Part shown: one piece after another, positions 1 through 64,000 of the stretch
Position numbering within the stretch: the first letter of the stretch is position 1
Layout: each line of letters starts with the position of its first letter
NCBI GenBank assembly: GCA_030018495.1
Contig: JASEFS010000001.1
Coordinates: 161,285-225,284 of the forward strand
Origin: Deltaproteobacteria bacterium
GTDB taxonomy: Bacteria > Desulfobacterota > Desulfobaccia > Desulfobaccales > 0-14-0-80-60-11
Reading direction: 5' to 3'
Length of the DNA stretch: 64,000 nucleotides
Program-made: the position numbers and the translations under genes
Notes under the pieces: model-generated
Databases searched by the model: none
What the model saw: only the letters and a program-made list of their open reading frames with translations
Told to the model about the DNA's origin: nothing

Positions 1-1
1 C

Positions 2-196
2 TTTGACAATGAGACGGCCACATCTTTGGAGGTGCATATCTTTGATTTTTCCGGAGACCTGTACGGCGAGAAGCTAGACGTGGAATTCATCGCCCGTCTC
101 CGGGAGGAGCGGCGTTTCCCTTCCATAGAAGCGCTGGCCGCCCAGATCCGGGCGGATATCGAGGTGGCGCGCCAAGTCTTGAGGGAGGGCAGATAG
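2..196 (+). CDS. ribF: C-terminal end of bifunctional riboflavin kinase/FMN adenylyltransferase (5' part outside window)
   Basis: Frame open from window edge to TAG 194-196. Translation ...LEVHIFDFSGDLYGEKLDVEFIARLREERRFPSIEALAAQIRADIEVARQVL is the typical riboflavin-kinase C-terminus. Confidence 0.8.
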   Translation, partial: FDNETATSLEVHIFDFSGDLYGEKLDVEFIARLREERRFPSIEALAAQIRADIEVARQVLREGR

Positions 197-335
197 AGAC
201 GTTCACGGTTGCCTGTGGTCTCAGTATAAAGAGCATAAGATAATTACAGGGCGGCATGGAGGCCTGCGAATGCCCCTGGTTTTGCAGAAAAACGGCTTGA
301 CATCGGTCTAAAAAAGTAATAAAAAGAATAAATAA

Positions 336-411
336 GCGGGCATAGCTCAGTTGGTAGAGTACAAGCTTCCCAAGCTTGGTGTCGCGGGTTCGAATCCCGT
401 TGCCCGCTCCA
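336..411 (+). tRNA. tRNA-Gly (anticodon CCC), CCA encoded
   Basis: Hand-folded cloverleaf: acceptor gcgggca/tgcccgc, D stem gctc/gagt, anticodon stem caagc/gcttg with loop ttCCCaa, T arm gcggg-ttcgaat-cccgt, discriminator t, then cca. Confidence 0.9.
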
Positions 412-562
412 TTTCAAAGGCCATGGGGCCTTTGGATGACCCGCTTCCCCCGGCGAGGGGGCCGGCTTAAGTAGACAGGGGCGGCCGGCCAGCTTTACCG
501 GGCGGAGAATGGTAGCAGCTCTGGGGACGCCCCGAGATTTAAAAAGTCTTGGTTTTCCCGGA

Positions 563-588
563 AGTGGGCTTGCGCCCGCTTTTTTTTT
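563..588 (+). terminator. Rho-independent terminator-like hairpin plus T-run
   Basis: agtgggc-ttgc-gcccgct (7 bp including one G.U) followed by T9. Lies about 150 nt after the tRNA and just before the DUF202 ORF. Confidence 0.5.
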
Positions 589-596
589 GAGGTGCC

Positions 597-983
597 GTGT
601 TTAACAAACTAAAAAGCTTTTTGTTCGGCTCCGGCGGGCAACGGATTTCAGAAATTATTGGTATGGTGCCGAAGACGGACCTTGCCAATGAGTTGAAAGA
701 GCCCATCGTCCGGGACGTGATGGCCATTGAGCGCACTGTCCTGGCCAATGAGCGGACGTTTCTGGCCTTCTGGCGCACGGCTCTCACAATGTTCATTGCA
801 GGACTGACGTTCCTGCAGTTCTTTGAGAACAGAGCGGTTCAAATAGTGGGCTGGGTCTTCATCCCCACCGCGATGGCGGTATTTATCCAGGGGATCAGGG
901 TCTACCGCAAAATGTGCCAGGTCATCAAGCAGGCCGAGCAGACGGTGGCAATGGAAACCGGCAACCGCTGCGGGATTAAATAA
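597..983 (+). CDS. DUF202 (YidH-like) small membrane protein
   Basis: Motif ERTVLANERTFLAFWRTAL followed by hydrophobic helices. Start uncertain (GTG 597 or ATG 663). Confidence 0.65.
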   Translation: MFNKLKSFLFGSGGQRISEIIGMVPKTDLANELKEPIVRDVMAIERTVLANERTFLAFWRTALTMFIAGLTFLQFFENRAVQIVGWVFIPTAMAVFIQGIRVYRKMCQVIKQAEQTVAMETGNRCGIK

Positions 984-1000
984 GGACGCAGTAAGCCATT

Positions 1001-1022
1001 AGCTTTAAGCTTTAGGCTGAGC
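1001..1022. repeat. Heptamer tandem repeat, AGCTTWA family (about 3 units)
   Basis: agcttta agcttta ggctgag, 18 nt after the DUF202 stop. Confidence 0.7.
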
Positions 1023-1053
1023 AAGGCAAAATTATAAGTGAGGCCGAATTATT

Positions 1054-1090
1054 CCCCTCATCCCGACCTCTCCCCGGAGGGTAGAGGGAA
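1054..1090. repeat. GC-rich hairpin repeat (CCTCTCCC-N-GGGAGAGG type), copy 1
   Basis: cccctcatcccgacctctccccggagggtagagggaa is similar to 40927-40963 (caccctcaccctaacctctccctcaagggagagggaa). Confidence 0.5.
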
Positions 1091-1155
1091 AACAGCTACT
1101 GAGCAGGGATTTTGGCTCTTTCTGGGGCGACTGAAAACCGGGGTTCTGACAACCG

Positions 1156-2190
1156 ATGCCGTTGCGTCTGATGGAACTGATGCTGGCCGCCGAGCACGTG
1201 GATGAAGTAAAAGAGCTGCTCAAAGATGAGCCCGTTGTCGATGTTTGGTATGACCGGGTTTCCGAGACCCAGGTGTTGATCAAAATCCTGGCGTCCATGG
1301 AAGAAACGGAACACCTCATCGACCTGCTGGACAAGAATTTTTCCATGTTGGACGGTTTTCGGCTCATCCTCCTGCCGGTGGCCGCGTCGGTGCCCCGGGT
1401 GGAGGAGGAAGAAAAACCCCAGAAACCCGAACCGGAGGAAGAGCGCAAAAAGGCCGAGCGCCTCAGCCGGGAGGAGCTGTACGCCACCATCAAGGACACG
1501 GCCAAGCTGAACCGGGTATATCTGGTCATGGTGGTGATGTCCACCATTGTGGCGGCTATCGGGCTCTTGAGGGACAACGTGGCGGTGGTCATCGGGGCCA
1601 TGGTGATTGCACCGATGTTGGGGCCGGTAATCGGCCTGGCACTGGCCACCACGCTGGGGGACTGGGACCTGGCCCGCCATGCCCTCAAGGCGAACGCGGC
1701 AGGTCTGCTGCTGGGCTTGGTGCTGGCGTTGTTTATGGGATATTGGTTGGAGGTCAATCCTTATATCCCGGCCATCGCCTCCCGGACCGAAATCGCCTTG
1801 GGAGACGTGGCACTGGCCCTGGCTTCCGGTGTTGCCGGGGCGTTGGCCTTCACCACCGGGGTGCCGGCGGCGCTTATCGGGGTAATGGTGGCGGTGGCCC
1901 TCCTGCCGCCTCTGGCGGTTGTTGGTCTCTTAATCGGTTCGGGCCACTGGACGCTGGGCCTGGGTGCGCTCCTGTTGCTGGGCACCAATATAATTTGCGT
2001 CAACCTGGCCGGGGTCATAAGTTTTTGGGTCCAGGGCGTGCGGCCCACCACCTGGTGGGAGGAAAACATCGCCCGCCGGGCCACCAAAGCGGTCATTATT
2101 TCATGTGCGGCGCTTCTGGCCTTGTTGGTCGCGGTGATTTTATTGTCCCGCAAAATCGGGGCGCCGATGATTTTAAAGGGAATCTTTTAA
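1156..2190 (+). CDS. TIGR00341/DUF389-like integral membrane protein
   Basis: Soluble N-terminal domain, charged linker (EEEEKPQKPEPEEERKK), then multi-TM region with VIGAMVIAPMLGPVIGLALA-type motifs. Confidence 0.65.
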   Translation: MPLRLMELMLAAEHVDEVKELLKDEPVVDVWYDRVSETQVLIKILASMEETEHLIDLLDKNFSMLDGFRLILLPVAASVPRVEEEEKPQKPEPEEERKKAERLSREELYATIKDTAKLNRVYLVMVVMSTIVAAIGLLRDNVAVVIGAMVIAPMLGPVIGLALATTLGDWDLARHALKANAAGLLLGLVLALFMGYWLEVNPYIPAIASRTEIALGDVALALASGVAGALAFTTGVPAALIGVMVAVALLPPLAVVGLLIGSGHWTLGLGALLLLGTNIICVNLAGVISFWVQGVRPTTWWEENIARRATKAVIISCAALLALLVAVILLSRKIGAPMILKGIF

Positions 2191-2661
2191 GTGGCCGAAT
2201 TGAGCAACGCGGAAATTGTGGCCCGGGTGGAGGAACTGCTTAAACCGCTGGTGGAGGCCCAGGGACTGGAGCTGGTGGAAGTGCAATTCACCAGGCCGAG
2301 GCGAGGGCGGGTCAATCTGCGCGTTTTTCTTGACCGGCCAGGGGGTATTACCCTGGAGGAAATCACCCGGGTCAGCCGGGTGGCAGGGAACCTGTTGGAT
2401 GTTCACGATTTCATCGCGCCGTCCTACAACCTGGAGGTTTCCTCGCCGGGGCTGACCAGGGAGTTGAAAAAGCGCCAGGATTACCAGCGCTACTCCGGGC
2501 GGCTGGTGCGCCTCACCACCCGCAGCGCCATCGGCGGCCGGCAGGTGCACCGGGGCATTTTGCAGGGCCTGGAGGAAGGTGAGGTCGTCTGCCTGGAAGA
2601 GGACGGCGAAGTGCAGCGGATTCCGTTGGCAGAGGTGGCCAAGGCGCGGCTGGATATTTAG
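2191..2661 (+). CDS. rimP: Ribosome maturation factor RimP
   Basis: GTG start abutting the upstream stop. Motif SYNLEVSSPGLTRELK. Position directly upstream of nusA. Confidence 0.9.
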   Translation: MAELSNAEIVARVEELLKPLVEAQGLELVEVQFTRPRRGRVNLRVFLDRPGGITLEEITRVSRVAGNLLDVHDFIAPSYNLEVSSPGLTRELKKRQDYQRYSGRLVRLTTRSAIGGRQVHRGILQGLEEGEVVCLEEDGEVQRIPLAEVAKARLDI

Positions 2662-2664
2662 AGA

Positions 2665-2700
2665 CAGTGGTCAGTGGTCAGTGGCCAGTGGTCAGTTGGT
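2665..2700. repeat. Heptamer tandem repeat, CAGTGGT family (about 5 units)
   Basis: cagtggt cagtggt cagtggc cagtggt cagttggt, starting 4 nt after the rimP stop. Confidence 0.85.
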
Positions 2701-2788
2701 AAGAGTAGGACGGCAAATAAGTTATTTCACGGTGTTCAATTTGATTCAAGTGAGCATCGAAGGTTTTTAAATAAATCTGAAAATTCAA

Positions 2789-2825
2789 AGCTTAAAGCTG
2801 ACAGCTTAGAGCTTATAGCTTTATA
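2789..2825. repeat. Heptamer tandem repeat, AGCTTWA family (about 5 units)
   Basis: agcttaa agctgac agcttag agcttat agcttta, ending about 20 nt before the nusA ATG. Confidence 0.85.
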
Positions 2826-2846
2826 AAAGGAGGCCTGGCGCCATTT

Positions 2847-4130
2847 ATGAATCTGGAGCTAAGGCGAATAATTGAGCAAGTGAGCCGGGACAAGGGCATC
2901 GACAAGGAGCTGCTTATCTCGGCCATCAAGGACGCGGTGCGCTCAGCAGCCAGAAAGAAGTACGGCCCGCGTCTGGACCTGGAAGTCGAGTATAAGGAAG
3001 ACACCGGGGAAATTGAAGTATTTCAATATAAAGAAGTGGTGACCGAAGTCACGGACCCCAGCCGGGAGATCAGCCTGGAAGAAGGGCGGGCCCTGGACGC
3101 GGAATGTGAAGTCGGGGATTCGCTGGGCATCAAGATGGATGCCAGCAGCCTGGGCCGCATCGCCGCGCAATCCGCCAAGCAGGTCATCATGCAGCGCATG
3201 AAAGATGCGGAACGTGACTTGGTGTACGAAGATTTTAAGGACCGGAAGAACGAAATCATCAACGGCATCGTTCAGCGCCTGGACCCTGAAGGCATAATCG
3301 TCAACCTGGGACGCACCGAAGCGCTGCTGCCGCCTTCCGAGCAGGTGCCTCGGGAGATTTACCACAAAGGGGAGCGCATCCGGGCCTACCTGTTGGACGT
3401 CAAGCGTCAGACCAGGGGGCCGCAAATCATCCTGTCCCGCACGCATCCTCAATTTCTGGTGCAGCTTTTCGAAGCGGAGGTGCCGGAAATAGCTGAGGGC
3501 ATCGTGCAAATCCTGGGATGCGCCAGGGAGCCGGGCAGCCGCGCCAAGATCGCGGTGGCCTCCCGGGACTCGGATGTGGACCCGGTGGGCGCCTGTGTAG
3601 GCTTAAAAGGCGCCCGGGTGCAGAACATCGTGCAGGAGCTGCGCGGGGAGAAAATCGACATTATTCCCTGGAGCCCGGACGTGGCCAAGTTTGCCACCAA
3701 TGCGCTGGCGCCTGCTGAAGTGAGCCGCATAATCATGAACAAGGAAAGCCAGACCATGGAGGTCATCGTGCCCGATGACCAGCTCTCTCTGGCCATCGGC
3801 AAACGGGGCCAAAACGTGCGGCTGGCCTCCCGGCTGGTGGGCTGGAAGATCGACGTCAAAACGGAGTCCAAATACTCCAAGTCCCTGAAAGAGGGCTACC
3901 TGTCGCTGCTCAGCATTCCCGGGGTGGGCGAGATCACGGCCAATCTGCTGCACGAGGCGGGCTACACTTCCGCCAAAGAGGTGGCGGAGACCAGTCTCGA
4001 TGACCTGATCCAGGCTACCGGGCTTACAGAAAAGAAGGCCGCCGGTCTCATTGCCGCGGCCAAGGAAATGATCGGCAAAAAGGCGGCGGAGGCTGAAGCG
4101 GAAGCCGCCGGGAATCCGGCAGAAGGATAA
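2847..4130 (+). CDS. nusA: Transcription termination/antitermination factor NusA
   Basis: S1 and KH motifs ([11 protein letters not shown]; [29 protein letters not shown]; [23 protein letters not shown]). AGGAGG upstream. Confidence 0.95.
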
Positions 4131-4181
4131 TAATTGGCAACCAGCAATACGGAAACATCATACGGGGGTAAATCGAGGTTT

Positions 4182-6884
4182 ATGGCCAGAACAAGGGTAA
4201 TAAATTTAGCCAAGGAACTCAAGGTGGACGTTCGGGATCTTTTGCAGCGCCTGAAGGAAGACCTGGGTCTGCAAGTTGACAACTATCTCAGCTCCTTAGA
4301 CGAGGAAATGGCGGAAAAGGTGCGGCAAACTATGAGCCAATTGGCGCCTCAGGTTGAGGAGCTGCGGATAGGAGAAAATATCAAGCGGCGCCGGCGGGTG
4401 GCTCCCGTGGTGGTGACGCCGCCTTCCGCTCCCCGGGAGGGGGAGGAAGAAGCGCCGGCCGAGCCTGCCCCGAAGCCACCGATAAGACCTCTCAAAGCCA
4501 AAAAGCCGAAAGAGGTCAAGGCCCGGGTGGTGTCTTTGCCGGTGCAGGAAAAGGCGCCGGAAATAGAACCGGCCGTTCCTCCGGAAGCAGAAGCCCCGAT
4601 ACCCCCTGTAGAGAAGAAGCCGAAGAAGACGGCGGCAAAGGCAGCGCCTCCTCCAGAGGCCGTGTCTGAGGCCAAGCCTGCCCCCGAGGAGGCCGCGCCG
4701 GAGCGCGCTCCGGCCAAGCGCCTGCGCAAGGCAAAAAAGAAAGACGTCCCGGCTCGAGTTATCAGTCTGCCTCCTGAAGGAGCCGCGGCGCCGGCCCCTG
4801 CCGAAATCACCCCGGAAATAGAGCCCGCAGCGCCTCGAGAAGCGCGGGAGACTCGCCCTGCGGCCGAGGCCAAAGCGGCACCTGAGGTGAAAAAGCCCGA
4901 AGTCAAACCGAAAAAACGGGGCAAACGGGAAGTGGTGGAAATGCCGCCCCGGGGCAAGCCCGTGAAGAAGCGGGAAATCCGGGAGCGGGCCGACCTGTAT
5001 GCCGAAGGTGAAGTCCGGGGCGTTCCTGCCAAGAGAAGGGGTCTCAAAAAGGGAGTCAAGAAGATTTCCCGGGCTGAGCTCACGGTGCCCAAGGCCATCA
5101 AACGGCGCATCAAGGTGGGCGAATCCATTACCGTGGGCGATCTGGCCAAGCGCATGGGCATCAAGTCCAGCGAAGTTATCAAACAGTTGCTGGGCATGGG
5201 GGTGATGGCCAACATCAACTACCCCATCGACTTCGACTCAGCGGTATTGGTGGCCAGCGAGTTCGGCTTTGAAGTGGAGCGGGCCGCCATGCTGGAAGAA
5301 GACCTGCTGGCCGCAGTGGCGCAGGAAGGTGAGTTAACCCCCCGTCCGCCGGTGGTTACCATCATGGGCCACGTGGACCACGGCAAGACCTCGCTCCTGG
5401 ATGTCATCCGGCAGACCCGGGTTACCGAGGCGGAGGCGGGAGGCATCACCCAGCATATCGGCGCATATCACGTCACCCTGCCCCACGGGCGCGGCGACGT
5501 GGTCTTTCTGGACACCCCGGGTCACGAGGCCTTTACCGCCATGCGGGCCCGCGGCGCCCAGGTCACTGACCTGGTGGTGCTGGTGGTGGCCGCGGACGAC
5601 GGCGTCATGGAGCAAACCCTGGAGGCCATCAACCATGCCAAGGCGGCCGGCGTACCCCTGGTGGTGGCGGTGAATAAAATCGACAAAGCCAACGCCAACC
5701 CGGAGCGGGTCAAGCGGGAACTGGCCAACATCGGCGTGGTTCCGGAAGAGTGGGGCGGCGACGTGCTCTTTGCAGAAGTTTCAGCCAAGCAAAAAATAGG
5801 CATCGAAGAGCTGTTGGAAAAAATTCTCCTGCAGGCAGAGATTCTGGAACTCAAGGCGCCCAAGGACATCCCCGCGCAGGGCCGCATCATCGAATCCCGC
5901 CTGGACAAGGGCAGGGGACCGGTGGGCACGGTGCTCGTGCAAAAGGGCACTCTTAAACAGGGGGATTACTTTGTCTGCGGCACCGAATACGGCCGGGTCC
6001 GGGCCATGTTCGACGACCTGGGCAATCGGGTGGAAGAAGCCACTCCGGGAATCCCTGTAGAAGTTCAGGGTTTCAGCGGCGTTCCCGAAGCCAGCGATGA
6101 ATTCCAGGTTATGGAAGACGAACGCAAGGCCAAGCAGATCGCCATGATGCGCCAGCAGAAGCAGCGCGAGGCGGTCCTGGCCCGCATGACCAAGGTAAGT
6201 CTGGAAAAACTTTACCAGCAGATCAAGGAAGGCGCGGTCAAAGAACTCAAAATGGTGCTCAAGGCCGACGTGCACGGCTCCATCGAGGCCTTGACCAAGG
6301 CCCTGTCGGAACTGGGCAACGAAGAAATCAAGGTCAACGTCATCCACACGGGCATCGGCGAAGTGACGGAAAGCGACATCATGCTGGCTTCGGCCTCCGA
6401 CGCCATTGTGGTGGGCTTCAATGTCAGGACCAACCCCAAGGCCCAGTCTCTGGCCGAAAGCGAGCAGGTGGATGTACGGTTCTACGACATCATTTACAAT
6501 CTGCTGAACGACGTCCAGGCGGCCCTGGAGGGCATGTTGGAGCCGGTCATCGAGGAGCGGGTGCTGGGGCAGGCGGAGGTGCGCCAGGTATTCACCATCT
6601 CCAGGGTCGGCACCATAGCCGGCTGCATGGTGCTGGACGGCAAAGTGGAGCGCAACGCCCTGGCCCGGGTGAAACGCCAAGGCGCGGTGGTCTTTGAAGG
6701 CGGCAAAATCACCTCGCTCAAGCGGTTTAAAGAGGACGTGAAAGAAGTGGCCAGCGGCTATGAATGCGGCATCGGCATCGATAGGTTCGGCGAGTTCCAA
6801 AACGGCGACATCATTGAGGTCTATGTGCAGGAAAAGGTCAAAGCCGAGCTGCCGACCCCGGGGGTCCGGGAGGCAAGGGAGTAG
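4182..6884 (+). CDS. infB: Translation initiation factor IF-2
   Basis: G domain VVTIMGHVDHGKTSLLD, DTPGHEAF, NKID. Long P/A/K/E-rich N-terminal region. ATG 4182 (GAGG upstream, MARTRVINLAKEL) preferred over TTG 4134. Confidence 0.95.
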   Translation: MARTRVINLAKELKVDVRDLLQRLKEDLGLQVDNYLSSLDEEMAEKVRQTMSQLAPQVEELRIGENIKRRRRVAPVVVTPPSAPREGEEEAPAEPAPKPPIRPLKAKKPKEVKARVVSLPVQEKAPEIEPAVPPEAEAPIPPVEKKPKKTAAKAAPPPEAVSEAKPAPEEAAPERAPAKRLRKAKKKDVPARVISLPPEGAAAPAPAEITPEIEPAAPREARETRPAAEAKAAPEVKKPEVKPKKRGKREVVEMPPRGKPVKKREIRERADLYAEGEVRGVPAKRRGLKKGVKKISRAELTVPKAIKRRIKVGESITVGDLAKRMGIKSSEVIKQLLGMGVMANINYPIDFDSAVLVASEFGFEVERAAMLEEDLLAAVAQEGELTPRPPVVTIMGHVDHGKTSLLDVIRQTRVTEAEAGGITQHIGAYHVTLPHGRGDVVFLDTPGHEAFTAMRARGAQVTDLVVLVVAADDGVMEQTLEAINHAKAAGVPLVVAVNKIDKANANPERVKRELANIGVVPEEWGGDVLFAEVSAKQKIGIEELLEKILLQAEILELKAPKDIPAQGRIIESRLDKGRGPVGTVLVQKGTLKQGDYFVCGTEYGRVRAMFDDLGNRVEEATPGIPVEVQGFSGVPEASDEFQVMEDERKAKQIAMMRQQKQREAVLARMTKVSLEKLYQQIKEGAVKELKMVLKADVHGSIEALTKALSELGNEEIKVNVIHTGIGEVTESDIMLASASDAIVVGFNVRTNPKAQSLAESEQVDVRFYDIIYNLLNDVQAALEGMLEPVIEERVLGQAEVRQVFTISRVGTIAGCMVLDGKVERNALARVKRQGAVVFEGGKITSLKRFKEDVKEVASGYECGIGIDRFGEFQNGDIIEVYVQEKVKAELPTPGVREARE

Positions 6885-6910
6885 CTTTAAGCTGTAAGCT
6901 ATAAGCTATA
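6883..6910. repeat. Heptamer tandem repeat, AGCTTWA family (4 units), overlapping the infB stop codon
   Basis: agcttta agctgta agctata agctata. The first unit contains the last two bases of the infB TAG. Confidence 0.85.
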
Positions 6911-7041
6911 GGCAACGCTTTTAATTCCGGAAATTGAGTTTCGGCATTGATAACTCAACATGCCAACTCCGGATAATACTTTTCGACTCCTCGGGTTAAT
7001 GCTGATTGACAAGGAAAAAGTGGTTAAACCTGTTTTTTTTC

Positions 7042-7076
7042 AGCTTAAAGCTTAAAGCCTAAAGCTTATAGCTATT
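7042..7076. repeat. Heptamer tandem repeat, AGCTTWA family (5 units)
   Basis: agcttaa agcttaa agcctaa agcttat agctatt, ending 16 nt before the DUF503 ATG. Confidence 0.85.
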
Positions 7077-7092
7077 TCGCGGAGCGCAACAA

Positions 7093-7386
7093 ATGATCGT
7101 CGCGGTGGCCCGCCTTACCCTGATGCTGCACGACAATAACTCCTTGAAGGGCAAGCGCAAGGTGGTGCGGAGCCTGATAGAAAAGGTGCGGCACCGCTTT
7201 GATGCCGCCGTTGCGGAGGTGGAAGACCACGACAAGTGGCAGCGGGCCAAGATCGGGGTAGCCTTGGTGGGCAACGATTCCACCTTGCTCAAGTCACGAC
7301 TGGATCAGATTATGCAGTTCATGGAAAACCAGCACTTGGCGGAAATCATCGATTCCCAGGTTGAGCTCTGCTACCTGGAAAGCTGA
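7093..7386 (+). CDS. DUF503 (YlxP-like) protein
   Basis: 97 aa, MIVAVARLTLMLHDNNSLKGKRKVV...AEVEDHDKWQRAKIGVALVGND. Typical position between infB and rbfA. Confidence 0.8.
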   Translation: MIVAVARLTLMLHDNNSLKGKRKVVRSLIEKVRHRFDAAVAEVEDHDKWQRAKIGVALVGNDSTLLKSRLDQIMQFMENQHLAEIIDSQVELCYLES

Positions 7387-7393
7387 CGTCGTC

Positions 7394-7756
7394 ATGCGAC
7401 CGAAGCACCCTGCCGGCAAGCGTCCCACCCGCGTCGCGGAACTTCTGCGGGAATCCCTGGCTTCGATTCTCCTTTACAAGTGCGCGGACCCCCGGCTCAA
7501 GGAGCTTACGATTACCGAAGTGGACATGAGTCCGGACCTCAAGCAGGCCAAGGTGTTCTATGTGGTGCGCAGCGGGACGGATATGGAAGACACGGCCGCG
7601 GCCCTGGACAAGGCCGCGGGTTTCATCAAGCAGGAGGTGGCCCGGGAGCGCATCCTGCGGACCATGCCAGAGTTGATTTTCCTGCCCGATAAAAGCTGGG
7701 AACGGGCCCAGCGGCTGGAGGAACTGCTCAAGGCCGCGAAGGAAGAGAAAGATTAG
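7394..7756 (+). CDS. rbfA: Ribosome-binding factor A
   Basis: KRPTRVAELLRESLASIL...DPRLKELTITEVDMSPDLKQAKVFY. ATG 7394 preferred over the upstream alternative start in the ORF track. Confidence 0.9.
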   Translation: MRPKHPAGKRPTRVAELLRESLASILLYKCADPRLKELTITEVDMSPDLKQAKVFYVVRSGTDMEDTAAALDKAAGFIKQEVARERILRTMPELIFLPDKSWERAQRLEELLKAAKEEKD

Positions 7757-7766
7757 AGGAGCCGTC

Positions 7767-7976
7767 ATGCCAAACAAAATGAAGAGAAGAGAGCCGGAAA
7801 TTATCCTGCGCAAAGGCAAGCCTGCGGCAGTAATCATTGACATAGACGACTATCAAGAGATGCTGGAAAAATTAGAAGATGTGGAAGATTTGCAGATGCT
7901 CGCAGAAATGCGCAAGAAACCTTTGCAGTTCAAGAAATTAGAGGAATTTATCAAGGAATTTAAGCCAGATGTATGA
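7767..7976 (+). CDS. Type II antitoxin, Phd/YefM-like
   Basis: 69 aa, KGKPAAVIIDIDDYQEMLEKLEDVEDLQ. AGAGGAG RBS. Its stop overlaps the toxin start. Confidence 0.7.
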   Translation: MPNKMKRREPEIILRKGKPAAVIIDIDDYQEMLEKLEDVEDLQMLAEMRKKPLQFKKLEEFIKEFKPDV

Positions 7977-8223
7977 GGTCTATCTGGAACAGGCGGCCCA
8001 GAAAGACCTAAGACGGTTGCCGGTGGATGTATTTCGGCGCGTCATGCCTGTAATTGAGACGTTGGCAGAAGACCCAAGGCCGCGAGGGTGCAGGAAAATC
8101 CACGGCAGTAAGAGCGATTGGCGGATTCGAATCGGGAGTTATCGAATAATTTACGAAATAGATGACAAATCCCAAATTGTGAGAATATTTCGCGTTCGCT
8201 ACCGAAAAGAGGCATATCGATAG
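7969..8223 (+). CDS. Type II toxin, RelE/ParE family
   Basis: 84 aa, ...LAEDPRPRGCRKIHGSKSDWRIRIGSYRIIYEIDDKSQIVRIFRVRYRKEAY. 8-nt overlap with the antitoxin gene. Confidence 0.8.
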   Translation: MYEVYLEQAAQKDLRRLPVDVFRRVMPVIETLAEDPRPRGCRKIHGSKSDWRIRIGSYRIIYEIDDKSQIVRIFRVRYRKEAYR

Positions 8224-8235
8224 TTTGCCACTGCT

Positions 8236-8397
8236 CGTTACCAAGCTGGAACTTGGGAACGGGAATGAAATGCCAAGCTCAGCTTGGCTGTTGGCAAAAG
8301 CGTTCCCAAGCGGGAGCTTGGGAACGGGGTTCAGATGCAGGGCGGGCACTGCCCGCCATATATAAAAATCAGTGGGCGGCGCCCACCCATATAAAAA
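8236..8397. repeat. Array of short hairpin repeats in the relE-truB spacer
   Basis: Three CCAAGC/GCTTGG hairpins, two followed by GGGAACGGG. Then two GC hairpins (ggcgggc-act-gcccgcc; gtgggcg-gcgcccac), each followed by CATATA(T)AAAAA. Confidence 0.6.
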
Positions 8398-9297
8398 ATG
8401 CTTAACGGCCTTCTTCTTATCGACAAACCTGCAGGCCCTTCCTCCTTTGAGGTGGTGCGGCGGGTGCGACGCGTCTTCAAGGTGCGCAAGGTGGGCCACC
8501 TGGGGACGCTTGACCCTTTTGCCACCGGCCTCCTGCCCCTGGCTCTGGGGGAGGCCACCAAGCTCGCCCCGTATCTGATGGACGCGGCAAAGACATACCT
8601 GGCCAGGGTCAAATTCGGGGAAGAGACAGACACCCTGGACCCCACCGGCACGGTGGTCGCCAGATGCGGGCAGCTTCCTGAACCCGAGGATATCCGGCGG
8701 ACGGCGGCCTGCTTTGTAGGGGAGATCGAGCAGGTGCCCCCCAGGTTTTCCGCGGTGCATTATGAAGGTCAGCGCCTTTATAAGCTGGCCCGGCAGGGGG
8801 TGGCGGTGCAGCCCGAACCCCGCCGGGTAGCGGTGCATAAGCTGGAGGTCAAAGAAATTGCCCTGCCTGAGGCTGTCATAGAAGTAACCTGCGGCAAGGG
8901 CACCTATATCCGGGTCCTGGCCGCGGACCTGGGCAGAGCCTTGGGCTCGTGCGCCCACCTTGCCGCGCTCCGGCGCCTGGCGGTGGGCCGGTTCCGGGTG
9001 GAAGCAGCGCTGCCACTGGCTGAACTGGCCAACCTCGACCGGGAGGAACTCCGGGAGCGGCTGATTCCGCTGGCCGACTGTCTGCCGGAGCTTAATATGG
9101 TGCCTGTGGACAGGGAGGAAGCCTTGCGTTTGAGCCAGGGCCGGGCCGTGACCGCACCGGCCAACGGTCTTCAGAATGGCGAGCAGGTTCGGGTTCTTCT
9201 GAACGGGCATCTGGTGGCGCTGGCTTTAGTGCAACACGCCGGGGGACAAGCGGTTCTGGCTCCCAAGCGGGTATTTCTTGCCATGCCCCAAGCTTGA
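8398..9297 (+). CDS. truB: tRNA pseudouridine(55) synthase TruB
   Basis: GLLLIDKPAGPSSFEVV...KVGHLGTLDPFATGLLPL (catalytic Asp context). Confidence 0.95.
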   Translation: MLNGLLLIDKPAGPSSFEVVRRVRRVFKVRKVGHLGTLDPFATGLLPLALGEATKLAPYLMDAAKTYLARVKFGEETDTLDPTGTVVARCGQLPEPEDIRRTAACFVGEIEQVPPRFSAVHYEGQRLYKLARQGVAVQPEPRRVAVHKLEVKEIALPEAVIEVTCGKGTYIRVLAADLGRALGSCAHLAALRRLAVGRFRVEAALPLAELANLDREELRERLIPLADCLPELNMVPVDREEALRLSQGRAVTAPANGLQNGEQVRVLLNGHLVALALVQHAGGQAVLAPKRVFLAMPQA

Positions 9298-9388
9298 TTA
9301 TGAAAAACATTAGGCAATCACGTGGATGGTCTCCGGCTTGCCGGGAAACAGCCACGGCAAATACTTACCTTTGTTAGAGGAGGACACA

Positions 9389-9658
9389 GTGGCACTCGAC
9401 GCGGCACAAAAACAGGAAATTATCGACCGCTTCCGCCTGCACGAGTCGGATACCGGCTCCACGGAAGTGCAAGTGGCGATCTTGAGCGAGCGGATCAATT
9501 ATCTGACCAATCATTTCAAGACCCATGCCAAAGACCATCATTCCCGGCGGGGCTTGATCAAGCTGGTAGGGCAGAGACGACGTCTTTTAAACTATCTCAA
9601 GAAAAAGGACATCGATCGCTACCGCACCCTGATCGAGCAGCTGGGTCTGAGGAAATAG
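9389..9658 (+). CDS. rpsO: 30S ribosomal protein S15
   Basis: GTG 9389 six nt after AGAGGAGG. 89 aa [55 protein letters not shown]. Confidence 0.95.
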
Positions 9659-9675
9659 GAGGAATTAAGACTTAC

Positions 9676-11823
9676 ATGTCAACCAAATATACCATAGAAG
9701 TCGGGGGCCGGGATCTCAGCTTCGAGGTCGGCAAAATGGCCGGCCAGGCCAACGGCGCGGTGCTGGTGCGCTATGGCGAAAGCGCCATTCTGGTAACGGC
9801 CACCATGAGCGACAAGCCCCGGGAGGGCGTCGACTTTTTGCCCCTGACCTGCGACTACCTGGAGATGGCCTATGCTGCCGGCCGTATCCCGGGCGGTTTT
9901 TTTCGGCGGGAGATCGGTCGTCCCAGTGAGAAGGAGACACTCACCTCCCGGTTGATCGACCGCCCTTTGCGGCCCCTCTTTCCCAAAGGGGTCACCCATG
10001 AGATTCAAATTATTGCCACCGTGCTGTCAGGAGACCTGGAAGTCGACTCGGACATCCCGGCCCTGTGCGGCGCCGCGGCGGCCCTGGAAATTTCCGACAT
10101 CCCCTTCAACGGCCCGGTAGCCGCGGTGCGGGTGGCAAAGGTGGACGACGAGCTTATCATCAATCCCACCAACGCGCAAATCAAGGATGGACGCCTCAAC
10201 CTTATCGTGGCCGGCGCCCCCCAGGGTCTGGTGATGGTGGAAGCCGGGGCCAAGATGGCCACGGAGGAGGAAGTTCTGGAGGCTCTGTTCTTTGCCCAGG
10301 AAAGCATCCGGCCCATCTTGGACCTGATCAAAAGGATGGGTGAGGAAATCGGCCGGGCCAAGCTGCCGCTACCGGAACCGCCGGATTACGGCGATTTGCC
10401 CCAGAGGGTGGCGGCTCTGGCGGAAGAGCGCATCCTCCACGCCATGACGCGGCCGGAGAAGCAGGAGCGCCGCCAGGCCATGGATGAGGTGCGCGAGTAC
10501 GTGCTCGCCGGCCTGAGCGAGGAATTCCAGGGCCGGGAAAAAGACATCCTGAATGTTCTGGCGGACGTGCAAAAGAAACTCGTCCGCAGCAAGGTGCTGC
10601 GGGAGAAACGGCGCATCGACGACCGCGGCTTCGCGGACGTGCGGCCCATCTCCTGCGAGATCGATCTGCTTTCCCGAACCCATGGCTCCGCGCTCTTCAC
10701 CCGTGGGGAAACCCAAGCCCTGGCGGTGGCCACGCTGGGAACCCCCTCGGACGAACAGCGCATCGAAAGCCTCTTCGGCGAGACTTTCAAGTCCTTCATG
10801 CTGCACTATAATTTTCCGCCGTATTCCGTGGGTGAAACCCGCTTCTTGAGAGGTCCGGGCCGGCGGGAGATCGGCCACGGGGCGCTGGCGGAGCGGGCTA
10901 TCTCGCCGGTGTTGCCTTCGGCCGAGGACTTTCCGTACACCATCCGGGTGGTGTCGGAGATCCTGTCCAGCAACGGCTCCTCCTCCATGGCCACCGTGTG
11001 CGGCGCGTCCCTGGCGCTTATGGACGCGGGCGTACCCATAAAGGCCCCGGTGGCCGGTGTGGCCATGGGGCTCATCAAAGAAGACGACCAGGTGGCGGTG
11101 CTCTCGGACATTTTGGGAGACGAAGACGCCCTGGGCGACATGGACTTCAAGGTGGCCGGCACGGTGGAGGGCATAACCGCGCTCCAGATGGATATCAAGA
11201 TGCCGGGGCTGACCAGGGAAATTATGTCCCAAGCCCTGAGCCAGGCCCGGGAGGCGAGGCTGTTTATCCTGGACAAGATGAATCAGACCATTGCCGAACC
11301 GGCTCCAGGCCTCAAGGACCACGCCCCCAAGATCGTGATCATCCATATCAATCCCGACAAAATCCGGGACGTCATCGGCCCCGGCGGCAAGATGGTGAAG
11401 CAGATCGTGGCCGCCACCGGGGTGAAGATCGACATCGACGACGACGGCCGGGTGCATATCTCCTCTCCCACCCAGCTTGCTGCGGACGAAGCCATCCGCA
11501 TCATCCGGGAGATCACCGCGGAGCCCGAAGTGGGCGCGGTGTACAAGGGCAAGGTCAAGAAGATCATGGATTTCGGTGCGTTTGTGGAAATTTTGCCGAA
11601 CACCGACGGCCTTATCCACATCTCCGAATTGGCCCACCACCGGGTCAAGGCCGTCACCGACATCCTCAAGGAAGGCGACGAAGTCATGGTAAAGGTTCTG
11701 GACGTGGACAAGCAGGGCAAAATCCGCCTGTCCCGGAAAGCCTTGCTGGAAGCCCCGGAAGCGCCGCAATCCCCCGAACCCGGGAAAAGGCCCCATCGTG
11801 TACCAAAAAAGCATTCTTCCTAA
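9676..11823 (+). CDS. pnp: Polyribonucleotide nucleotidyltransferase (PNPase)
   Basis: ATG 9676 after AGGAGG. Two RNase PH domains, KH (IRDVIGPGGKMVKQI) and S1 (GAVYKGKVKKIMDFGAFVEI). Confidence 0.95.
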   Translation: MSTKYTIEVGGRDLSFEVGKMAGQANGAVLVRYGESAILVTATMSDKPREGVDFLPLTCDYLEMAYAAGRIPGGFFRREIGRPSEKETLTSRLIDRPLRPLFPKGVTHEIQIIATVLSGDLEVDSDIPALCGAAAALEISDIPFNGPVAAVRVAKVDDELIINPTNAQIKDGRLNLIVAGAPQGLVMVEAGAKMATEEEVLEALFFAQESIRPILDLIKRMGEEIGRAKLPLPEPPDYGDLPQRVAALAEERILHAMTRPEKQERRQAMDEVREYVLAGLSEEFQGREKDILNVLADVQKKLVRSKVLREKRRIDDRGFADVRPISCEIDLLSRTHGSALFTRGETQALAVATLGTPSDEQRIESLFGETFKSFMLHYNFPPYSVGETRFLRGPGRREIGHGALAERAISPVLPSAEDFPYTIRVVSEILSSNGSSSMATVCGASLALMDAGVPIKAPVAGVAMGLIKEDDQVAVLSDILGDEDALGDMDFKVAGTVEGITALQMDIKMPGLTREIMSQALSQAREARLFILDKMNQTIAEPAPGLKDHAPKIVIIHINPDKIRDVIGPGGKMVKQIVAATGVKIDIDDDGRVHISSPTQLAADEAIRIIREITAEPEVGAVYKGKVKKIMDFGAFVEILPNTDGLIHISELAHHRVKAVTDILKEGDEVMVKVLDVDKQGKIRLSRKALLEAPEAPQSPEPGKRPHRVPKKHSS

Positions 11824-13045
11824 CGGAGTGCGCATCGTCACCGAGGAACTGCCCCACTTCCATTCTGCGGCGGTGGGGTTTTGGCTGACGGTGGGCTCCC
11901 GCGACGAGCAGGAGTCGGAACAGGGGCTTTCCCATTTTCTGGAGCATATGGCCTTCAAAGGCACCCCCCGGCGCGATGCCCTGGCCATCGCCCGGGAAGC
12001 CGATCAACTGGGGGGAGCCATGAACGCCTTCACCACCAAGGAGAACACCTGCTTCCATGCCCGGGTGCTGGCCGAACACCTGCCCCGCATCGTTGATCTG
12101 TTGGGCGACCTGGTGCTTAACCCGATTTACCGGGAGGAAGACCTGGAAAGGGAACGGCAGGTGATTTTGGAGGAAATTCTCGCGCAGGAGGACAACCCTG
12201 AGGACCTTCTCCAAGTGCAGTTCGCCCGCCATTTTTGGCAGAACCAGGCTTTCGGGCGCTCCATTTTGGGGGAAGTGGAGGATATTTCCCGGTTTCAGCG
12301 CCAGGACCTGGTGGCCTTCCGCCAAGCCGCCTACCGTCCGGAACAGATGGTAGTGGCCGCGGCGGGCCGCATCACCCATGAGGAGTTGATGGACCTGGTG
12401 GGACCGGTCCTGGAGGGCTTCACCAACGGCGTCCCGGCGCGGCCCCGGAGCCCGGTGGAGGTACACCCCGGGGAATATCGCTTTGTCCGGGATCTGGAAC
12501 AGGTGCACGTCTGCCTCGGCACCCGGGGGCCGGCTGCGGACGATGTGCGACGCTTCGGGGCCACGGTGCTCAATATCGTCCTGGGCGGCAACATGAGCTC
12601 CCGTCTTTTTCAGGAGATTCGCGAACATCTCGGCCTGGCCTACAATATTTACTCCTTCCTGGGCTTTTTCAGCGATTCCGGCGTGCTGGAGATTTGCGCC
12701 GGCGCGAGCCCCAAACACCTGCCGGCCCTGCTGGCCGCGGTGGGCCGGGAACTGAAAAAGCTAAGAGGCGAAGCCGTGCCGGAGGCGGAGTTGCAGGCGG
12801 CCAAAGATTATCTCAAGGGCTCCATCTACCTGCACGCCGAGGATGTGGACCAGCGCATGCTGAGGCTGGCCAAAAACGAAATCAACTTCGGCCGCTACAT
12901 TCCCCTGGAAGAGGTGGTAAACGGCCTGCTCAAGGTAACCCCCGAAGAGGTCCAGGCTCTGGCCCAAGATTTTTTTGCCCCGGAGAAGTGGGGCGTGGCC
13001 CTGCTGGGGCCGGTGGAGGGTCTGGAGGCCCGGATGGAAGTTTAA
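11798..13045 (+). CDS. M16 (pitrilysin/insulinase) family zinc peptidase
   Basis: HFLEHMAFKGT (HxxEH) motif. Overlaps the pnp 3' end by 26 nt. Confidence 0.85.
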   Translation: MYQKSILPNGVRIVTEELPHFHSAAVGFWLTVGSRDEQESEQGLSHFLEHMAFKGTPRRDALAIAREADQLGGAMNAFTTKENTCFHARVLAEHLPRIVDLLGDLVLNPIYREEDLERERQVILEEILAQEDNPEDLLQVQFARHFWQNQAFGRSILGEVEDISRFQRQDLVAFRQAAYRPEQMVVAAAGRITHEELMDLVGPVLEGFTNGVPARPRSPVEVHPGEYRFVRDLEQVHVCLGTRGPAADDVRRFGATVLNIVLGGNMSSRLFQEIREHLGLAYNIYSFLGFFSDSGVLEICAGASPKHLPALLAAVGRELKKLRGEAVPEAELQAAKDYLKGSIYLHAEDVDQRMLRLAKNEINFGRYIPLEEVVNGLLKVTPEEVQALAQDFFAPEKWGVALLGPVEGLEARMEV

Positions 13046-13085
13046 CATCGGTCGGCTCATCACCAAATTACCGGATTTTTTTTAC

Positions 13086-13110
13086 GGCGCCTTAGGGCGC
13101 TTTTTTTTTT
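13086..13110 (+). terminator. Rho-independent terminator
   Basis: gcgcc-ttag-ggcgc followed by T10. Confidence 0.65.
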
Positions 13111-13215
13111 GTGAGTTGGCCAGCCGTTTTACCCCGCTCGCTTCCTGAACCGTCCGCCCAGGCATTGTCTCCGGTCAAACGCGTCTTATGTTATCTAGAA
13201 AAACAGGAGGTACTT

Positions 13216-13605
13216 ATGAAAAGGCTGCTGATCTTCATCTTAATTATGGCTTTGACTGCCTTTGCAGGAACAGGGCTCGCCCAAACCAAGCAAGGTGCTG
13301 CGGAGCATCATCCGCCTGCGGCCCAGGCTGAGAAGGCCCCCATGATGGGCCCCGCTATGATGCAGGAGATGCAGCAGATGATGGGGCAGATGCAGGAGAT
13401 GCTCAAAAAAGAGCAATTAAGCAAGGAGGACCGGCAAAAGATGCAGGACATGATGAGTCAAATGCAGACCCGGATGAACAAGATGCACGAAATGATGTCC
13501 CAATGCCCCATGATGCAGATGATGCAGCAGCAGGAAGAAATTAAAAAATTGCAGGAACGCCTGGAGAAATTGGAAAAACCGGCCGGGAAGAAAACCCAAT
13601 CATAA
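13216..13605 (+). CDS. Secreted Met/Gln-rich protein, possibly Spy/CpxP/ZraP-like
   Basis: ATG 13216 after AGGAGG. Signal peptide MKRLLIFILIMALTAFAGTGLA. Mature part has about 20 Met in MMxxM/QMQ runs and an LSKEDRQKMQDMM segment resembling LTxxQ motifs. Confidence 0.7.
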   Translation: MKRLLIFILIMALTAFAGTGLAQTKQGAAEHHPPAAQAEKAPMMGPAMMQEMQQMMGQMQEMLKKEQLSKEDRQKMQDMMSQMQTRMNKMHEMMSQCPMMQMMQQQEEIKKLQERLEKLEKPAGKKTQS

Positions 13606-13658
13606 CAGAATCAGAAACATCGGGTGCGAACTGTTTTCAATAACTGCAGAAAAACGAA

Positions 13659-13692
13659 AAGGCCGGGGTCTTGTCGACCCCGGCCTTTTTTA
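13659..13692. terminator. Bidirectional rho-independent terminator
   Basis: aaaaggccggggtc-ttgtc-gaccccggcctttttt. A-run on one side and T-run on the other, between convergent genes. Confidence 0.8.
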
Positions 13693-13732
13693 TCATGTCA
13701 ACCTTGCGGCGCAAGCCACCGCCCATTAATCC

Positions 13733-13957
13733 TTAAAAATCCTCATCGTCCATGATGCCTTTGTTGATGAACTTATAGAGGCTGCCGATCCATTCCAGTT
13801 CGTTTTCCAACTCCGAGTTGGCGAAGATCCATTCGCCCTCCCTGTCCTTGGCGATGATGACGATCTCTTCGATGTCGTCCAGGTCCTGGCAGAATTTCTC
13901 CACTACCTCCTGGACGGAGCGTTGGGCCTTCTCAAAAGGGATGATGTTTTTTCTCAT
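13733..13957 (-). CDS. Hypothetical small acidic protein (74 aa)
   Basis: ORF only; no family recognised and no obvious SD. Confidence 0.45.
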   Translation of the reverse strand: MRKNIIPFEKAQRSVQEVVEKFCQDLDDIEEIVIIAKDREGEWIFANSELENELEWIGSLYKFINKGIMDDEDF

Positions 13958-14138
13958 GGTGATTGCGGGGCATCCGGTCGGGAAAAAGGCTGGCCCAGGT
14001 GCTCAGGCGGGGCGTCCGTGCCACCGGGCTTTTTCCCCCGGCTCTGGCCTGGGGGCCTCGATGCGGCCTCATTAGACGCGGCCGGCGTCCAGGTTCGCGC
14101 TGGGGGCGCCGCCTATCTCATGACCCCCCGGCTTTATT

Positions 14139-15008
14139 TCAGCCCTTGTCCGGGCCGGACAGTTCCCCGTCACCCTCCTGCTTTGAATAGATTTCCTGCC
14201 TTTGATTTTTTAATGTACGCGCCAAAAAAGCAATGATAATTTCATTGACCGCGTCGGGGGCCTCCTCCTGAGGGGCGTGGCCCACCTGCGGCAAGACGTA
14301 CAGGTCAGCCTGAGGCAGGTGCCGCTTCAGGAAGTCCGCTTGGCGCACCGGCAATATCCGGTCTTCCTTGCCCCAAATAATTGTGACAGGCTGCTTGATC
14401 TCCTCGAGGAGTAATTCCACCTTGGACAGAGGCCAAAGTTCGAGCTGGCGGGCCAACCGGCGCAAAGCCAGGCGCCTGGCCATGGTCTCGAAGGTGGGGG
14501 CATAGCCGGCCACTACTTCCGGGGTGACGAGTTCCCGGCGGTGGTACATCAGCCTCAGGGCCAGGGGAAGCATCCATGGGCCCAGCAGCGCCGCGGCCAA
14601 CAGCCCGAGGCCCGGCAGGCGCAAGGGGCGGAAAATCAGGGGTACCCGCGTCAGGGCCGCGGCCGGAGCCAGAAGGATGAGCGCGGCGACGCGCTCGGGA
14701 TGATGGCGGGCCAGGAGCAATGCCAGGCTTCCTCCCAGGGAATTGCCGGCCACTGCGGCCTGGTCCACGTCGCGGCTGTCCATGAACGCCAGAACGCCAT
14801 CGGCCAGGGCTTCCAGCCGGTAGTCGGCCCCTGGAGTAAGGCCGGTGCGGCCATGGGGGGGCAAGTCCGGGGCCAGCACCCTGTAGTGCGCGGACAAAGG
14901 TTCAAGGTTGGCGCGCCAGGAAAAGCTGCAAGCCCCCAGACCGTGAAGCAGCAGCAGCGGCCGCCCCTGGCCGCGCTCCAGGAAAAACCATTCCGGCGTT
15001 TTAAACAT
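14139..15008 (-). CDS. Alpha/beta hydrolase fold protein
   Basis: LLLLHGLGACSFSW (oxyanion region), GNSLGG nucleophile elbow, C-terminal GHAPQEE. Confidence 0.8.
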   Translation of the reverse strand: MFKTPEWFFLERGQGRPLLLLHGLGACSFSWRANLEPLSAHYRVLAPDLPPHGRTGLTPGADYRLEALADGVLAFMDSRDVDQAAVAGNSLGGSLALLLARHHPERVAALILLAPAAALTRVPLIFRPLRLPGLGLLAAALLGPWMLPLALRLMYHRRELVTPEVVAGYAPTFETMARRLALRRLARQLELWPLSKVELLLEEIKQPVTIIWGKEDRILPVRQADFLKRHLPQADLYVLPQVGHAPQEEAPDAVNEIIIAFLARTLKNQRQEIYSKQEGDGELSGPDKG

Positions 15009-15137
15009 AGCGATTACAGTTTAAGGATAGCTGGGACATGATGCCGGGTGCTTTTCAAAAAACTGAGACCGTCGATGCGGCGGCCGTCCCTGGCCGGGCA
15101 TGCAGGCCCGCAACCGGCGACCCCCCAAGTCCTTATT

Positions 15138-16904
15138 TCAAACATTTTTCCCGGGGGATGCTTCCGGAGCGGCTGGGGATTTGGCGGGAAGCGGGGGAAA
15201 CCCCGGCGTGAGCACGGGGAAGGGCCGGCCCTTCTTGACTTCTTCCTGCAACTCCCGATGCTGCTCCTTCAAATCATTAACCAGGCGCTGGGCCAGGATC
15301 ATCTTCTGCCATACCCGCCGCCGGTAGGGCAGGGAGGGTGGGGCGGGCAGGGACCGGAGCCGGCGGAAATAGGGATAATCCATGAGCTGGTCCCAGAGAC
15401 TCAAAAATTTGTCAAACAGGTCAGGATAAAAATAGGGCAGTTCATCATGCTTCTCCTCAAGAAAAGCCAGGGCCCGGGAAATACGTGGCAGCGGCCCCAG
15501 GCGCCGTTTGTCCGCCAGCTTCTGATTCAGTTTTTCCAAAGTTTGCAATTGGTGCGCCTGATTGAGAATCACCATCTGCTGCAAAGCTTCCCGATGCAAC
15601 TCCGGGTGCCTGATAAAGGCATCCTTGTACTCCCGGTTGAGGAGATAACTGTTCAAGACCTTCTTGGCGGCCTCGAAAGACTCGTCGCTGTAAGTGGCCA
15701 GGCGGCGGTGGTTTTTAGCCAGCCAGGCGATAAGGAATTTAAGGCGGTCTTCATGAGTTTTGGTGGAAGTGAGAAGGTCCTGGCGTTTGTAGGAAATGGA
15801 GCCGATATACTCCCCTCTGACGATGTCGGTCAGGTCTTTCAGGAAGCGCTTGGTATCCTTGAGGATGTTGAGGCCTGCCTCACGGCCGCCGTGGTAGGGA
15901 TGGATGATTTCCTGCTCCACCACGGAGAGAGCCCGGTCTTCCAGGACGTTTAACGGATTGTACTTGTGCTGCAGGTAGGTGACCTTCAGAATGACCACCG
16001 CCTGGTCCGGGTCCACATAAAAACCCTGATCTTTCAAGTGAGGATTGGCTTCCGCGATCGAGGCCGGCAGGGAGATCAGCGCGACTTTTTCCACCAGCGG
16101 ATATTTCTTCTGTTCGTAACCGCAGAGGCTGGTGATAGTGCGGTCGGAAGAGCCCAGGACCTTGATTAGGTATTGTTCCTTTTGGCGGCTCAAGCGGCGG
16201 GCGAACAGGGCGGCGGAGGTGCGGCGTTCGGAAGCGATGGGAAAGCCGTACAGCTCCATAAAAAATTGGTAGACAAAATCCCGTTCCTGCTCATAAATCT
16301 CGTTGTCCTGCTTTTTGAACTTGCCGAGATTATTGCCGAAATTTTTCAGTTCAGTGTCCAGGTCAGAGGGGAAGGAGGCATAGACGCCCAGGAGGCGGAA
16401 GCCGCCCTCCTCGTCCTTGGCGATGACCTGAGCGCGGTCCATGTGGAGCAAAAACTCCAGGAGTTCTTCATAATAGGCCAGGTCGGTGACATCCCGCTGG
16501 CCGAAACGCTGCCGGAAGTCCGGGCGCAACTCCCGGTCCAGGTGAGGGAGGATTTTGTCCAGATTGCCCCTGGCCTTTTTCTTGCCTTCGGCAAAGGAAT
16601 GGAGCAAGTCGAACTGGAATATCTCTTGCTGGTAGGAAAGCCTCCGGTTGAGGGCCACCAGGCTGAAGCCCGGCAGCTCCGGATATTCGGCGAAATTCTT
16701 CTCAAAGGAGGGCAGAAGCTCCCGGGCTTCCACCAGGGGATAGCGGGAGCTATACGGAGCCAGAAGGCCTTTCTTGATGTGGATGTATTCCAGATAATCC
16801 TTTAAGATCCAGCGGTCGCGGATGGGAAGGTCACCCTGCTGGTAAGAGGCGAGCGGGTGGTTGTCAATGACTACTTCCGAAAAGAATTCACGCGCTTTCC
16901 CCAT
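15138..16904 (-). CDS. Hypothetical protein, 588 aa, no recognisable domain
   Basis: Long ORF with coding-like composition. Its ATG shares one base with the yjbQ stop (TAATG). Confidence 0.75.
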   Translation of the reverse strand: MGKAREFFSEVVIDNHPLASYQQGDLPIRDRWILKDYLEYIHIKKGLLAPYSSRYPLVEARELLPSFEKNFAEYPELPGFSLVALNRRLSYQQEIFQFDLLHSFAEGKKKARGNLDKILPHLDRELRPDFRQRFGQRDVTDLAYYEELLEFLLHMDRAQVIAKDEEGGFRLLGVYASFPSDLDTELKNFGNNLGKFKKQDNEIYEQERDFVYQFFMELYGFPIASERRTSAALFARRLSRQKEQYLIKVLGSSDRTITSLCGYEQKKYPLVEKVALISLPASIAEANPHLKDQGFYVDPDQAVVILKVTYLQHKYNPLNVLEDRALSVVEQEIIHPYHGGREAGLNILKDTKRFLKDLTDIVRGEYIGSISYKRQDLLTSTKTHEDRLKFLIAWLAKNHRRLATYSDESFEAAKKVLNSYLLNREYKDAFIRHPELHREALQQMVILNQAHQLQTLEKLNQKLADKRRLGPLPRISRALAFLEEKHDELPYFYPDLFDKFLSLWDQLMDYPYFRRLRSLPAPPSLPYRRRVWQKMILAQRLVNDLKEQHRELQEEVKKGRPFPVLTPGFPPLPAKSPAAPEASPGKNV

Positions 16905-17302
16905 TATCCCGAAATGACCTTGAGGTGGACGCGACGGGAGCGGGGCCCGTCGAATTCACAGAAAAAGATGCCCTGCCAGGTGCCCAGGAGCAGGCGTCCG
17001 CCGCTCACCAGCACAGTGAGCTGGGGGCCGACGAGGGAGGCCTTGATGTGGGCCGGCGAATTGCCCTCGGCATGGCGGTAAGGTTCGTTGTCGCTGATGA
17101 TTTTGTTCAACACCATGAGAATGTCGGCCTTGACGCTGGGATCGGCATTTTCATTAATGGTAACGGCCGCGGTGGTGTGGGGCACGAAAATATGGCAAAG
17201 GCCTTCACTCACGCCGCTTTCTCTCACGACGTCCTGCACGCGGGAGGTCAGGTCGATGAACTCGGTTTTGCCGCCCGTGCGCACATCCAGGGTGCGAAGC
17301 AT
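16904..17302 (-). CDS. YjbQ/UPF0047 family protein (secondary thiamine-phosphate synthase-like)
   Basis: FIDLTSRVQDVV...GLCHIFVPHTTAAVTINENADPSV...NSPAHIKASLVG...LLLGTWQGIFFCEFDGPR. Confidence 0.85.
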   Translation of the reverse strand: MLRTLDVRTGGKTEFIDLTSRVQDVVRESGVSEGLCHIFVPHTTAAVTINENADPSVKADILMVLNKIISDNEPYRHAEGNSPAHIKASLVGPQLTVLVSGGRLLLGTWQGIFFCEFDGPRSRRVHLKVISG

Positions 17303-17360
17303 GGCAACCTCTATGGTTGATGGTCAGGAGCCGGTTATTGGCCCGGTCTGCCGAAATCCT

Positions 17361-18596
17361 CTAACGGATCAGCGGTTCGCCGGTCAGGGTTACCAGACCG
17401 GAGGGGGCTTTGGCTTCGGTCTGCTTGAGGTACTCCAGCCCCAACTGTACGGCATAAGTCACCAAACCCAGCAGAAAAGGATTTTCACCCCGCAAAGGGC
17501 TGGCGGCCTCGCCGGCAAGGTCATCGGCGGCTGCCCGGGCGGCGCGAGCCTCCTCGGCCAGGCCTTTTAGGTCAAGAAAATAGGCCATTTCCAGGAGGCG
17601 GCGGCTCCAGCGGGGCCGGGACTCCGGCGGGTATAGGGCCAGGGCGGCCTCGGACAGAATCTGTTCATAACGGGCCTGCTGCTGGTGTTCGGCCAACACC
17701 AGGGGACTTTCCTGGGCCTCCTGGACTTTTTTCACCCAGACCCCCACCTCCTCCATGGAAGGGAGCCAGGATTGAAAGATCTCGGTTCTGGCCAGTTGCT
17801 TGGACCGTTCCAGGTAGAGACGGCGCTCCGTGTCTCCCAGGGCCGGCAGGCGGTCTTCCTGTTTTTCGGGTGATTCGGGGAGGCCCCAGTGCTGCCAGAT
17901 CAAGGAGCGCAATGGGGAGTAGCGCAAGGCCGCCTCGTTGGCGAAGTCCAGATTGAAAGCGTCTTCCAGGAGGCGAACCGCATATGCCGGAGGCACTTCC
18001 GCAAAGTCCCCCAAACCCTGCTCCCGCAAATGGTCCCACAATTCTTCCCGCTGCTTGCGGGTCACGGACAGCAGGTGGCATTCCCTGAAGCCGTGGACGT
18101 CACTCAGCCGGGCCAGCAGAACGTTGCCGCGTCCCAAAAATTCTTTCGGCCCTTCCAGGACGACGTAGCGTTCGCCGTCGCCGAAAATCTGAGAAACGTA
18201 GGCCAGCGCGGCAGGGGAGGGGGCCAGCAGCCGGGGCCGGGCTTCCTCACGGGGCAGGATATCTTCCGGCACCGCGACGCCCCTGGTCTTCAGGACATGC
18301 AGGGCGCGTTTCAGGGCCTTGTTAATCTCCTTGTCCGGAGATTTCCCGAAAAATGCGGCCAGCAGGGGCGCCACCGCTTTGTCTCTGATTTGGGCCAGGG
18401 CGTTGATGAGGTGGAGATTCCAGAGAAGGTCGTCGGCTTCCGGGGTGATTCTTGCCTTTATATCTTCCAGGTCTTCGCCCGCGGCCAGGGCTTCCCGCAC
18501 CCCGGCTAACTGCTCCTGAAGCCGGGCCGCGGCGTCCGGGGCCAGGGGCTTGAGGGGCGGCGTCCCCTTTTTGGTTTTTTTCCGATGTTCCGCCAT
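17361..18596 (-). CDS. Hypothetical protein, about 412 aa
   Basis: ATG 18596 (MAEHRKKTKKG...) lies 4 nt after the pyrR stop. No family recognised. Confidence 0.7.
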   Translation of the reverse strand: MAEHRKKTKKGTPPLKPLAPDAAARLQEQLAGVREALAAGEDLEDIKARITPEADDLLWNLHLINALAQIRDKAVAPLLAAFFGKSPDKEINKALKRALHVLKTRGVAVPEDILPREEARPRLLAPSPAALAYVSQIFGDGERYVVLEGPKEFLGRGNVLLARLSDVHGFRECHLLSVTRKQREELWDHLREQGLGDFAEVPPAYAVRLLEDAFNLDFANEAALRYSPLRSLIWQHWGLPESPEKQEDRLPALGDTERRLYLERSKQLARTEIFQSWLPSMEEVGVWVKKVQEAQESPLVLAEHQQQARYEQILSEAALALYPPESRPRWSRRLLEMAYFLDLKGLAEEARAARAAADDLAGEAASPLRGENPFLLGLVTYAVQLGLEYLKQTEAKAPSGLVTLTGEPLIR

Positions 18597-18600
18597 GTCT

Positions 18601-19152
18601 CTATCTGTTCGGATGACCTGTTTCGATGGCCACCTCATCCACCGCGCCCATCTCCTTGAGATAGACGTTGACCCGCTGCTCCGGGAGGAGATCGAGGCTC
18701 AAACCCACATAATCCGGGCGGATGGGCAACTCCCGGCCGCCGCGGTCCACCAGCACCGCAAGTTCGATACGCTTGGGGCGGCCGTAATCAATGAGGGCGT
18801 CCAGCGCGGCCCTGACTGTCCGGCCGGTGAAGAGCACGTCATCCACCAGAAGCACTTCCTGGTCGTCGATGGAGCCGGGGAGCTCGGTCTTGCCCACCAG
18901 CGGCTTATGGTTGATGCGGGTCCAGTCATCCCGGTATAGGGTGATGTCCAGGATGCCGACTTTGAGGGGGTGTGAGGTCTTACGGCTCAGTTTGTCGGCC
19001 AGGCGCTGGGCGAGAAACGCACCGCCGGTGCGGATGCCCACCACCACCAGGTTCTCCACATTGTTATGGCCGGCCCGTATTTCAGCGGCCAGCCGCTCCA
19101 AGGTCCGGTCGATGTCCCCGGCGTTGAGAGCGATTTTCTTTTGAGGAGACAT
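18601..19152 (-). CDS. pyrR: PyrR, pyrimidine operon regulator/uracil phosphoribosyltransferase
   Basis: LVVVGIRTGGAFLA...VLLVDDVLFTGRTVRAALDAL (PRPP-binding motif). Confidence 0.9.
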   Translation of the reverse strand: MSPQKKIALNAGDIDRTLERLAAEIRAGHNNVENLVVVGIRTGGAFLAQRLADKLSRKTSHPLKVGILDITLYRDDWTRINHKPLVGKTELPGSIDDQEVLLVDDVLFTGRTVRAALDALIDYGRPKRIELAVLVDRGGRELPIRPDYVGLSLDLLPEQRVNVYLKEMGAVDEVAIETGHPNR

Positions 19153-19488
19153 AGGCTCCTGTCCCTTTTAAGTAATAGTTTAAAATAAAAAAATATCATG
19201 CATTTGCCTTGAAGACAAGGAATTGTCTTAAATCCGGACACCGCCTGGTTCAGCTTGGCGCCGCGTTATAATGGCGCACGAGGCCGTGCCCCGTGCAGAA
19301 AATTTACCGGAAGATGAGGAAAGGGATATCAAGAGACGGAACTGCAGTCCCCCGTCTCCCCCCGAGCTCAGCCAAATGATGTTCACGGGGACATAATATT
19401 TTTCCTAGTTCATTGTCAGGTGATATGATTGAGTGAACCCCCGACATGGATTTAACCAGTCGCGGCCAAAAGCCGCCCGGTGTCAGAC

Positions 19489-19914
19489 ATGGAAAAATGG
19501 CACAAAATCGCTGTATTTGCAGTAGGGCTCATCGGCCTCATCTCCTACATTTACGGTACAGCCAGAAAGGTCGTCGAAAGCAAAGAAGAACCCCCGGTGC
19601 GGCGCAGGGAAAAGGGCTTCGGCTATCAGCTGATATTCCTGGCTGCGATTATCGTGGCCATGTTCGTCGTCCCGAAGCTGATAGCGGATCTTGTCACGTT
19701 CCTGTTTCCAGAGCCGGAAAAGACCTCTTTCAAGATAATTTTCAATTTTATCCGGACATTGATTTACGTGGGGGAAAGGTATTTCGGCAACAAATCTTAT
19801 TTTTTCGAAGGCCGGGGGCTGATGCTGCTGGAATGGCTTTTTATCCTGGCGCCATATATTATCGGGTTTACGATCTGGTCCATCAGGATAATTTTCAGAC
19901 GTGAGAGGATATAG
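19489..19914 (+). CDS. Hypothetical membrane protein
   Basis: Several hydrophobic helices. Start ATG 19489 or GTG 19480. Confidence 0.5.
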   Translation: MEKWHKIAVFAVGLIGLISYIYGTARKVVESKEEPPVRRREKGFGYQLIFLAAIIVAMFVVPKLIADLVTFLFPEPEKTSFKIIFNFIRTLIYVGERYFGNKSYFFEGRGLMLLEWLFILAPYIIGFTIWSIRIIFRRERI

Positions 19915-19945
19915 CAATTTTTTCGAAAGAGCGGGCGGTGCAAAC

Positions 19946-20272
19946 ATGACGTTGAAAGAAGCCCGGGAGATTTTGGAGTTGGGGACCACGGCCAGCCGCC
20001 AGGAGATCAAGAAGGCTTACCGGCGGCTGGCCCGGCGCTGGCACCCGGACCGGGCCCCGGCGGGCCAGGAAGCGGCCTTTCGGGCGCGTATGCAGGAAAT
20101 CAACGCGGCGTACCAGCGCGTCAGGGACTTTGTGGAGAACTACCGCTACCGGCTGGACGAAACTGAAGCCCCGGAGGATGCCGCAGACATCGAAAAATGG
20201 TGGCAGGCCCGCTTCGGCGGCACGGGCGTCTGGGGCGCGCCGCCGAAGAAGGATCAAGGCGGGGGAGACTAA
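19946..20272 (+). CDS. J-domain (DnaJ-like) protein
   Basis: LELGTTASRQEIKKAYRRLARRWHPDR with the HPD tripeptide. ATG 19946. Confidence 0.8.
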   Translation: MTLKEAREILELGTTASRQEIKKAYRRLARRWHPDRAPAGQEAAFRARMQEINAAYQRVRDFVENYRYRLDETEAPEDAADIEKWWQARFGGTGVWGAPPKKDQGGGD

Positions 20273-21093
20273 GGCATTGTTTTGGAGGGCCGGGGATGCT
20301 TTTGCAGAAATTGCAGCACTGCGGCGTTGAACTCCTCGGGGCATTCGACATTGACGGCGTGTCCGGCCCCGGCAATTTCCACAAGTTCGGCTTGCGGCAG
20401 AAGGCTTGCCAATAGCCGGGCATTGGCCGGGGGCACGATGACGTCCGCGGTGCCGGTAATGACCAGGGTGGGCACCGCGAGGTCGGGCAACCGGCGGCAG
20501 CAGGAAAAGCCCTGGATGGCCGCCAGTTGGGCGTAAAACGCGAATTCCGGCTGAAAGGGAGCGCTCAACTGGACGCGGCGGTAGGCCTCAACGGCCTCGG
20601 GTTGGCCGGCCAGAAAGCCGGGGCTGAACATGAACGGCAGGTCCTTCTCGATGATTTGGGCCTGGGTGAGGCCCTGGATTTGAGAAATTCCCTCTAACAC
20701 CCCGGGAGCCGGAGGGGTGCGCTCCGGCGGACCGCAGTGAGTGCAGGCCAGCACCAGGGCGCGGACGCGCTCCGGGGCCGCCAGGGCCAAAGCCTGGGCG
20801 ATCATGCCGCCCATGGACATGCCCACCACCAGTGTTTGCTGGACGTCGAGATGATCCAGGAGGCAAAGGGCGTCCGCCGCGAATTGCTCCATGCGGTAGG
20901 GGCCCGGCGGCTGGTCCGAGCGGCCCGCGCCCCGGTTGTCGAAGACGATGGTGCGGTAGTGTTCCTGAAAAAAGGGAACCTGGGCATACCATGACCAGGT
21001 TCCGCCGTTTAAGCCGCTGATAAAGAGCAGGTCGGGGCCGCGGCCCTGAACCTGGTAATACAGCCGCACCTCCGGGCACTGACAGAAAGGCAT
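20269..21093 (-). CDS. Alpha/beta hydrolase fold protein
   Basis: LLFISGLNGG, GMSMGG nucleophile elbow, GAGHAVNVE. ATG 21093 preceded by AAAGGAG. Confidence 0.8.
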   Translation of the reverse strand: MPFCQCPEVRLYYQVQGRGPDLLFISGLNGGTWSWYAQVPFFQEHYRTIVFDNRGAGRSDQPPGPYRMEQFAADALCLLDHLDVQQTLVVGMSMGGMIAQALALAAPERVRALVLACTHCGPPERTPPAPGVLEGISQIQGLTQAQIIEKDLPFMFSPGFLAGQPEAVEAYRRVQLSAPFQPEFAFYAQLAAIQGFSCCRRLPDLAVPTLVITGTADVIVPPANARLLASLLPQAELVEIAGAGHAVNVECPEEFNAAVLQFLQKHPRPSKTMP

Positions 21094-21406
21094 GAAGGCT
21101 CCTTTCCAGTAATATTGAAATCGTCTCAAAAAGGTTTATTTATTATTCAATAAGATTTGCCAAACAATGTCGATTTTTTTGGATGTTCAAGCTCCTGAAA
21201 ATTCGAATTCTCCGACTGATGGGCCCGGAAACGAAAGGCTGACCGGTTGTTTTTTAACTTGCCGGCCCGGAGCATGATCTAACTAGGTGGGTGGGAACAT
21301 AAGCTTGCCTCGTCATCGGCGTCGCCGCGGGTGTTTTGGCCTCCAGCCGGGCGAGGACATAGGCGAACTTTCAAATAGTCTCATATAGATCGGAAAGGCA
21401 TTCTCT

Positions 21407-22222
21407 ATGCTGCGCTATCTAATCATATTTATCGGCATAACTTTGGGGGCCGCAGTCCTAATCCCCAATCGCACGGAGTCCTCGGCCCCCGCCCCGAAAC
21501 ATTCGGTGGCCGCGGGCAATTTGTTGGAAGAGCTGCGCTATCAGGTGGATGTCTGGGTATTCAAAGACGCGATTGACACCCAGGTGACGCTCAAGCGCCT
21601 GGACCAGCAGCGCTACCGGGCTCAAGTCAACGGCAAAGCCGTGGGCTTGCTGGGGGTGTTCAGCGGCCACTGGCAGGGGAGGTACGCCACGGAAATGATC
21701 CTGGTGGACGGCAAATTCATGCCGGTGGTCTACCGGGAGGAATCGCAACATGGCAGCAAGAAAAATCTCAAAGAATACCGCTTCGACTACGACAAAAAGG
21801 TGGTGGAGCTTTTCAAGTGGGACAACGGCAAACAGCAACTGACCAAACGGTGGCAGACCGCGCTCAGCGAGCCCATGTATGACCCCTTGAGCTTTTATTA
21901 CAACCAGCGCCTGCAAGGCATGTCTTTCGGGAAGCAGGGGGAAACCCTGAAATTTCAGGGCATCCCCTATCCCAAGCCGGAGGACATCGTCCTGCGGATC
22001 GGCCCGGATACCCCCCAGGGGCGCAAGATCATGGTCACCCTGGATAACCGCGTCTTTGAAAACGAACGCAACCATGTATACGCGTTGCTGGACAAGGACG
22101 GCGTGCCTGTGGAAGCCTGGACCGATGTGCTGCGGTTCGGCCGCATCACCGGCAAGCTGAAGCCCGGCAGCAAGCGCTTCAACGGCCGCTTGCTGGCCTC
22201 AGGGGGAATTAAAGAGGGATAA
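21407..22222 (+). CDS. Exported hypothetical protein (DUF3108-like suspected)
   Basis: N-terminal signal/anchor. Beta-rich sequence with alternating pattern. Family assignment tentative. Confidence 0.55.
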   Translation: MLRYLIIFIGITLGAAVLIPNRTESSAPAPKHSVAAGNLLEELRYQVDVWVFKDAIDTQVTLKRLDQQRYRAQVNGKAVGLLGVFSGHWQGRYATEMILVDGKFMPVVYREESQHGSKKNLKEYRFDYDKKVVELFKWDNGKQQLTKRWQTALSEPMYDPLSFYYNQRLQGMSFGKQGETLKFQGIPYPKPEDIVLRIGPDTPQGRKIMVTLDNRVFENERNHVYALLDKDGVPVEAWTDVLRFGRITGKLKPGSKRFNGRLLASGGIKEG

Positions 22223-22398
22223 AGGCGCCCGCCGGAAAAAATCAGGGCCACCCTCTTGCATAAGCGCCTTTTAATGATTATTTAATAATTAGCAGCCTGA
22301 GGACCGGAGAATCTGCTTCCGGCCCGCCTTAAGCACTGCGACTGGTAGGCGCGTGATGTGGGGGTGGCAGTCCCACCAGGCTGCCCTTAAAATGACCG

Positions 22399-22424
22399 GC
22401 CATGCTGTAAGCATGGCTTTTTTA
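22399..22424 (+). terminator. Rho-independent terminator of an unassigned short transcript
   Basis: gccatgc-tgtaa-gcatggc followed by TTTTTTATTT. Confidence 0.65.
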
Positions 22425-22568
22425 TTTGAGTGAGTGAATCCATCGGCGCGTATCAGGCGATTTGGGTTCGCCATCCTTTCCCCCGGGGATTTCTGAACCG
22501 ATTATTTTTTCTTGGCATTTCCGGAAAGATTATATAAATATAAAATAATATAAGGAAAAGCAGACTTG

Positions 22569-22733
22569 ATGTTGAAGCACTTCAGCCTCCATACTTGCAG
22601 CACCGATGAGCGTAGCATCAGCAGAAGCCGACGGGGCATGCCGGCGGCGCCTGATGTTGTGCAGCAGCCTGCATCTTCCTGCCTCCGGCTCGCCGGCAGC
22701 GAATTAGAGGTAGTAGTAGTCTGCCAGGGATGA
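22569..22733 (+). CDS. Candidate ilv leader peptide (54 aa from ATG 22569, or 31 aa from ATG 22638) ending ...LRLAGSELEVVVVCQG
   Basis: Below the ORF-track cutoff and read by hand. Four consecutive Val codons gta gta gta gtc at 22710-22721. TGA at 22731-22733 abuts the attenuator helices. Confidence 0.4.
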   Translation: MLKHFSLHTCSTDERSISRSRRGMPAAPDVVQQPASSCLRLAGSELEVVVVCQG

Positions 22734-22779
22734 CCCGCAGGCAAAGCCATATACGGGCGGCCTGCGGGCCGCCTTTTTT
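22734..22779 (+). terminator. Attenuator: mutually exclusive antiterminator (22734-22742 with 22760-22768) and terminator (22756-22762 with 22767-22773, plus T6)
   Basis: cccgcaggc pairs perfectly with gcctgcggg (9 bp). That segment overlaps both arms of the ggcggcc-tgcg-ggccgcc terminator. Confidence 0.6.
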
Positions 22780-22940
22780 AATGGCCTGGATTGCGGGCGG
22801 AAAGGAGGGCAAGGCGCGACTGTAACCCGGTGGAAAGTGGGATTTTTCCCCATCCAGGCAAGCAGTCTTCGCAGTTGACAAACAGGGGTTTTTTTTTAAA
22901 GATAGCTTTGCGGCTTGAAAAAAGATTTTAGAGGCAGGAT

Positions 22941-23174
22941 ATGGAAAAGCAAGATTTGGAATTGATTAACCGTTATATCGGCATAGACCCGGAACTCAAG
23001 CGCTACATGGATGAACATGCAGAGTTTGAGCGGCTCCTGGAAGAGTACAATCGGCGCCCTTATCTCACGGCCGAGGAAAGCCTGGAAAGGAAGCGCCTGC
23101 AAAAAATGAAACTGGCCGGCCGCGATAAGATCGAGCAAATTTTGGCCAAATACCGGAAGGAAGCGGTTGCATGA
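22941..23174 (+). CDS. DUF465 (YdcH-like) protein
   Basis: 77 aa coiled-coil, [39 protein letters not shown]. Stop overlaps the ilvB start (ATGA). Confidence 0.75.
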
Positions 23175-24874
23175 GCAAAAAGAGAACCGGCGCGCAAATT
23201 ATTCTGGACTGCCTGGAACGTGAAGGGGTGCGGCACATTTTCGGCTACCCCGGCGGGGCGGTTATTGACATTTATGACGAACTCACCCGGCGGCCCAATC
23301 TCAAGCACTACCTGGTGCGCCATGAACAGGCGGCGGTGCACGCCGCGGACGGTTATGCCAGGGCCTCGGACCAGGTGGGGGTCGCCCTGGTGACCTCGGG
23401 GCCGGGCGCCACCAACACGGTTACGGGCATCGCCAGCGCCTACATGGACTCCATTCCCATTGTGGTGTTCACGGGCCAGGTGCCCACCGCGCTCATCGGC
23501 AACGACGCGTTCCAGGAAGTGGATATCGTGGGCATCACCCGGCCCTGCACCAAACACAATTACCTGGTGACCGATATCAAAGACCTGGCCCGCACCATTC
23601 ATGAGGCGTTTTATATCGCCCGGACCGGGCGCCCGGGGCCTGTTCTGGTAGACCTGCCCAAAAACATCCAACAGAGCAGCATAGTGCCGGAGCCCATCGA
23701 TCTCAAGGCCATTAAGATCAAGAGTTATCAACCTACCTTGCATTGTAATCCCCGGCAGATAAAGCGGGCCTTGGACATGATTTTAGAGGCGAAAAAGCCG
23801 GTGCTTTATACCGGCGGCGGCATCATCGCGTCCAACGCCGCGGACGAGCTCTTTCAGTTCGCCGAAGCCCTGCAAATTCCGGTGACCAGCACCCTCATGG
23901 GCCTGGGGGGCTTTCCCGGGGTCCATCCCTTGTGGATGGGCATGCTGGGCATGCACGGCACCTACTGCGCCAACATGGCGGTGGCCAACTCCGACGTCCT
24001 CATCGCCATAGGAGCCCGCTTCGACGACCGGGTCACCGGCAAGCTGGCGGCTTTTGCCCCTTACGCCAAAATCATCCACATCGACGTGGACCCCAGCTCC
24101 ATCAGCAAGAACGTGGTGGTGCACATCCCCATTGTGGGCGACTGCCGTGATGCCCTGCATCAGCTCAACAGCCTGGTGAAAAAGCTGGAACCCCGGGATT
24201 GGCGGCAGGAGCGCCAGGAGTGGCTCGAGACCGTCAACGAATGGAACCGCAAACACCCCCTGGGTTACAAGCAGGACAAAAAGGTTATCAAGCCCCAATT
24301 CGTCATCGAAAAGCTGTGGGAGGCCACCAAGGGCGATGCATACATCACCACGGAGGTGGGCCAGAACCAGATGTGGGCCGCGCAATTCTACCGTTTCAAG
24401 CGGCCCCGGCAGCTCATGACTTCGGGGGGCCTGGGGGCTATGGGCTACGGCTTCCCTGCGGCCATGGGGGTGCAGGTGGCCAAGCCCGATGATGTTGTGA
24501 TCGATATTGCCGGCGACGGCAGCATCCTCATGAACATCCAGGAGCTCACCACGGTGGTGGAACACAACCTGCCGGTAAAAGTGGCCATTCTCAACAACAA
24601 CTATTTGGGTATGGTGCGCCAGTGGCAGCAGCTCCTTTATGACCGGCGCTACAGTCAGACGGACCTGACATCCCAGCCGGATTTCGTCAAGGTGGCCGAA
24701 GCCTTCGGCGCGGTGGGCCTGAGAGCTACCAAGCCCGACGAAGTGGAAAAGGTGATCCGGCAGGCCATGGAGACCGCCCGGCCGGTGTTCATGGATTTTG
24801 TGGTGGACCGGGAGGAGTGCGTCATGCCTATGGTGCCTCCGGGCAAAGCCACCCATGAAATGCTGTTGGCATAA
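23171..24874 (+). CDS. ilvB: Acetolactate synthase large subunit (biosynthetic type)
   Basis: [25 protein letters not shown]...; ThDP motif [14 protein letters not shown]...[14 protein letters not shown]. Confidence 0.95.
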
Positions 24875-24888
24875 GGAGGGGGAGAGCC

Positions 24889-25392
24889 ATGGAAGCATCG
24901 AAAAGCGTGCGCCGTCATACCATTTCCGTGTGGGTGGACAATACCCCGGGGGTTCTGTCCCGGGTCACCGGCCTGTTTTCCGGGCGGGGCTTTAATATTG
25001 AAAGCTTGTGCGTGGCCGAAACGATGGACCCCTCCGTCTCCCGCATCACCCTGGTGACCACGGGTGATGAATTCATCACCGAGCAGATTATCAAGCAGCT
25101 CCGCAAGCTCATCAATACCATCAAGGTGGTGGACCTGAGCGAACTGGGGCACGTAGAACGGGAGATGGCCCTGGTGACCGTGAAGGCCGAAGACAAGTCC
25201 AGGGCCGAAGTGCTGAGAATCGCCGACATCTTCCGCTGCCGGGTGGTGGACGTCAGTCCCAACACCTATACCCTGGAGATCACCGGCAACCATGAAAAAA
25301 TCCAAGCGGTCCTGGGCCTTTTGAAGAACCACGGCATTATGGACGAAGTGCGCAGCGGCGCGCTGGCCATCCAGCGGGCGAAAAAGGATTGA
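24889..25392 (+). CDS. ilvN: Acetolactate synthase small (regulatory) subunit
   Basis: ACT domain HTISVWVDNTPGVLSRVTGLFSGRGFNIESL. Confidence 0.9.
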   Translation: MEASKSVRRHTISVWVDNTPGVLSRVTGLFSGRGFNIESLCVAETMDPSVSRITLVTTGDEFITEQIIKQLRKLINTIKVVDLSELGHVEREMALVTVKAEDKSRAEVLRIADIFRCRVVDVSPNTYTLEITGNHEKIQAVLGLLKNHGIMDEVRSGALAIQRAKKD

Positions 25393-25448
25393 AGGAGTTA
25401 GGAAGCCTCAAGTCACTCACCTTCGGTCGGCATCCGAAAGGAGCAGGT

Positions 25449-25769
25449 ATGCAGGTTTTGATAGTTCTTTCCAGCCCTGACCCGGAAATTAAGTGGAACG
25501 CCGTCAGGTTCGGCAACTTCCTGCTTAACGAGGGCGACGACGTTACCATTTTTTTGAACGGCCCGGCGGTAGATCTTTTCGAGGGAGACAGCGAGCGGTT
25601 TCCCATAGCTGAACAGGCCAAACTCTTTACTCTGAGCGAAGGGGTGTTGGCGGGGTGAGGCAAGTGCATGGCCATCCACGGGGTGGATGCCGGTGAGCAG
25701 CTTAAGATGGGCAACATGAAGTTTCTCTCGGAACAGATGCGTCAGGCCGATAAAATTCTGAACTTTTGA
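25449..25769 (+). CDS. DsrE/DsrF-like family protein with in-frame UGA (putative selenocysteine at codon 70, UGKC motif)
   Basis: ATG 25449 after AAAGGAG. Frame reads through TGA 25656-25658 for 36 more sense codons to TGA 25767-25769. Product: MQVLIVLSS...GVLAG-U-GKCMAIHGVDAG...ADKILNF. Confidence 0.7.
25670..25691 (+). promoter_or_regulatory. SECIS-like hairpin downstream of the in-frame UGA
   Basis: gg(c)catccac-ggg-gtggatgcc starts 12 nt after the UGA. G-rich apical loop, one bulged C. Confidence 0.55.
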
Positions 25770-25850
25770 GCCGGGATGGGCAGACGGGTAAGGGAATTCC
25801 CACCTGTCCGGACCGAGTCCGATCATCAGCGAAAAGGAGAAAGCTGCCTT

Positions 25851-26846
25851 ATGGCGATAAAAATCTACTATGAAGCGGATGCGGATTTAGGAGTTCTGGC
25901 GGGGAAAAAGGTGGCCATTATCGGGTTCGGCTCTCAGGGCCATGCCCAGGCCCTGAATTTGCGGGACAGCGGCGTGGATGTCATTGTGGCCGAAATGCCC
26001 GGCACCCCTAACTATGAGGCCGCGCTGAAATATGGCTTCCAACCGGTGTCCGCCGCCGAAGCCGCGGCCCAAGCCGCGGTGGTGCAGATTCTGACCCAGG
26101 ACCACGTGCAGGCCATGCTTTATGAAAATGACTTGAAGCCGCACATGGGGCCGGGAAAGACCCTGCTCTTTTCCCACGGGTTCAACATCCATTTCGGCCA
26201 GATCATACCCGACCCCAAGGTGGACGTGGTCATGGTGGCACCCAAGGGGCCGGGGCATCTGGTGCGCAGCGAATACGAGAAAGGGGCCGGGGTCCCGTCG
26301 CTGGTGGCCATCCACCAGGAAGCGTCCGGCCAGGCCCTTAAGACCGCGCTGGCTTACGCCAAAGGCATCGGCGCCACCAGGGCCGGAGTGCTGGAGACCA
26401 CCTTCAAGGAAGAGACCGAAACCGACCTCTTCGGCGAGCAGTGCGTGCTGTGCGGCGGCGTGTCCGAACTGGTGAAGGCGGGCTACGAGACCCTGGTGGA
26501 GGCGGGCTACGCCCCGGAAATCGCCTATTTCGAGTGTTTGCACGAACTCAAGCTCATCGTGGACCTGTTCTACCAGGGCGGCATCAGCTATATGCGCTAT
26601 TCGGTGAGCGACACCGCGGAATACGGCGACTACACCCGGGGCAAACGCATCATCACCGAAGAGACCCGGGAGGAGATGCGCCAGATTCTCTATGAAGTGC
26701 AGACCGGGGAGTTCGCCCGGGAATGGATTCTGGAGAACAAGGCCAACCGGCCGGTGTTCAACGCCCTGCGCCGCATCGAGGCCGAGCACCCCATCGAGGA
26801 GGTGGGGAAAAAGCTGCGGTCTATGATGGGGTGGCTGAAGAAATAA
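25851..26846 (+). CDS. ilvC: Ketol-acid reductoisomerase
   Basis: ATG 25851 after [29 protein letters not shown]; class I length (about 331 aa). Confidence 0.95.
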
Positions 26847-26966
26847 TATTTCAGGCGAGCAGGGAAAAAGACGAAAAGGCGGAAAGGCGGCGGCAAAACC
26901 TTTTCGCCTTTCACTTTTTCACTTGAAGTCAAGGCATGAAACAAATATGGTAAAACAACGGTTATC

Positions 26967-27623
26967 ATGAGCAAGACTTCCAAAGCCGGCCAGGGCTGCA
27001 TCGCCGCGCCGGGCTACCCGTTCATTATCGCCGGTTTTGCGGCAGGATTCCTGGCTTGGCTCATGAGCTGGCAGTTGCTGGCCGGCTTGGGTTTGTTGGC
27101 GGGTTTGTTCTTTCTGTACTTTTTCCGGGACCCGGAGCGGACCGCACCGTCTGAGGCCGATGCCGTGGTTTCGCCGGCGGACGGCAGGGTGATTTTGGTG
27201 GACGAAGTACGGGAAGAAAAATTCCTGCGCGGCCCGGCCAAACGGGTGGCCGTTTTCATGAATGTCTTTGACGTGCACGTCAACCGCTCGCCGATGGCCG
27301 GCAAGGTGGCCGCGTCCGAACACCGGGACGGGCGGTTTTTGGCGGCCTTCAAGGAAGAAGCCGAAAAGGCCAATGAGCGACAGGCCACCCTGCTCACGGT
27401 CAATGACGGCCGTCAGGTGCTGGTGGTGCAGATCGCGGGCCTGCTTGCCCGGCGCATTATTCTATATCCCGGGCCAGGTGACTTTTTGGCCAAGGGGGAG
27501 CGCCTGGGGATGATCTGCTTCGGCTCCCGGGTGGACCTGTATCTGCCGCCGACGTGCGAGATTCTGGTAAAAAAAGGTGACCGGGTCAAGGCCGGCGCGA
27601 GCATCGTCGCCAGATGGGTCTGA
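26967..27623 (+). CDS. psd: Phosphatidylserine decarboxylase proenzyme (short type)
   Basis: ERLGMICFGSRVDLYLP (GS self-cleavage site); N-terminal membrane anchor. Confidence 0.9.
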   Translation: MSKTSKAGQGCIAAPGYPFIIAGFAAGFLAWLMSWQLLAGLGLLAGLFFLYFFRDPERTAPSEADAVVSPADGRVILVDEVREEKFLRGPAKRVAVFMNVFDVHVNRSPMAGKVAASEHRDGRFLAAFKEEAEKANERQATLLTVNDGRQVLVVQIAGLLARRIILYPGPGDFLAKGERLGMICFGSRVDLYLPPTCEILVKKGDRVKAGASIVARWV

Positions 27624-27686
27624 TATTTGCAGGGCATTGCGAGATTTACAGGTACGCCGGCAGCTTAACAATTGCAGGGGAAGGCC

Positions 27687-28472
27687 ATGACAAGAAGACG
27701 CAAAAAGAAGGACAAGCGCCGTTTTCGCGGGGTGTATCTCCTCCCTAACCTCATCACCACGGGGAGCCTGTTCGCGGGATTTTATGCGATTGTGGCGGCC
27801 ATCAACGGCAAGTTCCACGCGGCCGCGGTGGCCATCCTGATATCCCTGCTGCTGGACGGACTGGACGGCCGCGTGGCCCGCATTACCCGCAGCTCCTCGA
27901 ATTTCGGGGTGCAGTATGACTCCCTGGCCGACTTGGTGGCTTTCGGCGTGGCTCCGGCCATCCTGGTGTATTTGTGGGCCTTAAAGCCCTTCAAACAGTT
28001 CGGCTGGGTGGCGGCGTTTTTGTTTGTGGTCTGCGGCGCGCTCCGGCTGGCCCGCTTCAACGTTCAGACCGGCACCATCGACCCCCGCTATTTCAACGGC
28101 CTGCCCATACCCGCGGCGGCCACCATGATCGCCACCTCCATCATTTTTTATTATGAAATCGGCGAATGGGCCCCGGAAAAGTACCTCTATATCCTGGTAA
28201 TGATTTACCTGCTGTCTTTCCTGATGGTGAGCAATATCAAATACGTCAGCTTCAAGAAGGTGGAGCTCTTCAAGCGCCATCCTTTCCAGACCCTGGTGGC
28301 CCTGGTGCTGCTGTTCGTGGTGGTGGCCACCATTCCGGAAACCATGGGTTTCCTGCTGATGGGCGCCTACGTGGCCTCGGGTCCGGTCAGCACCGTTTGG
28401 TACCTCAGGCAGAAAAGGGCGGAGGAAAAGGCGGAGGAAGAGACCCCGGCCCCGAAGCCCAGCGAGCCGTGA
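27687..28472 (+). CDS. pssA: CDP-diacylglycerol--serine O-phosphatidyltransferase
   Basis: CDP-alcohol phosphatidyltransferase motif DGLDGRVAR...SLADLVAFGVAPA. ATG 27687. Confidence 0.9.
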   Translation: MTRRRKKKDKRRFRGVYLLPNLITTGSLFAGFYAIVAAINGKFHAAAVAILISLLLDGLDGRVARITRSSSNFGVQYDSLADLVAFGVAPAILVYLWALKPFKQFGWVAAFLFVVCGALRLARFNVQTGTIDPRYFNGLPIPAAATMIATSIIFYYEIGEWAPEKYLYILVMIYLLSFLMVSNIKYVSFKKVELFKRHPFQTLVALVLLFVVVATIPETMGFLLMGAYVASGPVSTVWYLRQKRAEEKAEEETPAPKPSEP

Positions 28473-28506
28473 AGCTGATATGTCCAAGTAGATAATTGAA
28501 ATATCC

Positions 28507-29361
28507 GTGAAGCTATCGGTTGCTGATAACAACTCAAAAAAACTCGGCCCCTTTCTCTGTGATGCTATTGAGAAATCACAAGATGTGAGGATTGCTGTTG
28601 CCTTTATATCCAATAAAGGTATAAATTTTATTAGAAAATCGCTTGAATATGAACTTTTAAATTTAGGAACAATTGAATTTCTTATTGGATTGGATATTAA
28701 TTCAACAGAACCTAAAGCCATACAAAGCCTATTTGACCTTCAAAAGATTAGTGAAAGTTTAGAATTGTACTGTTATGCTTCACTAGAACCAGCTTCAATA
28801 TATCATCCTAAAATGTATCTTTGCAGAAATAATGATGATATTATCGCTATATTAGGTTCATCGAATTTGACAGAGGGAGGGTTAGTTAATAATATTGAAA
28901 TTAATATAATCATTGAATCAAATGAAAAAGAAGAAATAATTTCTGATATTTATGATACCTACAATAAATTGAAATTTCACCCAAAAAGAGTAATTCCTGA
29001 TCAGGAGTTTCTTGATATATACTTTGATTTGTGGTTAATAGAAAAGAAAAGCGCAAAGATTAAATCAAAGGATAGAAGTTATCAAGAATTAAAAACGAGT
29101 TTTCAAAAGAAGGTTGAGTCATTACAACGTCCTAAACCATCATTGAGAGATTTAGTTGGCTGGCCTAAAATAGTATATGAGCGTTTACCTGAAAAAGACT
29201 TTTCAAATGAACAGATATATAAATTTGAGAAAGAATTCCAAGACATGTATCCGGAAAACAAAAATATCCGGGCAAAAATCAGACAGCAGCTACAAGTACT
29301 CAGAGATATGGGGTTGATCAGGCATCTGGGCAGGTCACACTGGAAAAAAGTGGGATATTAA
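28507..29361 (+). CDS. PLD/HKD-family nuclease-like protein with C-terminal winged-helix-like tail, on an AT-rich islet
   Basis: Single HKD-type motif IYHPKMYLCRNNDDIIAILGSSNLTEGG. C-terminal NIRAKIRQQLQVLRDMGLIRHLGRSHWKK resembles Mrr-N/DpnI-type wH tails. Composition far more AT-rich than the flanks. Confidence 0.7.
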   Translation: MKLSVADNNSKKLGPFLCDAIEKSQDVRIAVAFISNKGINFIRKSLEYELLNLGTIEFLIGLDINSTEPKAIQSLFDLQKISESLELYCYASLEPASIYHPKMYLCRNNDDIIAILGSSNLTEGGLVNNIEINIIIESNEKEEIISDIYDTYNKLKFHPKRVIPDQEFLDIYFDLWLIEKKSAKIKSKDRSYQELKTSFQKKVESLQRPKPSLRDLVGWPKIVYERLPEKDFSNEQIYKFEKEFQDMYPENKNIRAKIRQQLQVLRDMGLIRHLGRSHWKKVGY

Positions 29362-29602
29362 GTATTGCTTTTTTAAAATATCCCTATAAAATCTTAAACA
29401 TTATGACTTCTGACAATTCGAAGGTTATCCAGGCATTAATCCTATCCTTGGCTCTCTTCTTAGCCTGCGCTTAGGCGCGAGGCACTTTCTTCCCATTCCC
29501 TAATCAGCAAAAAAGTGGTACATAATATAAGTTTCGGCCGTGGCCTGTTTGCGGCCTATGCTGTGAATTTACCGGTCATTGGCAATGGCCGAAAATTTTT
29601 CA

Positions 29603-29633
29603 CCGAAAACTGAAAACCGAAAACTGAAAACCG
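29603..29633. repeat. Heptamer tandem repeat, CCGAAAA family (about 4.5 units)
   Basis: ccgaaaa ctgaaaa ccgaaaa ctgaaaa ccg, ending 20 nt before the leuA ATG. Confidence 0.85.
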
Positions 29634-29653
29634 TATTTTGAGGAGGTGGCGCC

Positions 29654-31207
29654 ATGCCCGACAAAGTCGTAATTTTTGACACCACATTGAGAGACGGAGA
29701 GCAAACCCCCGGCGCGAGCCTGAACGTGGACGAAAAACTGCAGATCGCCCGGCAGTTGGAGCTCCTTAACGTGGATGTCATCGAGGCCGGGTTCCCCTTC
29801 TCCTCCAAAGGCGATTTCGAGGCCGTCAAGGCCGTGGCCCGGGAGATCAGGGGCACCCAGGTGGCGGCCTTGTGCCGGGCCAACTTCAAGGACATCGACG
29901 CGGCCTGGGAGGCCGTCAAGGAGGCCACCGCGCCCCGCATCCACACCTTTATCTCCACCTCGGACATTCACCTGAAATATCAGCTCAAGAAGACCCGGGA
30001 AGAGGTGTTGGAGCAGGCCGTGGCCGCGGTGTCGCACGCCGCCAAATACTGCGCCAACGTGGAGTTTTCGGCCATGGACGCGGGCAGAAGCGACCTGGAC
30101 TACGTGGTCAAGGTCTTCACCGCGGTCATCGACGCCGGGGCCACCACGGTGAATTTTCCGGACACTGTGGGCTACACCATCCCGCATGAGTTCGGCGCCA
30201 AAATCAAGTACTTGGTGGAGAATATCCCCAATATCCACAAGGCGGTGATTTCGGTGCACTGCCACAACGACCTGGGGCTGGCGGTGGCCAACACGCTGGC
30301 GGCCATCGTCAACGGCGCCCGCCAAGCCGAGTGCACCATCAACGGCATCGGCGAGCGGGCCGGCAACGCCTCCCTGGAGGAAATCGTCATGGCCCTGGCC
30401 ACCCGCAAGGACCTGTTCGATTATTACACGGAGATCGTAACCCAGTACATTTATCCAGCCAGCCGCCTGGTGAGCAAGCTCACCGGGGTGCTGGTCCAGC
30501 CCAATAAGGCCATCGTGGGGGCCAACGCGTTCGCGCACGAGTCCGGCATCCATCAGGACGGGGTGCTCAAGGAGGCCAGCACCTATGAGATCATGACCCC
30601 CACCGCGGTGGGCATCAAGAAGAGCTCCCTGCCGCTGGGCAAGCTCTCGGGCCGCCACGCGTTCCAAAAGAAGCTCCAGGAAATGGGCTTTTACCTCAAT
30701 GAAGACGAGCTCAACCGGGTGTTCGTGCGCTTCAAGGACCTGGCGGACCGCAAAAAGACGGTGTTCGACGAGGACCTGACCAGCTTGGTGGAAACCGAGG
30801 TCATTTACAAGTCGGTGCCCGAGCATTTCAAGCTGCTGGAGCTGGTGGTGCTGAGCGGCAACACGGTGAAGCCCTCGGCCAACGTGAAGATGGAGATAGG
30901 GGGCGTGGTGCAGGGGCCGTATTCCACCTTCGGGGACGGACCCATCGACGCCACCTACCGGGCCATCACCCACTTGGCCGAATCCAAGTGCACACTCCTG
31001 AAGTTCGCGGTGAGCTCCATCACCGGCGGCACCGACGCCCTGGGCGAAGTCTCCGTGCGCCTGGAAGAGGACGGCCACGTGGTCACCGGCCAGGGCGTGG
31101 ACCCGGACGTGGTCACGGCCAGCGCCCGGGCCTTTGTCAACGGCTTGAACCGCCTGCACTTTTTGAAGGAAGGCGGTCCCCGCAAAGGGAAGCCTGAAGA
31201 GTTGTAG
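29654..31207 (+). CDS. leuA: 2-isopropylmalate synthase
   Basis: [18 protein letters not shown]...[16 protein letters not shown]...; C-terminal LeuA regulatory domain. Confidence 0.95.
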
Positions 31208-31209
31208 AT

Positions 31210-31237
31210 TAGTGGTCAGTGGTCAGTGGTCAGTGGT
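31210..31237. repeat. Heptamer tandem repeat, CAGTGGT family (4 units)
   Basis: tagtggt cagtggt cagtggt cagtggt, starting 3 nt after the leuA stop. Confidence 0.85.
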
Positions 31238-31275
31238 TAGATATTCCGGGCAGAAAATCCGATGAACCCCAAATG

Positions 31276-31327
31276 TAGAACCGCCGCCCCCGGCGGTTAA
31301 AGCGCCGCCGAGGGGGCGGCGCTACAT
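31276..31327. repeat. Double GC-hairpin element, copy A
   Basis: tagaaccgccgcccccggcggttaaagcgccgccgagggggcggcgctacat is near-identical in layout to 62170-62223. Confidence 0.7.
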
Positions 31328-31374
31328 TAACTTTGCGGGATAACAGCCTGGCTGTTGGCCGTCCAGGAGAAAGC

Positions 31375-32643
31375 ATGTCAAAAGCGCAAACCATAACCCA
31401 AAAAATCCTGGCCGCGCATTGCGGCAAAGATTACGTGGAGCCTGGAGAGTTAATCCTGGCCAGGGTGGACATCGCCCTGGGAAACGACATCACCGCGCCT
31501 CTGGCCATCAAGGAGTTCCGGGAATCAGGCGCGAAGCAGGTGTTTGACAAAGAGCGGGTGGTGCTGGTGGCGGACCATTTCGCCCCCAACAAAGACATCC
31601 CTTCGGCCATCCAGTGCCAACTCTTACGGGAGTTCGCCCGGGAGCAGGACCTGACGCACTTCTACGAAGGCGGCGACATGGGTGTCGAGCACGCGCTTTT
31701 GCCGGAGAAGGGCATCGTCGGCCCCGGCGACCTCATCATCGGCGCGGACAGCCACACTTGCACCTACGGCGCGCTGGGGGCCTTTGCCACCGGCGTCGGC
31801 TCCACGGACTTGGCCGCGGCCATGATTTCCGGAGAATGCTGGTTCAAGGTGCCGGAAAGCATCCGGTTTGTTTATAACGGCCAATGTCCTCCCTGGGTCA
31901 CCGGCAAGGACCTGATTCTCCACACCATCGGCGACATCGGGGTGGACGGCGCCAGGTACATGGCCATGGAATTCACGGGCGAAGCCATCGGCCGGCTTGA
32001 CATGGCGGACCGCTTCTCCATGGCCAACATGGCGGTGGAGGCCGGGGCCAAAAACGGCATCATGGCTCCGGATGAAAAAACCCTGGCTTATGTCAAAAAC
32101 CGGGCGCTCCGGCCCTACCAAGTCTATACTTCGGACCCGGATGCCGCCTATGCTTTTGAAAAAGTCTATGACGTGAGCCGGTTGGAGCCCCAGGTGGCTT
32201 TGCCGCCATCCCCTGAAAATGTGATGCCCCTGTCCCATGTGGGGGAGGTGCGCATCGACCAGGCGGTCATCGGCTCCTGCACCAACGGGCGGCTGGAGGA
32301 TTTGCGCCTGGCCGCGCGGGTGCTCAAAGGCCGCAAGGCCGCCAAAGGTGTCCGCCTCATTGTCATCCCGGCCACGCCCCTGATCTACACCCAGGCCCTG
32401 GAGGAAGGCCTCATCAAGATCTTTATGGACGCGGGCGCGGTGGTCAGCCCGCCCACCTGCGGGCCCTGCCTGGGCGGCCACATGGGCATCCTGGCGCCGG
32501 GAGAGGTGGCCGTGGCCACCACCAACCGCAATTTCGTGGGGCGCATGGGCCACCCGCAGTCCTTCGTGTATCTGGCCAACCCCGCGGTGGCCGCCGCTTC
32601 CGCAGTGGCCGGCCGCATCGCCGGCCCTGAACAACTGGCGTAA
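31375..32643 (+). CDS. leuC: 3-isopropylmalate dehydratase large subunit
   Basis: Aconitase-family motifs [49 protein letters not shown] 31375. Confidence 0.9.
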
Positions 32644-32737
32644 GACGTAAAGGACAGACGTCCCCGGCGGTATTTGGCGAGGTCGCCTGCTCAATATAAG
32701 AAGAATTTTATTACCGGAGAATAAGCAACTCAGACAA

Positions 32738-32768
32738 ACCCCGGCGCCAGGCCGGGGTTTTGTTTTCC
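32738..32768 (+). terminator. Rho-independent terminator after leuC
   Basis: ccccggc-gcca-ggccgggg followed by TTTTGTTTT. Confidence 0.75.
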
Positions 32769-33101
32769 CAGCCAGGATTTGGGAGGCCGGGGGAAAGGCG
32801 CCGCGACCCTGCTTGACCAGGTCGCTTTGGGAATTTTGAAAGTTTACCGGAGACAATGACACTCCCCCCAAATCCGGCAAAAGTTCGTTCCTGGCGTCAC
32901 GGACCCGTCCGTCAGAGTCTTAAGATAGCGGCATCAATCTTGCAGCCTTTATAGGTCATCTAAAAGCCGCCGGTGCAAACCTCATCGCGGACAGGGTTTC
33001 AGCCAGGGTAGGAGATAACTCTTCATTGCTCTTGTGAAATAAACGTCCCCGCTCCCTCTGCCCGAATTGCCATCCTGCCGCACATAAAGCCGGGAGTATG
33101 T

Positions 33102-33353
33102 ATGGGACCAATCAGGTTGGCGATGTTGCTGGGCATGGCGGGGATGTTTTTCCTGATCGGGTGCGCCGAAACCTCTTCGGGGCGGGGGGTTAAATCCCGG
33201 ATATTTTCAGGAGCCCTGCTGGAGACCAAGACCTCGGAAGGTCGCGAAAGGCGCGTGCGAGTGACGGATTTGGAGCCGTGGCAGCGCTGGCACCGCAATC
33301 CCATCAAGGGCGACGGCGATAACCTTATTGTCAAGGCGGAACTGACTTTTTAA
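33102..33353 (+). CDS. Small putative lipoprotein (83 aa)
   Basis: Signal with lipobox FLIGC. 3' end overlaps the prmC stop region by 4 nt (convergent). Confidence 0.45.
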   Translation: MGPIRLAMLLGMAGMFFLIGCAETSSGRGVKSRIFSGALLETKTSEGRERRVRVTDLEPWQRWHRNPIKGDGDNLIVKAELTF

Positions 33354-34270
33354 GCCAGACGCCGCCGGGCCCGCACCACCCGGTTGATGCCCTGGTAATC
33401 CTTGACCGCTTCCACGTGGTCATACGCCGCCGACTTATCCAGCAAATCCAGGATAACCTCAGCTTGTCCCGGTCCCATCTCGAGAGCCAGCCAGCCTCCC
33501 GGTACAAGGTAGCGATGCGCCCCCTGAGCCATTGGCTTCAGGAGCGCCAGCCCGTCGATTCCCCCCACCAAAGCCTCTTTGGGCTCATAAAGCCGGACGT
33601 CGCGCGACAGAGTCTGCCACTCCGGTTCGGCCACATACGGCAGGTTGGCCACGATCAAGGCGAAGCGGGGTTCGGCCTTGAACCCGGCAAAGAGGTCGGT
33701 TTGCACAAAAGCGATACGGCCGGCCGCGTCGTGGCGCCAGGCGTTGAGCCGGGCCACCTTCAAAGCCGGACGGGAGAGGTCGGCGCCGATCCAATTAATG
33801 TGCGGCAATTCCCTTGCCAGGACCGTCACCACGGCCCCTGAGCCCACGCCGATTTCCAGGCCCCAAACGCGGTTTTTGGTTTCTGGTTTTCGGTTTTTGG
33901 CGGGAGACTCCTGGCCGGATTCTCTCATAACTTCCAGGACCGCCTCCACCAGCACTTCGGTCTCCGGCCGGGGGATGAGAACCGCTGGAGTAACCTTAAA
34001 GTCCAGGGACCAGAATTCCTTGTGCCCGGTTATGTAGGCCACCGGCTCGCCCGCAGCGCGGCGCTTTACCAGTTCCCTGAAGCGCGACAATTCCTCAGGG
34101 CTGAGAGGCTGATCATGCTTAAGATAAAGGTTGAGGCGGCTCAAACCTAAAGTATGGGCCAGCAGCACTTCGGCCGAGGCCCTTGGTTCGGACACGCCCT
34201 TGCCTTGGAAATAGCCCACCGTCCGCCGCAGAATCTCTCTTACCGTCAAGGGTTTGCCGGGATTGGACAT
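33350..34270 (-). CDS. prmC: Release-factor glutamine N5-methyltransferase PrmC/HemK
   Basis: SAM motif LEIGVGSGAV, downstream of prfA. Catalytic tetrapeptide reads NLPY rather than NPPY. Carries a repeat-derived insert. Confidence 0.85.
   Translation of the reverse strand: MSNPGKPLTVREILRRTVGYFQGKGVSEPRASAEVLLAHTLGLSRLNLYLKHDQPLSPEELSRFRELVKRRAAGEPVAYITGHKEFWSLDFKVTPAVLIPRPETEVLVEAVLEVMRESGQESPAKNRKPETKNRVWGLEIGVGSGAVVTVLARELPHINWIGADLSRPALKVARLNAWRHDAAGRIAFVQTDLFAGFKAEPRFALIVANLPYVAEPEWQTLSRDVRLYEPKEALVGGIDGLALLKPMAQGAHRYLVPGGWLALEMGPGQAEVILDLLDKSAAYDHVEAVKDYQGINRVVRARRRLA
33871..33900. repeat. Heptamer repeat, CCGAAAA family, inside the prmC coding sequence (inverted orientation)
   Basis: Minus strand ccaaaaa ccgaaaa ccagaaa ccaaaaa ccg is translated as AKNRKPETKNR just before the SAM-binding GxGxG. 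Confidence 0.75.
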
Positions 34271-34323
34271 AGATAGCTGTTCCGCCTCAAGTCAGACAAG
34301 CAGATAATAATCCATTAATTTTT

Positions 34324-34356
34324 AACCGAAAACCGAAAACCGAAAACCAAAAACCG
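34324..34356. repeat. Heptamer tandem repeat, CCGAAAA family (about 4.5 units)
   Basis: aaccgaa aaccgaa aaccgaa aaccaaa aaccg, between the prfA stop and the prmC start. Confidence 0.85.
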
Positions 34357-34359
34357 TTT

Positions 34360-35430
34360 TTAATGGGCCTGTTTGAGGGCTTCGGTGCGGTGGTGGGTGA
34401 TGAGCGCCTGGATGAATTCATCCAGGTCGCCCTCCAAAATCTCCGGCAGACGGTGGAGGGTGAGACCGATGCGGTGATCGGTGACCCGGCCTTGGGGGAA
34501 ATTGTAAGTGCGGATGCGTTCGCTGCGGTCGCCGCTCCCCACCTGGCTTTTGCGCTCCTGGGCGATCTCCCGCTGCTGCTCCTGCTGTTTGATGTCAAAA
34601 AGCCGGGCCCGCAGCACCTTCATGGCTTTGGCCTTGTTTTTGTGCTGGGATTTCTCGTCTTGGCAGGTGACCACCAGACCTGTGGGGATGTGGGTGATGC
34701 GCACCGCGGAATCCGTGGTGTTGACGTGCTGGCCGCCCGGCCCGGAGGAGCGGAACACGTCGATGCGCAGCTCTTCCGGGTTGATCTGCACTTCCACTTC
34801 TTCGGCTTCCGGAAGCACGGCAACGGTCACCGCGGAAGTGTGGATGCGGCCCTGGGATTCCGTTTCCGGCACCCTCTGGACCCGGTGCGTGCCGCTTTCG
34901 TACTTGAGCTGGCTGTAAACCCGGTCGCCGGAGACCGAAGCGATGATTTCCCTGAGCCCGCCCAAGCCGGTGGGTGAATGGGACATGACTTCCATTTTCC
35001 AGCCCCGGCGTTCGGCCAAGCGGGTGTACATGCGGAACAGGTCCGCGGCGAACAGGGCGGCTTCTTCGCCGCCGGTGCCGGCCCGGATTTCCAGGAGCAC
35101 GTCCTTCTCGTCGTTGGGGTCTTTGGGGAGCAGGAGGAAACGCAGCTTCTCTTCCACCTCATCCACCTGCTCCTTGAGGAACTGCACCTCTTCCCGGGCC
35201 AGGGCTTTGATGTCTTCGTCGGTGTCTTCTTTGAGGAGATTCTGGCTCTCGGCCAACTCTTTTTGAAGCTGCTTGTAGCGCCGGAAAGTCTGAATCAGGG
35301 GGGTCAATTCCGAGTGTTCTTTGCCGAACTTTTGATATTCCTCCTGATTGCGGATGACCTCCGGGTCGGCCAGGCGCTCCTCCAGCTGCTGGTATTGTCT
35401 TTCCAAGGATTCTAAACGATTTTCAAGCAT
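34360..35430 (-). CDS. prfA: Peptide chain release factor 1
   Basis: GGQ motif [22 protein letters not shown]1-type tripeptide context [17 protein letters not shown]. Confidence 0.95.
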
Positions 35431-35773
35431 ATCCTGTCTTTGCCCAGACGATGGAGACGATGCAGGTTTTCGCTCGCGGTCTGGTGGTGAGAAGTTCTGT
35501 TATCTTATTAAATATAATAGATATTTTCCTAAATTGCAATGAAGCCGGTGAGCTCGTAGTGTAATGTATTAAAATTTCGCCAGAATCCACAAAACCTTGA
35601 GAGTGGCCCAGGGTATGGAAGCGAGGATTCCTGACCATCTTGGAGTTTAGGGAAATAGCATCTTATGTGCTTGATATTTTATGTTGAATCTAATTTTCTC
35701 TTATGGCAGGATTAAATCAAAAGACAGAAAAATTATCATCATGTTAATTTTCTCGCTTGATTTTCGGTAAAGG

Positions 35774-36064
35774 GTGATGATAATAGATATACAAGAAATT
35801 AAAAGCCGAATTAGGAAGATTGCGCAAAAAGGAGTACATGGGATAGCCCTAACGAAACATTGCAAAAAGCAAATGGAGGAACGGGAGGTAGATATAATCG
35901 ACATTCTCAATGTTCTCAATTGGGGAGAGGTGGTTCACGATCCTGGCGAGAATGCCGATATGAAATTTAAAATCATAGGGGAGGACTTGGAAGGAGAGCC
36001 TTTATGCGTAGTCATAATTCTCCTTGAACAGGACTCCTTGCTCGGAATAACAGTTCATGGATGA
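35774..36064 (+). CDS. DUF4258-like putative toxin
   Basis: 96 aa with LTKHCKKQMEEREVDIIDILNVL (H..R/K.ER..I pattern). AT-rich. 6 nt upstream of an MqsA-type gene. Confidence 0.6.
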   Translation: MMIIDIQEIKSRIRKIAQKGVHGIALTKHCKKQMEEREVDIIDILNVLNWGEVVHDPGENADMKFKIIGEDLEGEPLCVVIILLEQDSLLGITVHG

Positions 36065-36070
36065 AGCTAT

Positions 36071-36571
36071 ATGAAAGAAATGATTTGCCCGAATTGTCAA
36101 AGGAAGCAAAAGATTCAACCCGGGGAATATCACTATACTGAGTCAGGGTTGCCGAATGTTTGGCTTATAGGGGTCGAAATCTTTGAGTGTGAGTGCGGGG
36201 AGAGCTTTGCCTTTATCCCTTGCATACAAGAGCTTCATAAGCTGATTGCTCATGAGCTGATAACCCAGGAAAATAGCTTATCTGGCCTGGAAATTCGATT
36301 CTTAAGGAAAACCATGGGCCTGAAAGCTAAAGATTTTGCTGAATTGCTTGGTGTAAAAAATGTCTCAGTTTCTCGATGGGAACATGGTGAATTTTCTCCC
36401 CCTGAGCCAACAGACCGCTTTATTCGCCTTTTCTACGCAGCAAATATGGGTTTGTCAGAGATAGCTCAGGAGCTTGCTAAAAACATTTTTCGCAAGCCCA
36501 AAAGGAAACAGGCACAGATAATCCGTCTTCCGATTGACAGGTTGAGTCGGGAAACTTGTATGAATGTATGA
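36071..36571 (+). CDS. MqsA/YgiT-type antitoxin (zinc ribbon plus XRE HTH)
   Basis: CPNCQ...CECGE zinc ribbon, then LRKTMGLKAKDFAELLGVKNVSVSRWEHG HTH. Confidence 0.75.
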   Translation: MKEMICPNCQRKQKIQPGEYHYTESGLPNVWLIGVEIFECECGESFAFIPCIQELHKLIAHELITQENSLSGLEIRFLRKTMGLKAKDFAELLGVKNVSVSRWEHGEFSPPEPTDRFIRLFYAANMGLSEIAQELAKNIFRKPKRKQAQIIRLPIDRLSRETCMNV

Positions 36572-36954
36572 AAATTGGCAGTTCAAGTTTTTAAGGCGGC
36601 CTACTCACGGGCCGCTTTTTCTTGAATTACTGGAAGAGGAACAGAGCATTCTTAATGATCATTCATTTTTTGAAAAATTAGAAAAACTTACCCTTAAAAT
36701 TCCTCCAAACTACCGACGAGCTAAAAAGTTTCATAGCAGACCTTGGCCGGGGGATTCCTCCTGATTGACACGGGTCGATGCCGGTCTTATTTTATAATAA
36801 GTTTGCAATCCCTTTAACAGGAGAAAAAACCCAACCGGAAGGCTTGTACGGCTTAACTGATTGCCATCTCAAGGGGCGGCCCGGGTCGCCTCTTTCTTTT
36901 TCTCAGATGGACCAACGGCAATTATGGAAGGCAGTCCGGTGGGAGCATATAGCA

Positions 36955-38004
36955 ATGAATGGAAATGCAGAGCGAACTCTTAAGTTAATTCACAGCAAAC
37001 AGGCGAGCGAGCCGCTGCCGCAGGCGAACTCAGCCCGTGCCGCGGAGGAAGCCGCGGATCTTGAGCTTCTGGATGCCTATTCCCGGGCGGTCATCAGCGT
37101 GGTAGATCAGGTGGGGCCGGCGGTGGTCAACATCACCGCGGGTCCCCTTGTCCCCCGGCCGGGCGCGGAGCACATGGGCGCGGGCTCCGGGGTTATCATC
37201 GCGCCGGACGGCTATATTCTGACCAACAGCCATGTGGTGCAGAAGGCCGAACGCCTGCGCGTCACCCTCACCGAAGGCTCGACCCTGGCGGCAACCATGG
37301 TGGGTGCCGATCCGGCTACGGACTTGGCGGTTATCCGGGCCCATGGGTCACTTTTGCCCCACGCGGTGCTGGGGGATTCCGCCGCGCTCAGGGTCGGGCA
37401 ACTGGTTATAGCCATGGGGAACCCCCTGGGCTTCCAGTCGTCCGTGTCCACCGGCGTGGTGAGCGCGCTGGGCCGCTCTCTCAGGACGGTGGAAGGGCGG
37501 CTCATCGAAAACATCATCCAGCATACCGCGCCCTTGAATCCCGGCAATTCCGGTGGGCCGCTGACGGACTCCCGGGGCCGGGTGGTAGGGGTGAACACGG
37601 CCATTATCGCCATGGCCCAGGGGATCGGCTTCGCCATCCCGGCCAACACCGCTCAATGGGTGGTGACCCAGCTCATTTGCTACGGCCGGGTGCGCCGGGG
37701 CTTTTTGGGCATCAGCGGCCGCCAGCGCCCCCTGGACCGGCGCCTGGTGCGCTTCCACAACCTGACCGGGGATTTTGCCGTAGAGGTGATAGCGGTTGAC
37801 CCCAAGGGGCCGGCAAAGAAGGCCGGCGTGCGGGCCGGCGACCTCATTGTGGCTTTGAACGGCCAGCCGGTGGCCAGTGTGGACGACCTGCACCGCTTTC
37901 TGTCAGAGGGACCCTTTGATCAAGCCCTCAGCCTGGCGGTCATTCGGGGCAAGGAACGCCTGGAGTTAAGCGCCAGGCTGGCCGAAGCCCAAACCGCCGG
38001 GTAA
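36955..38004 (+). CDS. HtrA/DegP-family (S1C) serine protease with PDZ domain
   Basis: Catalytic motifs ILTNSHVV, DLAVIR, GNSGGPL; C-terminal PDZ. ATG 36955 (GGGAG upstream) preferred. No obvious signal peptide from that start. Confidence 0.85.
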   Translation: MNGNAERTLKLIHSKQASEPLPQANSARAAEEAADLELLDAYSRAVISVVDQVGPAVVNITAGPLVPRPGAEHMGAGSGVIIAPDGYILTNSHVVQKAERLRVTLTEGSTLAATMVGADPATDLAVIRAHGSLLPHAVLGDSAALRVGQLVIAMGNPLGFQSSVSTGVVSALGRSLRTVEGRLIENIIQHTAPLNPGNSGGPLTDSRGRVVGVNTAIIAMAQGIGFAIPANTAQWVVTQLICYGRVRRGFLGISGRQRPLDRRLVRFHNLTGDFAVEVIAVDPKGPAKKAGVRAGDLIVALNGQPVASVDDLHRFLSEGPFDQALSLAVIRGKERLELSARLAEAQTAG

Positions 38005-38009
38005 GTGAT

Positions 38010-38040
38010 TAGTGGTCGGTGGCCAGTGGTCAGTGGTCAG
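38010..38040. repeat. Heptamer tandem repeat, CAGTGGT family (about 4.5 units)
   Basis: tagtggt cggtggc cagtggt cagtggt cag, starting 6 nt after the protease stop. Confidence 0.85.
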
Positions 38041-38099
38041 AACCCAATATTTTGCAGGCGAGGGGCCTGGCTGCATTGATTTAATTTAGGAGGACTTTT

Positions 38100-38561
38100 A
38101 TGAATAAGGTGGTCTGGAGTATAATGCTGCTGCCGCTGCTCATCGGCTTGGCCGCGGGGCCTGCGGAGTCGGAGGAGAAGTGCAAACCCACCGACCCCGA
38201 TGCCCTGGGTCCATTTTATAAGCCTAACGCTCCCAGGCGCGACCGCGTTGGTCAGGGCTATGTCCTGAGCGGCGTGGTCAAATCCGCGGAAACGTGCCGT
38301 CCTGTCGCAGGGGCGCAGCTTGAGTTCTGGCTGGCGGGGCCGGACGGCAATTACGATGACGCGCACCGGGCCACGGTGATTGCGGATGAAAACGGCGCTT
38401 ACCGCTTTGAAAGCAACTTCCCGCCCCGGTACTCGGCCCGGCCGCCTCACATCCACATGCGCGTCACCGCGCCGGGTTTTCAGCCCCTGGTTGTGCAGCA
38501 CTACCCCAAGGAAGGCACGGCGCAGGGAGATTTCGAGGTGGTGCTCAGGCGGAAGCGGTAA
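38100..38561 (+). CDS. Secreted intradiol dioxygenase-like domain protein
   Basis: Signal peptide; GPFYKPNAPRRD...GAQLEFWLAGPDGNY...ENGAYRFESNFPPRY...RPPHIHMRV. Confidence 0.7.
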   Translation: MNKVVWSIMLLPLLIGLAAGPAESEEKCKPTDPDALGPFYKPNAPRRDRVGQGYVLSGVVKSAETCRPVAGAQLEFWLAGPDGNYDDAHRATVIADENGAYRFESNFPPRYSARPPHIHMRVTAPGFQPLVVQHYPKEGTAQGDFEVVLRRKR

Positions 38562-38745
38562 GTTTCATGAACCTGGTTCTAAGTGCTGGGTTTAGCCGGC
38601 TCTCTCCATGGGGAACGAAACGGTGGTCTTGCCGTCTTAATGTCCAGGGCATGCTGCGCTTTGCTTTCCCGCCTTACGCCGTCTACGCCCCTCTATGATC
38701 TCAGGTGACCTTGAGGCCGCTTAAAGTGACTTTCCCAGGCAGAGG

Positions 38746-39213
38746 CTATTTTTTTTCACCGTGCGGCGACATCAGGCCCCGGTCAGGCCGGACGCAGGCT
38801 TCGGGGCTGCACCATTCCGGCATGGGTTCGCCGGTGCCCTCTAGGGGACGCTCGAACTGATCCACCACCTGCCAGCCTTTTTCCTGCCATTCGGAAAGTT
38901 TTGGAGGCATTTTACCGCCGAAGGTGAATTGCTTGGGCCCTTTGGTGTCTAAAACGCGGACATCGATTTCCACGTCGCCTTTTTTGACCTTGTACCCCCA
39001 TTCGTAATTATCAGTGGTATTGGGAGTGGTGCTTTTGGCTACAAAGGAGATGGTGTTTCCTTCCTGCTTGACCGTGGAATAAGTCATGCAGCAGTCGCCG
39101 ATGCCGTAGCCGCCCGGCCCGGTCAAGCCGCCGCAGCCGCAGTTGGCCCGGACCAGTTCCAGTCCGTCTACGCGATAGCCCGTGTGAAGTTTTTCAACTG
39201 TAGGGTTTGCCAT
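38746..39213 (-). CDS. Hypothetical Cys-cluster protein (155 aa)
   Basis: ORF with CGCGGLTGPGGYGIGDCC motif near the N-terminus. No family recognised. Confidence 0.55.
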   Translation of the reverse strand: MANPTVEKLHTGYRVDGLELVRANCGCGGLTGPGGYGIGDCCMTYSTVKQEGNTISFVAKSTTPNTTDNYEWGYKVKKGDVEIDVRVLDTKGPKQFTFGGKMPPKLSEWQEKGWQVVDQFERPLEGTGEPMPEWCSPEACVRPDRGLMSPHGEKK

Positions 39214-39514
39214 GTGCTTTCCTCCTCAGCCTGAAAAATGGCTCTTCTTTTTCACGATAAGCACTAATTCACTAAATGCAACGGCTGGACTGATTCGAAG
39301 GGCAGGGCAGGGGAGGGTTTTTGTCAAGTTTAACCGGGCAAGCCCTTTAGTTCCGGAGAGCCCTGGCTTCCGCCTGTGGTCCACAGGCATGCTTCACAGG
39401 CAAGATGTCTGTGGTACCGAAATATTAATGAGAGGGAAGGGGAACTTGATGGAAGGGGGAGGCCTGTATCCCTGCCCTTACTGATTTAAGCTGTTCGCAG
39501 GTTATCGGAATTAC

Positions 39515-40375
39515 TCAATCGGCGTCGGCCAGTTTTCTGATGATTTCCGGAATGGTGGCGGCGGCCAGATGGGACAGGGACCCGCCGCCCAGGACTACCT
39601 GCAGAGGGATGCCGCATTCTTGGGCCGCCCGGATCATGAGGTCGCAAATCTCAAAGTAGGCGGCCTCGGTGAGGCCGAGGGAGCCGTAGTCTTCGGCGTG
39701 GGTGTCAAAGCCGTAATACCAGACCAGGAGGTCCGGCTTGAATTGAGAAATCCGGGGGAGTTCACGGCGCACCGCGTCCACGTATTCCCGGTCGGCGTCC
39801 GCGCCCCAGCTCAGGCGGTAAACGTCCACATCCACCTTGCTGCCGTCTTCTGAAAGGTAATTGGAGCCGCAGAAACAGACGTGGAGGACTTCGGGATCGG
39901 CGCTCACCAATTGCCGGGTGCCGTCGCCGTGATGGGCGTCGGTGTCAAAGATGGCGAAGCGGCGCCAGCTGCTGATCTCCCGGACATGGGTCAGGGCGAT
40001 GACCACATCGTTGAAGCAGCACGCCCCCCAGAACTGGCTGTAGCCCGCGTGGTGGCCGCCTGCGCCGATGAAGCAGAAAGCCCGGTCGATCTCCCCCTTG
40101 GCCAGGGCCTCCATGCCCGCCACCACCCCTCCCACCGATTCATAAGCCGTGCTGCAGAAGCCGTCCCGGGCCACCATGCGCAGCATCTCCGGGGCATGCA
40201 CCTTTAAAATCAACTCTTCCGGCACCCGCGGCGAAGTGAACATCTCCACGTTGGGGCGCTTGAGAAGTTCCTCCAAAGCCTCGGGGAAATCCCGCAGGCG
40301 GTTGCCGATGGTCATGTAGCTCTTGCGGCTAAAGGAGGGATGATAGAAAATGCCGATTTTTTTCATGTTCAACAT
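39515..40375 (-). CDS. Histone deacetylase/AcuC-family (arginase-deacetylase fold) protein
   Basis: GAGGHHAG...CCFNDVVIAL...FDTDAHHGDGT. Start ATG 40375 or 40366. Confidence 0.85.
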   Translation of the reverse strand: MLNMKKIGIFYHPSFSRKSYMTIGNRLRDFPEALEELLKRPNVEMFTSPRVPEELILKVHAPEMLRMVARDGFCSTAYESVGGVVAGMEALAKGEIDRAFCFIGAGGHHAGYSQFWGACCFNDVVIALTHVREISSWRRFAIFDTDAHHGDGTRQLVSADPEVLHVCFCGSNYLSEDGSKVDVDVYRLSWGADADREYVDAVRRELPRISQFKPDLLVWYYGFDTHAEDYGSLGLTEAAYFEICDLMIRAAQECGIPLQVVLGGGSLSHLAAATIPEIIRKLADAD

Positions 40376-40438
40376 TAGTTAAGAAAGCAAGTCCCAGCTT
40401 TCGAGAAAACTTCCGCTGCCGCGTCCCTAAATCCGCGT

Positions 40439-40891
40439 TCAGGCGAGATTCTCGGGGTCGCTGCCTGCTGATCGGACGATCCTTTCCCAAGCATCGTATT
40501 TGGGGAAGAAGATGTAAAACAGAAACAGGGAAAAGGCAAAAAAGATGTAGAAATCAAAAGAATTGCCGGTGAGCAGGAAGAGCACCAGGCCGTAAACGGC
40601 CACGGCTTCGCACAGGGCGAAGGTGATGATGGCCGCCTGCGGCAGATTTCGCGGCGATTGTTCGATGAGTTTTTGGGGAACGAAACGGATTAGGAAGTAG
40701 TTGCCCAGGGAAAGGAACGCGAACACGTAGGTCAGAAGGTTTGCGGTGCTTTTCGGCAAATCGGCAAACCCGGTAAAGGGGGCCAGCGCCCTTTTGAGGA
40801 CCTCCACCACCACGAGATAGGCGAAAACCGAGGCGATCAGGGCCAAGCCGATGAAGTTAACGGCCAAGTAGCGTTTTTTTAAGTTATCCAA
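40439..40891 (-). CDS. Hypothetical membrane protein (150 aa)
   Basis: Four hydrophobic helices. Same strand as its neighbours. Confidence 0.55.
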   Translation of the reverse strand: MDNLKKRYLAVNFIGLALIASVFAYLVVVEVLKRALAPFTGFADLPKSTANLLTYVFAFLSLGNYFLIRFVPQKLIEQSPRNLPQAAIITFALCEAVAVYGLVLFLLTGNSFDFYIFFAFSLFLFYIFFPKYDAWERIVRSAGSDPENLA

Positions 40892-40926
40892 ATTATTGTT
40901 CTTCTTTCACAATGGCGGTTTTATAT

Positions 40927-40963
40927 CACCCTCACCCTAACCTCTCCCTCAAGGGAGAGGGAA
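40927..40963. repeat. GC-rich hairpin repeat (CCTCTCCC-N-GGGAGAGG type), copy 2
   Basis: caccctcaccctaacctctccctcaagggagagggaa, with perfect stem cctctccct/agggagagg. Confidence 0.55.
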
Positions 40964-41064
40964 CATTAAGGGTTTTTGCCCGGCATTTGGACACGGCGAC
41001 TGGCAAAGAAAAGGCAAACACAGTTGGCCAAAGGCCTGGCATGTCACCAGCCCCTGTGTTCCCG

Positions 41065-41982
41065 CTAAGCCCCGAAGCGCTCCCCGGCCTTCGGGCTTCT
41101 GGCCTGAATGAAGTCCGGGGCCTTGACTTTGCCCAGGTCCTTGGTGCGGAAGCGGGTGACGAGCACCGCGCCGCCCTGAACCGCCACCTTGAGCCCCTTG
41201 TCCGTCACCTCCAGGATTTCGCCGGGCTGGGCGCTATGGGCTTCCTCCAGGAACTTGGCGTTGTAGAGCTTAACCTTTTCCCCGCGGAAGGTGGTGGTGG
41301 CGCCGGGCTGAGGGTCGGTGCCCCGGATGAAATTGAAAACCTGGCGGCCCGGCTTGTTCCAATCCAGGCCGGCCACCTTCTCGTCGCACGGCGGGTCGTA
41401 GGTGGCCTTAGAGTGGTCCTGAGGGATGCGAGGGGCTTGGCCCTTGGCGATGAGGTCCACAGCCTCCAGCACCGCGTCCACCCCCAGGGGATAGAGCTTG
41501 TTGAAATAGACTTCGCCGGTGGTTTCCGAAGGGCCGATCTCCACCTCCTTCTGGAGCAGGATGTCGCCGGTGTCGATGCCTTCGTCCACCCAGAAGATGG
41601 TAAGACCGCTTTTGGTTTCGCCGTTGATCACGGCCCAGTTGATGGCCGAAGCGCCCCGGTATTTGGGGAGGATGGAGGGGTGGTAGCAGATGGAGCCAAG
41701 TTTGGGGACAGCCAGCACCTTGCCCGGCACAATGTCGGTGACAAAGGCAAGCACCGCCAGGTCAGGGTTGAGGGAGACCATGCGGTCATAGGCCTCGGGG
41801 TCTTTCATACGCTTGGGTTGAAACACCGGAATGCCGGCATCAAGAGCCGCCTGTTTGATGGGATCGACCTTGTCGCCGCGGTCCGGGGGGCAAAACACCC
41901 CCACCACCTCCCGCCCCTGCTTGAGCAAACCCTTTAACACGTCCGCGCCAAAAGCTGCCTGACCGATCAACGCAATCCGCAT
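41065..41982 (-). CDS. Formyltransferase family protein (closer to the FDH N-terminal/ArnA-type than to canonical Fmt)
   Basis: ICYHPSILPKYRGASAINWAVINGETKSGLTIFWVDEGIDTGDILLQ; C-terminal Fmt_C-like domain. Confidence 0.8.
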   Translation of the reverse strand: MRIALIGQAAFGADVLKGLLKQGREVVGVFCPPDRGDKVDPIKQAALDAGIPVFQPKRMKDPEAYDRMVSLNPDLAVLAFVTDIVPGKVLAVPKLGSICYHPSILPKYRGASAINWAVINGETKSGLTIFWVDEGIDTGDILLQKEVEIGPSETTGEVYFNKLYPLGVDAVLEAVDLIAKGQAPRIPQDHSKATYDPPCDEKVAGLDWNKPGRQVFNFIRGTDPQPGATTTFRGEKVKLYNAKFLEEAHSAQPGEILEVTDKGLKVAVQGGAVLVTRFRTKDLGKVKAPDFIQARSPKAGERFGA

Positions 41983-41996
41983 GGCTTCCTCCCTTT

Positions 41997-42024
41997 CAGT
42001 GGCCAGTGGTCAGTGGCCAGTGAC
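41997..42024. repeat. Heptamer tandem repeat, CAGTGGT family (4 units)
   Basis: cagtggc cagtggt cagtggc cagtgac, 15 nt upstream of the minus-strand formyltransferase start. Confidence 0.85.
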
Positions 42025-42057
42025 CGGCAGTCAACAGCCGGTATTACCGCTCTCTTA

Positions 42058-42246
42058 CTAGTGGTGCTCTTCGGCCGGGGGTTCGGGCTGCATCTTGGCT
42101 GCCGCATAGCACAGCCCGCAGGCCGCCAGAATGGCGACCACCGACAGCAAAGCCCGGCCGGCGAAAAAGGCCGCAACAATGCAGGCAAACACCATAATGA
42201 TCAGAATGGCCTGTTTTTTCCGGAAATCTTGGGTTGCCTCCGCCAT
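42058..42246 (-). CDS. Small membrane protein (62 aa)
   Basis: ATG 42246 eight nt after AGGAGG. Two hydrophobic helices. Confidence 0.45.
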   Translation of the reverse strand: MAEATQDFRKKQAILIIMVFACIVAAFFAGRALLSVVAILAACGLCYAAAKMQPEPPAEEHH

Positions 42247-42289
42247 ATTCAAAACCTCCTATTATATTCAATAACAGCCTAAATCAACG

Positions 42290-43693
42290 TCAAGATTCCG
42301 CCACAGAATTAATGGCGTTATTCAGCCGGCGCAGACACTCCTCCTTGCCCAGGATGGGGATGAGCTCCGTCAGGCTGGGGCTGGCGCTCTTGCCGGTCAG
42401 GGCCACCCGCACGGGCTGGGCCAGGTCCACCAGCTTGCAGCCCTTGTCTGCGCAAATGTCCTTAAGCAGGTCAGTCAGAGATTCCTCAGAAAGCTCCTGT
42501 AGGGCTGACAGCCGGGCCGCGGTCTCCCGCAACAGAGGGACGGACGCGGGCGTCAGGAATTTTTTGGCCGCCTTCTCATCGTAGGGGCGGGGATCAAGAA
42601 AATAAAAACGGGCCGCGTCGGCCATTTCCACCAGTGTCTTGCTGCGCTTGTTCAGAGTAGGCACAATCCTGGCCACGTAATCCGGGTCGGGATTCTCCAC
42701 CCCGATAGCGGCCAGGAAGGGGGTAAGCAAAGCAGCCAGCTCCCGGGGCGGGGTCACCTTGATGTAGTGGCTGTTAAGCCACAACAGCTTCTCCTGGTCG
42801 AAAACGCCGGGGGATTTGCCCACGTGGTCCAGATCGAAATACTCGATGAGCTCGGCCATGGAGAAAATTTCCTGGTCGCCCCGGGACCATCCCAGGCGGG
42901 CCAGAAAATTGTTCAGGCTCTGGGGCAGTATCCCCTGTTCCCGGTACGCCAACACCGGGAGAGCCCCGTGCCGCTTGGAGAGCTTGGTCCGGTCCTTGCC
43001 CAGCATCAGGGGCATATGGGCAAACTCGGGAGGATCAACGCCATAGGCCTGGTATATGAGAATCTGCCGAGGGGTGTTGGAGATATGGTCGTCGCCCCGG
43101 ATGATATGGGTCACCCTCATGGTGATGTCATCCACCACCACCGCGAGGTTGTATGTGGGGATGCCGTCCGCCCGCATGATTACCAGGTCGTCCAGCTCCT
43201 GGTTGTCAAACGCAATGTGGCCTTTGATGCGGTCTTGCCAATGGGTGGTGCCGGTCTCAGGGGTCTTGAAGCGCACCGCGGTTCCGGGACCCGGGGCCAG
43301 GCCCCTCTCCCGGCAACGGCGGTTGTACCTGGGTTTCTCTCCTTTGGCCAGCGCCGCCTGGCGGCGGGTCTCCAGGTCTTCGGGATCGCAATCGCAGCAG
43401 TAGGCATGGCCGCTGTCCAACAGGCGCTTGACGTATTCATGGTAGATATCCAGGCGCTGGGACTGGCGGTACGGGCCTTCGTCCCAATTAAGGCCGAGCC
43501 ACCGCAGGGACTCCTGGATTTCCTCAACGAACTTTTCCTGGGAGCGCTCCCTGTCGGTGTCTTCAATGCGCAAAATGAACACACCGCCGAAGTGGCGGGC
43601 ATAAAGCCAGTTGAACAGCGCGGTGTGGGCGCCGCCCAGGTGCAGGGCCCCGGTGGGGCTGGGCGAAAAGCGGGTGCGTACCTGTGTCATCAT
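42290..43693 (-). CDS. gltX: Glutamate--tRNA ligase
   Basis: RFSPSPTGALHLGGAHTALFNW (HIGH-type) and KLSKRHG (KMSKS-type). Confidence 0.95.
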   Translation of the reverse strand: MMTQVRTRFSPSPTGALHLGGAHTALFNWLYARHFGGVFILRIEDTDRERSQEKFVEEIQESLRWLGLNWDEGPYRQSQRLDIYHEYVKRLLDSGHAYCCDCDPEDLETRRQAALAKGEKPRYNRRCRERGLAPGPGTAVRFKTPETGTTHWQDRIKGHIAFDNQELDDLVIMRADGIPTYNLAVVVDDITMRVTHIIRGDDHISNTPRQILIYQAYGVDPPEFAHMPLMLGKDRTKLSKRHGALPVLAYREQGILPQSLNNFLARLGWSRGDQEIFSMAELIEYFDLDHVGKSPGVFDQEKLLWLNSHYIKVTPPRELAALLTPFLAAIGVENPDPDYVARIVPTLNKRSKTLVEMADAARFYFLDPRPYDEKAAKKFLTPASVPLLRETAARLSALQELSEESLTDLLKDICADKGCKLVDLAQPVRVALTGKSASPSLTELIPILGKEECLRRLNNAINSVAES

Positions 43694-43874
43694 CTCACCA
43701 AAAACTTTGTCCTTATTATCACAAATTGAGGCTCAGGGGTAGGGGGTTTTAGAAGAATTCAAAATTAACCCTATTGAATTACCTTTTCCAGATGATTACC
43801 TGATTTCTAAGGAAATTGGCAAGGCCGGTCGGAAAAAAAGAAGACGCAATTCATACTAATGGAGGACTTTGAAT

Positions 43875-44249
43875 ATGAGAAGAAAACTGGTGATTGGAGT
43901 AGCTTTGCTGGTCCTGACGCTGGCCCTGCCCGGGATGGGACAAGCCCAGACCGCGGCATTGTGGGATGGTTCCCACTGGATGGAGCTGCCGCAGGAGGCC
44001 AAGATCGGCTATATCAAAGGGGTAGGGAATATGGCTGATTATGAGCACGCCGTCAGCGGCAAACAGGTAGGCCTTGTTACCAGAGCGCTGGAGGATCAAT
44101 GGAGGACCAAATCCATATCCACCATAGTCCAGGAAGTGGACAGGTTTTACCAGCAAAACCCTCAAGACAGGAATATGCCGGTTATCGAAGTGGTGCTCAG
44201 GTGCTGCAGCGGCCTGAAAATTCCGCCGGCCGGGGCTTCCAGAAGGTAA
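43875..44249 (+). CDS. Secreted hypothetical protein
   Basis: ATG 43875 eight nt after GGAGGA. Signal peptide MRRKLVIGVALLVLTLALPGMGQA. Confidence 0.6.
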   Translation: MRRKLVIGVALLVLTLALPGMGQAQTAALWDGSHWMELPQEAKIGYIKGVGNMADYEHAVSGKQVGLVTRALEDQWRTKSISTIVQEVDRFYQQNPQDRNMPVIEVVLRCCSGLKIPPAGASRR

Positions 44250-44284
44250 ATCGGTTTTCCCATGAAATTATCAAGGAGATGATA

Positions 44285-44509
44285 ATGCGAAAGATTGTGG
44301 CATTAATATTGGTTGCGGTGATGTTTTTGGGAGGCTGCGCAGGCATGTCCCCTACTGAGCAGCGCGTGCTGAGCGGCGGCGCCATCGGCGCGGGCGGCGG
44401 CGCGCTAATCGGTGCCGCGGCAGGCTCTCCGGGCACCGGCGCCGCGGTAGGAGCAGGAGCCGGTGCACTCGGCGGCTACCTGTACGACCTGTACCAAAGG
44501 CCCCGATGA
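44285..44509 (+). CDS. Glycine-zipper lipoprotein (74 aa)
   Basis: Lipobox FLGGC. GAIGAGGGALIGAAAGSPGTGAAVGAGAGALGG. AAGGAG RBS. Confidence 0.7.
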   Translation: MRKIVALILVAVMFLGGCAGMSPTEQRVLSGGAIGAGGGALIGAAAGSPGTGAAVGAGAGALGGYLYDLYQRPR

Positions 44510-44680
44510 AAAAATCTGACTTCTAAATTATCATTAATTAATTCTGCTCACCGGGGGAGCGGCATATAAGACAACCGCCTGGAAGTTTATGTACCTCAAA
44601 ATTTCAGGTGACGTAAAGCTGCTTGCAAAGAGCCGAATTGCCTCCCCTCGGTAGAGCTTTTCCCGACAGCGGCTAATCCA

Positions 44681-44983
44681 TTACTTGGCGGTCGGCGGCG
44701 TTTTGGAGAACTGCTTGGCTATTACTTTGCCGTTGACAAACTGAACCGATATCACTGTATCGCCCTTTTTCCAAACCGAAGTTGTGCCTGCGAATACCGC
44801 CACGTCAACCCCGGAGGATTCGGTGGGCGGCCCCAGAATGGCTTGCACCTCGGCCTCAGTCATGCCGGTTTTGATCTTATCGAAGTTGGCTTTACTGATT
44901 TTGTTTTCGCCGCAAGAAGCCGTGATCAAAGCCAAGGCCAGGAGAACGGAAAGTATGCGCCACCTGCGAAAACTGTTTTTCAT
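44681..44983 (-). CDS. Small lipoprotein (SmpA/OmlA- or DUF3862-like)
   Basis: ATG 44983. Lipobox ITASC. KANFDKIKTGMTEAEVQAILGPP motif. Confidence 0.65.
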   Translation of the reverse strand: MKNSFRRWRILSVLLALALITASCGENKISKANFDKIKTGMTEAEVQAILGPPTESSGVDVAVFAGTTSVWKKGDTVISVQFVNGKVIAKQFSKTPPTAK

Positions 44984-45207
44984 AACTTCCCCCTGAATCA
45001 AATCTCCTGCCATAATAACCGAGATAGCCCAAAAAATCATAAAGAATTGTTCCAGACCGGAGCTGATCAGGCGGACGGGCTCAGGGACAGGCAGCCTCGG
45101 CTGTCCACCCCGGCAGGCAAAGGCGCCTGACCCGGAGGTGACCATGAACTTTCCGGAACATCTGCAATATAACGGCCCTTATCTGAAATTGTGACTTTTT
45201 GCAGGTC

Positions 45208-45250
45208 AAAAAAAAGCGAGAGAGACATTCGAATTGGCTATCTCTCTCGC
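45208..45250 (-). terminator. Rho-independent terminator of the oxidoreductase operon
   Basis: On the minus strand: gcgagagag-17 nt loop-ctctctcgc followed by T8, about 20 nt after the stop of the 1131-aa gene. Confidence 0.7.
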
Positions 45251-45269
45251 CGGATCAGGAGGGCTGCTG

Positions 45270-48200
45270 TTACCAGAGATTCACAAACGTTTGGGCGCGT
45301 TGGGACCGGGCGCAGGCAGGGCAGAGAGCCCGGCGCACCTGCTTGCCTATGGCCTCATCGCTGCGCTGAACAACGTATTCCATATACCGGGAAGGAGCCA
45401 GAGGCGCGCCGCAGGATTGACAATGTTCGGCTTCCATGTGATTTAGAACCGTGCCGCACAGGCGCACCTCCCGGTAGTCCGGCCCCTCCTCGTAATCAAT
45501 GGCCTGGGTGGGGCAGGCCAGGGCGCAAGCGCCGCAGGCGATGCAGGTATTGGCCGCCAGGGGATAATCGGTAAGGACCCGCTCCGTAGTGGTGATTTGC
45601 GAAAATTTCAGGGCATGCACCCGCATCCGGTGGCAGGTCCGCTCGCAAGCACCACAGCGGATGCAGATATCGCAGCGCAGGCAGCGCTGCGCCTCCTTGA
45701 TGGCCTGAGCGTCGGAATAACCCAATTCCACGGGCGCAAAGGTGGTTTTGCGCAGCTCCACATCCAACATGGGGATCGGGGTGCGGTGATTGGCGGTTTT
45801 CTCCGACGCCGGGATAATTTGAAAAGGCACCTTGCGGCGCTTTTGGGCGCTCATGACCAGGGCCGGACTGGTGGCCCCGGTAATGTAATGGTCGATTTCA
45901 GCCGCAGCCTGTTTCCCGGCGGCAATGGCTTCCACCACCGTGGCCGGCCCGGTGACGGCATCGCCGCCTGAGAAGATGTCTTTCACCTTGGTGCGGGTGC
46001 TGTTGGGCTGGGTGACGATGGTGCACCAGGGAGTGGTTTCCACCGGAGGTTCCGGGAAAGGACAGAAATCCGGCTGCTGGCCGATGGCCGTAATGACCGC
46101 GCCGGCCTCGATGATGTAGTTGCTCTCCGGGATAGGTATGGGACGGCGCCGGCCGCTGGCGTCCGGCCGCCCCAATTCGGCCTGGAGGCATTCCACATGG
46201 GTGACCCGGCCGTCTTCGCCGCCGATCTTAATGGGCACTGTCAGGAAATGGATCTGCACCCCTTCTTCCAGGGCCTGCTCCACTTCCTCCGGGTGGGCCG
46301 GCATTTCGGCCCGGGTGCGGCGGTAGGAGACATGCACCTCGGAGCAGCCCAGGCGCACGCAAGTGCGGGCCGCATCCATGGCCGCGTTGCCGCCGCCGAT
46401 AATCACCACCTTGTCTGCGGGCTTTTCCTTTTTGCCCAGATAAATGTTTCTTAAAAAGGAGATAACGTCATAAACCTGGGGAAAGTCGGTTTCGCCTTCG
46501 ATCTTCAGCTTGTACCCCAGGTGGGCGCCGATGCCCATGAAGATGGCTTCAAAGCCTTGGGCCCTGATCTCCTCCAGGGTAATATCCTGGCCCACCGTAA
46601 CCCCGGTTTTGATTTTCACGCCTAGGGACTTGATAAGGCGGATTTCTTTGCTTACCACCTCCCGGGCCAGCCGGTAGTCGGGAATGGCCGCCATTAAGAG
46701 GCCGCCCGGCTCCTTCTGGGCTTCAAACACCGTCACCTCATAACCTCGCAGAGCCAGGAAATAGGCGCAGGACAGTCCCGCAGGCCCGGCCCCCACGACC
46801 GCCACTTTATGGCCGTTGGCCGGGCCCGGCTGCGGCGGGAAAAAGTTCCCGTGCTTGGATACCCACTCAGACGCGAAGGCCTTCAGATAGCGAATGTTGA
46901 TGGACTCATCCAGATTGGCCCGGACGCATTCCCGTTCACAGGGATGGGGACAGACCAGGCCGCAAACCCAGGGGAAGGGATTATCCTCCCGCATCACCTC
47001 CCAGGCTTCCTGAAAGTTGCCTTGGGCGATCAAGCCGATAAAGCTGGGAATGTCGATGCCGGTGGGGCAGGCCTGATGGCAGGGGGCTAACAGGAGCTTG
47101 GGGCAGGACCGGGCCGGGCAATGCTTGTTCTCCAGATGCAGACGGAATTCTTCCGGAAAGTAATGCAGTGCGGTCAGCAGGGGGTTGGTGGCGTGCCGGG
47201 CCAGTTCGCAGGACCCTTTCATCTTTAGAGTCTGGGCCCGGGTCTGCAGCTCTTTCAAGGTTTCCTGACTGCCGATGCCCTCGGAGACCTGCTCCAATAA
47301 GTTTCTGATACCGAGCAGGGCCTCCTGGCAGGCGGGACACTGGCCCCCCGGCTGGTCCAGTATGAAGTCGAGCTGTTCCCGCACCAGGGAGACCAGACAA
47401 TCCCGTTCATCCAGAACCTGGATAGAGCCGACGGACAGGGTGGCGCCCATTTCTCTGAGGGTTTCATGGGCCAGGTTGATATTCAGCAAATTGAGGGGAA
47501 AGATTCCTCCCAAAGGGCCGCCTACCTGGACGCCTTTGGGGGAGCGGCCGAAACGGAAGCCCCCGCCTTCGCCGTGAATAACTTCGTGCAAAGTGGCGGA
47601 GAGGGGCACTTCCACAAACCCGGGGCGCTCCACCGAGCCGTGCAGACGGAAGATCATGGTGCCCGGGGCGCATTCCACTCCCAGTTTGCGGAACCAGGCC
47701 ACCGGCGTTTGGGCGATAAACGGCAAGGAGGCAATGGTCCCCAGGCTGTGGGTGAGGAAAATCCGCCTGGGATACTGATCCCAGAAGCCTCGGGGCAAAA
47801 GCCCGGTTATCCCCCGGATGAGCAGGTCTTCGTCCTCCATCATGTACCGGCCGTGGCCGGAAACCACTATCACGTCAATCAGCGGTTCCTTCTTCGGCCA
47901 GATGGGCGCGGCCACACAAGCCTTGATGGCCTGCTGGAGCCGTTCCCGAGCCAGCTCATCCTCCTCCGCCAGATAAACTATGGCGGCCTCGGCCTTCAAG
48001 GTTTTGGCGGCCAGGAGGATGCCCTCCAGCACCTGGTGGGGACAGCCTTCCAGCAGGAACATCTCGCTGCTGGCGCCGAGCGTCGGGGTCGCGGCATTCA
48101 CCACCAGGATGGGCTGTTCCTTTTCCACCCGAAGTTCGCACCACCGTTTTCCCAGGGGAGAAGTGGTGATCCGGGCGAATTCGCAAAAACCCGCGGCCAC

Positions 48201-48665
48201 GACTTTCTGGAGAAAGGAGTCAAACCCCTGGCTGAGAAAGGTTTGCAGGCCCTTATAGCCGTCGTAATCCTGGTATTCTTCCCAGGACACGGGGTCGATC
48301 TGTCCCACCAGTTCTGAGATATAGCGTTTTTGAGGTTCGATGAAGTCGCGGAAATCCTTGCCTACCAGCCAGCGCTGCACCGGTCGTTTTTCATCGATAT
48401 GGCTCTGGATGATGCGGGCCGCCATGTCCGGGGTGACCAGCTCATAAAGGTGAGAGCCCGCGGCGTCCCGCACCTCCACCACCACGTCCCGGCCTTCAAT
48501 GCCCCGCCAGCCCACCAGGTGGACTTCCAAGGGCCCCAGGTCGTCCAGGTGGCGCTCTTTCATTTCCGCCAGAAAGGCTTCCTGGACGTCTCTGGCCGCT
48601 TTGAGGCTTTTGCCGGGAAAAGTGCAAATGTTTACACGAAGTAACGGACGCCCATTATTCGGCAT
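45270..48665 (-). CDS. 1131-aa multidomain Fe-S flavoprotein: degenerate NuoF-like module, GltD/NADPH-oxidoreductase-like module and 2x[4Fe-4S] ferredoxin-like C-terminus
   Basis: NuoF-like LLEGCPHQVLEGILLAA and an SLBB-like segment, but no GGAGFP-type FMN loop. GltD-like CPTGIDIPSFIGLIAQGNF...CGLVCPHPCERECVR, VAVVGAGPAGLSCAYFLALRG, VVIIGGGNAAMDAART. C-terminal CLRCDICIRCGACERTC and CIACGACALACP. Confidence 0.85.
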   Translation of the reverse strand: MPNNGRPLLRVNICTFPGKSLKAARDVQEAFLAEMKERHLDDLGPLEVHLVGWRGIEGRDVVVEVRDAAGSHLYELVTPDMAARIIQSHIDEKRPVQRWLVGKDFRDFIEPQKRYISELVGQIDPVSWEEYQDYDGYKGLQTFLSQGFDSFLQKVVAAGFCEFARITTSPLGKRWCELRVEKEQPILVVNAATPTLGASSEMFLLEGCPHQVLEGILLAAKTLKAEAAIVYLAEEDELARERLQQAIKACVAAPIWPKKEPLIDVIVVSGHGRYMMEDEDLLIRGITGLLPRGFWDQYPRRIFLTHSLGTIASLPFIAQTPVAWFRKLGVECAPGTMIFRLHGSVERPGFVEVPLSATLHEVIHGEGGGFRFGRSPKGVQVGGPLGGIFPLNLLNINLAHETLREMGATLSVGSIQVLDERDCLVSLVREQLDFILDQPGGQCPACQEALLGIRNLLEQVSEGIGSQETLKELQTRAQTLKMKGSCELARHATNPLLTALHYFPEEFRLHLENKHCPARSCPKLLLAPCHQACPTGIDIPSFIGLIAQGNFQEAWEVMREDNPFPWVCGLVCPHPCERECVRANLDESINIRYLKAFASEWVSKHGNFFPPQPGPANGHKVAVVGAGPAGLSCAYFLALRGYEVTVFEAQKEPGGLLMAAIPDYRLAREVVSKEIRLIKSLGVKIKTGVTVGQDITLEEIRAQGFEAIFMGIGAHLGYKLKIEGETDFPQVYDVISFLRNIYLGKKEKPADKVVIIGGGNAAMDAARTCVRLGCSEVHVSYRRTRAEMPAHPEEVEQALEEGVQIHFLTVPIKIGGEDGRVTHVECLQAELGRPDASGRRRPIPIPESNYIIEAGAVITAIGQQPDFCPFPEPPVETTPWCTIVTQPNSTRTKVKDIFSGGDAVTGPATVVEAIAAGKQAAAEIDHYITGATSPALVMSAQKRRKVPFQIIPASEKTANHRTPIPMLDVELRKTTFAPVELGYSDAQAIKEAQRCLRCDICIRCGACERTCHRMRVHALKFSQITTTERVLTDYPLAANTCIACGACALACPTQAIDYEEGPDYREVRLCGTVLNHMEAEHCQSCGAPLAPSRYMEYVVQRSDEAIGKQVRRALCPACARSQRAQTFVNLW

Positions 48666-48746
48666 GGTTATCTAGCTCCCTTTTTCGACATCTAAGGGAA
48701 AGCGACCAGGGATGCAAAAAGTTTCCCCCTGCCGCTCGTTATATGG

Positions 48747-49271
48747 TTAACGACCGCTGACTACGGACTCCAGTTCAAAGGCCACGGTCTTGGCGAAGCG
48801 CTCCCGCTTGGTTAGGTCCATTTGCTCCACCCGGCCGAAGCTCAGGCAATGGGTGACGCACTTGGCCACGCAGGCCGGCTCCAGCCCCTGGTCGACCCGG
48901 TCCATGCAGTAGTCGCACTTCACCACCTTGCCGGTTTCCGGGTTCCACTGGGGGGCGCCCCAGGGACAGGCGGTGATGCAGCTCTTGCAGCCCACGCACA
49001 GGGCCGGTTCCACATAGACGATGCCGTCTTCGGGGCGTTTGCGCATAGCGTGGGTGGGGCATACAGGCACGCACCACGGGTCCTCGCAATGGAAGCAGGG
49101 CATGAAGATGAAGGCCTGCCGGGGCAGTCCCGCCACCATTTTGGGGCCCACCGGCATGATCTGTCCCAAACGGGGACCGGCGTTCAGCCCCTTGTTGCTC
49201 TTGCAATGCACTTCGCAGCTCAAGCAGCCGATACATTTTTTCTGATCTTGAAGTAGATAGTATTTGCTCAT
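48747..49271 (-). CDS. 4Fe-4S dicluster electron-transfer subunit (PsrB/PhsB/DmsB-like, short)
   Basis: CIGCLSCEVHC, CFHCEDPWCVPVCP, CVGCKSCITACP, CDYC. 10 nt downstream of the molybdopterin subunit. Confidence 0.85.
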   Translation of the reverse strand: MSKYYLLQDQKKCIGCLSCEVHCKSNKGLNAGPRLGQIMPVGPKMVAGLPRQAFIFMPCFHCEDPWCVPVCPTHAMRKRPEDGIVYVEPALCVGCKSCITACPWGAPQWNPETGKVVKCDYCMDRVDQGLEPACVAKCVTHCLSFGRVEQMDLTKRERFAKTVAFELESVVSGR

Positions 49272-49280
49272 GGGTTATCC

Positions 49281-51374
49281 TCACTTCACCGGACGGACCT
49301 GCACCAGGGTTTCGTCCAGGGCAGGGCTGCCGCCCACTTTATCCGAGATATTTTCCTGCAGCAGGGCATCGCTGGCGCCCTTCAGATAGCAACGGGTCTG
49401 GGCCGGCACGGTCTTGCCGAAGCCGTGCAGCATAAATACCGCTTCCGGGTGAATGAAATCGGTGACCTTGGCCTTGAGTTTGCCGTTGGTGTTCAAGGGA
49501 TTGGAGACCACCTCCACATACTGCCCATCCTTGATGCCCAGCTTGGCCGCAGCCGCGGTATGAATCCACAATTCATTTTCAGGCACAAGCTCATTCAATA
49601 ACAGATTGTTCTGCGTGGACACGTGGGTGTGGGCCGCGCACCGTCCCACCAAGAGGCGGAAGCGGCCTTCAGGCGGCGCAGCCACAGGCTCATACGGGGG
49701 AAAAGAGGGAAATCCGGCTTTTTCCATCAGCGAGCTGACAAACTCGATTTTGCCGGATGGGGTTTTGAATTTGATCCCGTCTTTACGGTCCCACAGAATA
49801 GCCTTATCAGTCAGGGACACAAACCCCTTGGCGTCGAAGTCCTCGATTTTCACCCCCATGTCCTTGAGCTGGAAGTTCCAGATGTCTTCGATGGTCTCAT
49901 AGGGGAAGTATTGTCCCAGCTCCAGGCGGGTGGCTATTTCCTTCCAAATAAGCCAGGCGGGCTTGGTGTCATACCGAGGCGTAACCGCCTGCTTGCGGAT
50001 GCGCAGGGAAGGCTTCAAGCCCGAGACCATTTGAATGGAATCGGCCCGCTCCAGATAAATGGACTCCGGCAGGATGACGTCGGCATACCAGGCAATTTCG
50101 CTGAAGTTGATATCAACGGCAACGATAAGGTCCAGCTTATTCAGGGCCTGCCGCACCTGGGCGCTGTCGGGGATGGACTGAAGCGGCTCAAAGCGGTTGG
50201 CAATGAGAGCCTTGATGGGGTACGGGTCCTCATTAATGATGGCGTGGGCCAGCATCTGGGGGTTGCCGTGGGAGGAATCCGCAATGGGGAAAGCCTCCGC
50301 GCCGGAGCCGTCAAACCGAGGCGCGTTGATCTTGGGGAATTCCTGGCTGACGTATTTGCCGATATCCCCCCGGCCTGCGGCCGCAGCGCCTTTCTTGAAG
50401 AACAACCCACCTTGGGCTTCGATGCTGCCCATCAGGGCGTTCAGGATGATTATGGAACGCCGGAAATAAATCTCATTGGGGTGATGGGCGCCCCGGTAGC
50501 CGTAGTGAAAGACGCAGGCCGGCTTGACTTCGGACATCTCCCGGGCCAAGTTTTTGATTTCCCCAGCCGGGATGCCGGTCTCGGCCTCGGCCCACTCCGG
50601 CGTATAGGGCTCCACGAAGGCTATCAGTTCGTTTAAGCCTGATACCCAGCGCCTGACATAGTCCTGATCATAAAGCTTTTCCTTCAGGATGGTGTGGATC
50701 AGGGCATAATTCAGGGCCAGGTCAGTGCCCGGGCGGATCATCCAGTAGCGGTCCGCCTTGGTGGCGGTGATGCTTACCCGCGGGTCGATATAGGTGAGCT
50801 TGGCCCCTTTGTCCATGGCCTTCAGAAGATTGTTGATGGGCGCGATCTCCAGGGCCTCGAAAATGTTGCGGCCATACATGACGATATGCCGGGTGTTGGC
50901 ATAGTCGACGCCCACCTGGGGGTCGGCATAGCCTGTCAGGCTGCGGAACGCGGTGTTCACGGACCCCTTGCACAACGCGTCGTGGGTGAAGTGGTTGGGG
51001 GAGCCGATGGCTTTCATGAAGGTCTTGCTGATGTGGGTGTTGAGGTTGGTGCGCTCTCCGAACACCACGCTGTGGCCGCCGTGCTCCTGGATGATGGCCT
51101 TGAGCTTGTCCGCCACATAGTCCAGGGCCTCCTCCCAACCGGCGCGGCGCCACTGGCCCGCCCCCCGCTCTCCGGTGCGGATCATGGGATATTGGGGCCG
51201 CTCATGGTCGTGCAGCAGGGCCAACCCGGCCGAGCCTTTGGCGCACAGCGCGCCCTCAATGCCAGGCACATGGGGGTTCCCCTGTATCCAAACCACGTCG
51301 TCGTTGGCCACCATCACCCGGATGGGGCAGCGCACGGTGCACATGAAACATATGCTCCAGACTTCGGTTGACAT
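49281..51374 (-). CDS. Molybdopterin (bis-MGD) oxidoreductase catalytic subunit, Psr/Phs/Ttr/Arr-like, apparently cytoplasmic
   Basis: N-terminal CFMCTVRCPIRV...CAKG FeS motif immediately after the Met, with no twin-arginine signal. Candidate Mo ligand context HFTHDALCKGS (Cys, not Sec). Confidence 0.9.
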   Translation of the reverse strand: MSTEVWSICFMCTVRCPIRVMVANDDVVWIQGNPHVPGIEGALCAKGSAGLALLHDHERPQYPMIRTGERGAGQWRRAGWEEALDYVADKLKAIIQEHGGHSVVFGERTNLNTHISKTFMKAIGSPNHFTHDALCKGSVNTAFRSLTGYADPQVGVDYANTRHIVMYGRNIFEALEIAPINNLLKAMDKGAKLTYIDPRVSITATKADRYWMIRPGTDLALNYALIHTILKEKLYDQDYVRRWVSGLNELIAFVEPYTPEWAEAETGIPAGEIKNLAREMSEVKPACVFHYGYRGAHHPNEIYFRRSIIILNALMGSIEAQGGLFFKKGAAAAGRGDIGKYVSQEFPKINAPRFDGSGAEAFPIADSSHGNPQMLAHAIINEDPYPIKALIANRFEPLQSIPDSAQVRQALNKLDLIVAVDINFSEIAWYADVILPESIYLERADSIQMVSGLKPSLRIRKQAVTPRYDTKPAWLIWKEIATRLELGQYFPYETIEDIWNFQLKDMGVKIEDFDAKGFVSLTDKAILWDRKDGIKFKTPSGKIEFVSSLMEKAGFPSFPPYEPVAAPPEGRFRLLVGRCAAHTHVSTQNNLLLNELVPENELWIHTAAAAKLGIKDGQYVEVVSNPLNTNGKLKAKVTDFIHPEAVFMLHGFGKTVPAQTRCYLKGASDALLQENISDKVGGSPALDETLVQVRPVK

Positions 51375-51441
51375 ATTTCTTTACCTCTCTTGCTATAACC
51401 TTATAGATTTTGTCATATTTTCGATATTAGCACAATAGGTT

Positions 51442-51461
51442 CTAGACATTATTATGTCTAG
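51442..51461. promoter_or_regulatory. Perfect 8-bp-arm palindrome upstream of the molybdopterin gene
   Basis: ctagacat-tatt-atgtctag, about 70 nt upstream of ATG 51374. Half-site ctagacat recurs at 53355-53362 next to the sigma-54 promoter. Confidence 0.45.
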
Positions 51462-51563
51462 GGCACTGGGAGGCTGACTTTTCTGCCACCGGTTAACCAC
51501 CTTTTAAGTTTAGTCCCCAGATTAAGAGGAACTGAACAGCGGTCCGGGGCTTCTTTGTTTGTC

Positions 51564-52067
51564 CTAACCGGATTTGGCCTGGGACGGACTGACCCAGGGC
51601 AGCCGTTTTATAGCCAGGTATGCGACTATATAGATAATAATGAAAGGCCCGATGAATCCCATGGACCAGCCGGTGCCGGGTATGGGAAACTCCACCTCCA
51701 GAAAGCGGTACTGCATCCAGGCCAGGGCGAAAAAAACGGGCCACAGAAAGGCCGCCGACAGGGCGGCCTGTTGGAAAAAGGAATGGCCGAAGGCCTCGTT
51801 GGCCAGCTCATTGGCGGCTTGATAGGCTTCCTTGTTCCCGGCCTTCAGGGCGTCCATGGACAGGTTCTGGTATTCTTCCGCTTCCGCCGCCTTCTCCTCA
51901 AGGCGTCTCCGGGTAATCCGAAAAACCGCAAAAACGCTTAGTTTGCCGATGAGCAGACAAAAACACGCCAGGGCAAAGGTGCCGATGCAAAAGTCCACCC
52001 AGGCATGGCCGGTGAGGCGGTAGAACCAGATCAGATAGGGGTCCAGGACCTGATAGAAAGGATGCAT
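51564..52067 (-). CDS. Hypothetical membrane protein (167 aa)
   Basis: Hydrophobic helices flanking a charged helical loop (RRRLEEKAAEAEEYQN...). Sits between the TauE-like and molybdopterin genes. Confidence 0.6.
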   Translation of the reverse strand: MHPFYQVLDPYLIWFYRLTGHAWVDFCIGTFALACFCLLIGKLSVFAVFRITRRRLEEKAAEAEEYQNLSMDALKAGNKEAYQAANELANEAFGHSFFQQAALSAAFLWPVFFALAWMQYRFLEVEFPIPGTGWSMGFIGPFIIIYIVAYLAIKRLPWVSPSQAKSG

Positions 52068-52130
52068 TTAGACCATTCCTAATGTGAGGGGGGTCGGCAG
52101 TTTACCAACCCCCCGGTGAAGTCGGTTTGT

Positions 52131-53291
52131 TTAAATGCCCGGCAGACGGATATCCGCAAAGCCGCGCAGGGTGTAGCCTAAGCCCACATAGAGTGCCAGG
52201 ATCACAAACAGCCTCTTGAGCCAGACATCGGGAATATACTTGGAGGTGTAAGGCCCGACAATGGAGCCGGTGGCGATGCCCACCAATTCGGCGCCGACGA
52301 ACAGGAAGTCAATGGGAGTGCCCTTGACGAACATAAAGGTGAAGATGGAGGTGATCATGCTGATGAACACCGCCAGGGCCGAGGTGCCGGCCACCACGTA
52401 CATGGGTAGGTTCACGATATTGGTGCAAAAGGGCACATAGAGAAAGCCGCCGCCGATGCCCAGGAAGGCCGACAGGGCTGCAATGAAAAAGCCGCCCACC
52501 ACCGGCCAAATGGGGTTGAAGTTGAAATCCACCCCGTAGAAGCTGAAGTCTACCCTGGTAAGGCCCCAGGATTTCACCCGCACTCCCTGGGCTGCGATTT
52601 CACCGGAGGCGGCGCCTTTTTTCACAGCTTCCTGGAAAGCCTGGGCGGCCTGCTTGGCCTTTTTCTTCTTTTCCTGTCCCCGGGGAGTGGTGTCATAGAA
52701 GAGAAAAGCTCCGATAACAAAAACGATGATGCCAAAATAGCCCACGTAGGCCTTAAGGCTGATCTTGCCGGCGGTGAGCACCGGAATGAGATAAGCGCCG
52801 GCAACGCCGCCGATGGCCAGGGCCACGCCCAACGGCAGAACCAGGCGGCCCATGCGGTAGTAGGTGACAGAGGACATCAATGCCGAAAGTCCCACCAGGT
52901 ACTGGTTGGAGGTGCGGATGGAGTCGGTGACCAGCTTGTTCAGGACCGGGCTGGTTTTCCGGAAGCTTGCCGCGTAATCACCCAGGCCGAAGACGCTGAT
53001 GTGCCCCACACCGGCCATGATGCCGCCGAACGCGCCCACGGTGGAAAAGATCCAGCCTACCCAGATGCCCCACAGAATGCCATAAAACCAGAAGGGGGTT
53101 GGGCCGCCCGGTATCCCCATGAAGCCCTTGGGCGCGTCAGGGTTGATCATGCCTTTTTCCGTCCCCTTGGGGGTTTGGGCGATGGCATCCTCCAATTTGC
53201 CGGCCCAGGAAGTGTCGGCCAAGGTCAGGGTGACCGCTATTACGGCCAAAACCGCGAGTATACCGAAGATTAAAAGGCCTTTTCTGTTCAT
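52131..53291 (-). CDS. TauE/SafE (DUF81) family anion permease with long cytoplasmic loop
   Basis: Multi-TM with repeated G-rich helices (GIGGGFLYVP...). AAGGAG RBS. Sigma-54 promoter upstream. Confidence 0.75.
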   Translation of the reverse strand: MNRKGLLIFGILAVLAVIAVTLTLADTSWAGKLEDAIAQTPKGTEKGMINPDAPKGFMGIPGGPTPFWFYGILWGIWVGWIFSTVGAFGGIMAGVGHISVFGLGDYAASFRKTSPVLNKLVTDSIRTSNQYLVGLSALMSSVTYYRMGRLVLPLGVALAIGGVAGAYLIPVLTAGKISLKAYVGYFGIIVFVIGAFLFYDTTPRGQEKKKKAKQAAQAFQEAVKKGAASGEIAAQGVRVKSWGLTRVDFSFYGVDFNFNPIWPVVGGFFIAALSAFLGIGGGFLYVPFCTNIVNLPMYVVAGTSALAVFISMITSIFTFMFVKGTPIDFLFVGAELVGIATGSIVGPYTSKYIPDVWLKRLFVILALYVGLGYTLRGFADIRLPGI

Positions 53292-53335
53292 AAATAATTC
53301 ACTCCTTATCCAAAATTTAAAATCAGTTAATTGAA

Positions 53336-53351
53336 AGCAAATTATATGCCA
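53336..53351 (-). promoter_or_regulatory. Sigma-54 (-24/-12) promoter
   Basis: Minus strand reads TGGCATATAATTTGCT (TGGCAT-N5-TTGC, canonical spacing), about 45 nt upstream of ATG 53291. A divergent EBP gene is adjacent. Confidence 0.75.
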
Positions 53352-53431
53352 TTACTAGACATTGAAATATTGAGGATAACATCTTAAAATTACAGATAAA
53401 TTAAAAAGCTTGATAAATATTGTGTAAATCC

Positions 53432-53456
53432 TGTAAACTTTACATTGTTAACAATT
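53432..53456. promoter_or_regulatory. Adjacent palindromes, candidate enhancer/operator sites
   Basis: tgtaaa-c-tttaca (53432-53444) and attgttaacaat (53445-53456), about 85-120 nt upstream of the -24/-12 element. Confidence 0.35.
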
Positions 53457-53487
53457 AATATTAAGCAGAATTCTGGTCGGTGCGATC

Positions 53488-54933
53488 ATGGAGAAAAGCA
53501 GGCAGGAAAGCTTCTGGGAGAAGGTCATCGATACCATGGGACAGGGCGTGCTGGTGGTTAACTCCCGGGGACGCATCCTGTTCGCCAACGACGCGGTGGA
53601 GGAGATCACCGGTTACCGCCGGAGCGAGCTTATCGGACAGCCATGCGCCATTTTAAGGAGCGATGCCTGCTTCGGCGCGGCCTCTGGCGCACCGGGGAGT
53701 CATTGTGAGCTGTTTCAGAAGGGCTCCATAAAGAGCTGTAAAGGCGCGCTGGTGAAAAAGGACGGAGGTTTGGTACACATCTTGAAGAATGCCGTCATGT
53801 TAGAAGACGGCACCGGCCAGACGGTAGGCGTGGAAACCCTCACCGATATCAGCGAAATGGTGGCTAAAGAGCGGGTGATTTCCCGACTGCGCCGCGAAAT
53901 CAGCCGGGAGGACAGTTTTCAGGGCATGATCGGCAAGTCGCCGGTTATGGATCAACTGTTCTGTCTTATCTCCAGTGCGGCGCAATCTGACGCTCCGGTG
54001 ATCATTTATGGGGAAAGCGGCGTCGGCAAAGAACTGGCGGCCGCGGCCATCCACCGATTGGGAGAGCGCCACCGGGGGCCGTTTATCAAGGTGAACAGCG
54101 CGGCGTTGGCCGAGTCCATATTGGAAAGTGAGCTTTTCGGGCATGTACGGGGGGCTTTCACCGGGGCCGAGCGCACCCGGGCGGGCCGGTTCGAAGCCGC
54201 CCATGGAGGCGACATTTTTTTGGATGAGGTGGGGGACCTCCCCCTGGCGACTCAGGCCAAGCTGCTCCGAGTCCTCCAGGAGAAGGTTGTCGAACGGGTG
54301 GGGGACCATCGGCCCATTCCGGTGGATGTCCGGATTATATCCGCCACCAACCAGGACCTTCCCCGCCTTATAGCTGAAGGACGCTTTCGTGAGGACCTGT
54401 TTTACCGGATTAACGTCATTCCCATTCATATCCCGCCCCTAAGAGAGCGCCGGGAGGACATCCCCCTTCTGGTGGAAGCGTTCATTGAACGCAACCGGCT
54501 TAAAACCCGGAAACCCATCAGCGGCATCAGTAAAGAAGCTTTAGATAAGATCCTGGCTTACCGATGGCCGGGCAACGTCCGGGAACTTATCAATGCCATT
54601 GATTATGCCTTTGTGCTCTGCCACGAGGGAGCTATCTTGCCGAAACACCTTCCCGGTGCGCTGAATCATCAGAAAGCTCCCCGGTCCATGGGCGGGCGCG
54701 CGGTGCTGCCGGCCAGTCCGGCCAGGGATAGGGAGGCTTTAATGGACGCGATGGAACAGGCCGCAGGCAATAAATCCGAGGCCGCCAGAATCCTGGGAGT
54801 AAGCCGGGTGACCTTGTGGAAATGGCTTAAAAACTATCAATTGAATGGTGAGGACGGCTCCGCTTTCCCCGGAAAGGCGGACAGTGAGTTGCCGCCTCCG
54901 AGGTCCCGGAGAATTGTGGGAATTAAAAAATAA
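53488..54933 (+). CDS. Sigma-54-dependent transcriptional activator (PAS, AAA+, Fis-type HTH)
   Basis: Walker A GESGVGKE, GAFTGA loop (RGAFTGAER), C-terminal AARILGVSRVTLWKWLK. N-terminal PAS-like domain. Confidence 0.9.
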   Translation: MEKSRQESFWEKVIDTMGQGVLVVNSRGRILFANDAVEEITGYRRSELIGQPCAILRSDACFGAASGAPGSHCELFQKGSIKSCKGALVKKDGGLVHILKNAVMLEDGTGQTVGVETLTDISEMVAKERVISRLRREISREDSFQGMIGKSPVMDQLFCLISSAAQSDAPVIIYGESGVGKELAAAAIHRLGERHRGPFIKVNSAALAESILESELFGHVRGAFTGAERTRAGRFEAAHGGDIFLDEVGDLPLATQAKLLRVLQEKVVERVGDHRPIPVDVRIISATNQDLPRLIAEGRFREDLFYRINVIPIHIPPLRERREDIPLLVEAFIERNRLKTRKPISGISKEALDKILAYRWPGNVRELINAIDYAFVLCHEGAILPKHLPGALNHQKAPRSMGGRAVLPASPARDREALMDAMEQAAGNKSEAARILGVSRVTLWKWLKNYQLNGEDGSAFPGKADSELPPPRSRRIVGIKK

Positions 54934-54959
54934 GGTGACTTTTATTTGAGGGAAGAGAA

Positions 54960-55907
54960 GTGACCGCTAAAAAAAGCAGCAGAATTCTATGGGGGCTCGC
55001 GGCCGCCCTGGCCTGGGGCATGCTTATCCTGGCCGGCTGCGGGGACAGCGAACCGGCCAAGAAAATCGACTTATCCAAGCGGGAGGAGACGATATACCGG
55101 CAGGAGGACGCCATCACTTATGCCTATCTGCCCCAATACGCCCATACGGTCTCTTATGAGCGCCATCACCTGGTGGTGGACTATCTGAGCCGCACCACCG
55201 GGATGACGTTTCGCCAGGTTTTCCCGGACACGTTTGACGAGCATATGAACATGGTGGGAAGAGGCCTCATAGACATCACCTTCAGCAACCCCTTCATTTA
55301 TGTGAACATCGCCGACCGCTACGGCGCCCGGGCCTTTGCCCGCATAGTGGAAGCCAAAGGCAAGGAGAATTTCCGCGGCCAGATCATTTGCCGGGCTGAC
55401 AATCCGCAAATCAAAACGCTGAATGACATCAAGGGCAAGCGCTTGATTGCTGTTGACCCCACTTCGGCCGGCGGCTTCCTTTATCCCTGGGGCTGGATTT
55501 TGGAGCACGGCATCCGTAAGGAGGATCTGGCGGAAATCGCCTTTGCTCCGGGGCCGGGCGGCAAGCAGGAAAAAGTGGTTATGGCGGTCTTGTCGGGCAA
55601 GTACGATGTGGGGGTCATCCGGGAGGGAACACTGGATATCATGGCCAACAAGATTGATGTTAACCAAATAAGAGTGTTGGCCTACTCACGTTGGTACCCT
55701 GGCTGGGTGTATGCGGCCCGGCGGGGACTGGACCCGGCCATCGTGGACAAAATTAAACAGGCCTTGCTGGCTTTAAACATGGACGATGCCGATCATGCCA
55801 CTATTCTAAAAAAGGCCGGTTTTATTGCTATTATCCCGGCCAAGGATGAAGATTTTAACTCGGTGCGGCGGCTGGCCCAGATCGTGGAAGCCGGCGGCAA
55901 GCCCTAA
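54960..55907 (+). CDS. PhnD-like (phosphate/phosphonate-type) periplasmic substrate-binding lipoprotein
   Basis: Lipobox LILAGCG. YLPQYAH...; type-2 SBP pattern with GKRLIAVDPTSAGGFLYP. GTG start. Confidence 0.75.
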   Translation: MTAKKSSRILWGLAAALAWGMLILAGCGDSEPAKKIDLSKREETIYRQEDAITYAYLPQYAHTVSYERHHLVVDYLSRTTGMTFRQVFPDTFDEHMNMVGRGLIDITFSNPFIYVNIADRYGARAFARIVEAKGKENFRGQIICRADNPQIKTLNDIKGKRLIAVDPTSAGGFLYPWGWILEHGIRKEDLAEIAFAPGPGGKQEKVVMAVLSGKYDVGVIREGTLDIMANKIDVNQIRVLAYSRWYPGWVYAARRGLDPAIVDKIKQALLALNMDDADHATILKKAGFIAIIPAKDEDFNSVRRLAQIVEAGGKP

Positions 55908-55977
55908 GGCCATGGAGGAATTCAGCGGCAAACCGACCCCCCCAGGAAGTCCTGGAGCGGCTGATAAGGTGGGAATT

Positions 55978-58071
55978 ATGCGGTTTTTTAGCAGCCTGTC
56001 TTTACGCAGCAAGATATTTTTGATCATTACCGCGGTGGTTTTGGTTTTCGGCTTACTTTCGGCGACGTTTGTGAGCCGTATTGCCACTAAGGCCATGGTG
56101 GGGGAAATCAAAAAGCGGGGCCTTACCCTGGGTCTGGGTTTGGCGGCCCGGATTGCGGATCCCATGCTGGCCGTTGATTTTCTCCGCCTGAAGAATATGG
56201 TGGATCAGGTAAAAGAGTCCAGTGACGACATTGTCTATGTATTTGTTCTGGATAAAAATGAGAGGGTGTTATCCCATACTTTCAAGAGCGGCTTCCCGGT
56301 CAACCTGAGAACCGCCAACCAGGTGCCGCCGGGCGCCGGCCAGCATATTCAATTGCTGGAAATCGACGAGGAAGAGCGGGTTTACGACTTCGCTCTGCCT
56401 ATAGTGATCAGCCATGCGCGTTTGGGCACGGTCCGGCTGGGGCTTTCTCAGATCAAGGCCCAAGCTGCGGTGCAGCGCCTTTTGTTCATTATATTCAGCG
56501 CCTCTCTGGGAGCCGGCCTAGTGGCGGTGGTGCTGGGAACCCTGTTCGCCAGCACCGTCACTCGGCGTCTGGACGTCTTGCGCAGGTCCGCAGAAATGAT
56601 GGTCAAGGGCAACCTGGATATCCAAACCGGCCCGCAGCTCAAAAGCAACTGCTGGCAGATCAGGGATTGTCAGAAGATGGAATGTCCGGCTTTTGGCGAC
56701 GTTCGGCGCCGCTGCTGGTATTTGGCCGGCACCATGTGCCCCGAATGCGCGCCGGGCGGGTTTGAACAAAAGTACGAAACCTGCAAAAACTGTGAAGTCT
56801 TTTGGGCCAGCAGTGGCGATGAAATCCAGAGTTTGGCCGAGGCTTTTGATTTCATGGCTCTCAGTCTCAAATCCTATATCGAAAACCTTAAGGAGGCGGA
56901 AAAGAGCATTACCAGGCAGCAGCAGGTCCTCAAAACCATTCTGGACGTCACCCCTGATCCGGTCAGCCTCCAAGACGCAGATCTGCGCTATCGTGCGGTG
57001 AACCCCGCGTTCCGGTATTATTTTTCCATAGATGAAGCAGATATTATAGGCAAATCCGATGTGGACATCTTCTCCCCCGAATTGGCTGAGATGATACGCC
57101 GGGAGGATCTGGAGATTCTTAAAACCGGGCACACCTTATCCAAGGAAATCCTGGTCGGCAAGGACAACGACAAACATTGGTTTCACATGGTGAAGGTGCC
57201 GGTATACGATGAGAAACGGATTGCCGGCCTATTGTTTACGGCTCGGGATATTACTGAAATCAAGAAGTATCAGGAAAAGCTCATCCAAACCGTAAAGATG
57301 GAAGAGTTGGGCAAGTTGGCCGGGGGCGTGGCCCATGAAATCAATACCCCTTTGGGCATTATTTTGGGTTATGCCCAGATCCTGTTGGAAGATCTGCCCC
57401 AGGACACCGAGAGTCACGAATACCTGGAAATAATAGAGAAGCAGGCCCAAATCTGCCGCCACATCGTCGCGGACCTGCTCAACTTTTCCCGCGTCAGCGA
57501 CAGCCGTATGGAAGAAATGGATCTTAACCAGTCGATTGATGAGGTGGTGCACCTGGTGCGCCACATCTTCAAACAGGACTGGGTAGACATTCAAACCTCC
57601 CTTGATCCTCAAATCCCGGCTATACGGGGAGACCGGGAGAAGCTCAAGCAGGTTTGGCTTAATCTCCTGAACAACGCCTTTGAATCCATCGGCCGGGAAG
57701 GCACGATTCAGGTAACTTCAAAGTTGTGCCCCCAAGGCAACCATGTGGTGGTGAGCGTGGCCGATACCGGCGCCGGAATCAGCGCCGAAGACCAGAAGAA
57801 AATCTTTGAGCCCTTTTTCAGCACCAAGGCCCCGGGAGTGGGCACCGGGCTGGGCTTGTCGGTGTCCCTGGGCATTGTCCGGGAACATCAGGGCAAAATT
57901 ATTGCGGTAAGTCCGGCCCGAAGGGAATTCCTTGAGCAAGCGGGTGAGACCCAAAGACCCGGCGCCCTTTTCATCGTGCTCTTGCCGGTGAATTGGGAAA
58001 TACCCGTGGAGGATGCCTGCGAGGAGCTGGTGCGGCTCAATATCGATGACCAACAACTGGCGACCGGATAG
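55978..58071 (+). CDS. Sensor histidine kinase: periplasmic sensor, HAMP, Cys-rich two-CW domain, PAS, HisKA/HATPase
   Basis: H-box [13 protein letters not shown]; N/G boxes [31 protein letters not shown]...[13 protein letters not shown]...CKNC insert. ATG 55978 preferred (AAGGTGGG upstream); ATG 55912 also possible. Confidence 0.85.
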
Positions 58072-58079
58072 GGGAAACG

Positions 58080-58454
58080 ATGGGACAGATACTGGTTCTG
58101 GATGACGTTTTGGATGCTGGAGTGATGATAAAGCGCATTCTGGAACGCAAAGGCCATCAGGTGGCGGTGTTCACCGACGAAGAAGAGGCCCTGGCGCATG
58201 CGCGCTCTCAGCCGGTAGACGTGGCCATCCTGGACATCAGGCTGAAAAAGATGAGCGGTGTCGATGTCTTGCAGGAGCTGATGAAAATATCTCCCCAGAC
58301 TCAGGTTATCATGCTTACGGGCTATCCCACCCTGGAAACGGCTCGGCAGGCCCAGGAGTGGGGGGCGTGCGATTATTGCATCAAACCCATCGACAAGGAT
58401 GAGCTGGAAGAAAAGGTGGCCAACGCGTTGGCGGCGGCGACCAGGCCCTCATGA
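58080..58454 (+). CDS. Single-domain (CheY-like) response regulator
   Basis: ILVLDD...VAILDIRLKKMSG...IMLTGY...CIKP. No output domain. Confidence 0.9.
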   Translation: MGQILVLDDVLDAGVMIKRILERKGHQVAVFTDEEEALAHARSQPVDVAILDIRLKKMSGVDVLQELMKISPQTQVIMLTGYPTLETARQAQEWGACDYCIKPIDKDELEEKVANALAAATRPS

Positions 58455-60964
58455 ATTTCAGTCAGCTTTTCAGATATTGGACCCTCCAGGTTTTTGCTCC
58501 GGACAAATTGCTGCGCCACAAGTATGAAGCCTTCAAGGAACTCCTGCGTCACGATAAAAAAAGCCTGGAACTGATTACGGATTTGGAAGAGGTCCAGCAT
58601 GCCGGGACACCGGTGGATTGGGCCAGGATTGACAGGCTGGTGCGCGCTCTCAACTGGTCCGTGGGGAGCTTGGTCCGCTCCCTGGTGTCCATGCATCCCG
58701 GCGGCGCGTACAGCGGCCTGGAGCGGCGCTTCAGGCAACTGGAGTCTTCCCTTGCCGCGGCTGTCGCCCTCCCGGAGGGGGACCGATCCCCGCCTTACAC
58801 TCTGAACCTGTCGGACGCGGCCGCTGAGCCGGGCCTGGCGGGAGGCAAAGCCCACACCCTCAGCCGGCTGCTCAGGGACGCAGGCCTGCCGGGCCCCCGG
58901 GGATTTGTCATCACCACCAACGCCTTCCGCTACTTTTTGCACCATAATGGCCTGCGTCACCGGCTGGACGAACTTCTGGCCGAAGTGAGCCTGGATGACT
59001 GGGAACGCCTGGAGAGGCTGTCCGGGGAAATGACCGAGATGGTGCTCACGGGGGAAGTTCCGCCGGAAATAAGGGAGGAAACTGCACGAAGATTGGCATC
59101 TCTTAAGCGGGAGGGTTGCACCGGTCCCTGGAGTTTGCGCAGCAGCGCCGCCAGTGAAGATGGCGAATTGTCATTTGCCGGCCAATATGCCAGCGTGCTC
59201 GGGGTGGGTGAGGAAGAGGACTTTTTCGTTGCGTATAAAAGGGTGTTGGCCAGCAAGTATGCGCCGCGCGCCGTGGCCTACCGCATCCGCGGCGGTTTGG
59301 CCGACCCGGAAACGCCGATGGCGGTTCTGGTCATGCAAATGGTTGACGCCAGGGTGAGCGGCGTGGTCTACACCAGGGACCGGGAGCCAAGCCGAGGAGA
59401 AGATTCCCTGGCGGTTTACGCGGTCCCCGGCCTGGGATATCGGCTGGTGGACGGCAGCGCCGAACCCGAAGTCCATTATTTCACCCGGGAGGCGCAACCC
59501 CAGCCCCTTGGGTCCTTGCCCTCCCGCACCTGTCCGGTGGAACTCACCGGGAAGGTCTGTCTTGATTCAGAAACCGCGCAATTGCTGGCCGGATGGGGTA
59601 TGCGCCTGGAAGGAGTCGCCGGCTGCCCTCAGGATATCGAATGGACCCAAGACCATTCGGGGTCATGCTATATCCTGCAGGCGCGCCCCCTGTTCACCAG
59701 GACTTTCGCCGCGGCGCCGGGGACTGAAGAGGAGGAAACGCGTGTCCCGGAACAAGCCGTTCTCCTGGAAGGGGGAGTGACGGCCAGCGCCGGGGTTGGG
59801 GTAGGGCGGGTTTACCTCCTGGAAAGCGAGGCGGAGCTGGGGATGGTGCCGGATGGTGCGGTGCTGGTGTCGCCGACCCTGACTCCTGCCCTGGCGGGGA
59901 TAATCAGGCGGTTGCGCGCGGTGGTGGCGGCCGGCGGCAGCCGCGCCAGCCATTTCGCGTCCATAGCCAGGGAATACGGCTTGCCTGTGTTGGCCGCGGT
60001 GCGCGAGGCTGCCAAGCTCTTGCCGCCCGGCGAGACGGTCACCGTGGATGCCGCTCGTTGCCGAGTCTACCGGGGGGAAGCGGCTGGACTAGTGGGAGAA
60101 CCTCAGCGAAATTATTTTCTCCCGAAGTCGGCCTTTCAAGCGCGCTTACAGAAAGCTTTGGACTTGATATCGCCCTTGCATCTCCTGGACCCCGCGTCTC
60201 CGGATTTTAAGCCGGAAAACTGCGCCAGCATGCATGACGTGACGCGCTTTGCGCATGAAAAAGGCATGGCCGAGATGTTTTCGCTGGTGGGCCGCAGCGG
60301 CCGGGGCCTGGCCCGGGCCCGGCAACTGGAAAGCGACCTGCCCCTGGTTATGTACATCCTGGACCTGGAGGGCGGCATTGCCCCGGAGGCGGCGGATAAG
60401 AAGACCATCAGACCGGAGTTCATCACCTCGCCCCTCATGCGGGCCTGCTGGGCTGGGCTTACCCACCCCGACGTGAACTGGCGTTCAGGCCTGATCCATA
60501 TCGATTGGGAGGAGTTGGACCGCGTCAGCGCCGGCATCCTGAGCCTCAAATCCGCGCTCCTGGCCAGCTACGCCATAGTGGCGCAAGAATATCTCCACCT
60601 GGTGCTCCGGTTCGGCTACCATTTCGCGGTCCTGGACGCTTTGGGCGGCGACAACCCGGAGGCCAACTACATCGCTTTCCGCTTCAAAGGCGGGGGGGCG
60701 CATTACGAAAGCAGGCTTCTCAGGGTGGAACTGATTAAAGCGATTTTGGAGTGGGCCGGCTTTACCGTCAAAACCCGGGGCGATCTTCTGGACGCCCGCT
60801 TCGACCGCCGACCCGCGGAGCAGATATTGGCCCGCCTGACCCTGTTGGGGATTCTCCAGGGCAAGACCCAGCTTCTGGATATGGCCTTGAGTGATCAGGA
60901 GCAGGTCAACGGGATGGTGGATGCCTTTAAGGAGAGCTTCGGCCAGTATGTGGCCAAAGCCTGA
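58451..60964 (+). CDS. PpsA/PPDK-like dikinase family protein: ATP-grasp nucleotide domain, phosphohistidine swivel domain and unknown C-terminal domain (no PEP/pyruvate TIM barrel)
   Basis: GGKAHTLSRL, RSSAASEDGELSFAGQY, PQDIEWT, swivel His GGSRASHFASIAREYGLP. Start overlaps the RR stop (ATGA). Confidence 0.8.
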   Translation: MNFSQLFRYWTLQVFAPDKLLRHKYEAFKELLRHDKKSLELITDLEEVQHAGTPVDWARIDRLVRALNWSVGSLVRSLVSMHPGGAYSGLERRFRQLESSLAAAVALPEGDRSPPYTLNLSDAAAEPGLAGGKAHTLSRLLRDAGLPGPRGFVITTNAFRYFLHHNGLRHRLDELLAEVSLDDWERLERLSGEMTEMVLTGEVPPEIREETARRLASLKREGCTGPWSLRSSAASEDGELSFAGQYASVLGVGEEEDFFVAYKRVLASKYAPRAVAYRIRGGLADPETPMAVLVMQMVDARVSGVVYTRDREPSRGEDSLAVYAVPGLGYRLVDGSAEPEVHYFTREAQPQPLGSLPSRTCPVELTGKVCLDSETAQLLAGWGMRLEGVAGCPQDIEWTQDHSGSCYILQARPLFTRTFAAAPGTEEEETRVPEQAVLLEGGVTASAGVGVGRVYLLESEAELGMVPDGAVLVSPTLTPALAGIIRRLRAVVAAGGSRASHFASIAREYGLPVLAAVREAAKLLPPGETVTVDAARCRVYRGEAAGLVGEPQRNYFLPKSAFQARLQKALDLISPLHLLDPASPDFKPENCASMHDVTRFAHEKGMAEMFSLVGRSGRGLARARQLESDLPLVMYILDLEGGIAPEAADKKTIRPEFITSPLMRACWAGLTHPDVNWRSGLIHIDWEELDRVSAGILSLKSALLASYAIVAQEYLHLVLRFGYHFAVLDALGGDNPEANYIAFRFKGGGAHYESRLLRVELIKAILEWAGFTVKTRGDLLDARFDRRPAEQILARLTLLGILQGKTQLLDMALSDQEQVNGMVDAFKESFGQYVAKA

Positions 60965-60996
60965 TGCCGGGGCACGGCTTATTTTAGAGATTTAGC

Positions 60997-62064
60997 ATGG
61001 CTGAAAAGAGCTATCAATTGGATTGGGTGACCGACAGTCTGGCGGTGGGGCAGGCGCCCATGTCTTATGAGGCCTTGGATCAACTGCGGGAACAGGGCAT
61101 AAACGCCATTATGAATTTGTGCGCCGAATTTTGCGATTTGCACTGGATTGAAGCCGACGCCGGGTTCGAAGTGTATTATTTCCCCATTCCCGACGAGCAA
61201 GCACCGGACTTGCAAGAGTTGGAAAAGGCCCTGGACTGGCTGGACGAATGCCTGTACTTAGGGAAAAAAGTGCTGGTCCACTGCCGCTTCGGCATAGGGC
61301 GGACCGGCACGGTGGTGAATGCCTACCTGCTGCGCAAGGGCCTGGGGCATAAACTGGCCGGCAGAAAGCTCAAGGGTTTCAAGTCCCGGCCTGCCAATTT
61401 CGACCAGTGGTGGTTCATCCGCAAGTACGGCAAAAAAGAGAAACCTTTGGTTATCCGGGAGCCTGCCCTGGAGACCAAACATCTGGTGGATCTTTTCCCG
61501 TTTTTTAAAGATTACCGAAAAATCCGCAAAGAGGTGGACCAGCGCCTGGCCGCGGCCGGAAAAGAGACCTTGTGCGGCCAGGGACATGCACAATGCTGCC
61601 GGGAACTGGTGGTCATGTCATTCATTGAGACGGTGTATGTCAACCATGTTATCAACACCACCCTGGACCGGGTGACGCGCCGGAATGTCATCCAGCGGGC
61701 CGTGGATGCAAGCCGGGCCTGGCGGGAGTTAAAGCAGCAGACAGAGGCGGATTATGACGACGAAGCCTTGGCCGCGGCCTACCGGCAGGCCCAAATTCTG
61801 TGCCCGTTGAACGAATACGGGGAATGTCTGATTTTTGAAAACAGGCCCCTGTCCTGCCGCATTTTCGACCTGCCCGCGTGGGACCGCGAAGATTTTGCAG
61901 CCCGGCTGCCCCAGGCCCTGGGCGAAATTTCAGACAGCGTGTATTCTGCTTTCACTTCCCGGCTTCCGGGCGGCGTATCCCTTAATTTTTCTTTGCCAGA
62001 AGTGGTATCAGGCAAATTTATCCAGGCTTTTTTCCATCACCTGCTGAAAAACAACGCGGCCTGA
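60997..62064 (+). CDS. Fusion of a dual-specificity (Cys-based) phosphatase domain and a YkgJ-like Cys-cluster domain
   Basis: CX5R P-loop VLVHCRFGIGRTGTVV. C-terminal CGQGHAQCC ... CPLNEYGECLIFENRPLSCRIF, typical of YkgJ/UPF0153 proteins. Confidence 0.75.
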   Translation: MAEKSYQLDWVTDSLAVGQAPMSYEALDQLREQGINAIMNLCAEFCDLHWIEADAGFEVYYFPIPDEQAPDLQELEKALDWLDECLYLGKKVLVHCRFGIGRTGTVVNAYLLRKGLGHKLAGRKLKGFKSRPANFDQWWFIRKYGKKEKPLVIREPALETKHLVDLFPFFKDYRKIRKEVDQRLAAAGKETLCGQGHAQCCRELVVMSFIETVYVNHVINTTLDRVTRRNVIQRAVDASRAWRELKQQTEADYDDEALAAAYRQAQILCPLNEYGECLIFENRPLSCRIFDLPAWDREDFAARLPQALGEISDSVYSAFTSRLPGGVSLNFSLPEVVSGKFIQAFFHHLLKNNAA

Positions 62065-62070
62065 GAATGG

Positions 62071-62122
62071 GCTTTAAGCTTTAAGCTATCAGCTATCAGC
62101 TATCAGCAAATAAGCTTTAAGC
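62071..62122. repeat. Heptamer tandem repeat, AGCTTWA/AGCTATC family (about 7 units)
   Basis: gcttta agcttta agctatc agctatc agctatc agcaaat aagcttta agc, starting 7 nt after the phosphatase stop. Confidence 0.85.
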
Positions 62123-62169
62123 CTGCCGCCCATTATGTTGAGACGGTTTAAAATCTATAAGAATAGAAT

Positions 62170-62223
62170 TAGAACCGCCGCCCTCGGCGGTTCGAGACGC
62201 CGGCGGGGGCGCCGGCGCAACAT
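62170..62223. repeat. Double GC-hairpin element, copy B
   Basis: tagaaccgccgccctcggcggttcgagacgccggcgggggcgccggcgcaacat, homologous to 31276-31327. Confidence 0.7.
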
Positions 62224-62335
62224 AAGGCGAAACGATTAGACTTTCGCAACCTCACCCGAGTCGCTGTCCAAAAGTTGTCTTGCGTAAGGGAAGACCCGGG
62301 CGTCCTCTCCCGGGTCCAGGTCGAGACAGGTTTGT

Positions 62336-63061
62336 TTATTCCAAGCCTTTGGGAAGGTAGGGGCGCAGGCGCTCCCTGGCCCAGGCGTGGCTGCGCCAAC
62401 CGGCCGCGGGAGGCGCGTGGGAACGGCTGAGAAAATTAAGGAGTTCGTCCCAGGCGTCGATATCCGGCCAGGGCGGCAGGAGGTGGGTTTTGAGACCGGC
62501 TTGTGCGGCCCGGGCCAGGGTTTGTTCAAGCACCGCGGCCGTGGACCAGGAAATCTCATGAAAGATTTCCGGGCTCGGTTTTCTTAAGCCCACAAGGTAA
62601 TAGCCCCCGTCCGGACAGGGGCCCAGGACCACGTCGGCCCGGCCCCCGGCCAAAATCTCCCTCCCTTCCAGAATATAGGGTCCCGGCAGGTCAGGGCTGT
62701 CGCTGTTGCGCATGAGCACCGCGGCATAGCCTTGGGCAAAGCCCCACTTGGCGGCCTCGATCAAACGGTCGCTCAGACCGGCCTCGGCCTGGACTAACAA
62801 TTTAACGCCTTCGGGGGACAATTTTTCAAAGAAAGCCTTAGCAGAAGCAGGCTCATAGGCCACCGCGACGTCGATTCCGGAAAGACCGGTCATTTCCTCC
62901 AAAATGTCTTTTAAAAAGCAGTGATAGAGCTCCGCAGCCTCGGCAGGCGACAGGGGGGGAGACAAACGGGTTTTTACTTGCCCCGGCACCGGCTTCTTGG
63001 CGAAAATAATGAGAAAGGCGTTGGCAGGGGCCAGGGGCCTGGGGTCAGGAGTCAGGGTCAT
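62336..63061 (-). CDS. DUF2064/TIGR04282-like transferase (CofC-like nucleotidyltransferase fold)
   Basis: FLIIFAKKPVPGQVKTRLSPPLSPAEAAELY...SDSPDLP...GPCPDGGYYLVGL. Confidence 0.7.
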   Translation of the reverse strand: MTLTPDPRPLAPANAFLIIFAKKPVPGQVKTRLSPPLSPAEAAELYHCFLKDILEEMTGLSGIDVAVAYEPASAKAFFEKLSPEGVKLLVQAEAGLSDRLIEAAKWGFAQGYAAVLMRNSDSPDLPGPYILEGREILAGGRADVVLGPCPDGGYYLVGLRKPSPEIFHEISWSTAAVLEQTLARAAQAGLKTHLLPPWPDIDAWDELLNFLSRSHAPPAAGWRSHAWARERLRPYLPKGLE

Positions 63062-63114
63062 TGATGCAATTCTATATCAGGTGAGCTCCCATAAACAATC
63101 GATGCGGCAAGGAA

Positions 63115-63858
63115 ATGAAATCCTGTAAGGGCGCGCCTGGCCGCGCCGCAGCCGGCCCGCCTCTCATCTCTATCATTATTCCCATTCTGAACGAAAAAGA
63201 AAATCTAAAGGAACTTCTCGGTGGTCTCCCTGCCGCCCCGGATGTGGAAATCCTGCTGGTGGACGGCGGCAGCACCGACAGTACCCTGGAGGAGGCGGCC
63301 CTTTTCCCGGGCGTGCAGATTTTTGGCAGTTCTCCGGGCCGCGGCCTGCAGATGAACACCGGCGCCCTGGCCTCAGGGGGGGAAATTCTCGTCTTTCTGC
63401 ATGCGGACACCCGGATGGGGGCCGCGCACCTGGAAGCCCTGCGCCGGGAGGCCGCGGACCCTTCCTTTGGCGCGGGCGCGTTCGCCTTTGCCCTGACGCC
63501 GGACCTGCCGGCCCTGCGGTTTATCACCCGGGGAGTCAATCTGCGCTGCCGCGTCTTTGGCCTGCCCTACGGCGATCAGGCCCTCACCGTCAGGAGGAGC
63601 CTCTTTTTCCGGCTGGGGGGCTACGCCCACCGCCGCCCTGAAGACCTGGACCTGGTGCTCCGCTTGAGAAAGCATACCCGCCTGCGCCTCCTTAAGCCGC
63701 CGCTATCCACCTCCGCCCGACGCTGGCTGGAACAGGGCTATTTCAGGACCACCATGAACAACTGGCTGTTTTTGGTCCGCCATCTGGCCGAACGCATTTT
63801 CACCCGCCGCTGGCCGGAAAAGGGGGACATGGAGAAAGTTGTTGGGGGAGGGGGCTAA
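63115..63858 (+). CDS. Family-2 glycosyltransferase, TIGR04283-like
   Basis: ISIIIPILNEKENL...LVDGGSTDSTLE...LFLHADT...GLPYGDQALTVRRSLFFRLGGY. Confidence 0.7.
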   Translation: MKSCKGAPGRAAAGPPLISIIIPILNEKENLKELLGGLPAAPDVEILLVDGGSTDSTLEEAALFPGVQIFGSSPGRGLQMNTGALASGGEILVFLHADTRMGAAHLEALRREAADPSFGAGAFAFALTPDLPALRFITRGVNLRCRVFGLPYGDQALTVRRSLFFRLGGYAHRRPEDLDLVLRLRKHTRLRLLKPPLSTSARRWLEQGYFRTTMNNWLFLVRHLAERIFTRRWPEKGDMEKVVGGGG

Positions 63859-64000
63859 GGGTCGAGAGACCCTTACCCCCTTCCCCAAACCCCCTCCCCC
63901 AATCCCTTACATGGGGTTGGGAGGAGAGTTTGAGGGGAGGGTAGGGGGCCTCAGGTCCCCCAGCCCTCCCCTCAACTTATTACCCATCCAAGCTGCCGCC

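Follow-up and report, generated by a model that had tools for sequence, protein, structure and literature searches.

Heptanucleotides have been recognized since 2007 as the most over-represented long simple repeat of bacteria, and the STRR repeats have been known since 1990. The latter, heptamers of heterocystous cyanobacteria that were reportedly described by Mazel et al. in 1990, have the units CCCCAGT, TTGGTCA, and CAACAGT; each genome carries several tandem intergenic families of them, with no known function. Within the LSSR class (units of 5-11 nt), heptanucleotides are the commonest in prokaryotes (Mrazek, Guo and Shah 2007, as summarized in PMC4679880 and PMC4692102), and their excess has been ascribed to the footprint of the polymerase (Mrazek 2007, as summarized in PMC4679880). 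Rehm et al. (2015) described GGGAATC repeats in Xanthomonas and GGGGA(C/T)T repeats in Nostoc, 89-93% of which are intergenic and close to a neighboring ORF. Their strand depends on whether they lie upstream or downstream of the ORF, and their slots are kept between related species while length and sequence vary (PMC4692102). Deletions of the Nostoc heptamer alter reporter expression (bioRxiv 10.1101/2022.06.06.494920). In marine Beggiatoaceae and in some Cyanobacteria and Bacteroidetes, TAACTGA repeats (MacGregor 2015) occur as 2-6 intergenic copies that are oriented toward start codons and abut them, those of housekeeping genes included (PMC4679880). Finally, Geobacter metallireducens carries 49 copies of GGACCGG x4 and 15 sites with MTYCTGA x5, which have been proposed as global regulatory elements (PMC2700814).

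The window analyzed here, a 64-kb stretch of DNA taken as a whole, contains 13 period-7 arrays of 2.4-7.3 units each, or about one per 5 kb, identified with Tandem Repeats Finder (TRF) and by direct reading (Table 1). TRF reported 12 of these, with 3.7-7.3 copies, and our own scan gave a like result. The array at 1001 (2.4 units, AGCTTTA AGCTTTA GGC) falls below the TRF score and was read directly; we count it as a real member because a related genome, L254, holds GCTGTAA x3.6 there. The operons concerned (rimP-nusA-infB, leuA-leuC, prfA-prmC, and fmt) are core operons with unambiguous gene boundaries. A previous sequence-only reading had listed 12 arrays, all of which were recovered with the units and copy numbers described, and TRF adds one more at 63025. 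Its gene names rimP, nusA, infB, DUF503, and leuA agree with the Pfam calls, its HtrA-like gene encodes Trypsin_2 and PDZ domains, and the coordinates bear out that AGCT-type arrays overlap the infB stop and precede the nusA and DUF503 starts. Its division into three families, however, is not a natural partition: in relatives, different units fill the corresponding slots, and the window itself has a fourth one, CAGGGGC. AGTGGTC and AGCTGTC differ at only two of seven positions.

Table 1. Period-7 arrays of the window (SD, Shine-Dalgarno sequence).
Unit and copies	Position	Strand	Context	Basis
AGCTTTA x2.4 (mini-array)	1001..1017	+	17 nt 3' of DUF202 gene (597-983) stop	sequence reading
CAGTGGT x4.6	2665..2696	+	starts 3 nt past rimP stop (TAG 2659-2661)	TRF + scan
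AAAGCTT-type x5	2787..2823	+	ends 5 nt 5' of nusA SD (AAGGAGG), 23 nt 5' of ATG 2847	TRF
AGCTWTA x4	6883..6910	+	first unit takes in infB stop TAG (6882-6884)	TRF
AGCTTAA x4.6	7042..7073	+	ends 19 nt 5' of DUF503 start (7093)	TRF
ACCGAAA/ACTGAAA x4.5	29602..29633	+	ends 7 nt 5' of leuA SD (GAGGAGG), 20 nt 5' of ATG 29654	TRF
(T/C)AGTGGT x4	31210..31237	+	starts 2 nt past leuA stop (TAG 31205-31207)	TRF
GGTTTTT x4.3 on + strand (mRNA CCAAAAA/CCGAAAA)	33871..33900	-	within prmC (33350-34270, minus); codes variable linker (..AKNRKPETKNR..)	TRF
AACCGAA x4.7 on + strand (mRNA GGUUUUC)	34324..34356	-	1-3 nt past prfA stop (34360-34362), 53 nt 5' of prmC start	TRF
GGTCAGT (= CAGTGGT) x5.9	38000..38040	+	degenerate 5' end takes in stop of HtrA-like gene (TAA 38002-38004)	TRF
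CAGTGGC/T x3.7 on + strand (mRNA CCACUGR)	41997..42022	-	14 nt 5' of fmt start (41982, minus), abutting fmt SD; 35 nt past stop of 62-aa gene	TRF
GCTTTAA/GCTATCA x7.3	62071..62122	+	starts 6 nt past stop (TGA 62062-62064) of DSP-phosphatase-domain gene; next gene convergent	TRF
CAGGGGC x4.7 on + strand (mRNA C-rich GCCCCUG/ACCCCAG)	63025..63057	-	within DUF2064 gene (62336-63061); overlaps first 12 codons, encoding first 12 residues	TRF

A lag-identity scan found eight strong arrays at period 7, four at period 14, and none or one at each other period from 2 to 15, and 30 dinucleotide-preserving shuffles of the window yielded no strong array. Isolated 2-unit proto-arrays are almost absent from the 64 kb, which a simple slippage birth-death process would not predict. 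Eleven of the 13 arrays lie in the gene-free 12.7% of the window (binomial p = 8e-9); the two coding arrays occupy a hypervariable linker of PrmC and an N-terminal extension of the DUF2064 protein. Six of the 11 intergenic arrays start 0-6 nt past a stop codon, where arrays placed at random within these spacers would give 0.73. Four end immediately 5' of a Shine-Dalgarno sequence, 14-23 nt ahead of a start codon. With thresholds of 6 and 23 nt that were picked after the data were seen, 10 of 11 intergenic arrays lie <=6 nt from a stop or <=23 nt from a start, against 3.0 expected (P ~1e-5 in 200,000 simulations), so the earlier claim that the arrays lie at gene boundaries stands. A tolerance filter alone does not explain the abutment at 0-6 nt from stops. 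At gathering thresholds, Rfam matched only tRNA-Gly and skipping-rope RNA and nothing at the arrays, and in a promoter and terminator consensus scan of positions 1-8000 the arrays did not rise above shuffle level.

With a 7-nt head-to-tail unit, an excess over chance, a mainly non-coding location, and changes of unit number between relatives, the arrays are bacterial heptanucleotide simple-sequence repeats of the STRR/LSSR class, from a lineage new to it. Searches of the literature turned up none described from Desulfobacca or Desulfobaccales. What they have in common with LSSRs is a head-to-tail heptamer that exceeds chance in phylogenetically scattered genomes, is mostly non-coding, and is explained by slippage; the 2007 survey, as far as its summaries carry it, differs in covering no Desulfobaccales and in describing neither the stop and SD abutment nor the strand polarity seen here. 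The sequence-only reading knew of STRRs as the only analogous system, which proved too narrow: TAACTGA, GGGAATC/GGGGAYT, the Geobacter elements, and the LSSR class are closer or equally close. CAGTGGT rotated to TGGTCAG does match STRR2 (TTGGTCA, rotated to TGGTCAT) at six of seven positions, but this is the best unit match, no unit is identical, and STRR arrays can reach far greater lengths. Moreover, the host belongs to the Desulfobaccales, in another phylum, and STRRs in the strict sense were rejected. The Xanthomonas and Nostoc repeats share the intergenic fraction, the closeness to ORFs, the position-dependent strand, and the kept slots. Their G-tract units, however, are read as G-quadruplex formers, which AGCTTWA, CAGTGGT, and CCGAAAA cannot be, and several unit types coexist here. 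This type was set aside as well, because the main units have no G3 tract and only the 63025 array (CAGGGGC) has one. TAACTGA repeats likewise have stop codons in their units, and CTGAAAA rotated to AAACTGA matches theirs at six of seven positions, but there one unit dominates and the arrays replace the SD (PMC4679880), whereas here many units occur, a canonical SD follows the array, and post-stop positions account for half of the total. The window has no TAACTGA arrays, and a strong SD (GAGGAGG, AAGGAGG) stands between array and start, which excludes that system. The Geobacter elements come from a host in the former Deltaproteobacteria and also have four to five tandem heptamers in many copies; they differ in unit, GGACCGG is also found inside genes, and no boundary rule is reported for them (PMC2700814).

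In the sense of the mRNA, arrays before an SD are rich in A/C and those after a stop in G/U, with A+C fractions of 0.64 and 0.43, respectively (P = 0.005 by slots, 0.007 for the window alone; the rule was framed after the data were seen). Among the matches listed from 120 metagenome contigs, CAGTGGY arrays lie within 10 nt past a sense-strand stop in 32 cases versus 6 mirror cases (p = 2e-5). Start-codon adjacency in database contigs is partly an artefact, because stop-containing arrays define where ORFs can begin, and only the stop-adjacent counts were taken as robust. The 238 unrelated heptad arrays in the retrieved loci show the A+C contrast in the same direction (0.56 vs 0.45, p = 0.016), polarity across taxa being only a tendency (27 vs 17 and 17 vs 7). 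All four CAGTGGT arrays do share one absolute orientation (+ strand), as had been noticed from the sequence, but this follows the transcription-relative rule (G/U-rich after stops, A/C-rich before the SD) and not a chromosome-wide orientation. Indeed, AGCT arrays beside + genes occur in both orientations, according to position class. Those at post-stop and pre-SD sites are inverted copies of each other; therefore, the rule follows transcription, and a replication-strand basis is ruled out.

Judged by the names of its NusA and LeuA homologues (Desulfobaccales or Desulfobacca), the host lineage is Desulfobaccales, an order of sulfate-reducer-related bacteria. Five related species (L004, L251, L254, L008, and L009; ~75-87% gene nucleotide identity) carry arrays at corresponding spacer ends, while the spacers are otherwise unalignable, copy numbers vary by whole units, and the unit itself is often a different one. 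Among the post-stop slots, that of rimP holds AGCTATC x4.6 in L004 and GCTTTAG x3.9 in L254, and that of infB AGCTGTC in L004 and L251 and AGTAAGC in L254, with nothing in L002 or L006. In L009 the prfA slot carries TGACAAC x4.4, and in L008 its array is degenerate; the leuA slot has a degenerate trace in L008, its place being taken by GC-rich hairpins in L009, L010, and L253. Before start codons, the AAAGCTN unit (~5 units) precedes nusA in L004, L251, and L254, with a degenerate trace in L002; the DUF503 slot is kept as AAGCTGA, AAAGCTG, and AGCTTAA in L004, L251, and L254; and the pre-leuA array has the same unit in the window, L008, and L009 and is absent in L010 and L253. At the fmt slot, L009 has CAGTGGC plus an inverted TCACKGC x4.6, and L008 has TTACCGC x3.1. 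The array inside prmC has equivalents at 12573 in L008 and 14288 in L009. Units are more alike within an array than between orthologous arrays, and whole-unit differences between the latter (pre-leuA, 4.5 units in the window, 2.4 in L008, and 3.6 in L009; fmt slot, 3.7 in the window vs 7.9 in L009) fit the slippage that had been suggested. The same operons have no arrays in Desulfobacca acetoxidans and the related genomes L010 and L253, and the housekeeping-operon slots are empty in L253, L010, and L006 and largely so in L002, which has traces. Since close relatives do without them, the arrays are dispensable.

As had been proposed, AGCT-type arrays do fold into hairpins, at -11 to -21 kcal/mol, but no better than dinucleotide-preserving shuffles. 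The 62071..62122 array folds to -20.8 kcal/mol (z = -2.1), and CAGUGGU arrays alone reach z ~ -2 to -2.6 as a type in predicted folding. No structure is predicted for CCGAAAA arrays before an SD or for GGUUUUC arrays after a stop. With AGCT arrays at shuffle level and these unstructured, RNA folding was discarded as a common denominator. Equally, an "unstructured pad" cannot hold for all arrays, given the hairpins predicted for the AGCT-type and CAGUGGU arrays. Stops in all three frames are not a general property either, since stop codons are carried by AGCTTAA, AGCTGAN, and CTGAAAA units and are lacking in CCGAAAA and most post-stop units. Pairing of the prfA-prmC spacer array with the prmC-internal array (-53 vs -29 kcal/mol in the window) is strong in L008 too; it is lost in L009, and was rejected as a conserved structure.

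What we observe, then, is periodicity, placement, strand polarity, and conserved slots in which unit and copy number turn over. Slippage as the generator, transcription of the arrays, and an effect on translation or termination are what we infer. Our main reading, to which we give a probability of roughly one-half, is that the class proliferated in this Desulfobaccales lineage, its arrays being born by slippage and filtered by selection at the mRNA level. Replication slippage, or unequal exchange among units, would create the arrays and keep each of them homogeneous, with occasional copying between nearby spacers. They would survive only in untranslated spacers or tolerant protein linkers, because seven is not a multiple of three, and selection on mRNA would set their position and orientation. 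Pre-SD arrays, at about -15 to -50 from the start codon, would be kept in an A/C-rich, weakly structured, usually stop-containing orientation. Such an array could act as a ribosome standby site or S1-type landing pad and, where stop-containing, would also end translation arriving from upstream. Post-stop arrays would be kept G/U-rich as poor Rho-loading substrates inside operons.

A serious, if on balance unlikely, alternative is that the arrays are a neutral by-product: junk microsatellites from a lineage-specific slippage bias (e.g., polymerase or mismatch repair), without cis effect, whose pattern marks only where 30 extra bases are harmless. In its favor, the same operons are empty in D. 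acetoxidans, L010, and L253 and show no more than traces in L002, post-stop slots turn over their units freely, many different units occur, and heptamer excess has been given a polymerase-footprint account (Mrazek 2007, as summarized in PMC4679880). However, it leaves unexplained the 6 of 11 intergenic arrays just past a stop, the 32-to-6 polarity among the listed metagenome arrays, and the scarcity of 2-unit arrays. Moreover, two different spacers carry arrays at both ends in each of four species, with middles that have diverged beyond alignment, and pre-SD units and copy number (~5) are conserved across four to five species.

It is doubtful that the arrays are a binding platform, in which each 7-nt unit would be the footprint of one OB-fold protein (cold-shock-domain or S1-type) on single-stranded RNA. 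Four to five units would load a cooperative filament that melts structure, preventing termination or tuning re-initiation, as a global post-transcriptional layer. The period of exactly 7 suits such a platform, and four to five units are typical both here and in Geobacter (PMC2700814). CspB binds such repeats at a ratio of one protein to each heptamer (as summarized in PMC4679880), U/G-rich post-stop units resemble reported Csp preferences, paralogous arrays share short flanks, and the Nostoc study infers an unidentified heptamer-binding partner (bioRxiv 10.1101/2022.06.06.494920). In contrast, units vary greatly even at one slot, which speaks against a binder that recognizes sequence, the window shows no candidate protein with a link to the arrays, and Csp sequence specificity is described as weak in the summary of PMC4679880.

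All of the matches listed in two database scans, one of genome contigs and one of metagenome contigs, are genuine arrays and they span many phyla, so the phenomenon has a much wider distribution than published work implies. As a long shot, heptad arrays could be a cross-phylum, sequence-tolerant, strand-specific mRNA punctuation that loads OB-fold proteins of Csp or S1 type behind terminating and before initiating ribosomes. If so, coupling, read-through, and Rho or RNase access between cistrons would be set by the arrays, the period of 7 would be a protein footprint and not a polymerase artefact, and one rule would cover STRR, TAACTGA, GGGAATC, the Acidobacteriota AGCTNNN arrays, and the present ones. 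Should the position and polarity rules reflect function, the arrays would be a general, overlooked element of bacterial operon architecture; should they not, the arrays would offer a clean natural system in which to measure slippage, concerted evolution, and constraints on untranslated mRNA.

A DNA-level element, whether transcription-factor or nucleoid-protein sites or cruciform or slipped DNA acting on replication, recombination, or promoter geometry, is very improbable. Cores do consist of a 6-bp palindrome plus one base (AAGCTT-N, TGGCCA-G), self-complementary AGCT can extrude hairpins, and heptad repeats are reported to be protein-binding DNA sites in the Vibrio cholerae ctx promoter and in Streptomyces. 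But units repeated head to tail every 7 bp are out of helical phase for a multimeric DNA binder, CCGAAAA arrays lack a palindrome, most arrays lie inside operons directly past stops and not upstream of promoters, and polarity tracks the direction in which the adjacent gene is read. That the present arrays are contingency (phase-variation) loci, switching or tuning the neighboring gene by frequent gain and loss of units as the 7-bp repeats ahead of Haemophilus influenzae hmw1A do, is hardly credible: copy number at one slot does differ between species, and 7-bp SSRs in 5' regions appear among known phase-variation devices in PMC8262952, but the neighbors are core housekeeping genes (nusA, infB, leuA, prfA, and fmt), the arrays are short and imperfect (70-100% matches), and the organism is a free-living anaerobe and no host-adapted pathogen. 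Moreover, L001, the one further assembly found for this genome and the only contig with exact protein matches, agrees with it at 100% over 14 kb, arrays included.

REP and BIME elements are single imperfect palindromes with a conserved consensus, found in intercistronic and 3' operon positions with hairpins after stops. The arrays resemble them in their post-stop intercistronic placement and in the inverted partner, forming a long hairpin, of about a quarter of the post-stop metagenome CAGTGGY arrays among the matches listed; they differ in being tandem 7-nt units. Dispersal of a small mobile or palindromic extragenic element (REP- or MITE-type) has next to no likelihood, as the arrays have no terminal inverted repeats, target duplications, conserved full-length consensus, or Rfam match, orthologous slots differ in unit, and the 3-17 nt of flank common to pairs of arrays 4-7 kb apart are all that speaks for it besides those inverted partners. 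On sequence comparison, these short flanks of paralogous arrays would point to copying or a recognized motif, and not to local slippage only. The leuA post-stop array is 91% identical to 38007-38041, junctions included, and the prfA post-stop array, together with its flanks, matches 29594-29638 at 89% over 45 nt. The DUF503 pre-start array (7042) has a 5' flank in common with the array at 2772-2820. The prmC-internal array is an inverted copy of the 34326-34361 array (86% complementary), and the mini-array at 1001 likewise repeats the array at 7040-7068 in inverted form (83% complementary).

Short heptanucleotide arrays recur along the window, as the sequence-only reading had proposed, and its heptamer units are borne out by direct reading of the sequence. 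Tandem Repeats Finder returned 12 period-7 arrays of 3.7 to 7.3 copies each, and there is a further mini-array of 2.4 units (see table). In a lag-identity scan of periods 2 to 15, period 7 yielded eight strong arrays and period 14 four, and no other period yielded more than one; the same scan found no strong array in 30 dinucleotide-preserving shuffles of the window. Virtually all exact two-unit heptads in the non-coding DNA of the window belong to the listed arrays, and isolated proto-arrays are almost absent.

Gene boundaries were modeled with a crude gene caller, the annotations of the identical contig L001 and of relatives, and Pfam. Eleven of 13 arrays are non-coding, in the 12.7% of the window without genes (p = 8e-9). 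Six start 0 to 6 nt past a stop codon (rimP, infB, leuA, prfA on the minus strand, an HtrA-like gene and the gene ending at 62064); at infB, the first unit includes the stop TAG. Four end 14 to 23 nt ahead of a start codon, immediately upstream of the Shine-Dalgarno sequence (SD) of nusA, DUF503, leuA and fmt (minus strand). When arrays were placed at random in the same spacers, 0.73 stop-adjacent arrays were expected against the six observed, and 3.0 boundary arrays against 10 of 11 (P about 1e-5), with distance thresholds picked post hoc, the data having already been seen. The overall observation of repeats at gene boundaries is confirmed, and its interpretation as slippage-prone sequence is supported.

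The arrays also obey a strand rule. In the mRNA sense, across the window clade, A and C predominate in pre-SD arrays (mean A+C 0.64; 15 arrays, 6 slots, a slot being a fixed post-stop or pre-SD spacer position), and G and U in post-stop arrays (mean A+C 0.43; 19 arrays, 11 slots). A Mann-Whitney test of the difference gave p = 0.005 per slot and p = 0.007 within the window by itself. Unit families change strand with position: CAGUGGU past stops becomes CCACUGR ahead of the fmt SD, and ACCGAAA ahead of the leuA SD becomes GGUUUUC past the prfA stop. The post-stop array at 1001 is an inverted copy of the pre-SD array at 7042, and because both adjoin plus-strand genes, the rule tracks transcription, not replication. 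This polarity explains why the CAGTGGT arrays share one absolute orientation.

Repeat arrays, orthologous slots and neighboring features (window coordinates unless a locus is named; L001, contig of the window's own genome; L006 and L007, D. acetoxidans; L135 to L246, metagenome; other L numbers, related genomes)
Feature	Position	Unit or content	Other loci
Mini-array	1001	2.4 units	
Period-7 array	2665		
Period-7 array	2787		
Period-7 array	6883		
Period-7 array	7042		
Period-7 array	29602		
Period-7 array	31211		
Period-7 array, coding	33871	encodes hypervariable PrmC linker	
Period-7 array	34324		
Period-7 array	38000		
Period-7 array	41997		
Period-7 array	62071		
Period-7 array, coding, new to this analysis	63025	CAGGGGC x4.7, residues 1-12 of DUF2064 protein	
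Slot past rimP stop		CAGTGGT	L004 AGCTATC; L254 GCTTTAG
Slot ahead of nusA SD		AAAGCTT, ~5 units	L004, L251, L254 AAAGCTN, ~5 units
Slot at infB stop		AGCTWTA	L004, L251 AGCTGTC; L254 AGTAAGC
Slot ahead of DUF503		AGCTTAA	L004, L251, L254 AAGCTKA
Slot ahead of leuA SD		ACCGAAA x4.5	L008 x2.4; L009 x3.6
Slot past prfA stop		AACCGAA	L009 TGACAAC
Slot ahead of fmt		CAGTGGC x3.7	L009 x7.9 + inverted array; L008 TTACCGC
Slot past DUF202 stop		AGCTTTA x2.4	L254 GCTGTAA x3.6
Period-8 array, 20 nt 3' of ilvC stop	26867-26890	AAAGGCGG x3	L008 5623-5652, period-7 AGGCGAA x4.4
Inverted repeats, leuA-leuC spacer			L009 11540-11760; L253 8615-8745; L010 11535-11615
C-rich period-14 repeat, near window end	63875-63906		
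Inverted heptad pairs			L009 5173-5282; L135, L160, L171, L203, L246
Toxin-antitoxin pair between rbfA and truB	7767-8223	PhdYeFM antitoxin / ParE toxin	L004 nucleotidyltransferase / HepT-like; L002, L006 none
Nuclease gene between pssA and leuA	28507-29361	PLD / NgoFVII-type with DpnI_C domain	in L008, not L010
Skipping-rope sRNA match (Rfam), upstream of ilvB operon	22292-22384	37.6 bits (gathering score 36.7)	
74-aa ORF, minus strand	13733-13957	no Pfam match	
MamS/MamX-domain protein + metal-resistance genes			L001 3502-3936, ~3.2-3.7 kb upstream of window start

Homologues of NusA and LeuA are labelled Desulfobaccales and Desulfobacca, with NusA 85% identical to that of Desulfobacca acetoxidans; L001 matches window positions 1-14130 at 100% identity and is therefore the same genome. 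Five related species, with gene nucleotide identities of 75 to 87% (measured for L004, L008 and L009), have heptad arrays at matching spacer positions, and the middle parts of the array-bearing spacers are unalignable across species. Arrays persist at fixed slots inside the lineage; no arrays were found at the corresponding regions of D. acetoxidans, L010 and L253, and only traces in L002 and L003. The arrays are thus lineage-specific and dispensable. Units resemble each other more inside one array than across orthologous arrays, which indicates concerted evolution, and pre-SD units are better conserved across relatives than post-stop units. Downstream of ilvC, the slot is kept though even the period changes, from 8 in the window to 7 in L008. 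The leuA-leuC spacer of array-less relatives holds G-rich/C-rich inverted repeats (GGGGGAGGGG ... CCCCTCCCCC), to which the C-rich repeat near the window's end is related; they are possibly a distinct family of REP-like hairpins.

In several units a palindrome of 6 bp is followed by a single extra base (AAGCTT-N, TGGCCA-G and, with wobble pairing, TGGTCA-G), hence the hairpins of the arrays. Predicted folding gave z = -2.1 to -2.6 for CAGUGGU arrays and -11 to -21 kcal/mol, not better than shuffles, for AGCU arrays; CCGAAAA and GGUUUUC arrays are predicted to be unstructured. Paralogous arrays have short flanks in common (29594-29638 and 34317-34361, 89% identity over 45 nt; 31207-31241 and 38007-38041, 91%; 2772-2820 and 7025-7073, 76%), which suggests that the arrays may have been copied occasionally between spacers or may include a recognized motif. 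The prmC-internal array (33865-33900) and that of the prfA-prmC spacer (34326-34361), 425 nt apart on one putative transcript and enclosing the prmC start, are 86% complementary, with a predicted duplex of -53 kcal/mol versus -29 +/- 4.6 in shuffles; the complementarity is kept in L008 and lost in L009.

Similar arrays occur far beyond this lineage. A metagenome scan for CAGTGGY x3 matched at least 120 contigs, with 132 arrays among the matches listed. With these oriented to read CAGTGGY, 32 had the stop of a long sense ORF within 10 nt on the 5' side versus 6 in the mirror arrangement (p = 2e-5); all three stop codons were represented, and about one-quarter of the stop-adjacent arrays had an inverted partner with which to form a long hairpin. 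Such pairs, (CAGTGGY)n - loop - (RCCACTG)n, lie directly past stops or in the stretch from a stop to the following SD. Scanning genomes for AGCTNNN x4 gave at least 120 loci; among the matches listed, 120 of 120 held genuine heptad arrays, from Acidobacteriota (many), Cyanobacteria, Bacteroidota, Planctomycetota, Omnitrophota, Selenomonadaceae, Desulfobacterota, Nitrospirota and Pseudomonas. When these were oriented according to purine content at the variable triplet, sense gene starts and antisense-gene stops clustered on their 3' side, and AGCUGAR ahead of starts and AGCUYUC past stops reproduce the window-clade pattern. Gene models in the scanned contigs are crude, and start adjacency there is partly an artefact due to arrays with stop codons. 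The same A+C contrast was seen for another 238 heptad arrays, of different units, in 1.5 Mb of fetched loci (pre-start 0.56, n = 25, versus post-stop 0.45, n = 44; p = 0.016), each class taken singly being a trend only. Among the matches listed, Acidobacteriota/Terriglobia MAGs stand out for the high frequency of AGCTNNN arrays, often built of AGCTGAR or AGCTAGG and ending 2 to 15 nt ahead of ATG, so that the unit itself is an SD-like source (AGGAG or GAGAG); our literature search found no account of them.

These are bacterial heptanucleotide SSRs, a class already known; the lineage and the unit set are new, not the kind of element, and our literature search turned up no account of such arrays in Desulfobaccales. 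Among the long SSRs of prokaryotes, heptanucleotides are the commonest, and polymerase-footprint slippage has been put forward to explain them (Mrazek 2007, as summarised in PMC4679880). Heptamers of Xanthomonas and Nostoc are 89 to 93% intergenic and near an adjacent ORF, their strand is set by upstream or downstream position, and their slots are kept between species while length and sequence vary (Rehm et al., PMC4692102). The Geobacter metallireducens genome paper describes elements with four or five tandem heptamers, and in a Nostoc preprint deletion of heptamer repeats altered recF and recO reporter expression.

The evidence best supports an account in two parts. Slippage would generate the arrays and homogenise their units, which is consistent with the unit-number differences and concerted evolution. 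Selection at the mRNA level, which we infer from placement and polarity, would then restrict arrays to untranslated spacers or tolerant linkers, retaining A/C-rich, weakly structured arrays, often with stop codons, in the standby region upstream of the SD, and G/U-rich ones immediately past stop codons. A dedicated binder with a 7-nt footprint, such as a Csp or S1 protein, is an unlikely alternative, though the close fit of arrays to stop codons, the almost complete lack of two-unit arrays, the recurring size of four to five units and the common flanks leave room for it. S1, Csp and CsrA have been proposed as binders of TAACTGA repeats adjoining start codons, and CspB binds as one protein per heptamer (MacGregor, PMC4679880). 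The same four features argue against the arrays being neutral junk.

The window has further features of note. The rbfA-truB site looks like a toxin-antitoxin insertion hotspot within the nusA-infB-pnp cluster, judging from the gene content of relatives. The NgoFVII-type nuclease gene lies directly upstream of the CCGAAAA-array spacer. The 74-aa ORF is the stretch most conserved against distant relatives, with nucleotide identities of 87% (L002) and 83% (D. acetoxidans).

Follow-up and report, generated by a model that had tools for sequence, protein, structure and literature searches.

A probable valine-codon leader-peptide attenuator upstream of the DUF465-ilvBNC genes in Desulfobaccales

Results

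A leader unit precedes the ilv genes

In the 64-kb stretch of DNA analysed here (the window), which comes from a Desulfobaccales-like bacterium, positions 22512-22779 of the + strand are likely to constitute a ribosome-mediated (leader-peptide) transcription attenuator that would sense valine and perhaps leucine. The arrangement is that of a leader mini-gene in which the position of the ribosome probably decides between a halt of transcription at a hairpin and its continuation into the ilv genes. Judged by comparison with related loci, the unit is a real element and a lineage-specific case of a well-known control device. The initial annotation had described a classical-style attenuator; the valine-rich leader, the stop codon and the mutually exclusive helices of that description hold up in 13 loci (class A, the window included) and in ribosome-masked folding, whereas the four-region form does not.

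The genes presumed to be regulated occupy 22941-26846 on the + strand and comprise DUF465 (22941-23174), ilvB (23171-24874, sharing an ATGA overlap with DUF465), ilvN (24889-25392) and ilvC (25776-26846), together with an 89-aa ORF between ilvN and ilvC. Pfam matches agree with the earlier naming of DUF465, ilvB, ilvN and ilvC; the 89-aa ORF, which had been labelled "dsrE-like", has no Pfam match. A terminator scan found no terminator-like site on the + strand from 22780 to 23171. An Rfam scan of 21000-24000 placed a skipping-rope RNA 5' of the leader unit and returned no leader family at gathering score over that interval; the sub-threshold matches at 22709-22904, namely TarB (23.4 bits, gathering score 80), MicX and BASRCII26, are all terminator-driven.

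The leader ORF extends on the + strand from ATG 22569 to TGA 22731-22733 and would encode 54 aa (MLKHFSLHTCSTDERSISRSRRGMPAAPDVVQQPASSCLRLAGSELEVVVVCQG, followed by the stop), or 31 aa if translation started at the internal ATG 22638. A Shine-Dalgarno-like AAGGA at 22552-22556 (+) lies 9 nt ahead of TTG 22566 and 12 nt ahead of ATG 22569. The predicted peptide ends in ELEVVVVCQG, and the candidate regulatory codons are GTA GTA GTA GTC (four valines) at 22710-22721 (+), with TTA, a rare Leu codon, upstream of them at 22704-22706; among the Val codons of 39 long ORFs in the window, 8.4% are GTA. The ORF has no Pfam match, and an antisense ORF opposite it is not conserved. A leader of 54 aa is long for its kind, a point that was counted against the attenuator reading.

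The stop codon directly adjoins the 5' strand of the candidate antiterminator, CCCGCAGGC (22734-22742, +; consensus CCYGCRGGS), which can pair without mismatch over 9 bp with GCCTGCGGG (22760-22768). These latter bases are shared between the 3' strand of the antiterminator and an intrinsic terminator, GGCGGCC-TGCG-GGCCGCC plus T6, at 22756-22779 of the + strand (stem 22756-22773, T6 22774-22779), to which the terminator scan assigned 8 pairs, 7 of them G-C. The two helices are nearly isoenergetic, at -18.7 and -18.5 kcal/mol. The ORF with its alternative start, the valine codons and the 9-bp pairing ahead of the T6 terminator had all been proposed beforehand, and each is read in the sequence as described, with the terminator scan in agreement.

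The unit is conserved in two structural classes

All loci used for comparison were retrieved through ilvB or DUF465, and the contexts sampled for the unit are therefore ilv contexts only. Class A consists of the window and 12 further loci with the same kind of unit, made up of a promoter of its own, a small ORF, an antiterminator/terminator pair and a T-run, and about 20 more loci carry a sister form, class B, which was aligned as 15 distinct sequences. The leader unit always lies between the skipping-rope RNA and DUF465-ilvBNC, on the same strand.

All 13 class-A loci have a V-x-V-V block. Valine makes up 44 of the 156 residues (28%) in the last 12 codons of these leaders, and 33 of the 44 Val codons (75%) are GTA. 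In 11 of the 13 loci, the leader is closed by an in-frame TGA that runs exactly up to the first base of the antiterminator strand. That strand follows the Val block at a distance of 18, 21 or 24 nt, each divisible by 3, and the stop comes 9-18 nt after the last Val codon. The reading frame is kept in 12 of the 13 loci, with L001 lacking an in-frame stop. The N-termini of the class-A leaders are not alignable, their sequence and length (25-71 aa) vary freely, and translation signals in the relatives take the form of a Shine-Dalgarno GGAG, GAGG or AGGAG or of a leaderless-type start right after the -10 hexamer. A conserved Val block, stop and terminator combined with a drifting N-terminus is, at the level of sequence, what characterizes a leader peptide with a regulatory role.

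Across the 13 loci, 96.6% of cells retain antiterminator pairing, compared with at most 56% when the register is slid, and 99% retain terminator pairing. The antiterminator pairs vary as UG/CG/UA and GC/GU/AU among these loci; covariation in the helix is weak, with double-sided changes in one pair only and 59 of 500 shuffles reaching the observed score. The comparison of this spacer among relatives, which the initial annotation had put forward as a check, was thus favourable as regards the frame of the small ORF, the Val block and both helices, but not as regards covariation. A covariance model derived from the class-A sequences and searched over the window scored the terminator unit there at 71.9 bits and found no paralogous leader unit besides the unit itself; a match at 36577-36622 was dismissed as an ordinary terminator after an ORF. 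The plain terminator at 36590-36615 has a similar GGCGGCC...GGCCGC stem.

Class B has a terminator of its own (GGCAGGGCCGC...) and a matching upstream strand, GGCCUGCCUG, which is 95.3% paired and directly follows a V/L-rich block. Duplexes formed within a class average -17.7 and -18.4 kcal/mol, compared with cross-class averages of -11.2 kcal/mol for the A strand with B terminators and -15.9 kcal/mol for the B strand with A terminators. This matching of strand to terminator adds comparative support for the proposed antiterminator helix.

In a tree of ilvB, class A falls in one clade and class B in one, with unit-less loci nested inside, a pattern that fits vertical inheritance and not a mobile element. 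The unit was lost from L142, L087, L089, L092 and the L081/L082 clade, and on the evidence of the tree, in which several of the losses fall among carrier lineages, it is dispensable. The 93% identity of DUF465 to that of L081 raised the idea that the window's nearest relatives lack the unit; this was rejected, as the ilvB tree places the window in the class-A clade and L081/L082 in a separate, unit-less clade.

Promoter-like elements on both sides of the terminator

P1, a promoter-like element at 22512-22545 (+), consists of TTGGCA (22512-22517) and an A/T-rich -10 region with two options, TATAAA at 22533-22538 (15-nt spacer) and TAAATA at 22535-22540 (17-nt spacer). The promoter-like pair TTGGCA...TATAAA that had been noted earlier is present as hexamers at 22512-22538, but these are poor in the window and the pair received no call in a consensus promoter scan. 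The P1 elements of the relatives read TTGACT or TTGACA, with a 16-19 nt spacer and a TATAAT-like hexamer, and lie 175-292 nt upstream of the end of the T-run, the -35 hexamer of the window being at -267. From P1 to the terminator, the length of the unit is about constant (~210-290 nt).

Between the attenuator terminator and DUF465 lies P2 (22875-22903, +; TTGACA, 17-nt spacer, AAAGAT), the proximal promoter-like element of DUF465-ilvBNC. Elements of this type, TTGACAA-N17-TAAGAT/TAGCAT/TAATAT, are found in nearly every Desulfobaccales-type locus, ~70 nt ahead of the DUF465 ATG, and are common to loci with and without the leader unit, as well as to distant DUF465-ilvB loci. This distribution suggests that the ilv operon very probably has a promoter of its own, P2. 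The attenuator would thus not lie in the 5' leader of a sole operon promoter, as P2 intervenes. Since P2 is conserved at unit-less loci too, ilv expression would have no need of read-through, and since it appears sufficient in unit-less relatives, the attenuator would be a supplement to ilv transcription and not its gate. The initial annotation had raised the TTGACA at 22875 as a possible start point for all ilvB transcription; this hexamer belongs to the conserved P2, and all that the attenuator could contribute is read-through transcription from P1.

The gap between terminator and P2 consists in some carriers of 370-740 nt of repeats or of a group II intron, and in L145 a group II intron lies immediately 3' of the homologous T-run. 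P1/P2 recombination was considered as a route of unit loss and not adopted, the alignment being too weak.

Ribosome position and alternative folding

The effect of ribosome position was modelled by partition-function folding with the ribosome masked, using a footprint of ~+12 nt that is an assumption from general knowledge. For the window, the probability of the terminator was 0.97 and that of the antiterminator 0 with the ribosome at the stop, and the corresponding values were 0.01 and 0.99 when it was placed on the last Val codon. Equilibrium folding of full-length sequences gave a clean in-silico switch in only 4 of the 13 class-A sequences and was set aside as the sole test of the switch. 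When transcripts were truncated before the outer 3' arm, the mean probability of the antiterminator across the 13 loci was 0.65 for a ribosome on Val and 0 for one at the stop, and this truncated-transcript analysis is more relevant than full-length equilibrium folding. In these models, the geometry fits a switch in which the antiterminator is released when the ribosome sits on the Val codons and blocked when it sits at the stop.

A conserved protector (region 1:2) helix is absent from the 13 class-A loci. RNAalifold recovers the terminator alone, and in a duplex search the strongest upstream pairing for the antiterminator strand falls at different positions from locus to locus and mostly does no better than shuffles. 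The sequence GCCTGC at 22667-22672, suggested in the initial annotation as a region-1 partner, pairs in the minimum-energy fold of the window, yet it is not conserved in the relatives and was discarded.

Discussion

Proposed mechanism

We propose that transcription would start from P1 and that the 54-codon leader ORF would be translated close behind the polymerase. When Val-tRNA is plentiful, a ribosome at TGA 22731 would cover the next ~10 nt and with them the entire antiterminator strand (22734-22742), the terminator (22756-22773) with its U6 would form, and a transcript of ~230 nt would end there. When charged Val-tRNA is scarce, the ribosome would stall 12-21 nt short of the stop, at the rare codons GTA and GTC (22710-22721). 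With 22734-22742 left free, this strand would pair with 22760-22768 while the outer 3' arm of the terminator has yet to emerge, and the polymerase would cross P2 into DUF465-ilvB-ilvN-ilvC. The sole "anti-antiterminator" would be the ribosome at the stop codon, with no region-1 helix involved, and the attenuator would serve as a starvation-responsive supplement to ilv transcription as opposed to its sole gate.

Alternative explanations

The segment from P1 to the terminator could instead be an independent small gene, a stand-alone unit of ~230 nt that yields a trans-acting sRNA or a partly hydrophobic peptide while the ilv genes are transcribed from P2 only. Such a gene would be expected to have its own promoter, a strong terminator and the constant length of ~210-290 nt given above, and it would be compatible with terminator-P2 spacers that are variable and sometimes large, with a P2 that is conserved also where the unit is absent, and with a unit that is dispensable in several lineages; the class-B peptides (e.g. 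...VLILVAGVAVGAAACLAGSAPVGLRR...) resemble a short transmembrane segment, and an attenuator-derived sRNA has a precedent in Sinorhizobium rnTrpL (PMC7968998). We nevertheless consider it unlikely. It leaves unexplained why the stop adjoins a strand complementary to the terminator apex and why two different terminator classes have matching upstream strands, and it gives no account of a rare-codon Val block that alone is conserved amid peptide drift. Furthermore, the class-A peptides contain no hydrophobic stretch of transmembrane length, the unit is found nowhere else in the window, and all of the loci fetched (via ilvB/DUF465) have it upstream of DUF465-ilvB on the same strand. A small hydrophobic protein or toxin was likewise rejected, as the fit to class-B peptides is superficial and class A does not fit.

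We assign a very low probability to the hairpin being an ordinary terminator or insulator, which would end upstream transcription, coming either from P1 or by read-through of the skipping-rope RNA, and so shield the ilv promoter, with the complementary strand and the Val codons incidental to a GC-rich near-palindrome. The apex is a near-palindrome, GCCYGCRGGC, so that any nearby copy is a direct and an inverted repeat at once, and both the weak statistical covariation and the similar stem in the plain terminator at 36590-36615 are in keeping with this explanation. However, the upstream strand is conserved and fixed after an in-frame TGA, with indels in multiples of three, which is unexpected for an incidental repeat; of the nine terminator-like hairpins in the 64-kb window, this one alone is preceded by a perfect complement of more than 6 nt (9 nt), and class B follows the same logic with unrelated sequences. 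It is highly improbable, too, that the unit is a decaying relic, that is, an ancestral ilv attenuator uncoupled by the gain of P2 and by insertions, kept by inertia and now being lost. The lineages without the unit, the insertions between terminator and P2, the missing stop codon in L001 and the degenerate -35 hexamer (TTGGCA) of P1 in the window point in that direction, but lineages whose ilvB is only ~65-85% identical still share the Val block, the position of the stop and both helices, which indicates purifying selection, and P2 is present in distant orders where the unit never existed and would hence be older than the unit, not newer.

The attenuator reading can also be carried further, to a self-contained, heritable and dispensable "plug-in" that combines a promoter with a two-helix Val sensor, has the terminating ribosome as its sole anti-antiterminator and gives a dual output, although we regard this extension as doubtful. 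The dual output would consist of Val-dependent read-through that may occlude or boost the constitutive promoter P2 and of an abundant ~230-nt terminated RNA, or its peptide, acting in trans in the manner of rnTrpL and peTrpL in Sinorhizobium. If correct, such a plug-in would explain why the unit has persisted despite inserts of 370-740 nt before P2.

Relation to known leaders

The ilvBN leader of E. coli (ivbL) encodes 32 aa with runs of Val and Leu codons, possesses a protector (1:2) helix and lies in the 5' UTR of the only promoter of its operon; a ribosome at the end of the leader favours termination, and the antiterminator and terminator are mutually exclusive. The window unit resembles ivbL in its target, the large and small subunits of acetohydroxy-acid synthase, and in its combination of a Val-codon leader ORF with mutually exclusive helices. 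It differs in the length of the leader (54 aa, and 25-71 in relatives, versus 32 aa), in having no conserved protector helix, and in the conserved second promoter, P2, between terminator and genes; the two leaders have no sequence or Rfam relationship.

Among the ilvB-related loci, textbook I/L/V leader attenuators lie directly 5' of ilvB in at least 10 further genomes, most of which are labelled as delta-proteobacterial or Desulfobacterota (e.g. L055, MIHQNFMGSIVVGVVVVIKGDRCSGSLMV, and L065, MHKIIAIYNLISLILVLAGVLIICGEHPGLIMA, each ending at the stop). In these direct leaders, the antiterminator strand overlaps the end of the ORF (e.g. GGGTTGATAATGG versus CCGTTATCAGCCC) and a strong terminator is followed by T7-T9. 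They share with the window unit the related genomes, the ilvB target and an ORF of branched-chain codons, but they lie 20-230 nt before ilvB, have a single TTGACAA-type promoter 5' of the leader and no DUF465, and mix Ile, Leu and Val codons, whereas the window type is Val-dominated, precedes DUF465-ilvB and has a second promoter after it. The presence of direct leaders in at least 10 genomes indicates that the attenuation strategy is used by related bacteria. Curated Rfam leader and cis-regulatory families cover neither the window-type unit nor the direct I/L/V leaders. No described ilv leader from delta-proteobacteria or Desulfobacterota was found in the literature searched; Lopatovskaya et al. 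(2010) reportedly may list delta-proteobacterial attenuators.

In Corynebacterium glutamicum, the ilvBNC leader/uORF is reported to have branched-chain codons followed by a terminator (PMC11857589, PMC10272879). The window unit has in common with it the ilvBNC operon type and a leader peptide followed by a terminator, and is distinguished from it by the three-hairpin model of the actinobacterial system, its short leader and its unrelated sequence. The trpL attenuator of the alphaproteobacterium Sinorhizobium meliloti, which has Trp codons and a 14-aa peptide, releases its terminated product as a discrete sRNA, rnTrpL (PMC7968998, PMC7298713). This RNA provides a precedent for a trans role of the ~230-nt terminated transcript of the window, although a trans function for the latter, argued by analogy, would be pure speculation.

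Significance

The window unit leaves the understanding of attenuation as such unchanged. It would, however, add Desulfobaccales, sulfate-reducing or syntrophic Thermodesulfobacteriota that are mostly known from metagenomes, to the bacteria in which branched-chain amino-acid synthesis is under leader-peptide attenuation. It also provides a defined family of ~30 loci with two structural classes and a testable anatomy. The design appears to be a minimal one of two helices, in which a ribosome paused at the stop would replace the protector helix. Placed in tandem with a constitutive promoter, the attenuator may represent a natural "add-on" starvation booster that can be gained or lost without disabling the operon. 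Finally, the loci contain a small ORF that is predicted to be translated and a premature terminator, features that gene callers and operon predictors would be expected to overlook in these genomes.

Anatomy of the Leader Unit

All of the sequence features that the initial annotation had described upstream of DUF465-ilvBNC were present when the window was read directly. On the forward strand, AAGGA (22552-22556) lies 5' of a leader ORF of 54 aa (ATG 22569 to TGA 22731-22733; MLKHF...SELEVVVVCQG, then stop) with the Val codons GTA GTA GTA GTC at 22710-22721. The nine bases 3' of the leader stop form the antiterminator strand CCCGCAGGC (22734-22742, +), the perfect 9-bp complement of GCCTGCGGG (22760-22768, +), which covers the inner 5' arm, loop, and inner 3' arm of a hairpin called by the terminator scan (GGCGGCC-TGCG-GGCCGCC, 22756-22773, +, then T6). 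The antiterminator and terminator helices are isoenergetic (-18.7 and -18.5 kcal/mol, respectively), and of the nine terminator-like hairpins in the window, no other is matched by more than 6 nt of perfectly complementary sequence on its 5' side. The promoter-like pair proposed upstream of the leader does have its TTGGCA -35 element, but is weaker than the corresponding promoter (P1) of related carriers, where TTGACT or TTGACA, a 16-19 nt spacer, and a TATAAT-like hexamer lie 175-292 nt before the end of the T-run, with the leader start codon either after a Shine-Dalgarno sequence or right after the -10 hexamer.

Pfam matches placed DUF3108 upstream of the unit and DUF465, ilvB, ilvN, ilvC, psd, and pssA downstream; the originally described “dsrE-like” member of this row, an 89-aa ORF, had no Pfam match. 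Rfam returned no family for the unit region and, just upstream, a skipping-rope RNA with its own terminator (RF02924, 22292-22384, or 22292-22424 with the terminator region, +; 37.6 bits vs. a gathering score of 36.7) following the DUF3108 gene (21407-22222). This motif, for which Weinberg et al. (2017, PMC5737381) noted an association with a neighboring protein family, was also found in the related loci L001 (114-209), L002 (465-557), and L112 (1585-1683), and many related loci share the order DUF3108, skipping-rope, (leader unit), DUF465-ilvB. The DUF465 stop overlaps the ilvB start (ATGA, 23171-23174), which suggests that translation of DUF465, whose function is unknown, is coupled to that of AHAS; DUF465 and ilvB stay adjacent in several orders.

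Distribution and Conservation

The IlvB of the window shares 85 and 75% identity with those of L001 and L002, respectively, from two Desulfobaccales MAGs, and a DUF465 alignment run against metagenomes added 80 further loci. Three situations were found 5' of DUF465: a class A unit, with the terminator GGCGGCC-YGCR-GGCCGCY and T6-7 (13 sequences, including the window); a class B unit, with GGCAGGGCCGC-nnn-GCGGCCCTGYY and T6-9 (~20 loci, including L002); or no unit, with the DUF465 promoter directly after the skipping-rope terminator (e.g., L081, L082, L086, L087, L132, and L142). In a neighbor-joining tree of IlvB, class A loci including the window form one clade and class B loci another, with unit-less loci nested within these groups or in their own clade; this placement argues for vertical inheritance with occasional loss of the unit and against a mobile element.

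Within class A, the unit is alignable only over its final ~100 nt. This stretch contains a conserved GTA-GGT-GTA-GTA block (V-x-V-V) 18, 21, or 24 nt from the antiterminator strand CCYGCRGGS, and an in-frame TGA ends exactly at the start of that strand in 11 of 13 loci. The exceptions are L083, whose stop lies 8 nt earlier and still in frame, and L001, which has AGA in place of the TGA found in its near-twin L102. Before this Val block, the leader sequences are entirely unlike one another, and peptide length ranges from 25 to 71 aa. Over the last 12 codons of the class A leaders, 44 of 156 residues are Val, and GTA encodes 33 of these 44; its share of Val codons in the long ORFs of the window is only 8.4%. 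Taken together, the conserved frame and stop position, indels only in multiples of three, rare cognate codons, and free peptide sequence indicate that the ORF probably encodes a regulatory leader peptide; a protein or a plain sRNA fits these features poorly. No conserved antisense ORF was found over the unit.

The class A terminator is paired in 99% of cells and the antiterminator in 96.6%, vs. at most 56% in slid registers, with variable antiterminator positions reading UG/CG/UA and GC/GU/AU. Strict covariation of the antiterminator is weak, with one pair changed on both sides and the observed score reached by 59 of 500 shuffles. In class B, the upstream strand is GGCCUGCCUG, paired with CAGGCAGGGCC in 95.3% of cells; it too lies just 3' of a block rich in V and L (e.g., ...LILVAGVAVGAAACL...). 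Class B appears to be an independent replicate, in which a different terminator is matched by a correspondingly different upstream strand: mean duplex energies of class A strands were -17.7 kcal/mol on own-class vs. -11.2 on class B terminators, and those of class B strands -18.4 on own-class vs. -15.9 on class A terminators.

Predicted Switching

Masked folding assumed that the ribosome covers ~15 nt 5' and 12 nt 3' of the A-site codon. For the window, the terminator and antiterminator probabilities were 0.97 and 0 with the ribosome at the stop, 0.01 and 0.99 with the ribosome on the last Val codon, and 0.19 and 0.80 with no ribosome. The proposal that masking at the stop favors termination and a Val stall read-through was thus borne out by folding of the window, but a switch this clean at full-length equilibrium was limited to 4 of 13 class A sequences. 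In transcripts ending before the outer 3' arm, the mean antiterminator probability across the 13 was 0.65 with the ribosome on Val (at least 0.85 in eight) and 0 at the stop. No region-1 helix is conserved among class A loci, and GCCTGC (22667-22672), suggested as a region-1 partner, pairs only in the minimum-energy fold of the window itself. These folding results point to an attenuator of two helices, with the terminating ribosome as the element that would block the antiterminator and read-through as the expected default of an untranslated leader.

Putative Downstream Promoter and Alternative Explanations

A second promoter-like element (P2; TTGACAA, a ~17-nt spacer, and TAAGAT/TAGCAT/TAATAT, ~70 nt 5' of the DUF465 start) lies downstream of the terminator, at 22875-22903 in the window. 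Essentially all Desulfobaccales-type loci have it, whether or not they carry the unit, as do distant DUF465-ilvB loci (e.g., L004, L005, L009, L043, and L045); conservation of TTGACAA-N17-TAAGAT across orders is unusually strong. Many DUF465 loci carry a conserved 5'-UTR motif, GTTGTAACTTTGAGAAA, 3' of this element, perhaps serving as an operator or at the RNA level; the motif is absent from the window, where the corresponding stretch is 22875-22940. Some carriers have 370-740 nt of repeat-rich DNA between terminator and P2. The insert of L145 is a group II intron with no ORF (RF02001, 99.6 bits; 1758-2430, Rfam matches 1844-2132) in the same orientation as the unit and immediately 3' of the class A T-run. 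Because class C group II introns insert after intrinsic terminators, this site indirectly marks the hairpin as a terminator motif. G/C-rich, MITE- or REP-like inverted-repeat inserts (CCCCCTCCCC ... GGGGAGGGGG) also lie between upstream terminators and the ilv promoter (L085 2098-2500; L136 498-870; L090 and L092 upstream of DUF465).

The presence of P2 in unit-less loci and the 370-740 nt inserts leave room for two less likely explanations, namely that the unit is a stand-alone small gene beside ilv or the relic of a former attenuator; neither, however, explains the stop/antiterminator geometry or its replication in class B. We regard a leader-peptide attenuator as the likely identity of the unit.

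Related Leaders and Implications

Textbook leader peptides rich in I/L/V with a terminator were also found directly 5' of ilvB (20-300 nt) in other genomes, most of them labeled delta-proteobacterial or Desulfobacterota; of 74 ilvB-related loci, at least 10 have such a leader (L025, L032, L042, L044, L065, L067, L070, L078, L055, and L079). Examples are MIHQNFMGSIVVGVVVVIKG... in L055 and ...NLISLILVLAGVLIIC... in L065; one type has the antiterminator strand GGGTTGATAATGG opposite the terminator CCGTTATCAGC..GCTGATAACGG with T8, and the other, in L055 and L079, carries VVGVVVV. No Rfam family matched these direct leaders, and in the literature searched, leaders of this sort had not been described for these bacteria; some may be listed in the survey of Lopatovskaya et al. 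(2010). Within the window, the region 29404-29600 (+), 5' of leuA (29654-31207), holds a possible Leu leader of that gene: a small ORF (MTSDNSKVIQALILSLALFLACA, then stop) with six Leu codons, including rare TTA and CTA, is followed by GCCTGCGC-TTAG-GCGCGAGGC, a hairpin at 29573-29591, and then AAAATTTTT. Between pssA and leuA, this otherwise biosynthetic gene row holds a PLD-family/DpnI-like restriction endonuclease ORF (PLDc_2, RE_NgoFVII, DpnI_C; 28507-29361, +).

The closest characterized analogue of the unit is the Val/Leu attenuator of E. coli ivbL-ilvBN. The Val leader and mutually exclusive helices of the classical-style attenuator first proposed were retained, but without a conserved region-1 helix and with P2 downstream of the terminator, so that the unit would be a variant lacking the protector helix and having a tandem downstream promoter. 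Since the order is P1, leader, attenuator, P2, DUF465-ilvBNC, any contribution of the putative attenuator would be limited to Val-responsive read-through that supplements transcription from P2.

Follow-up and report, generated by a model that had tools for sequence, protein, structure and literature searches.

The 64,000-nt stretch of DNA analysed here, referred to as the window, very probably contains a selenocysteine-encoding gene of the DsrE/YchN type, in which an in-frame UGA is predicted from comparative sequence analysis to be read as selenocysteine (Sec). The gene is located between ilvN and ilvC, and the following features of the region, all on the forward strand, are relevant.

24889..25392, plus strand: ilvN, acetolactate synthase small subunit (Pfam ACT_AHAS_ss / ALS_ss_C), 56 nt before the gene
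25437..25443, plus strand: Shine-Dalgarno-like AAAGGAG, 5 nt upstream of ATG 25449, read from the sequence
25449..25769, plus strand: DsrE/YchN-like selenoprotein gene, 106 codons plus stop, predicted Sec at codon 70
25656..25658, plus strand: in-frame UGA, predicted Sec codon U70; TGA in 47 of 48 sequences; aligned with the nearly invariant Cys of the wider family and with TusD Cys78
25665..25667, plus strand: TGC codon for Cys73, the putative resolving partner in U-G-K-C; C73 is at least 90% conserved
25673..25689, plus strand: conserved SECIS-type hairpin, 7-bp stem CAUCCAC/GUGGAUG with a GGG loop at 25680-25682
25767-25769, plus strand: terminal stop TGA, ending the 106-aa joined product
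25851..26846, plus strand: ilvC, ketol-acid reductoisomerase (Pfam KARI_N / KARI_C), 81 nt after the gene

The ORF track halts at the TGA at 25656-25658, and the same frame then stays open for 36 further codons (GKCMAIHGVDAGEQLKMGNMKFLSEQMRQADKILNF) up to the terminal TGA. When the coordinates were re-read from the window, the in-frame UGA, the open extension and the product of 106 residues agreed with the initial annotation. In translation G-K-C follows the TGA, which results in a single-Sec UxxC motif, U70-G-K-C73. The start of the gene, however, had been placed at TTG 25389, a codon that overlaps the ilvN stop, and is replaced here by ATG 25449. This ATG is the true start because homologues all begin with M-Q/N-I/V-L at its position and because it yields the product of 106 residues; the AAAGGAG in front of it is in agreement. 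With U written as C, the joined product matches Pfam DsrE (PF02635) with 30.7 bits against a cut-off of 22.7 and across the whole profile (1-116 of 116), whereas the 69-aa piece alone reaches 13.8 bits over half of the profile and remains under the cut-off. An end-to-end match was obtained for the joined product only.

By itself, the raw pattern of a TGA followed by an open frame is unexceptional in the window. The pattern is not rare, since the window holds 249 in-frame TGAs that are preceded by 40 or more open codons and followed by 20 or more, and since single-sequence folding of the 71-nt region 25650-25720 was no better than chance (z = 0.15 against shuffles). What lifts the gene above chance is the codon-usage score of the 36 codons after the TGA (0.50 bits/codon, the top value among the 25 candidates listed) together with the end-to-end Pfam match and the comparative evidence.

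A scan of one genome per species for encoding loci revealed 47 loci, which together with the window make up 48 sequences. Codon 70 is TGA in 46 of the 47 related loci and TGC in the remaining one, so that TGA is found in 47 of 48 sequences when the window is included; TAA or TAG never occur at this position, while the terminal stops vary (25 TGA, 15 TAG and 6 TAA). The gene architecture of the window is shared by 46 loci, and tblastn alignments span residues 1-106 in 43 loci. After the TGA the frame is open and conserved up to a common ...ADK/R-I-L/V-N/S-F/Y end. Mean pairwise identity at codon positions 1, 2 and 3 amounts to 0.72, 0.73 and 0.52 after the TGA compared to 0.77, 0.86 and 0.51 before it. 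Third codon positions are the most variable ones downstream of the TGA, which is a coding pattern, and the other two frames after the TGA are open in just 4 and 18 of 42 loci. This conservation indicates that both halves of the gene are under purifying selection. The initial annotation had also considered that homologues might end at the equivalent position; instead, conservation of the 36 codons past the TGA extends to 46 other loci.

These comparisons bear on the simplest alternative, namely that the UGA is a genuine stop, which would leave a fragment of 69 residues and possibly a separate peptide of 33 residues beginning at ATG 25668. Gene callers make exactly this 69 + 33 split, and ATG 25668 does open an ORF of 33 codons. 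Nevertheless, the internal stop is TGA across the loci while the terminal stops vary, and the internal start is unconserved, as orthologues frequently have Leu or Gln in place of M74 (CLGIHG, CQDIHG). Moreover, the first 69 residues represent half a DsrE profile below the cut-off, Cys forms of the protein run uninterrupted, and the strands 86-88 and 102-105 as well as the helices 71-76 and 90-99 of the confidently modelled fold described below are all encoded after the UGA. We consider a genuine stop extremely unlikely. A reassigned genetic code was rejected as the cause of the in-frame UGA, since this genome uses UGA as an ordinary stop, with ilvN and the selenoprotein gene itself each terminating in TGA.

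One locus with an otherwise syntenic ilv operon, L047, carries a copy that has decayed past the TGA (positions 6001-6297; GTG GAG changed to CTG TAG, plus a 1-nt deletion), which reflects either gene loss in that lineage or an error in the assembly of this MAG. A true decay by stop codon and frameshift in such a relative would fit the view that the window copy is a decaying pseudogene as well, or that its TGA is an assembly error. Yet the identical sequence is present on an independent Logan assembly (L049), the TGA is common to 46 species, and purifying selection acts on both halves of the gene. Decay or misassembly is effectively refuted already, and we give it hardly any credence.

Selenocysteine at codon 70 is further supported by the Cys-type homologues. 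A search of approximately 5.8 billion proteins yielded 369 relatives, nearly all of which have exactly 69 residues and are cut at the same place, whereas the few full-length relatives of 106 residues read ...A/G-C-G-K-C.... Eight close full-length Cys forms with this A/G-C-G-K-C motif are uninterrupted (P0001-3 and P0121-5). An exhaustive profile search led to 338 cluster representatives, and most of the top-scoring ones are stand-alone proteins of about 106 residues. In the 75-82 more distant relatives of this length, conservation of both C70 and C73 reaches at least 90% within the consensus ACGTCLxxR, and 80 of 82 wider-family members match PF02635. The initial annotation had stated that Cys-type members place a cysteine at the position of the UGA. 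This holds for the eight close forms with CGKC as well as for the wider family, with a consensus as given there. Within the close subfamily more than 350 truncated Sec-type entries of 69 aa stand against about nine full-length Cys forms; in the wider family of about 106 aa, full-length Cys forms predominate. The near-exclusive Sec content of the close subfamily may point to a chemistry that specifically needs selenium. As a separate observation, in L054 (5646-6321), L055 (1137-1812) and L057 (84-769) the Cys-type genes P0002/P0003 immediately follow the gene of a CGGC-domain protein (PF08821), a context unlike that of any Sec form seen. In L054 the gene of the CGGC-domain protein is preceded by a YcaO-family gene.

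Besides the codon itself, the RNA structure downstream of it is conserved. In the window, the hairpin extends to 25670-25691 with C25672 bulged (GGCCATCCAC-GGG-GTGGATGCC); this extended form starts at the 12th nt past the UGA, and the conserved 7-bp stem lies 14 nt after the UGA. We aligned 44 Sec-type sequences without gaps over a stretch that begins 9 nt ahead of the TGA and ends 48 nt past it. RNAalifold independently found one 7-bp hairpin in this alignment, at columns 27-33/37-43 (corresponding to 25673-25689), with a 3-nt GGN loop whose G34 and G35 are invariant among the 44 sequences. The stem is paired to 96.1%, compared to 25-54% in controls in which the 3' partner was slid by 1-3 columns. 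Compensatory changes were detected at three of the seven pairs, with A-U, C-G and G-C at the variable basal pair 28-42 and single cases at 29-41 and 30-40, and none of 500 column shuffles matched the observed pairing or covariation score. As these changes shift the encoded residues jointly (I...D, V...D, L...E, A...G, I...N), the RNA structure constrains the protein sequence. The lower-stem extension, i.e. columns 24-26 with 44-46, is paired in 11-55% and unconserved. A hairpin with a G-rich apex after the UGA had been proposed beforehand, and the comparison substantiates it as a conserved and covarying structure with a small, GG-containing apical loop. An apical loop of 3 nt is at the small end of the range for bacterial SECIS elements. 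A small apical loop containing G has been described as a defining feature of these elements (PMC1088965). No SECIS-type family in Rfam was matched in gathering or E-value mode. The only Rfam match near the gene, to the raiA-hairpin in the spacer between the gene and ilvC, was non-significant (E = 1.6) and was rejected.

The Cys forms provide a natural control for the SECIS role. Whereas 6-7 pairs are retained in the 46 Sec forms and the 17-mer has an average minimum free energy (MFE) of -7.6 kcal/mol, the seven Cys forms with recovered DNA have 4-7 pairs and 17-mer MFEs between -1.0 and -5.7 kcal/mol. In the sole Cys form that keeps all seven pairs, the GG loop is gone and has become CAU. The hairpin is thus degraded or altered in seven of the seven Cys forms examined.

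Hairpins after stop codons can in general stimulate read-through. The UGA could for this reason also be decoded without selenium if Trp, Cys or Arg were inserted by a near-cognate or suppressor tRNA and the hairpin acted only as a generic stimulator. The codon-position conservation, according to which the downstream frame is clearly translated, would fit this equally. None of selA, selB, selD and tRNA-Sec was found in these 64 kb (ARAGORN, Rfam, and Pfam on 20 large ORFs), which would fit both this reading and a genuine stop. However, the site is that of a catalytic and nearly invariant cysteine, which Sec alone replaces functionally, and the small GG-containing loop and the spacing are typical of a bacterial SECIS. 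Furthermore, TGA rather than a sense codon is maintained in more than 350 lineages, as judged from the truncated entries, and the orthologous family in Desulfovibrio vulgaris shares its genome with SelD and other selenoproteins. Read-through without selenium is consequently highly unlikely in our view.

No second selenoprotein gene was identified in the window when TGA-joined ORFs were scored for codon usage. The best other Sec candidate, a TGA at 63375 on the minus strand, was rejected as it is antisense to a real gene on the plus strand. In the region 45270-51374 (minus strand), the window also encodes a molybdopterin oxidoreductase of 697 aa that is uninterrupted and has no in-frame TGA. 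It adjoins a 1131-aa NuoF-like/GltD-like flavoprotein and the gene of a TauE/SafE family (PF01925) membrane protein. If it is of the formate-dehydrogenase type, this oxidoreductase is the Cys form rather than the Sec form.

To place the protein structurally, profiles were compared with the PDB. Searches with the single protein or the narrow family profile (A3) gave nothing relevant, and the broadened profile (A6) alone reached YchN, TusD and DsrE. With this wider-family profile, E. coli YchN (1JX7) was matched with E = 9.3e-11 over positions 10-106, with CKTC aligned to the CGTC motif, followed by BT1422 (2FB6; E = 0.0013), TusD (2D1P; E = 0.005) and DsrE (2HY5; E = 0.07). In the profile alignment, family position 70 corresponds to TusD Cys78 (chain residue 90 of the tagged 2d1p_A), which is the persulfide-carrying active-site cysteine of the TusBCD relay. 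An AlphaFold (AF2) model of a Cys form with 78% identity, based on the wider-family alignment, reached a pLDDT of 98.1 and a pTM of 0.91, and in this model residue 70 ends the strand 66-70, directly before the helix 71-76. Foldseek with this model listed YchN 1jx7 first (TM 0.84, 25% identity) and after it DsrE-family structures only. An AlphaFold model from eight close sequences had a pLDDT of 64 and a meaningless Foldseek output, and it was discarded.

The mechanism we propose for the gene follows that of characterised bacterial selenoprotein mRNAs. The mRNA, which is probably co-transcribed with ilvBN and ilvC, would carry the UGA at codon 70, and the 7-bp hairpin with the GGN loop 14 nt downstream would act as a bacterial SECIS. 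By analogy, this hairpin would bind SelB-GTP-Sec-tRNA(Sec) and selenocysteine would be delivered to the UGA, which would pre-empt termination by release factor 2. The predicted product is a stand-alone, single-domain DsrE-fold protein of 106 residues and about 11.5 kDa, with E. coli YchN as its nearest counterpart. The U70-G-K-C73 motif is located at the end of a strand and the start of a helix, with U70 at the site of the sulfur-carrying cysteine of TusD/DsrE. Judged from this position and motif, the most likely chemistry is that of a redox-active selenol/thiol pair, in which either a selenenylsulfide would form or U70 would briefly carry sulfur or selenium, with resolution by C73.

The genomic context of the gene differs between lineages. 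Between ilvN and ilvC no terminator-like sites were found, and co-transcription with ilvBN and ilvC is plausible. The order ilvB-ilvN-gene-ilvC-psd-pssA-leuA is present in the window (and hence in L049) as well as in L001, L017, L047, L050, L051 and L056, of which L050 and L051 are Desulfobacca acetoxidans-type contigs and L056 is a short Cys-form contig. In Desulfovibrionaceae the genes lie in unrelated contexts, e.g. between DHBP-synthase (PF00926) and OmpH-family genes. No neighbour is common to the whole family, and the synteny blocks are lineage-specific. The position between ilvN and ilvC, which had been noted as unexpected, is therefore real but confined to the Desulfobacca-like clade and not a trait of the family. 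It is a clade-specific curiosity and the sole unexplained aspect of the gene. Within this clade the gene is kept between ilvN and ilvC in seven loci whose flanking proteins are 74-91% identical, and the placement is retained even after the conversion of Sec to Cys in one lineage (L056). Such retention through divergence could reflect a real functional link, in which a YchN-type selenol/thiol protein would serve branched-chain synthesis or the UGA would make part of the operon selenium-sensitive, although we regard such a link as rather improbable. If it were true, it might concern, for example, sulfur supply or repair for the Fe-S dehydratases IlvD and LeuCD.

Several further elements were observed around the operon. 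A hairpin in the spacer between the gene and ilvC (25783-25808; z = -1.39) was rejected, as neither the length nor the sequence of the spacer is conserved in syntenic loci. Upstream, an ORF of 77 codons (22941-23174, plus strand) ends in a stop that shares 4 nt with the ilvB start (23171). In L017, L047 and L050 this ORF occupies the equivalent place with 72-77% identity, and no Pfam match was present in the contig look-up. About 0.8 kb upstream of ilvB, the Rfam skipping-rope RNA (RF02924) was matched at 22292-22384 on the plus strand with 37.6 bits (gathering score 36.7), and a terminator-like hairpin follows at 22398-22418. Between pssA and leuA, the region 28400-29500 forms a low-GC island with 27-39% GC compared to about 60% in the flanks. 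It contains a gene (28507-29361, plus strand) for a PLD-like/NgoFVII-type restriction-endonuclease domain fused to DpnI_C. Neither of the syntenic loci L017 and L050 has the island at this point, and it is therefore probably a recent insertion.

The read-through gene has consequences for annotation. On the source contig, which is also present in Logan SRR23186779, it is called as two pieces of 69 aa and 33 aa, and stubs of 69 residues are often named 'sulfur reduction protein DsrE' in protein databases. Truncation by automated callers had been anticipated by the initial annotation, and the database entries of 69 aa indeed exceed 350. Because the subfamily is stored as such stubs, the active site and half of the fold are missing from most databases. 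Our analysis thus corrects, with good support, an error of annotation that is pervasive. To the existing prediction it adds a SECIS consensus backed by covariation, a natural control in which the hairpin decays where the UGA becomes UGC, a confident placement of the fold in the YchN branch of the DsrE superfamily, and the placement of the predicted Sec at the position of the sulfur-carrying cysteine of TusD/DsrE. Taken together, the SECIS, the control, the fold and the active-site placement lead to a concrete biochemical hypothesis for this selenoprotein family and for E. coli YchN.

Selenoproteins of this type have been described before. The Sargasso Sea study (PMC1088965) reported a selenoprotein family named 'DsrE-like protein' (Pfam02635) with a UxxC motif, and in Desulfovibrio vulgaris a DsrE-like selenoprotein was listed beside SelD and three FdhA (PMC1794560). 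A review from 2026 considers the DsrE-like family 'predicted with high confidence' and its function uncharacterised (PMC13188914). These three sources bear out the statement in the initial annotation that DsrE-like proteins are among the listed prokaryotic selenoprotein families. The published family (Zhang, Gladyshev and co-workers) and the window gene share the Pfam family PF02635, the one-Sec UxxC motif and a SECIS-like hairpin that immediately follows the UGA. The Nitratidesulfovibrio loci L034-L040, which represent the D. vulgaris group, share 62-63% identity with the protein of the window and have the same TGA, and therefore the window gene belongs to the known family. This tie was made via the Nitratidesulfovibrio loci and not via the published example accession WP_014524487.1. 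In contrast to the published examples, the window copy originates from a Desulfobacca-like lineage and is set between ilvN and ilvC. It adds another member to the known DsrE-like selenoprotein family and no new mechanism.

YedF (TIGR03527), a protein of selenium metabolism, combines a TusA/SirA-like domain at its N-terminus with a DsrE-like domain at its C-terminus that carries CGxC (PMC5322559). The C-G-x-C signature in the DsrE-like domain is shared, whereas the window protein is a single domain of 106 aa without a TusA/SirA-like domain. The window protein did not match the NCBIfam YedF model TIGR03527, and 8 of 30 relatives matched it weakly, with a best E-value of 0.025 and scores far under the family threshold. 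TusD (YheN, 2D1P) and DsrE (2HY5), which are subunits of the TusBCD/DsrEFH sulfur-relay complexes, have the same fold and an active-site cysteine at position 70. However, TusD lacks the second cysteine of the CxxC that is present in the U-G-K-C protein, and the similarity is weak, as the E-values of 0.005 for TusD and 0.07 for DsrE indicate. Moreover, no DsrF/DsrH or TusC/TusB partner genes were found near the gene, which is flanked by ilvN and ilvC here and by unrelated genes in Desulfovibrio. E. coli YchN (1JX7, in which it is a hexamer) is, like the window protein, a single stand-alone DsrE-fold domain with the CxxC at the junction of strand and helix; the two are similar in length (117 compared to 106 aa) and alike in being without established function. 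YchN differs in having Cys rather than the predicted Sec, and the identity is only about 25%. Within the DsrE superfamily we assign the window protein to the YchN type, as distinct from the DsrEFH/TusBCD subunits and from YedF.

Follow-up and report, generated by a model that had tools for sequence, protein, structure and literature searches.

The closest described relatives of the gene considered here are fusions of a nuclease to a winged-helix (wH) domain, of which five kinds have been recognized; one of these, PLD-wH, was reported with 27 members (Helbrecht et al., Front Microbiol 2024, PMC11037411). Two PLD-wH proteins, Aba4572I from Anaerolineaceae and CbaI from Chloroflexi, have been cloned and are presumed to be Gm6ATC-dependent type IV enzymes; attempts to express or purify them failed, and no PLD-wH enzyme is known to have been purified or to cut DNA in vitro (PMC11037411). 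With the exception of the outlier Aba4572I, PLD-wH clones, including CbaI, reduced colony counts in Dam+ E. coli only, Aba4572I was toxic on induction even in Dam- cells, and toxicity prevented the expression of another two PLD-wH proteins (PMC11037411). Other wH fusion endonucleases make specific cuts near Gm6ATC in vitro; the full m6A/GATC motif is present in only about 10% of wH fusion proteins, the specificity of the remainder being unknown, and a possible CGm6ATCG conflict has been noted for Aba4572I (PMC11037411). The wH domain of DpnI provides the structural reference for the reader: its recognition helix supplies E228, K229, R231, Q232 and Q235, which wall the pockets for the two m6A methyl groups (PMC3424567). 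For the nuclease half, SauUSI dimerizes through its PLD domains, and BfiI, likewise a dimer, binds two sites and has a single catalytic centre (PMC7913695).

The gene that we describe is a further member of the PLD-wH architecture published in 2024 and not a new kind of system. Like Aba4572I and CbaI, it combines an N-terminal PLD nuclease with a C-terminal DpnI-type wH domain in what is typically a stand-alone gene, and its product of 284 aa carries the two domains in the order and within the single chain of about 280 to 290 aa that are characteristic of PLD-wH type IV enzymes. The source taxa of Aba4572I and CbaI overlap with those of homologues 45 to 46% identical to our protein, which are annotated from Anaerolineae and Chloroflexota metagenome-assembled genomes (MAGs), although the host lineage (Desulfobaccales, related to sulfate reducers) and the genomic site differ; this comparison is with the published descriptions of the two proteins. 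The contexts of three Chloroflexota/Anaerolineae homologues gave no exact match to the published CbaI neighbourhood.

The gene occupies positions 28507 to 29361 on the plus strand of the window, by which we mean the whole 64-kb stretch of DNA that was analysed, and has a GTG start, a TAA stop and a G+C content of 0.32. Its surroundings are those of housekeeping metabolism: NCBIfam equivalog models identified the flanking genes as ilvC, psd, pssA (TIGR00473; 147.5 bits against a cut-off of 107), leuA (NF002086; 781.6 bits) and leuC. Between the pssA stop codon (TGA, 28470-28472) and the leuA start at 29654 lie 1,181 nt (28473-29653) with a G+C content of 0.344, compared with 0.578 for the whole window and 0.318 for the nuclease ORF. 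In 200-nt windows, values as low as 0.25-0.35 are reached from 28500 to 29400, compared with 0.56-0.68 over pssA and leuA, and G+C at third codon positions (GC3) is 0.27 in the nuclease ORF against 0.77-0.88 in neighbouring genes. The pssA-leuA interval is the lowest-G+C part of the window, in which the only other stretch below 0.45 that extends over more than two 300-nt windows is at 35300-36700.

An earlier note, made from the sequence alone, had described this interval as an AT-rich islet with a sharp drop in G+C near 28476, carrying a single stand-alone gene with no methyltransferase or partner beside it, and in these respects it is borne out by the composition, the ORF listing and the annotation of the neighbours: one long ORF holds both the HxK...GSxN motif (IYHPKMYLC...ILGSSNLTEGG) and the C-terminal segment singled out in that note, and psd, pssA and leuA are the neighbours, with no methyltransferase, antitoxin or regulator gene among them. 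The right end of the islet was misplaced at 29560, however, since the foreign DNA stops at about 29365. Judged by alignment, the low-G+C region is two things, an insert from 28473 to about 29365 and a native leuA upstream region at 29366-29653 (plus strand; G+C 0.42), the latter being regarded as native because it aligns with relatives that have no nuclease gene and share it. This native segment contains a promoter-like TTGCTT/TATAAA, the position of which is kept in 12 relatives, and a leader ORF at 29403-29474 (MTSDNSKVIQALILSLALFLACA) with a Leu-rich C-terminus (...LALL[R/L]LLPA) that 13 of 24 loci have conserved, some 200 nt ahead of leuA; a hairpin covers the stop codon of this small ORF, and a terminator-like hairpin follows at 29573-29591.

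The insert proper amounts to 893 bp, made up of a 34-nt leader, the ORF and about 4 nt. The AT-rich leader (28473-28506, plus strand) runs from the pssA stop to the GTG start. It lacks a good Shine-Dalgarno sequence and gave no match to a promoter or a terminator; with neither element predicted ahead of the ORF, the nuclease is probably expressed by read-through transcription from psd-pssA. An Rfam scan of 28300-29800 returned two sub-threshold, chance snoRNA-like matches and nothing else. Identical DNA is on record (L001), where automatic annotation called only the C-terminal 164 aa and missed the PLD half; an exact-sequence look-up of the 284-aa product gave no match.

Short repeats at the junctions carry no weight in our reading. 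The 10-mer CCGTGAAGCT is statistically unusual: chance would give 0.16 copies in a window of this size, and it does occur exactly twice, as the earlier note had reported, with coordinates that need to be moved one base rightward, to 28467-28476 and 28505-28514 (both plus strand). The first copy covers the stop codon of pssA and represents the native end of that gene, the nuclease-free relative L004 (an empty site) reading ACCCTGATGC at this place; the second spans the GTG start, with 7 of its 10 positions conserved in a relative that has the nuclease (L002). The two places read TTCTTAAATT and CTTTGAAACT in L002. The suggestion that the 10-mer is an insertion scar has been abandoned: it is no target-site duplication, because both copies lie at the left junction, 38 nt apart, and do not bracket the insert, and because L002 has not kept the repeat. 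Microhomology may nevertheless have played a part during insertion. An 11-mer that brackets the ORF (TTGAAATATCC at 28496 and TTAAAATATCC at 29373) was also set aside as a chance occurrence in AT-rich DNA, being absent from L002.

Both halves of the protein were recognized in profile searches with scores above the curated Pfam cut-offs: PLDc_2 over residues 20-141 (39.7 bits; cut-off, 27), RE_NgoFVII over residues 18-149 (28.7 bits; cut-off, 23.8) and DpnI_C over residues 224-281 (73.7 bits; cut-off, 23; E = 1.4e-20). The best PADLOC match was to the C-terminus of the methyl-directed type II restriction endonuclease model mREase_II, followed by the DrmC, REase_II and PbeA PLD models. A search of PDB sequences with the single sequence found DpnI (4esj; E = 4e-08, residues 224-281), SauUSI (residues 3-155), NgoAVII and BfiI, and with a family profile the E values were 4.6e-11 for DpnI, 1.6e-12 for SauUSI (query residues 5-201), 1.6e-05 for NgoAVII and 1.7e-03 for BfiI. 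An AlphaFold (AF2) model built on 49 homologues (pLDDT, 92.4; pTM, 0.90) comprises a PLD-type alpha/beta domain (residues 1-142), three linker helices (residues 143-205) and a winged helix (residues 219-281) with the order helix-strand-helix-helix-hairpin. When the model was compared with the PDB by Foldseek, SauUSI ranked first (E = 2e-12; rmsd of 2.6 A over 176 columns), followed by NgoAVII (1.5e-09), NucT (1.9e-07), PLD3, BfiI (1.1e-06) and DpnI.

On the plus strand of the window, the single-HKD PLD nuclease domain (residues 1-142), delimited by Pfam, by the alternating strand/helix fold of the model and by the Foldseek match to SauUSI, is encoded at 28507-28932. The helical linker (residues 143-222; 28933-29172), with helices at 143-156, 166-181 and 190-205 and a low-confidence loop at 181-190, aligns with the helical stretch that comes after the nuclease domain in SauUSI. 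The DpnI_C winged-helix domain (residues 224-281; 29176-29349) matches DpnI (4esj) and includes the recognition helix (residues 254-267; 29266-29307), which carries A256, K257, R259, Q260 and Q263. The earlier note had likened the C-terminal tail to the winged helices of Mrr and DpnI; the likeness to DpnI is upheld, the region adopting a DNA-binding fold by sequence, profile and Foldseek comparison alike, and that to Mrr is not, as no Mrr_N match was found.

Conservation was assessed in alignments of 49 and 118 full-length homologues, and in both of these H100, K102, G117, S118, S119, N120, N129, E131 and N133 of the PLD half were invariant, in keeping with the HKD motif pointed out in the earlier note. 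The HxK element (H100-P-K102; 28804-28812) aligns with the HAK of SauUSI, G117-S118-S119-N120 is encoded at 28855-28866, and the invariant acidic residue E131 (28897-28899), evident from the family alignments, lies 11 positions after N120; all three elements are on the plus strand. The spacing of N120 and E131 is that of N111 and E122 in Nuc. The whole set of invariant PLD residues aligns with HxK...GSSN...N.E.N of SauUSI. The canonical Asp of HxK(x)4D is replaced by Arg107. A second HPK is present at 158-160; its K is not conserved, leaving one conserved HKD motif per chain, so that an active site would require a dimer, as in Nuc, BfiI and SauUSI. In the reader, K257, R259, Q260 and Q263 were invariant in both alignments. 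DpnI residues E228, K229, R231, Q232 and Q235 align with A256, K257, R259, Q260 and Q263 of the nuclease; the numbering of the aligned DpnI chain is offset by +3 from that published, and all five residue identities agree under this offset. The recognition helix is near-identical to that of DpnI (KIRQQLQ[IV]LRD), four of the five pocket residues are kept, and Ala256, the equivalent of E228, is found in at least 90% of the family. As far as can be judged from the alignments, the reader motif is essentially intact, with one systematic difference at Ala256.

These relationships set the protein apart from each of the better-characterized enzymes that it resembles in part. R.DpnI (type IIM/IIE; 4esj, 4kyw) has a homologous C-terminal wH with K229, R231, Q232 and Q235 conserved, and, like it, our nuclease would be expected to read fully methylated m6ApT; the catalytic domain of R.DpnI, however, is of the PD-(D/E)XK type, whereas that of our protein is PLD, and its E228 is Ala here. 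We did not assign the protein to the R.DpnI family proper, the N-terminal half being PLD and the DpnI sequence match confined to residues 218-281. Because the catalytic domain is PLD and not PD-(D/E)XK, a second methyl-specific reading by this domain is not expected, and cutting would be metal independent and outside the site. SauUSI (type IV; 7clg) is the closest solved structure, and also the closest in sequence, for the PLD domain and the helices that follow it. It is modification dependent, as our protein would be, and its PLD domains form the dimer interface; yet SauUSI has 953 aa, including an SF2 ATPase/translocase and an SRA domain, neither of which is found in the 284-aa nuclease, and it recognizes 5mC/5hmC, whereas the mark expected here is m6A. 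Membership of the SauUSI type (PLD-helicase-SRA) was rejected on these grounds of size and on the alignment of the PLD part alone. BfiI (type IIS; 2c1l), Nuc and NucT also have a single-HKD PLD domain that needs dimerization to form one active site, an analogy that would extend to our protein, and BfiI likewise has a separate C-terminal DNA-recognition domain that serves as a site tether; its reader, however, is B3-like and binds unmodified sequence, whereas the one found here is a DpnI_C wH that would sense methylation. Sequence similarity to BfiI is weak (profile E = 0.0017), and the protein is not a member of the BfiI type. A DISARM DrmC assignment failed on score (NF038319; 14.7 bits against a cut-off of 133) and on context, the neighbours being psd, pssA and leuA rather than drmA, drmB and a methyltransferase gene.

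Comparison of the pssA-leuA junction among relatives indicates how long the gene has been in place. The scan took one genome per species and returned 38 loci with a pssA relative, the closest of which were all Desulfobaccales/Thermodesulfobacteriota MAGs. The order psd-pssA-leuA is conserved among these relatives, and the nuclease homologue was absent from the junction in all 24 other Desulfobaccales loci that span it. L001 represents the same DNA as the window (100% identical over 11.4 kb). The one relative with the gene, L002, is 81.5% identical in nucleotide sequence and encodes at the same site a 284-aa orthologue that is 78% identical and equally AT rich (G+C, 0.33). This is not the pattern that the earlier note had named as adverse, an orthologue of native composition at this position in all relatives. 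Homology between the window and L002 is unbroken across the left and the right junction, with the same boundaries and including the 34-nt leader; the nuclease-free L004, in which the leader is not found, departs from both at the pssA stop and becomes alignable again near 29366. For the nuclease, the comparison of the window with L002 gives a dN/dS of 0.146 (284 codons) and a dS of 0.81; dS is 0.79 for pssA and 0.60 for psd, and dN/dS is 0.21 for psd, 0.17 for pssA and 0.15 for leuA. The shared site and boundaries, the dN/dS of 0.146 and a dS near that of pssA fit one old insertion that predates the split of the window and L002 lineages and that would since have descended vertically under purifying selection. 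We suggest that a bare 893-bp cassette (28473 to about 29365) arrived just after the stop codon of pssA, ahead of the leuA leader promoter, and that it has been retained under purifying selection since before the two lineages diverged. As sister of the window, psd and leuA favour L002 and pssA favours L004, and because the three lineages are approximately equidistant, either gain on the branch leading to the window and L002 or loss in L004 would account for the distribution.

Third-position differences between the window and L002 are symmetric (39 strong to weak and 37 weak to strong) and GC3 is 0.27 and 0.26, so there is no visible drift toward host composition; the low GC3 has persisted in two orthologues separated by a dS of about 0.8, in hosts with a GC3 of about 0.8. 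Such persistence would ordinarily be put down to an AT bias of mutation together with weak codon selection in a gene that is poorly expressed; the AT-rich codons may alternatively reflect selection for low expression.

The wider PLD-wH family is far more extensive than the 27 members first reported. A word-indexed search yielded at least 262 clusters at 90% identity, and nearly all of the best 120 of these 262 have both Pfam domains and a length of 270 to 300 aa; an exhaustive search of 50%-identity representatives gave at least 48 clusters at E <= 1e-30. The sources are mostly uncultured Chloroflexota, Thermodesulfobacteriota and others, and the only annotations given to the homologues are "HKD family nuclease" and "phospholipase D-like domain-containing protein". 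Family genes have a lower G+C than their flanks in 51 of the 53 metagenome loci with enough flanking sequence (medians of 0.44 and 0.59), and GTG or TTG starts occur in 23 of 77 loci. They are usually solitary among housekeeping genes, and some lie beside methyltransferases and a restriction-modification system, in certain cases 10 nt from an N6/N4 methyltransferase gene. One homologue that is 58% identical (P0003, at loci L041-L043) sits as tightly at another site: it begins, with a GTG codon, 35 nt after the stop of one gene, has a stop codon that abuts the ATG of the next and has a G+C content of 0.32 in a host of 0.62. A conserved cassette end for the whole family was considered, as the leaders of 34 to 35 nt in the window and in L041 are similar on visual inspection, and was rejected when the upstream sequences of the 77 loci were found to share nothing. 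No full-length copy was detected in 72,556 plasmids or 50,697 phages; IMG/VR held one full-length match (L127; 39% identity).

The product of the gene is probably, and we hold this view with some confidence, a modification-dependent (type IV) restriction enzyme of the PLD-wH class that stands alone. Homology supports this function well as a prediction, for the protein and for the class as a whole. The main interpretation in the earlier note, a stand-alone nuclease that might serve in modification-dependent restriction or another defence function, is likewise supported, modification-dependent cleavage being a prediction. Two chains would pair through their single-HKD PLD domains, as they do in Nuc, BfiI and SauUSI, to create one metal-independent active site to which each contributes H100, K102, S118, N120 and E131; by analogy with BfiI and SauUSI, cleavage would pass through a phospho-histidine intermediate. 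The recognition helix (K257, R259, Q260 and Q263) would recognize fully methylated m6ApT by its paired N6-methyl groups, with the Dam context Gm6ATC as the most probable one, and the binding of methylated incoming DNA, of phage or plasmid origin, would bring the non-specific PLD site to the DNA, where the cut would fall close to the recognition sequence without lying in it. The host cell would need to be free of Dam-type methylation; GATC depletion in the 64-kb window (0.69) points to nothing specific on its Dam status. Several features count against this explanation: the gene has a GTG start and no recognizable ribosome-binding site, the PLD half was missed in the automatic call, and Arg107 is non-canonical. 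Furthermore, the toxicity of PLD-wH proteins in vivo could result from tight binding rather than cleavage, and that of Aba4572I extended to Dam- cells.

The replacement of E228 by Ala256 in at least 90% of the family also counts against a strictly DpnI-like reading, as the modification or the sequence context could differ. The same architecture might be directed at another target, either m6A in a different context or a different major-groove mark, which would make the protein a type IV enzyme and not a Dam sensor. The loss of a residue that forms a wall of both methyl pockets in DpnI favours this view, as do the proximity of some family genes to N6/N4 methyltransferase genes, the rarity of the full m6A/GATC motif among wH fusions, about 10% of which have it, with other specificities unknown, and the possible CGm6ATCG conflict for Aba4572I (PMC11037411). 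We nevertheless judge a different target to be unlikely, given that the four remaining pocket residues are invariant in a helix near-identical to that of DpnI and that PLD-wH clones other than the outlier Aba4572I are toxic only in Dam+ cells (PMC11037411).

The toxicity data can also be read as the signature of a suicide nuclease of the abortive-infection type, in which a weakly specific or non-specific PLD site, unleashed on all DNA when the wH domain meets methylated DNA or when expression rises, kills the infected cell instead of cutting the invader selectively. Toxicity of induced Aba4572I in Dam- cells and the failure to express two further PLD-wH proteins (PMC11037411) are what such an enzyme might produce, and the GTG and TTG starts, the lack of an evident ribosome-binding site and a GC3 of 0.27 against about 0.8 in the host are consistent with very low expression. 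These toxicity data come from over-expression in E. coli, however, no antitoxin or regulator gene lies beside the nuclease gene, and in vitro cleavage by other wH fusion endonucleases is specific, close to Gm6ATC (PMC11037411); we therefore regard a suicide function as very improbable. It is scarcely credible that the gene has no role in defence and survives only as a remnant, whether non-catalytic or decaying, in the form of a methyl-DNA-binding protein or of a pseudogene on the point of being lost. The automatic call of only 164 C-terminal aa on identical DNA and the non-ATG start would suit a remnant, and in vitro activity is not known for the family (PMC11037411), but the full-length frame is intact in both the window and L002, its dN/dS of 0.146 is comparable to those of psd, pssA and leuA, the catalytic residues are all invariant, and both Pfam domains occur, in a protein of the same length, in at least 100 homologues.

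The stand-alone, modification-dependent restriction enzyme remains our preferred reading, and a more novel version of it has two parts. The family-wide Glu-to-Ala change could confer a specificity that is not that of DpnI, through another m6A context or tolerance of hemi-methylation, while the AT-rich codons, the GTG and TTG starts and the lack of a ribosome-binding site could together be a selected throttle on a nuclease too toxic for free expression; this combined proposal is speculative, and we think it rather unlikely. If it held, the naturally tolerated, promoter-less cassette could enable the first biochemical characterization of the PLD-wH class.

The locus adds a Desulfobaccales member to a recently recognized and biochemically uncharacterized class of presumed m6A-dependent restriction enzymes, and it is a clean case of a promoter-less, single-ORF putative defence cassette inserted, with a margin of a few bases, between a stop codon and a promoter. 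The class far exceeds its first reported size, with no fewer than 262 clusters at 90% identity, and the orthologue pair formed by the window and L002 supplies evidence of selection that was previously missing from the literature. Because the fusion is under purifying selection (dN/dS of 0.15) and its catalytic and reader residues are invariant, the sequence comparisons argue that the PLD-wH class is enzymatically active despite the failed purifications. A nuclease directed by methyl-adenine, independent of metal and cutting outside its site, would make a useful reagent.

The junction between pssA and leuA, where the gene for the PLD nuclease with a DpnI-type winged helix (PLD-wH nuclease) lies in the window, is a variable slot in Desulfobaccales. 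Across the relatives' loci (L003 to L034) the gap between the two flanking genes ranges from 91 to 2,902 bp; a GDSL-like protein of ~375 aa occupies it in about ten of them. In others it holds MazE/MazF (in L015), a YafQ-like toxin pair (in L011), a DUF559 endonuclease-like protein (in L030) or an AMP-binding enzyme (in L012). Elsewhere in the window, another islet of reduced G+C (0.33 to 0.45) at 35640-36770 carries genes for a DUF4258 protein (35774-36064) and an MqsA-like protein with a zinc ribbon and HTH_3 domain (36071-36571), which together probably constitute a toxin-antitoxin pair.

On the public record L001, whose DNA is identical to that of the window, the nuclease gene is called at 10001-10495 (window 28867-29361) from an internal TTG start, which splits the motif at GSSN|LTEGG and retains only the C-terminal 164 aa, so that automatic annotation shows a DpnI_C protein alone and the nuclease is hidden.

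Downstream, the region at 29366-29653, immediately 5' of leuA, looks like a leucine leader-peptide attenuator and is regarded as a candidate for one. It contains a promoter-like TTGCTT/TATAAA pair, a leader ORF of 23 codons at 29403-29474, five of them for leucine (peptide MTSDNSKVIQALILSLALFLACA), a hairpin spanning the stop codon of this ORF, and a terminator-like hairpin at 29573-29591 with a T run directly after it. Similar leucine-rich ORFs (...LALL[R/L]LLPA*) lie ~200 nt 5' of leuA in 13 of the 24 Desulfobaccales loci that span the junction. An Rfam search of the region gave no match, and the overall fold of the leader was no more stable than that of shuffled sequences (z -0.5).

The window as a whole is poor in GATC, with 179 sites where 260 would be expected (ratio 0.69). 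The ratio lies between 0.52 and 0.81 in each 8-kb block, and among 4-bp palindromes only CTAG is more depleted. The ratio is 0.96 in the relatives pooled; it is low too in L004 (0.62) and in L008 (0.68).

The sole full-length PLD-wH family member found in IMG/VR (L127 5001-5849, 39% identity) sits on a 15-kb contig classed as viral. In a Chloroflexota metagenome-assembled genome (L136 4197-8614), an N6_N4 methyltransferase gene is followed 10 nt on by the start of a PLD-wH gene, which also adjoins a second methyltransferase and a HinfI-like endonuclease; this neighborhood could reflect a self-restriction conflict or provide a clue to specificity. A closely related PLD domain, matching query residues 1 to ~180-220, occurs in P0168, P0174, P0180, P0186, P0208, P0213, P0218 and P0237, where it is fused to C-terminal regions of 100 to 250 aa that gave no Pfam match and that may represent further undescribed reader domains on a common nuclease chassis.
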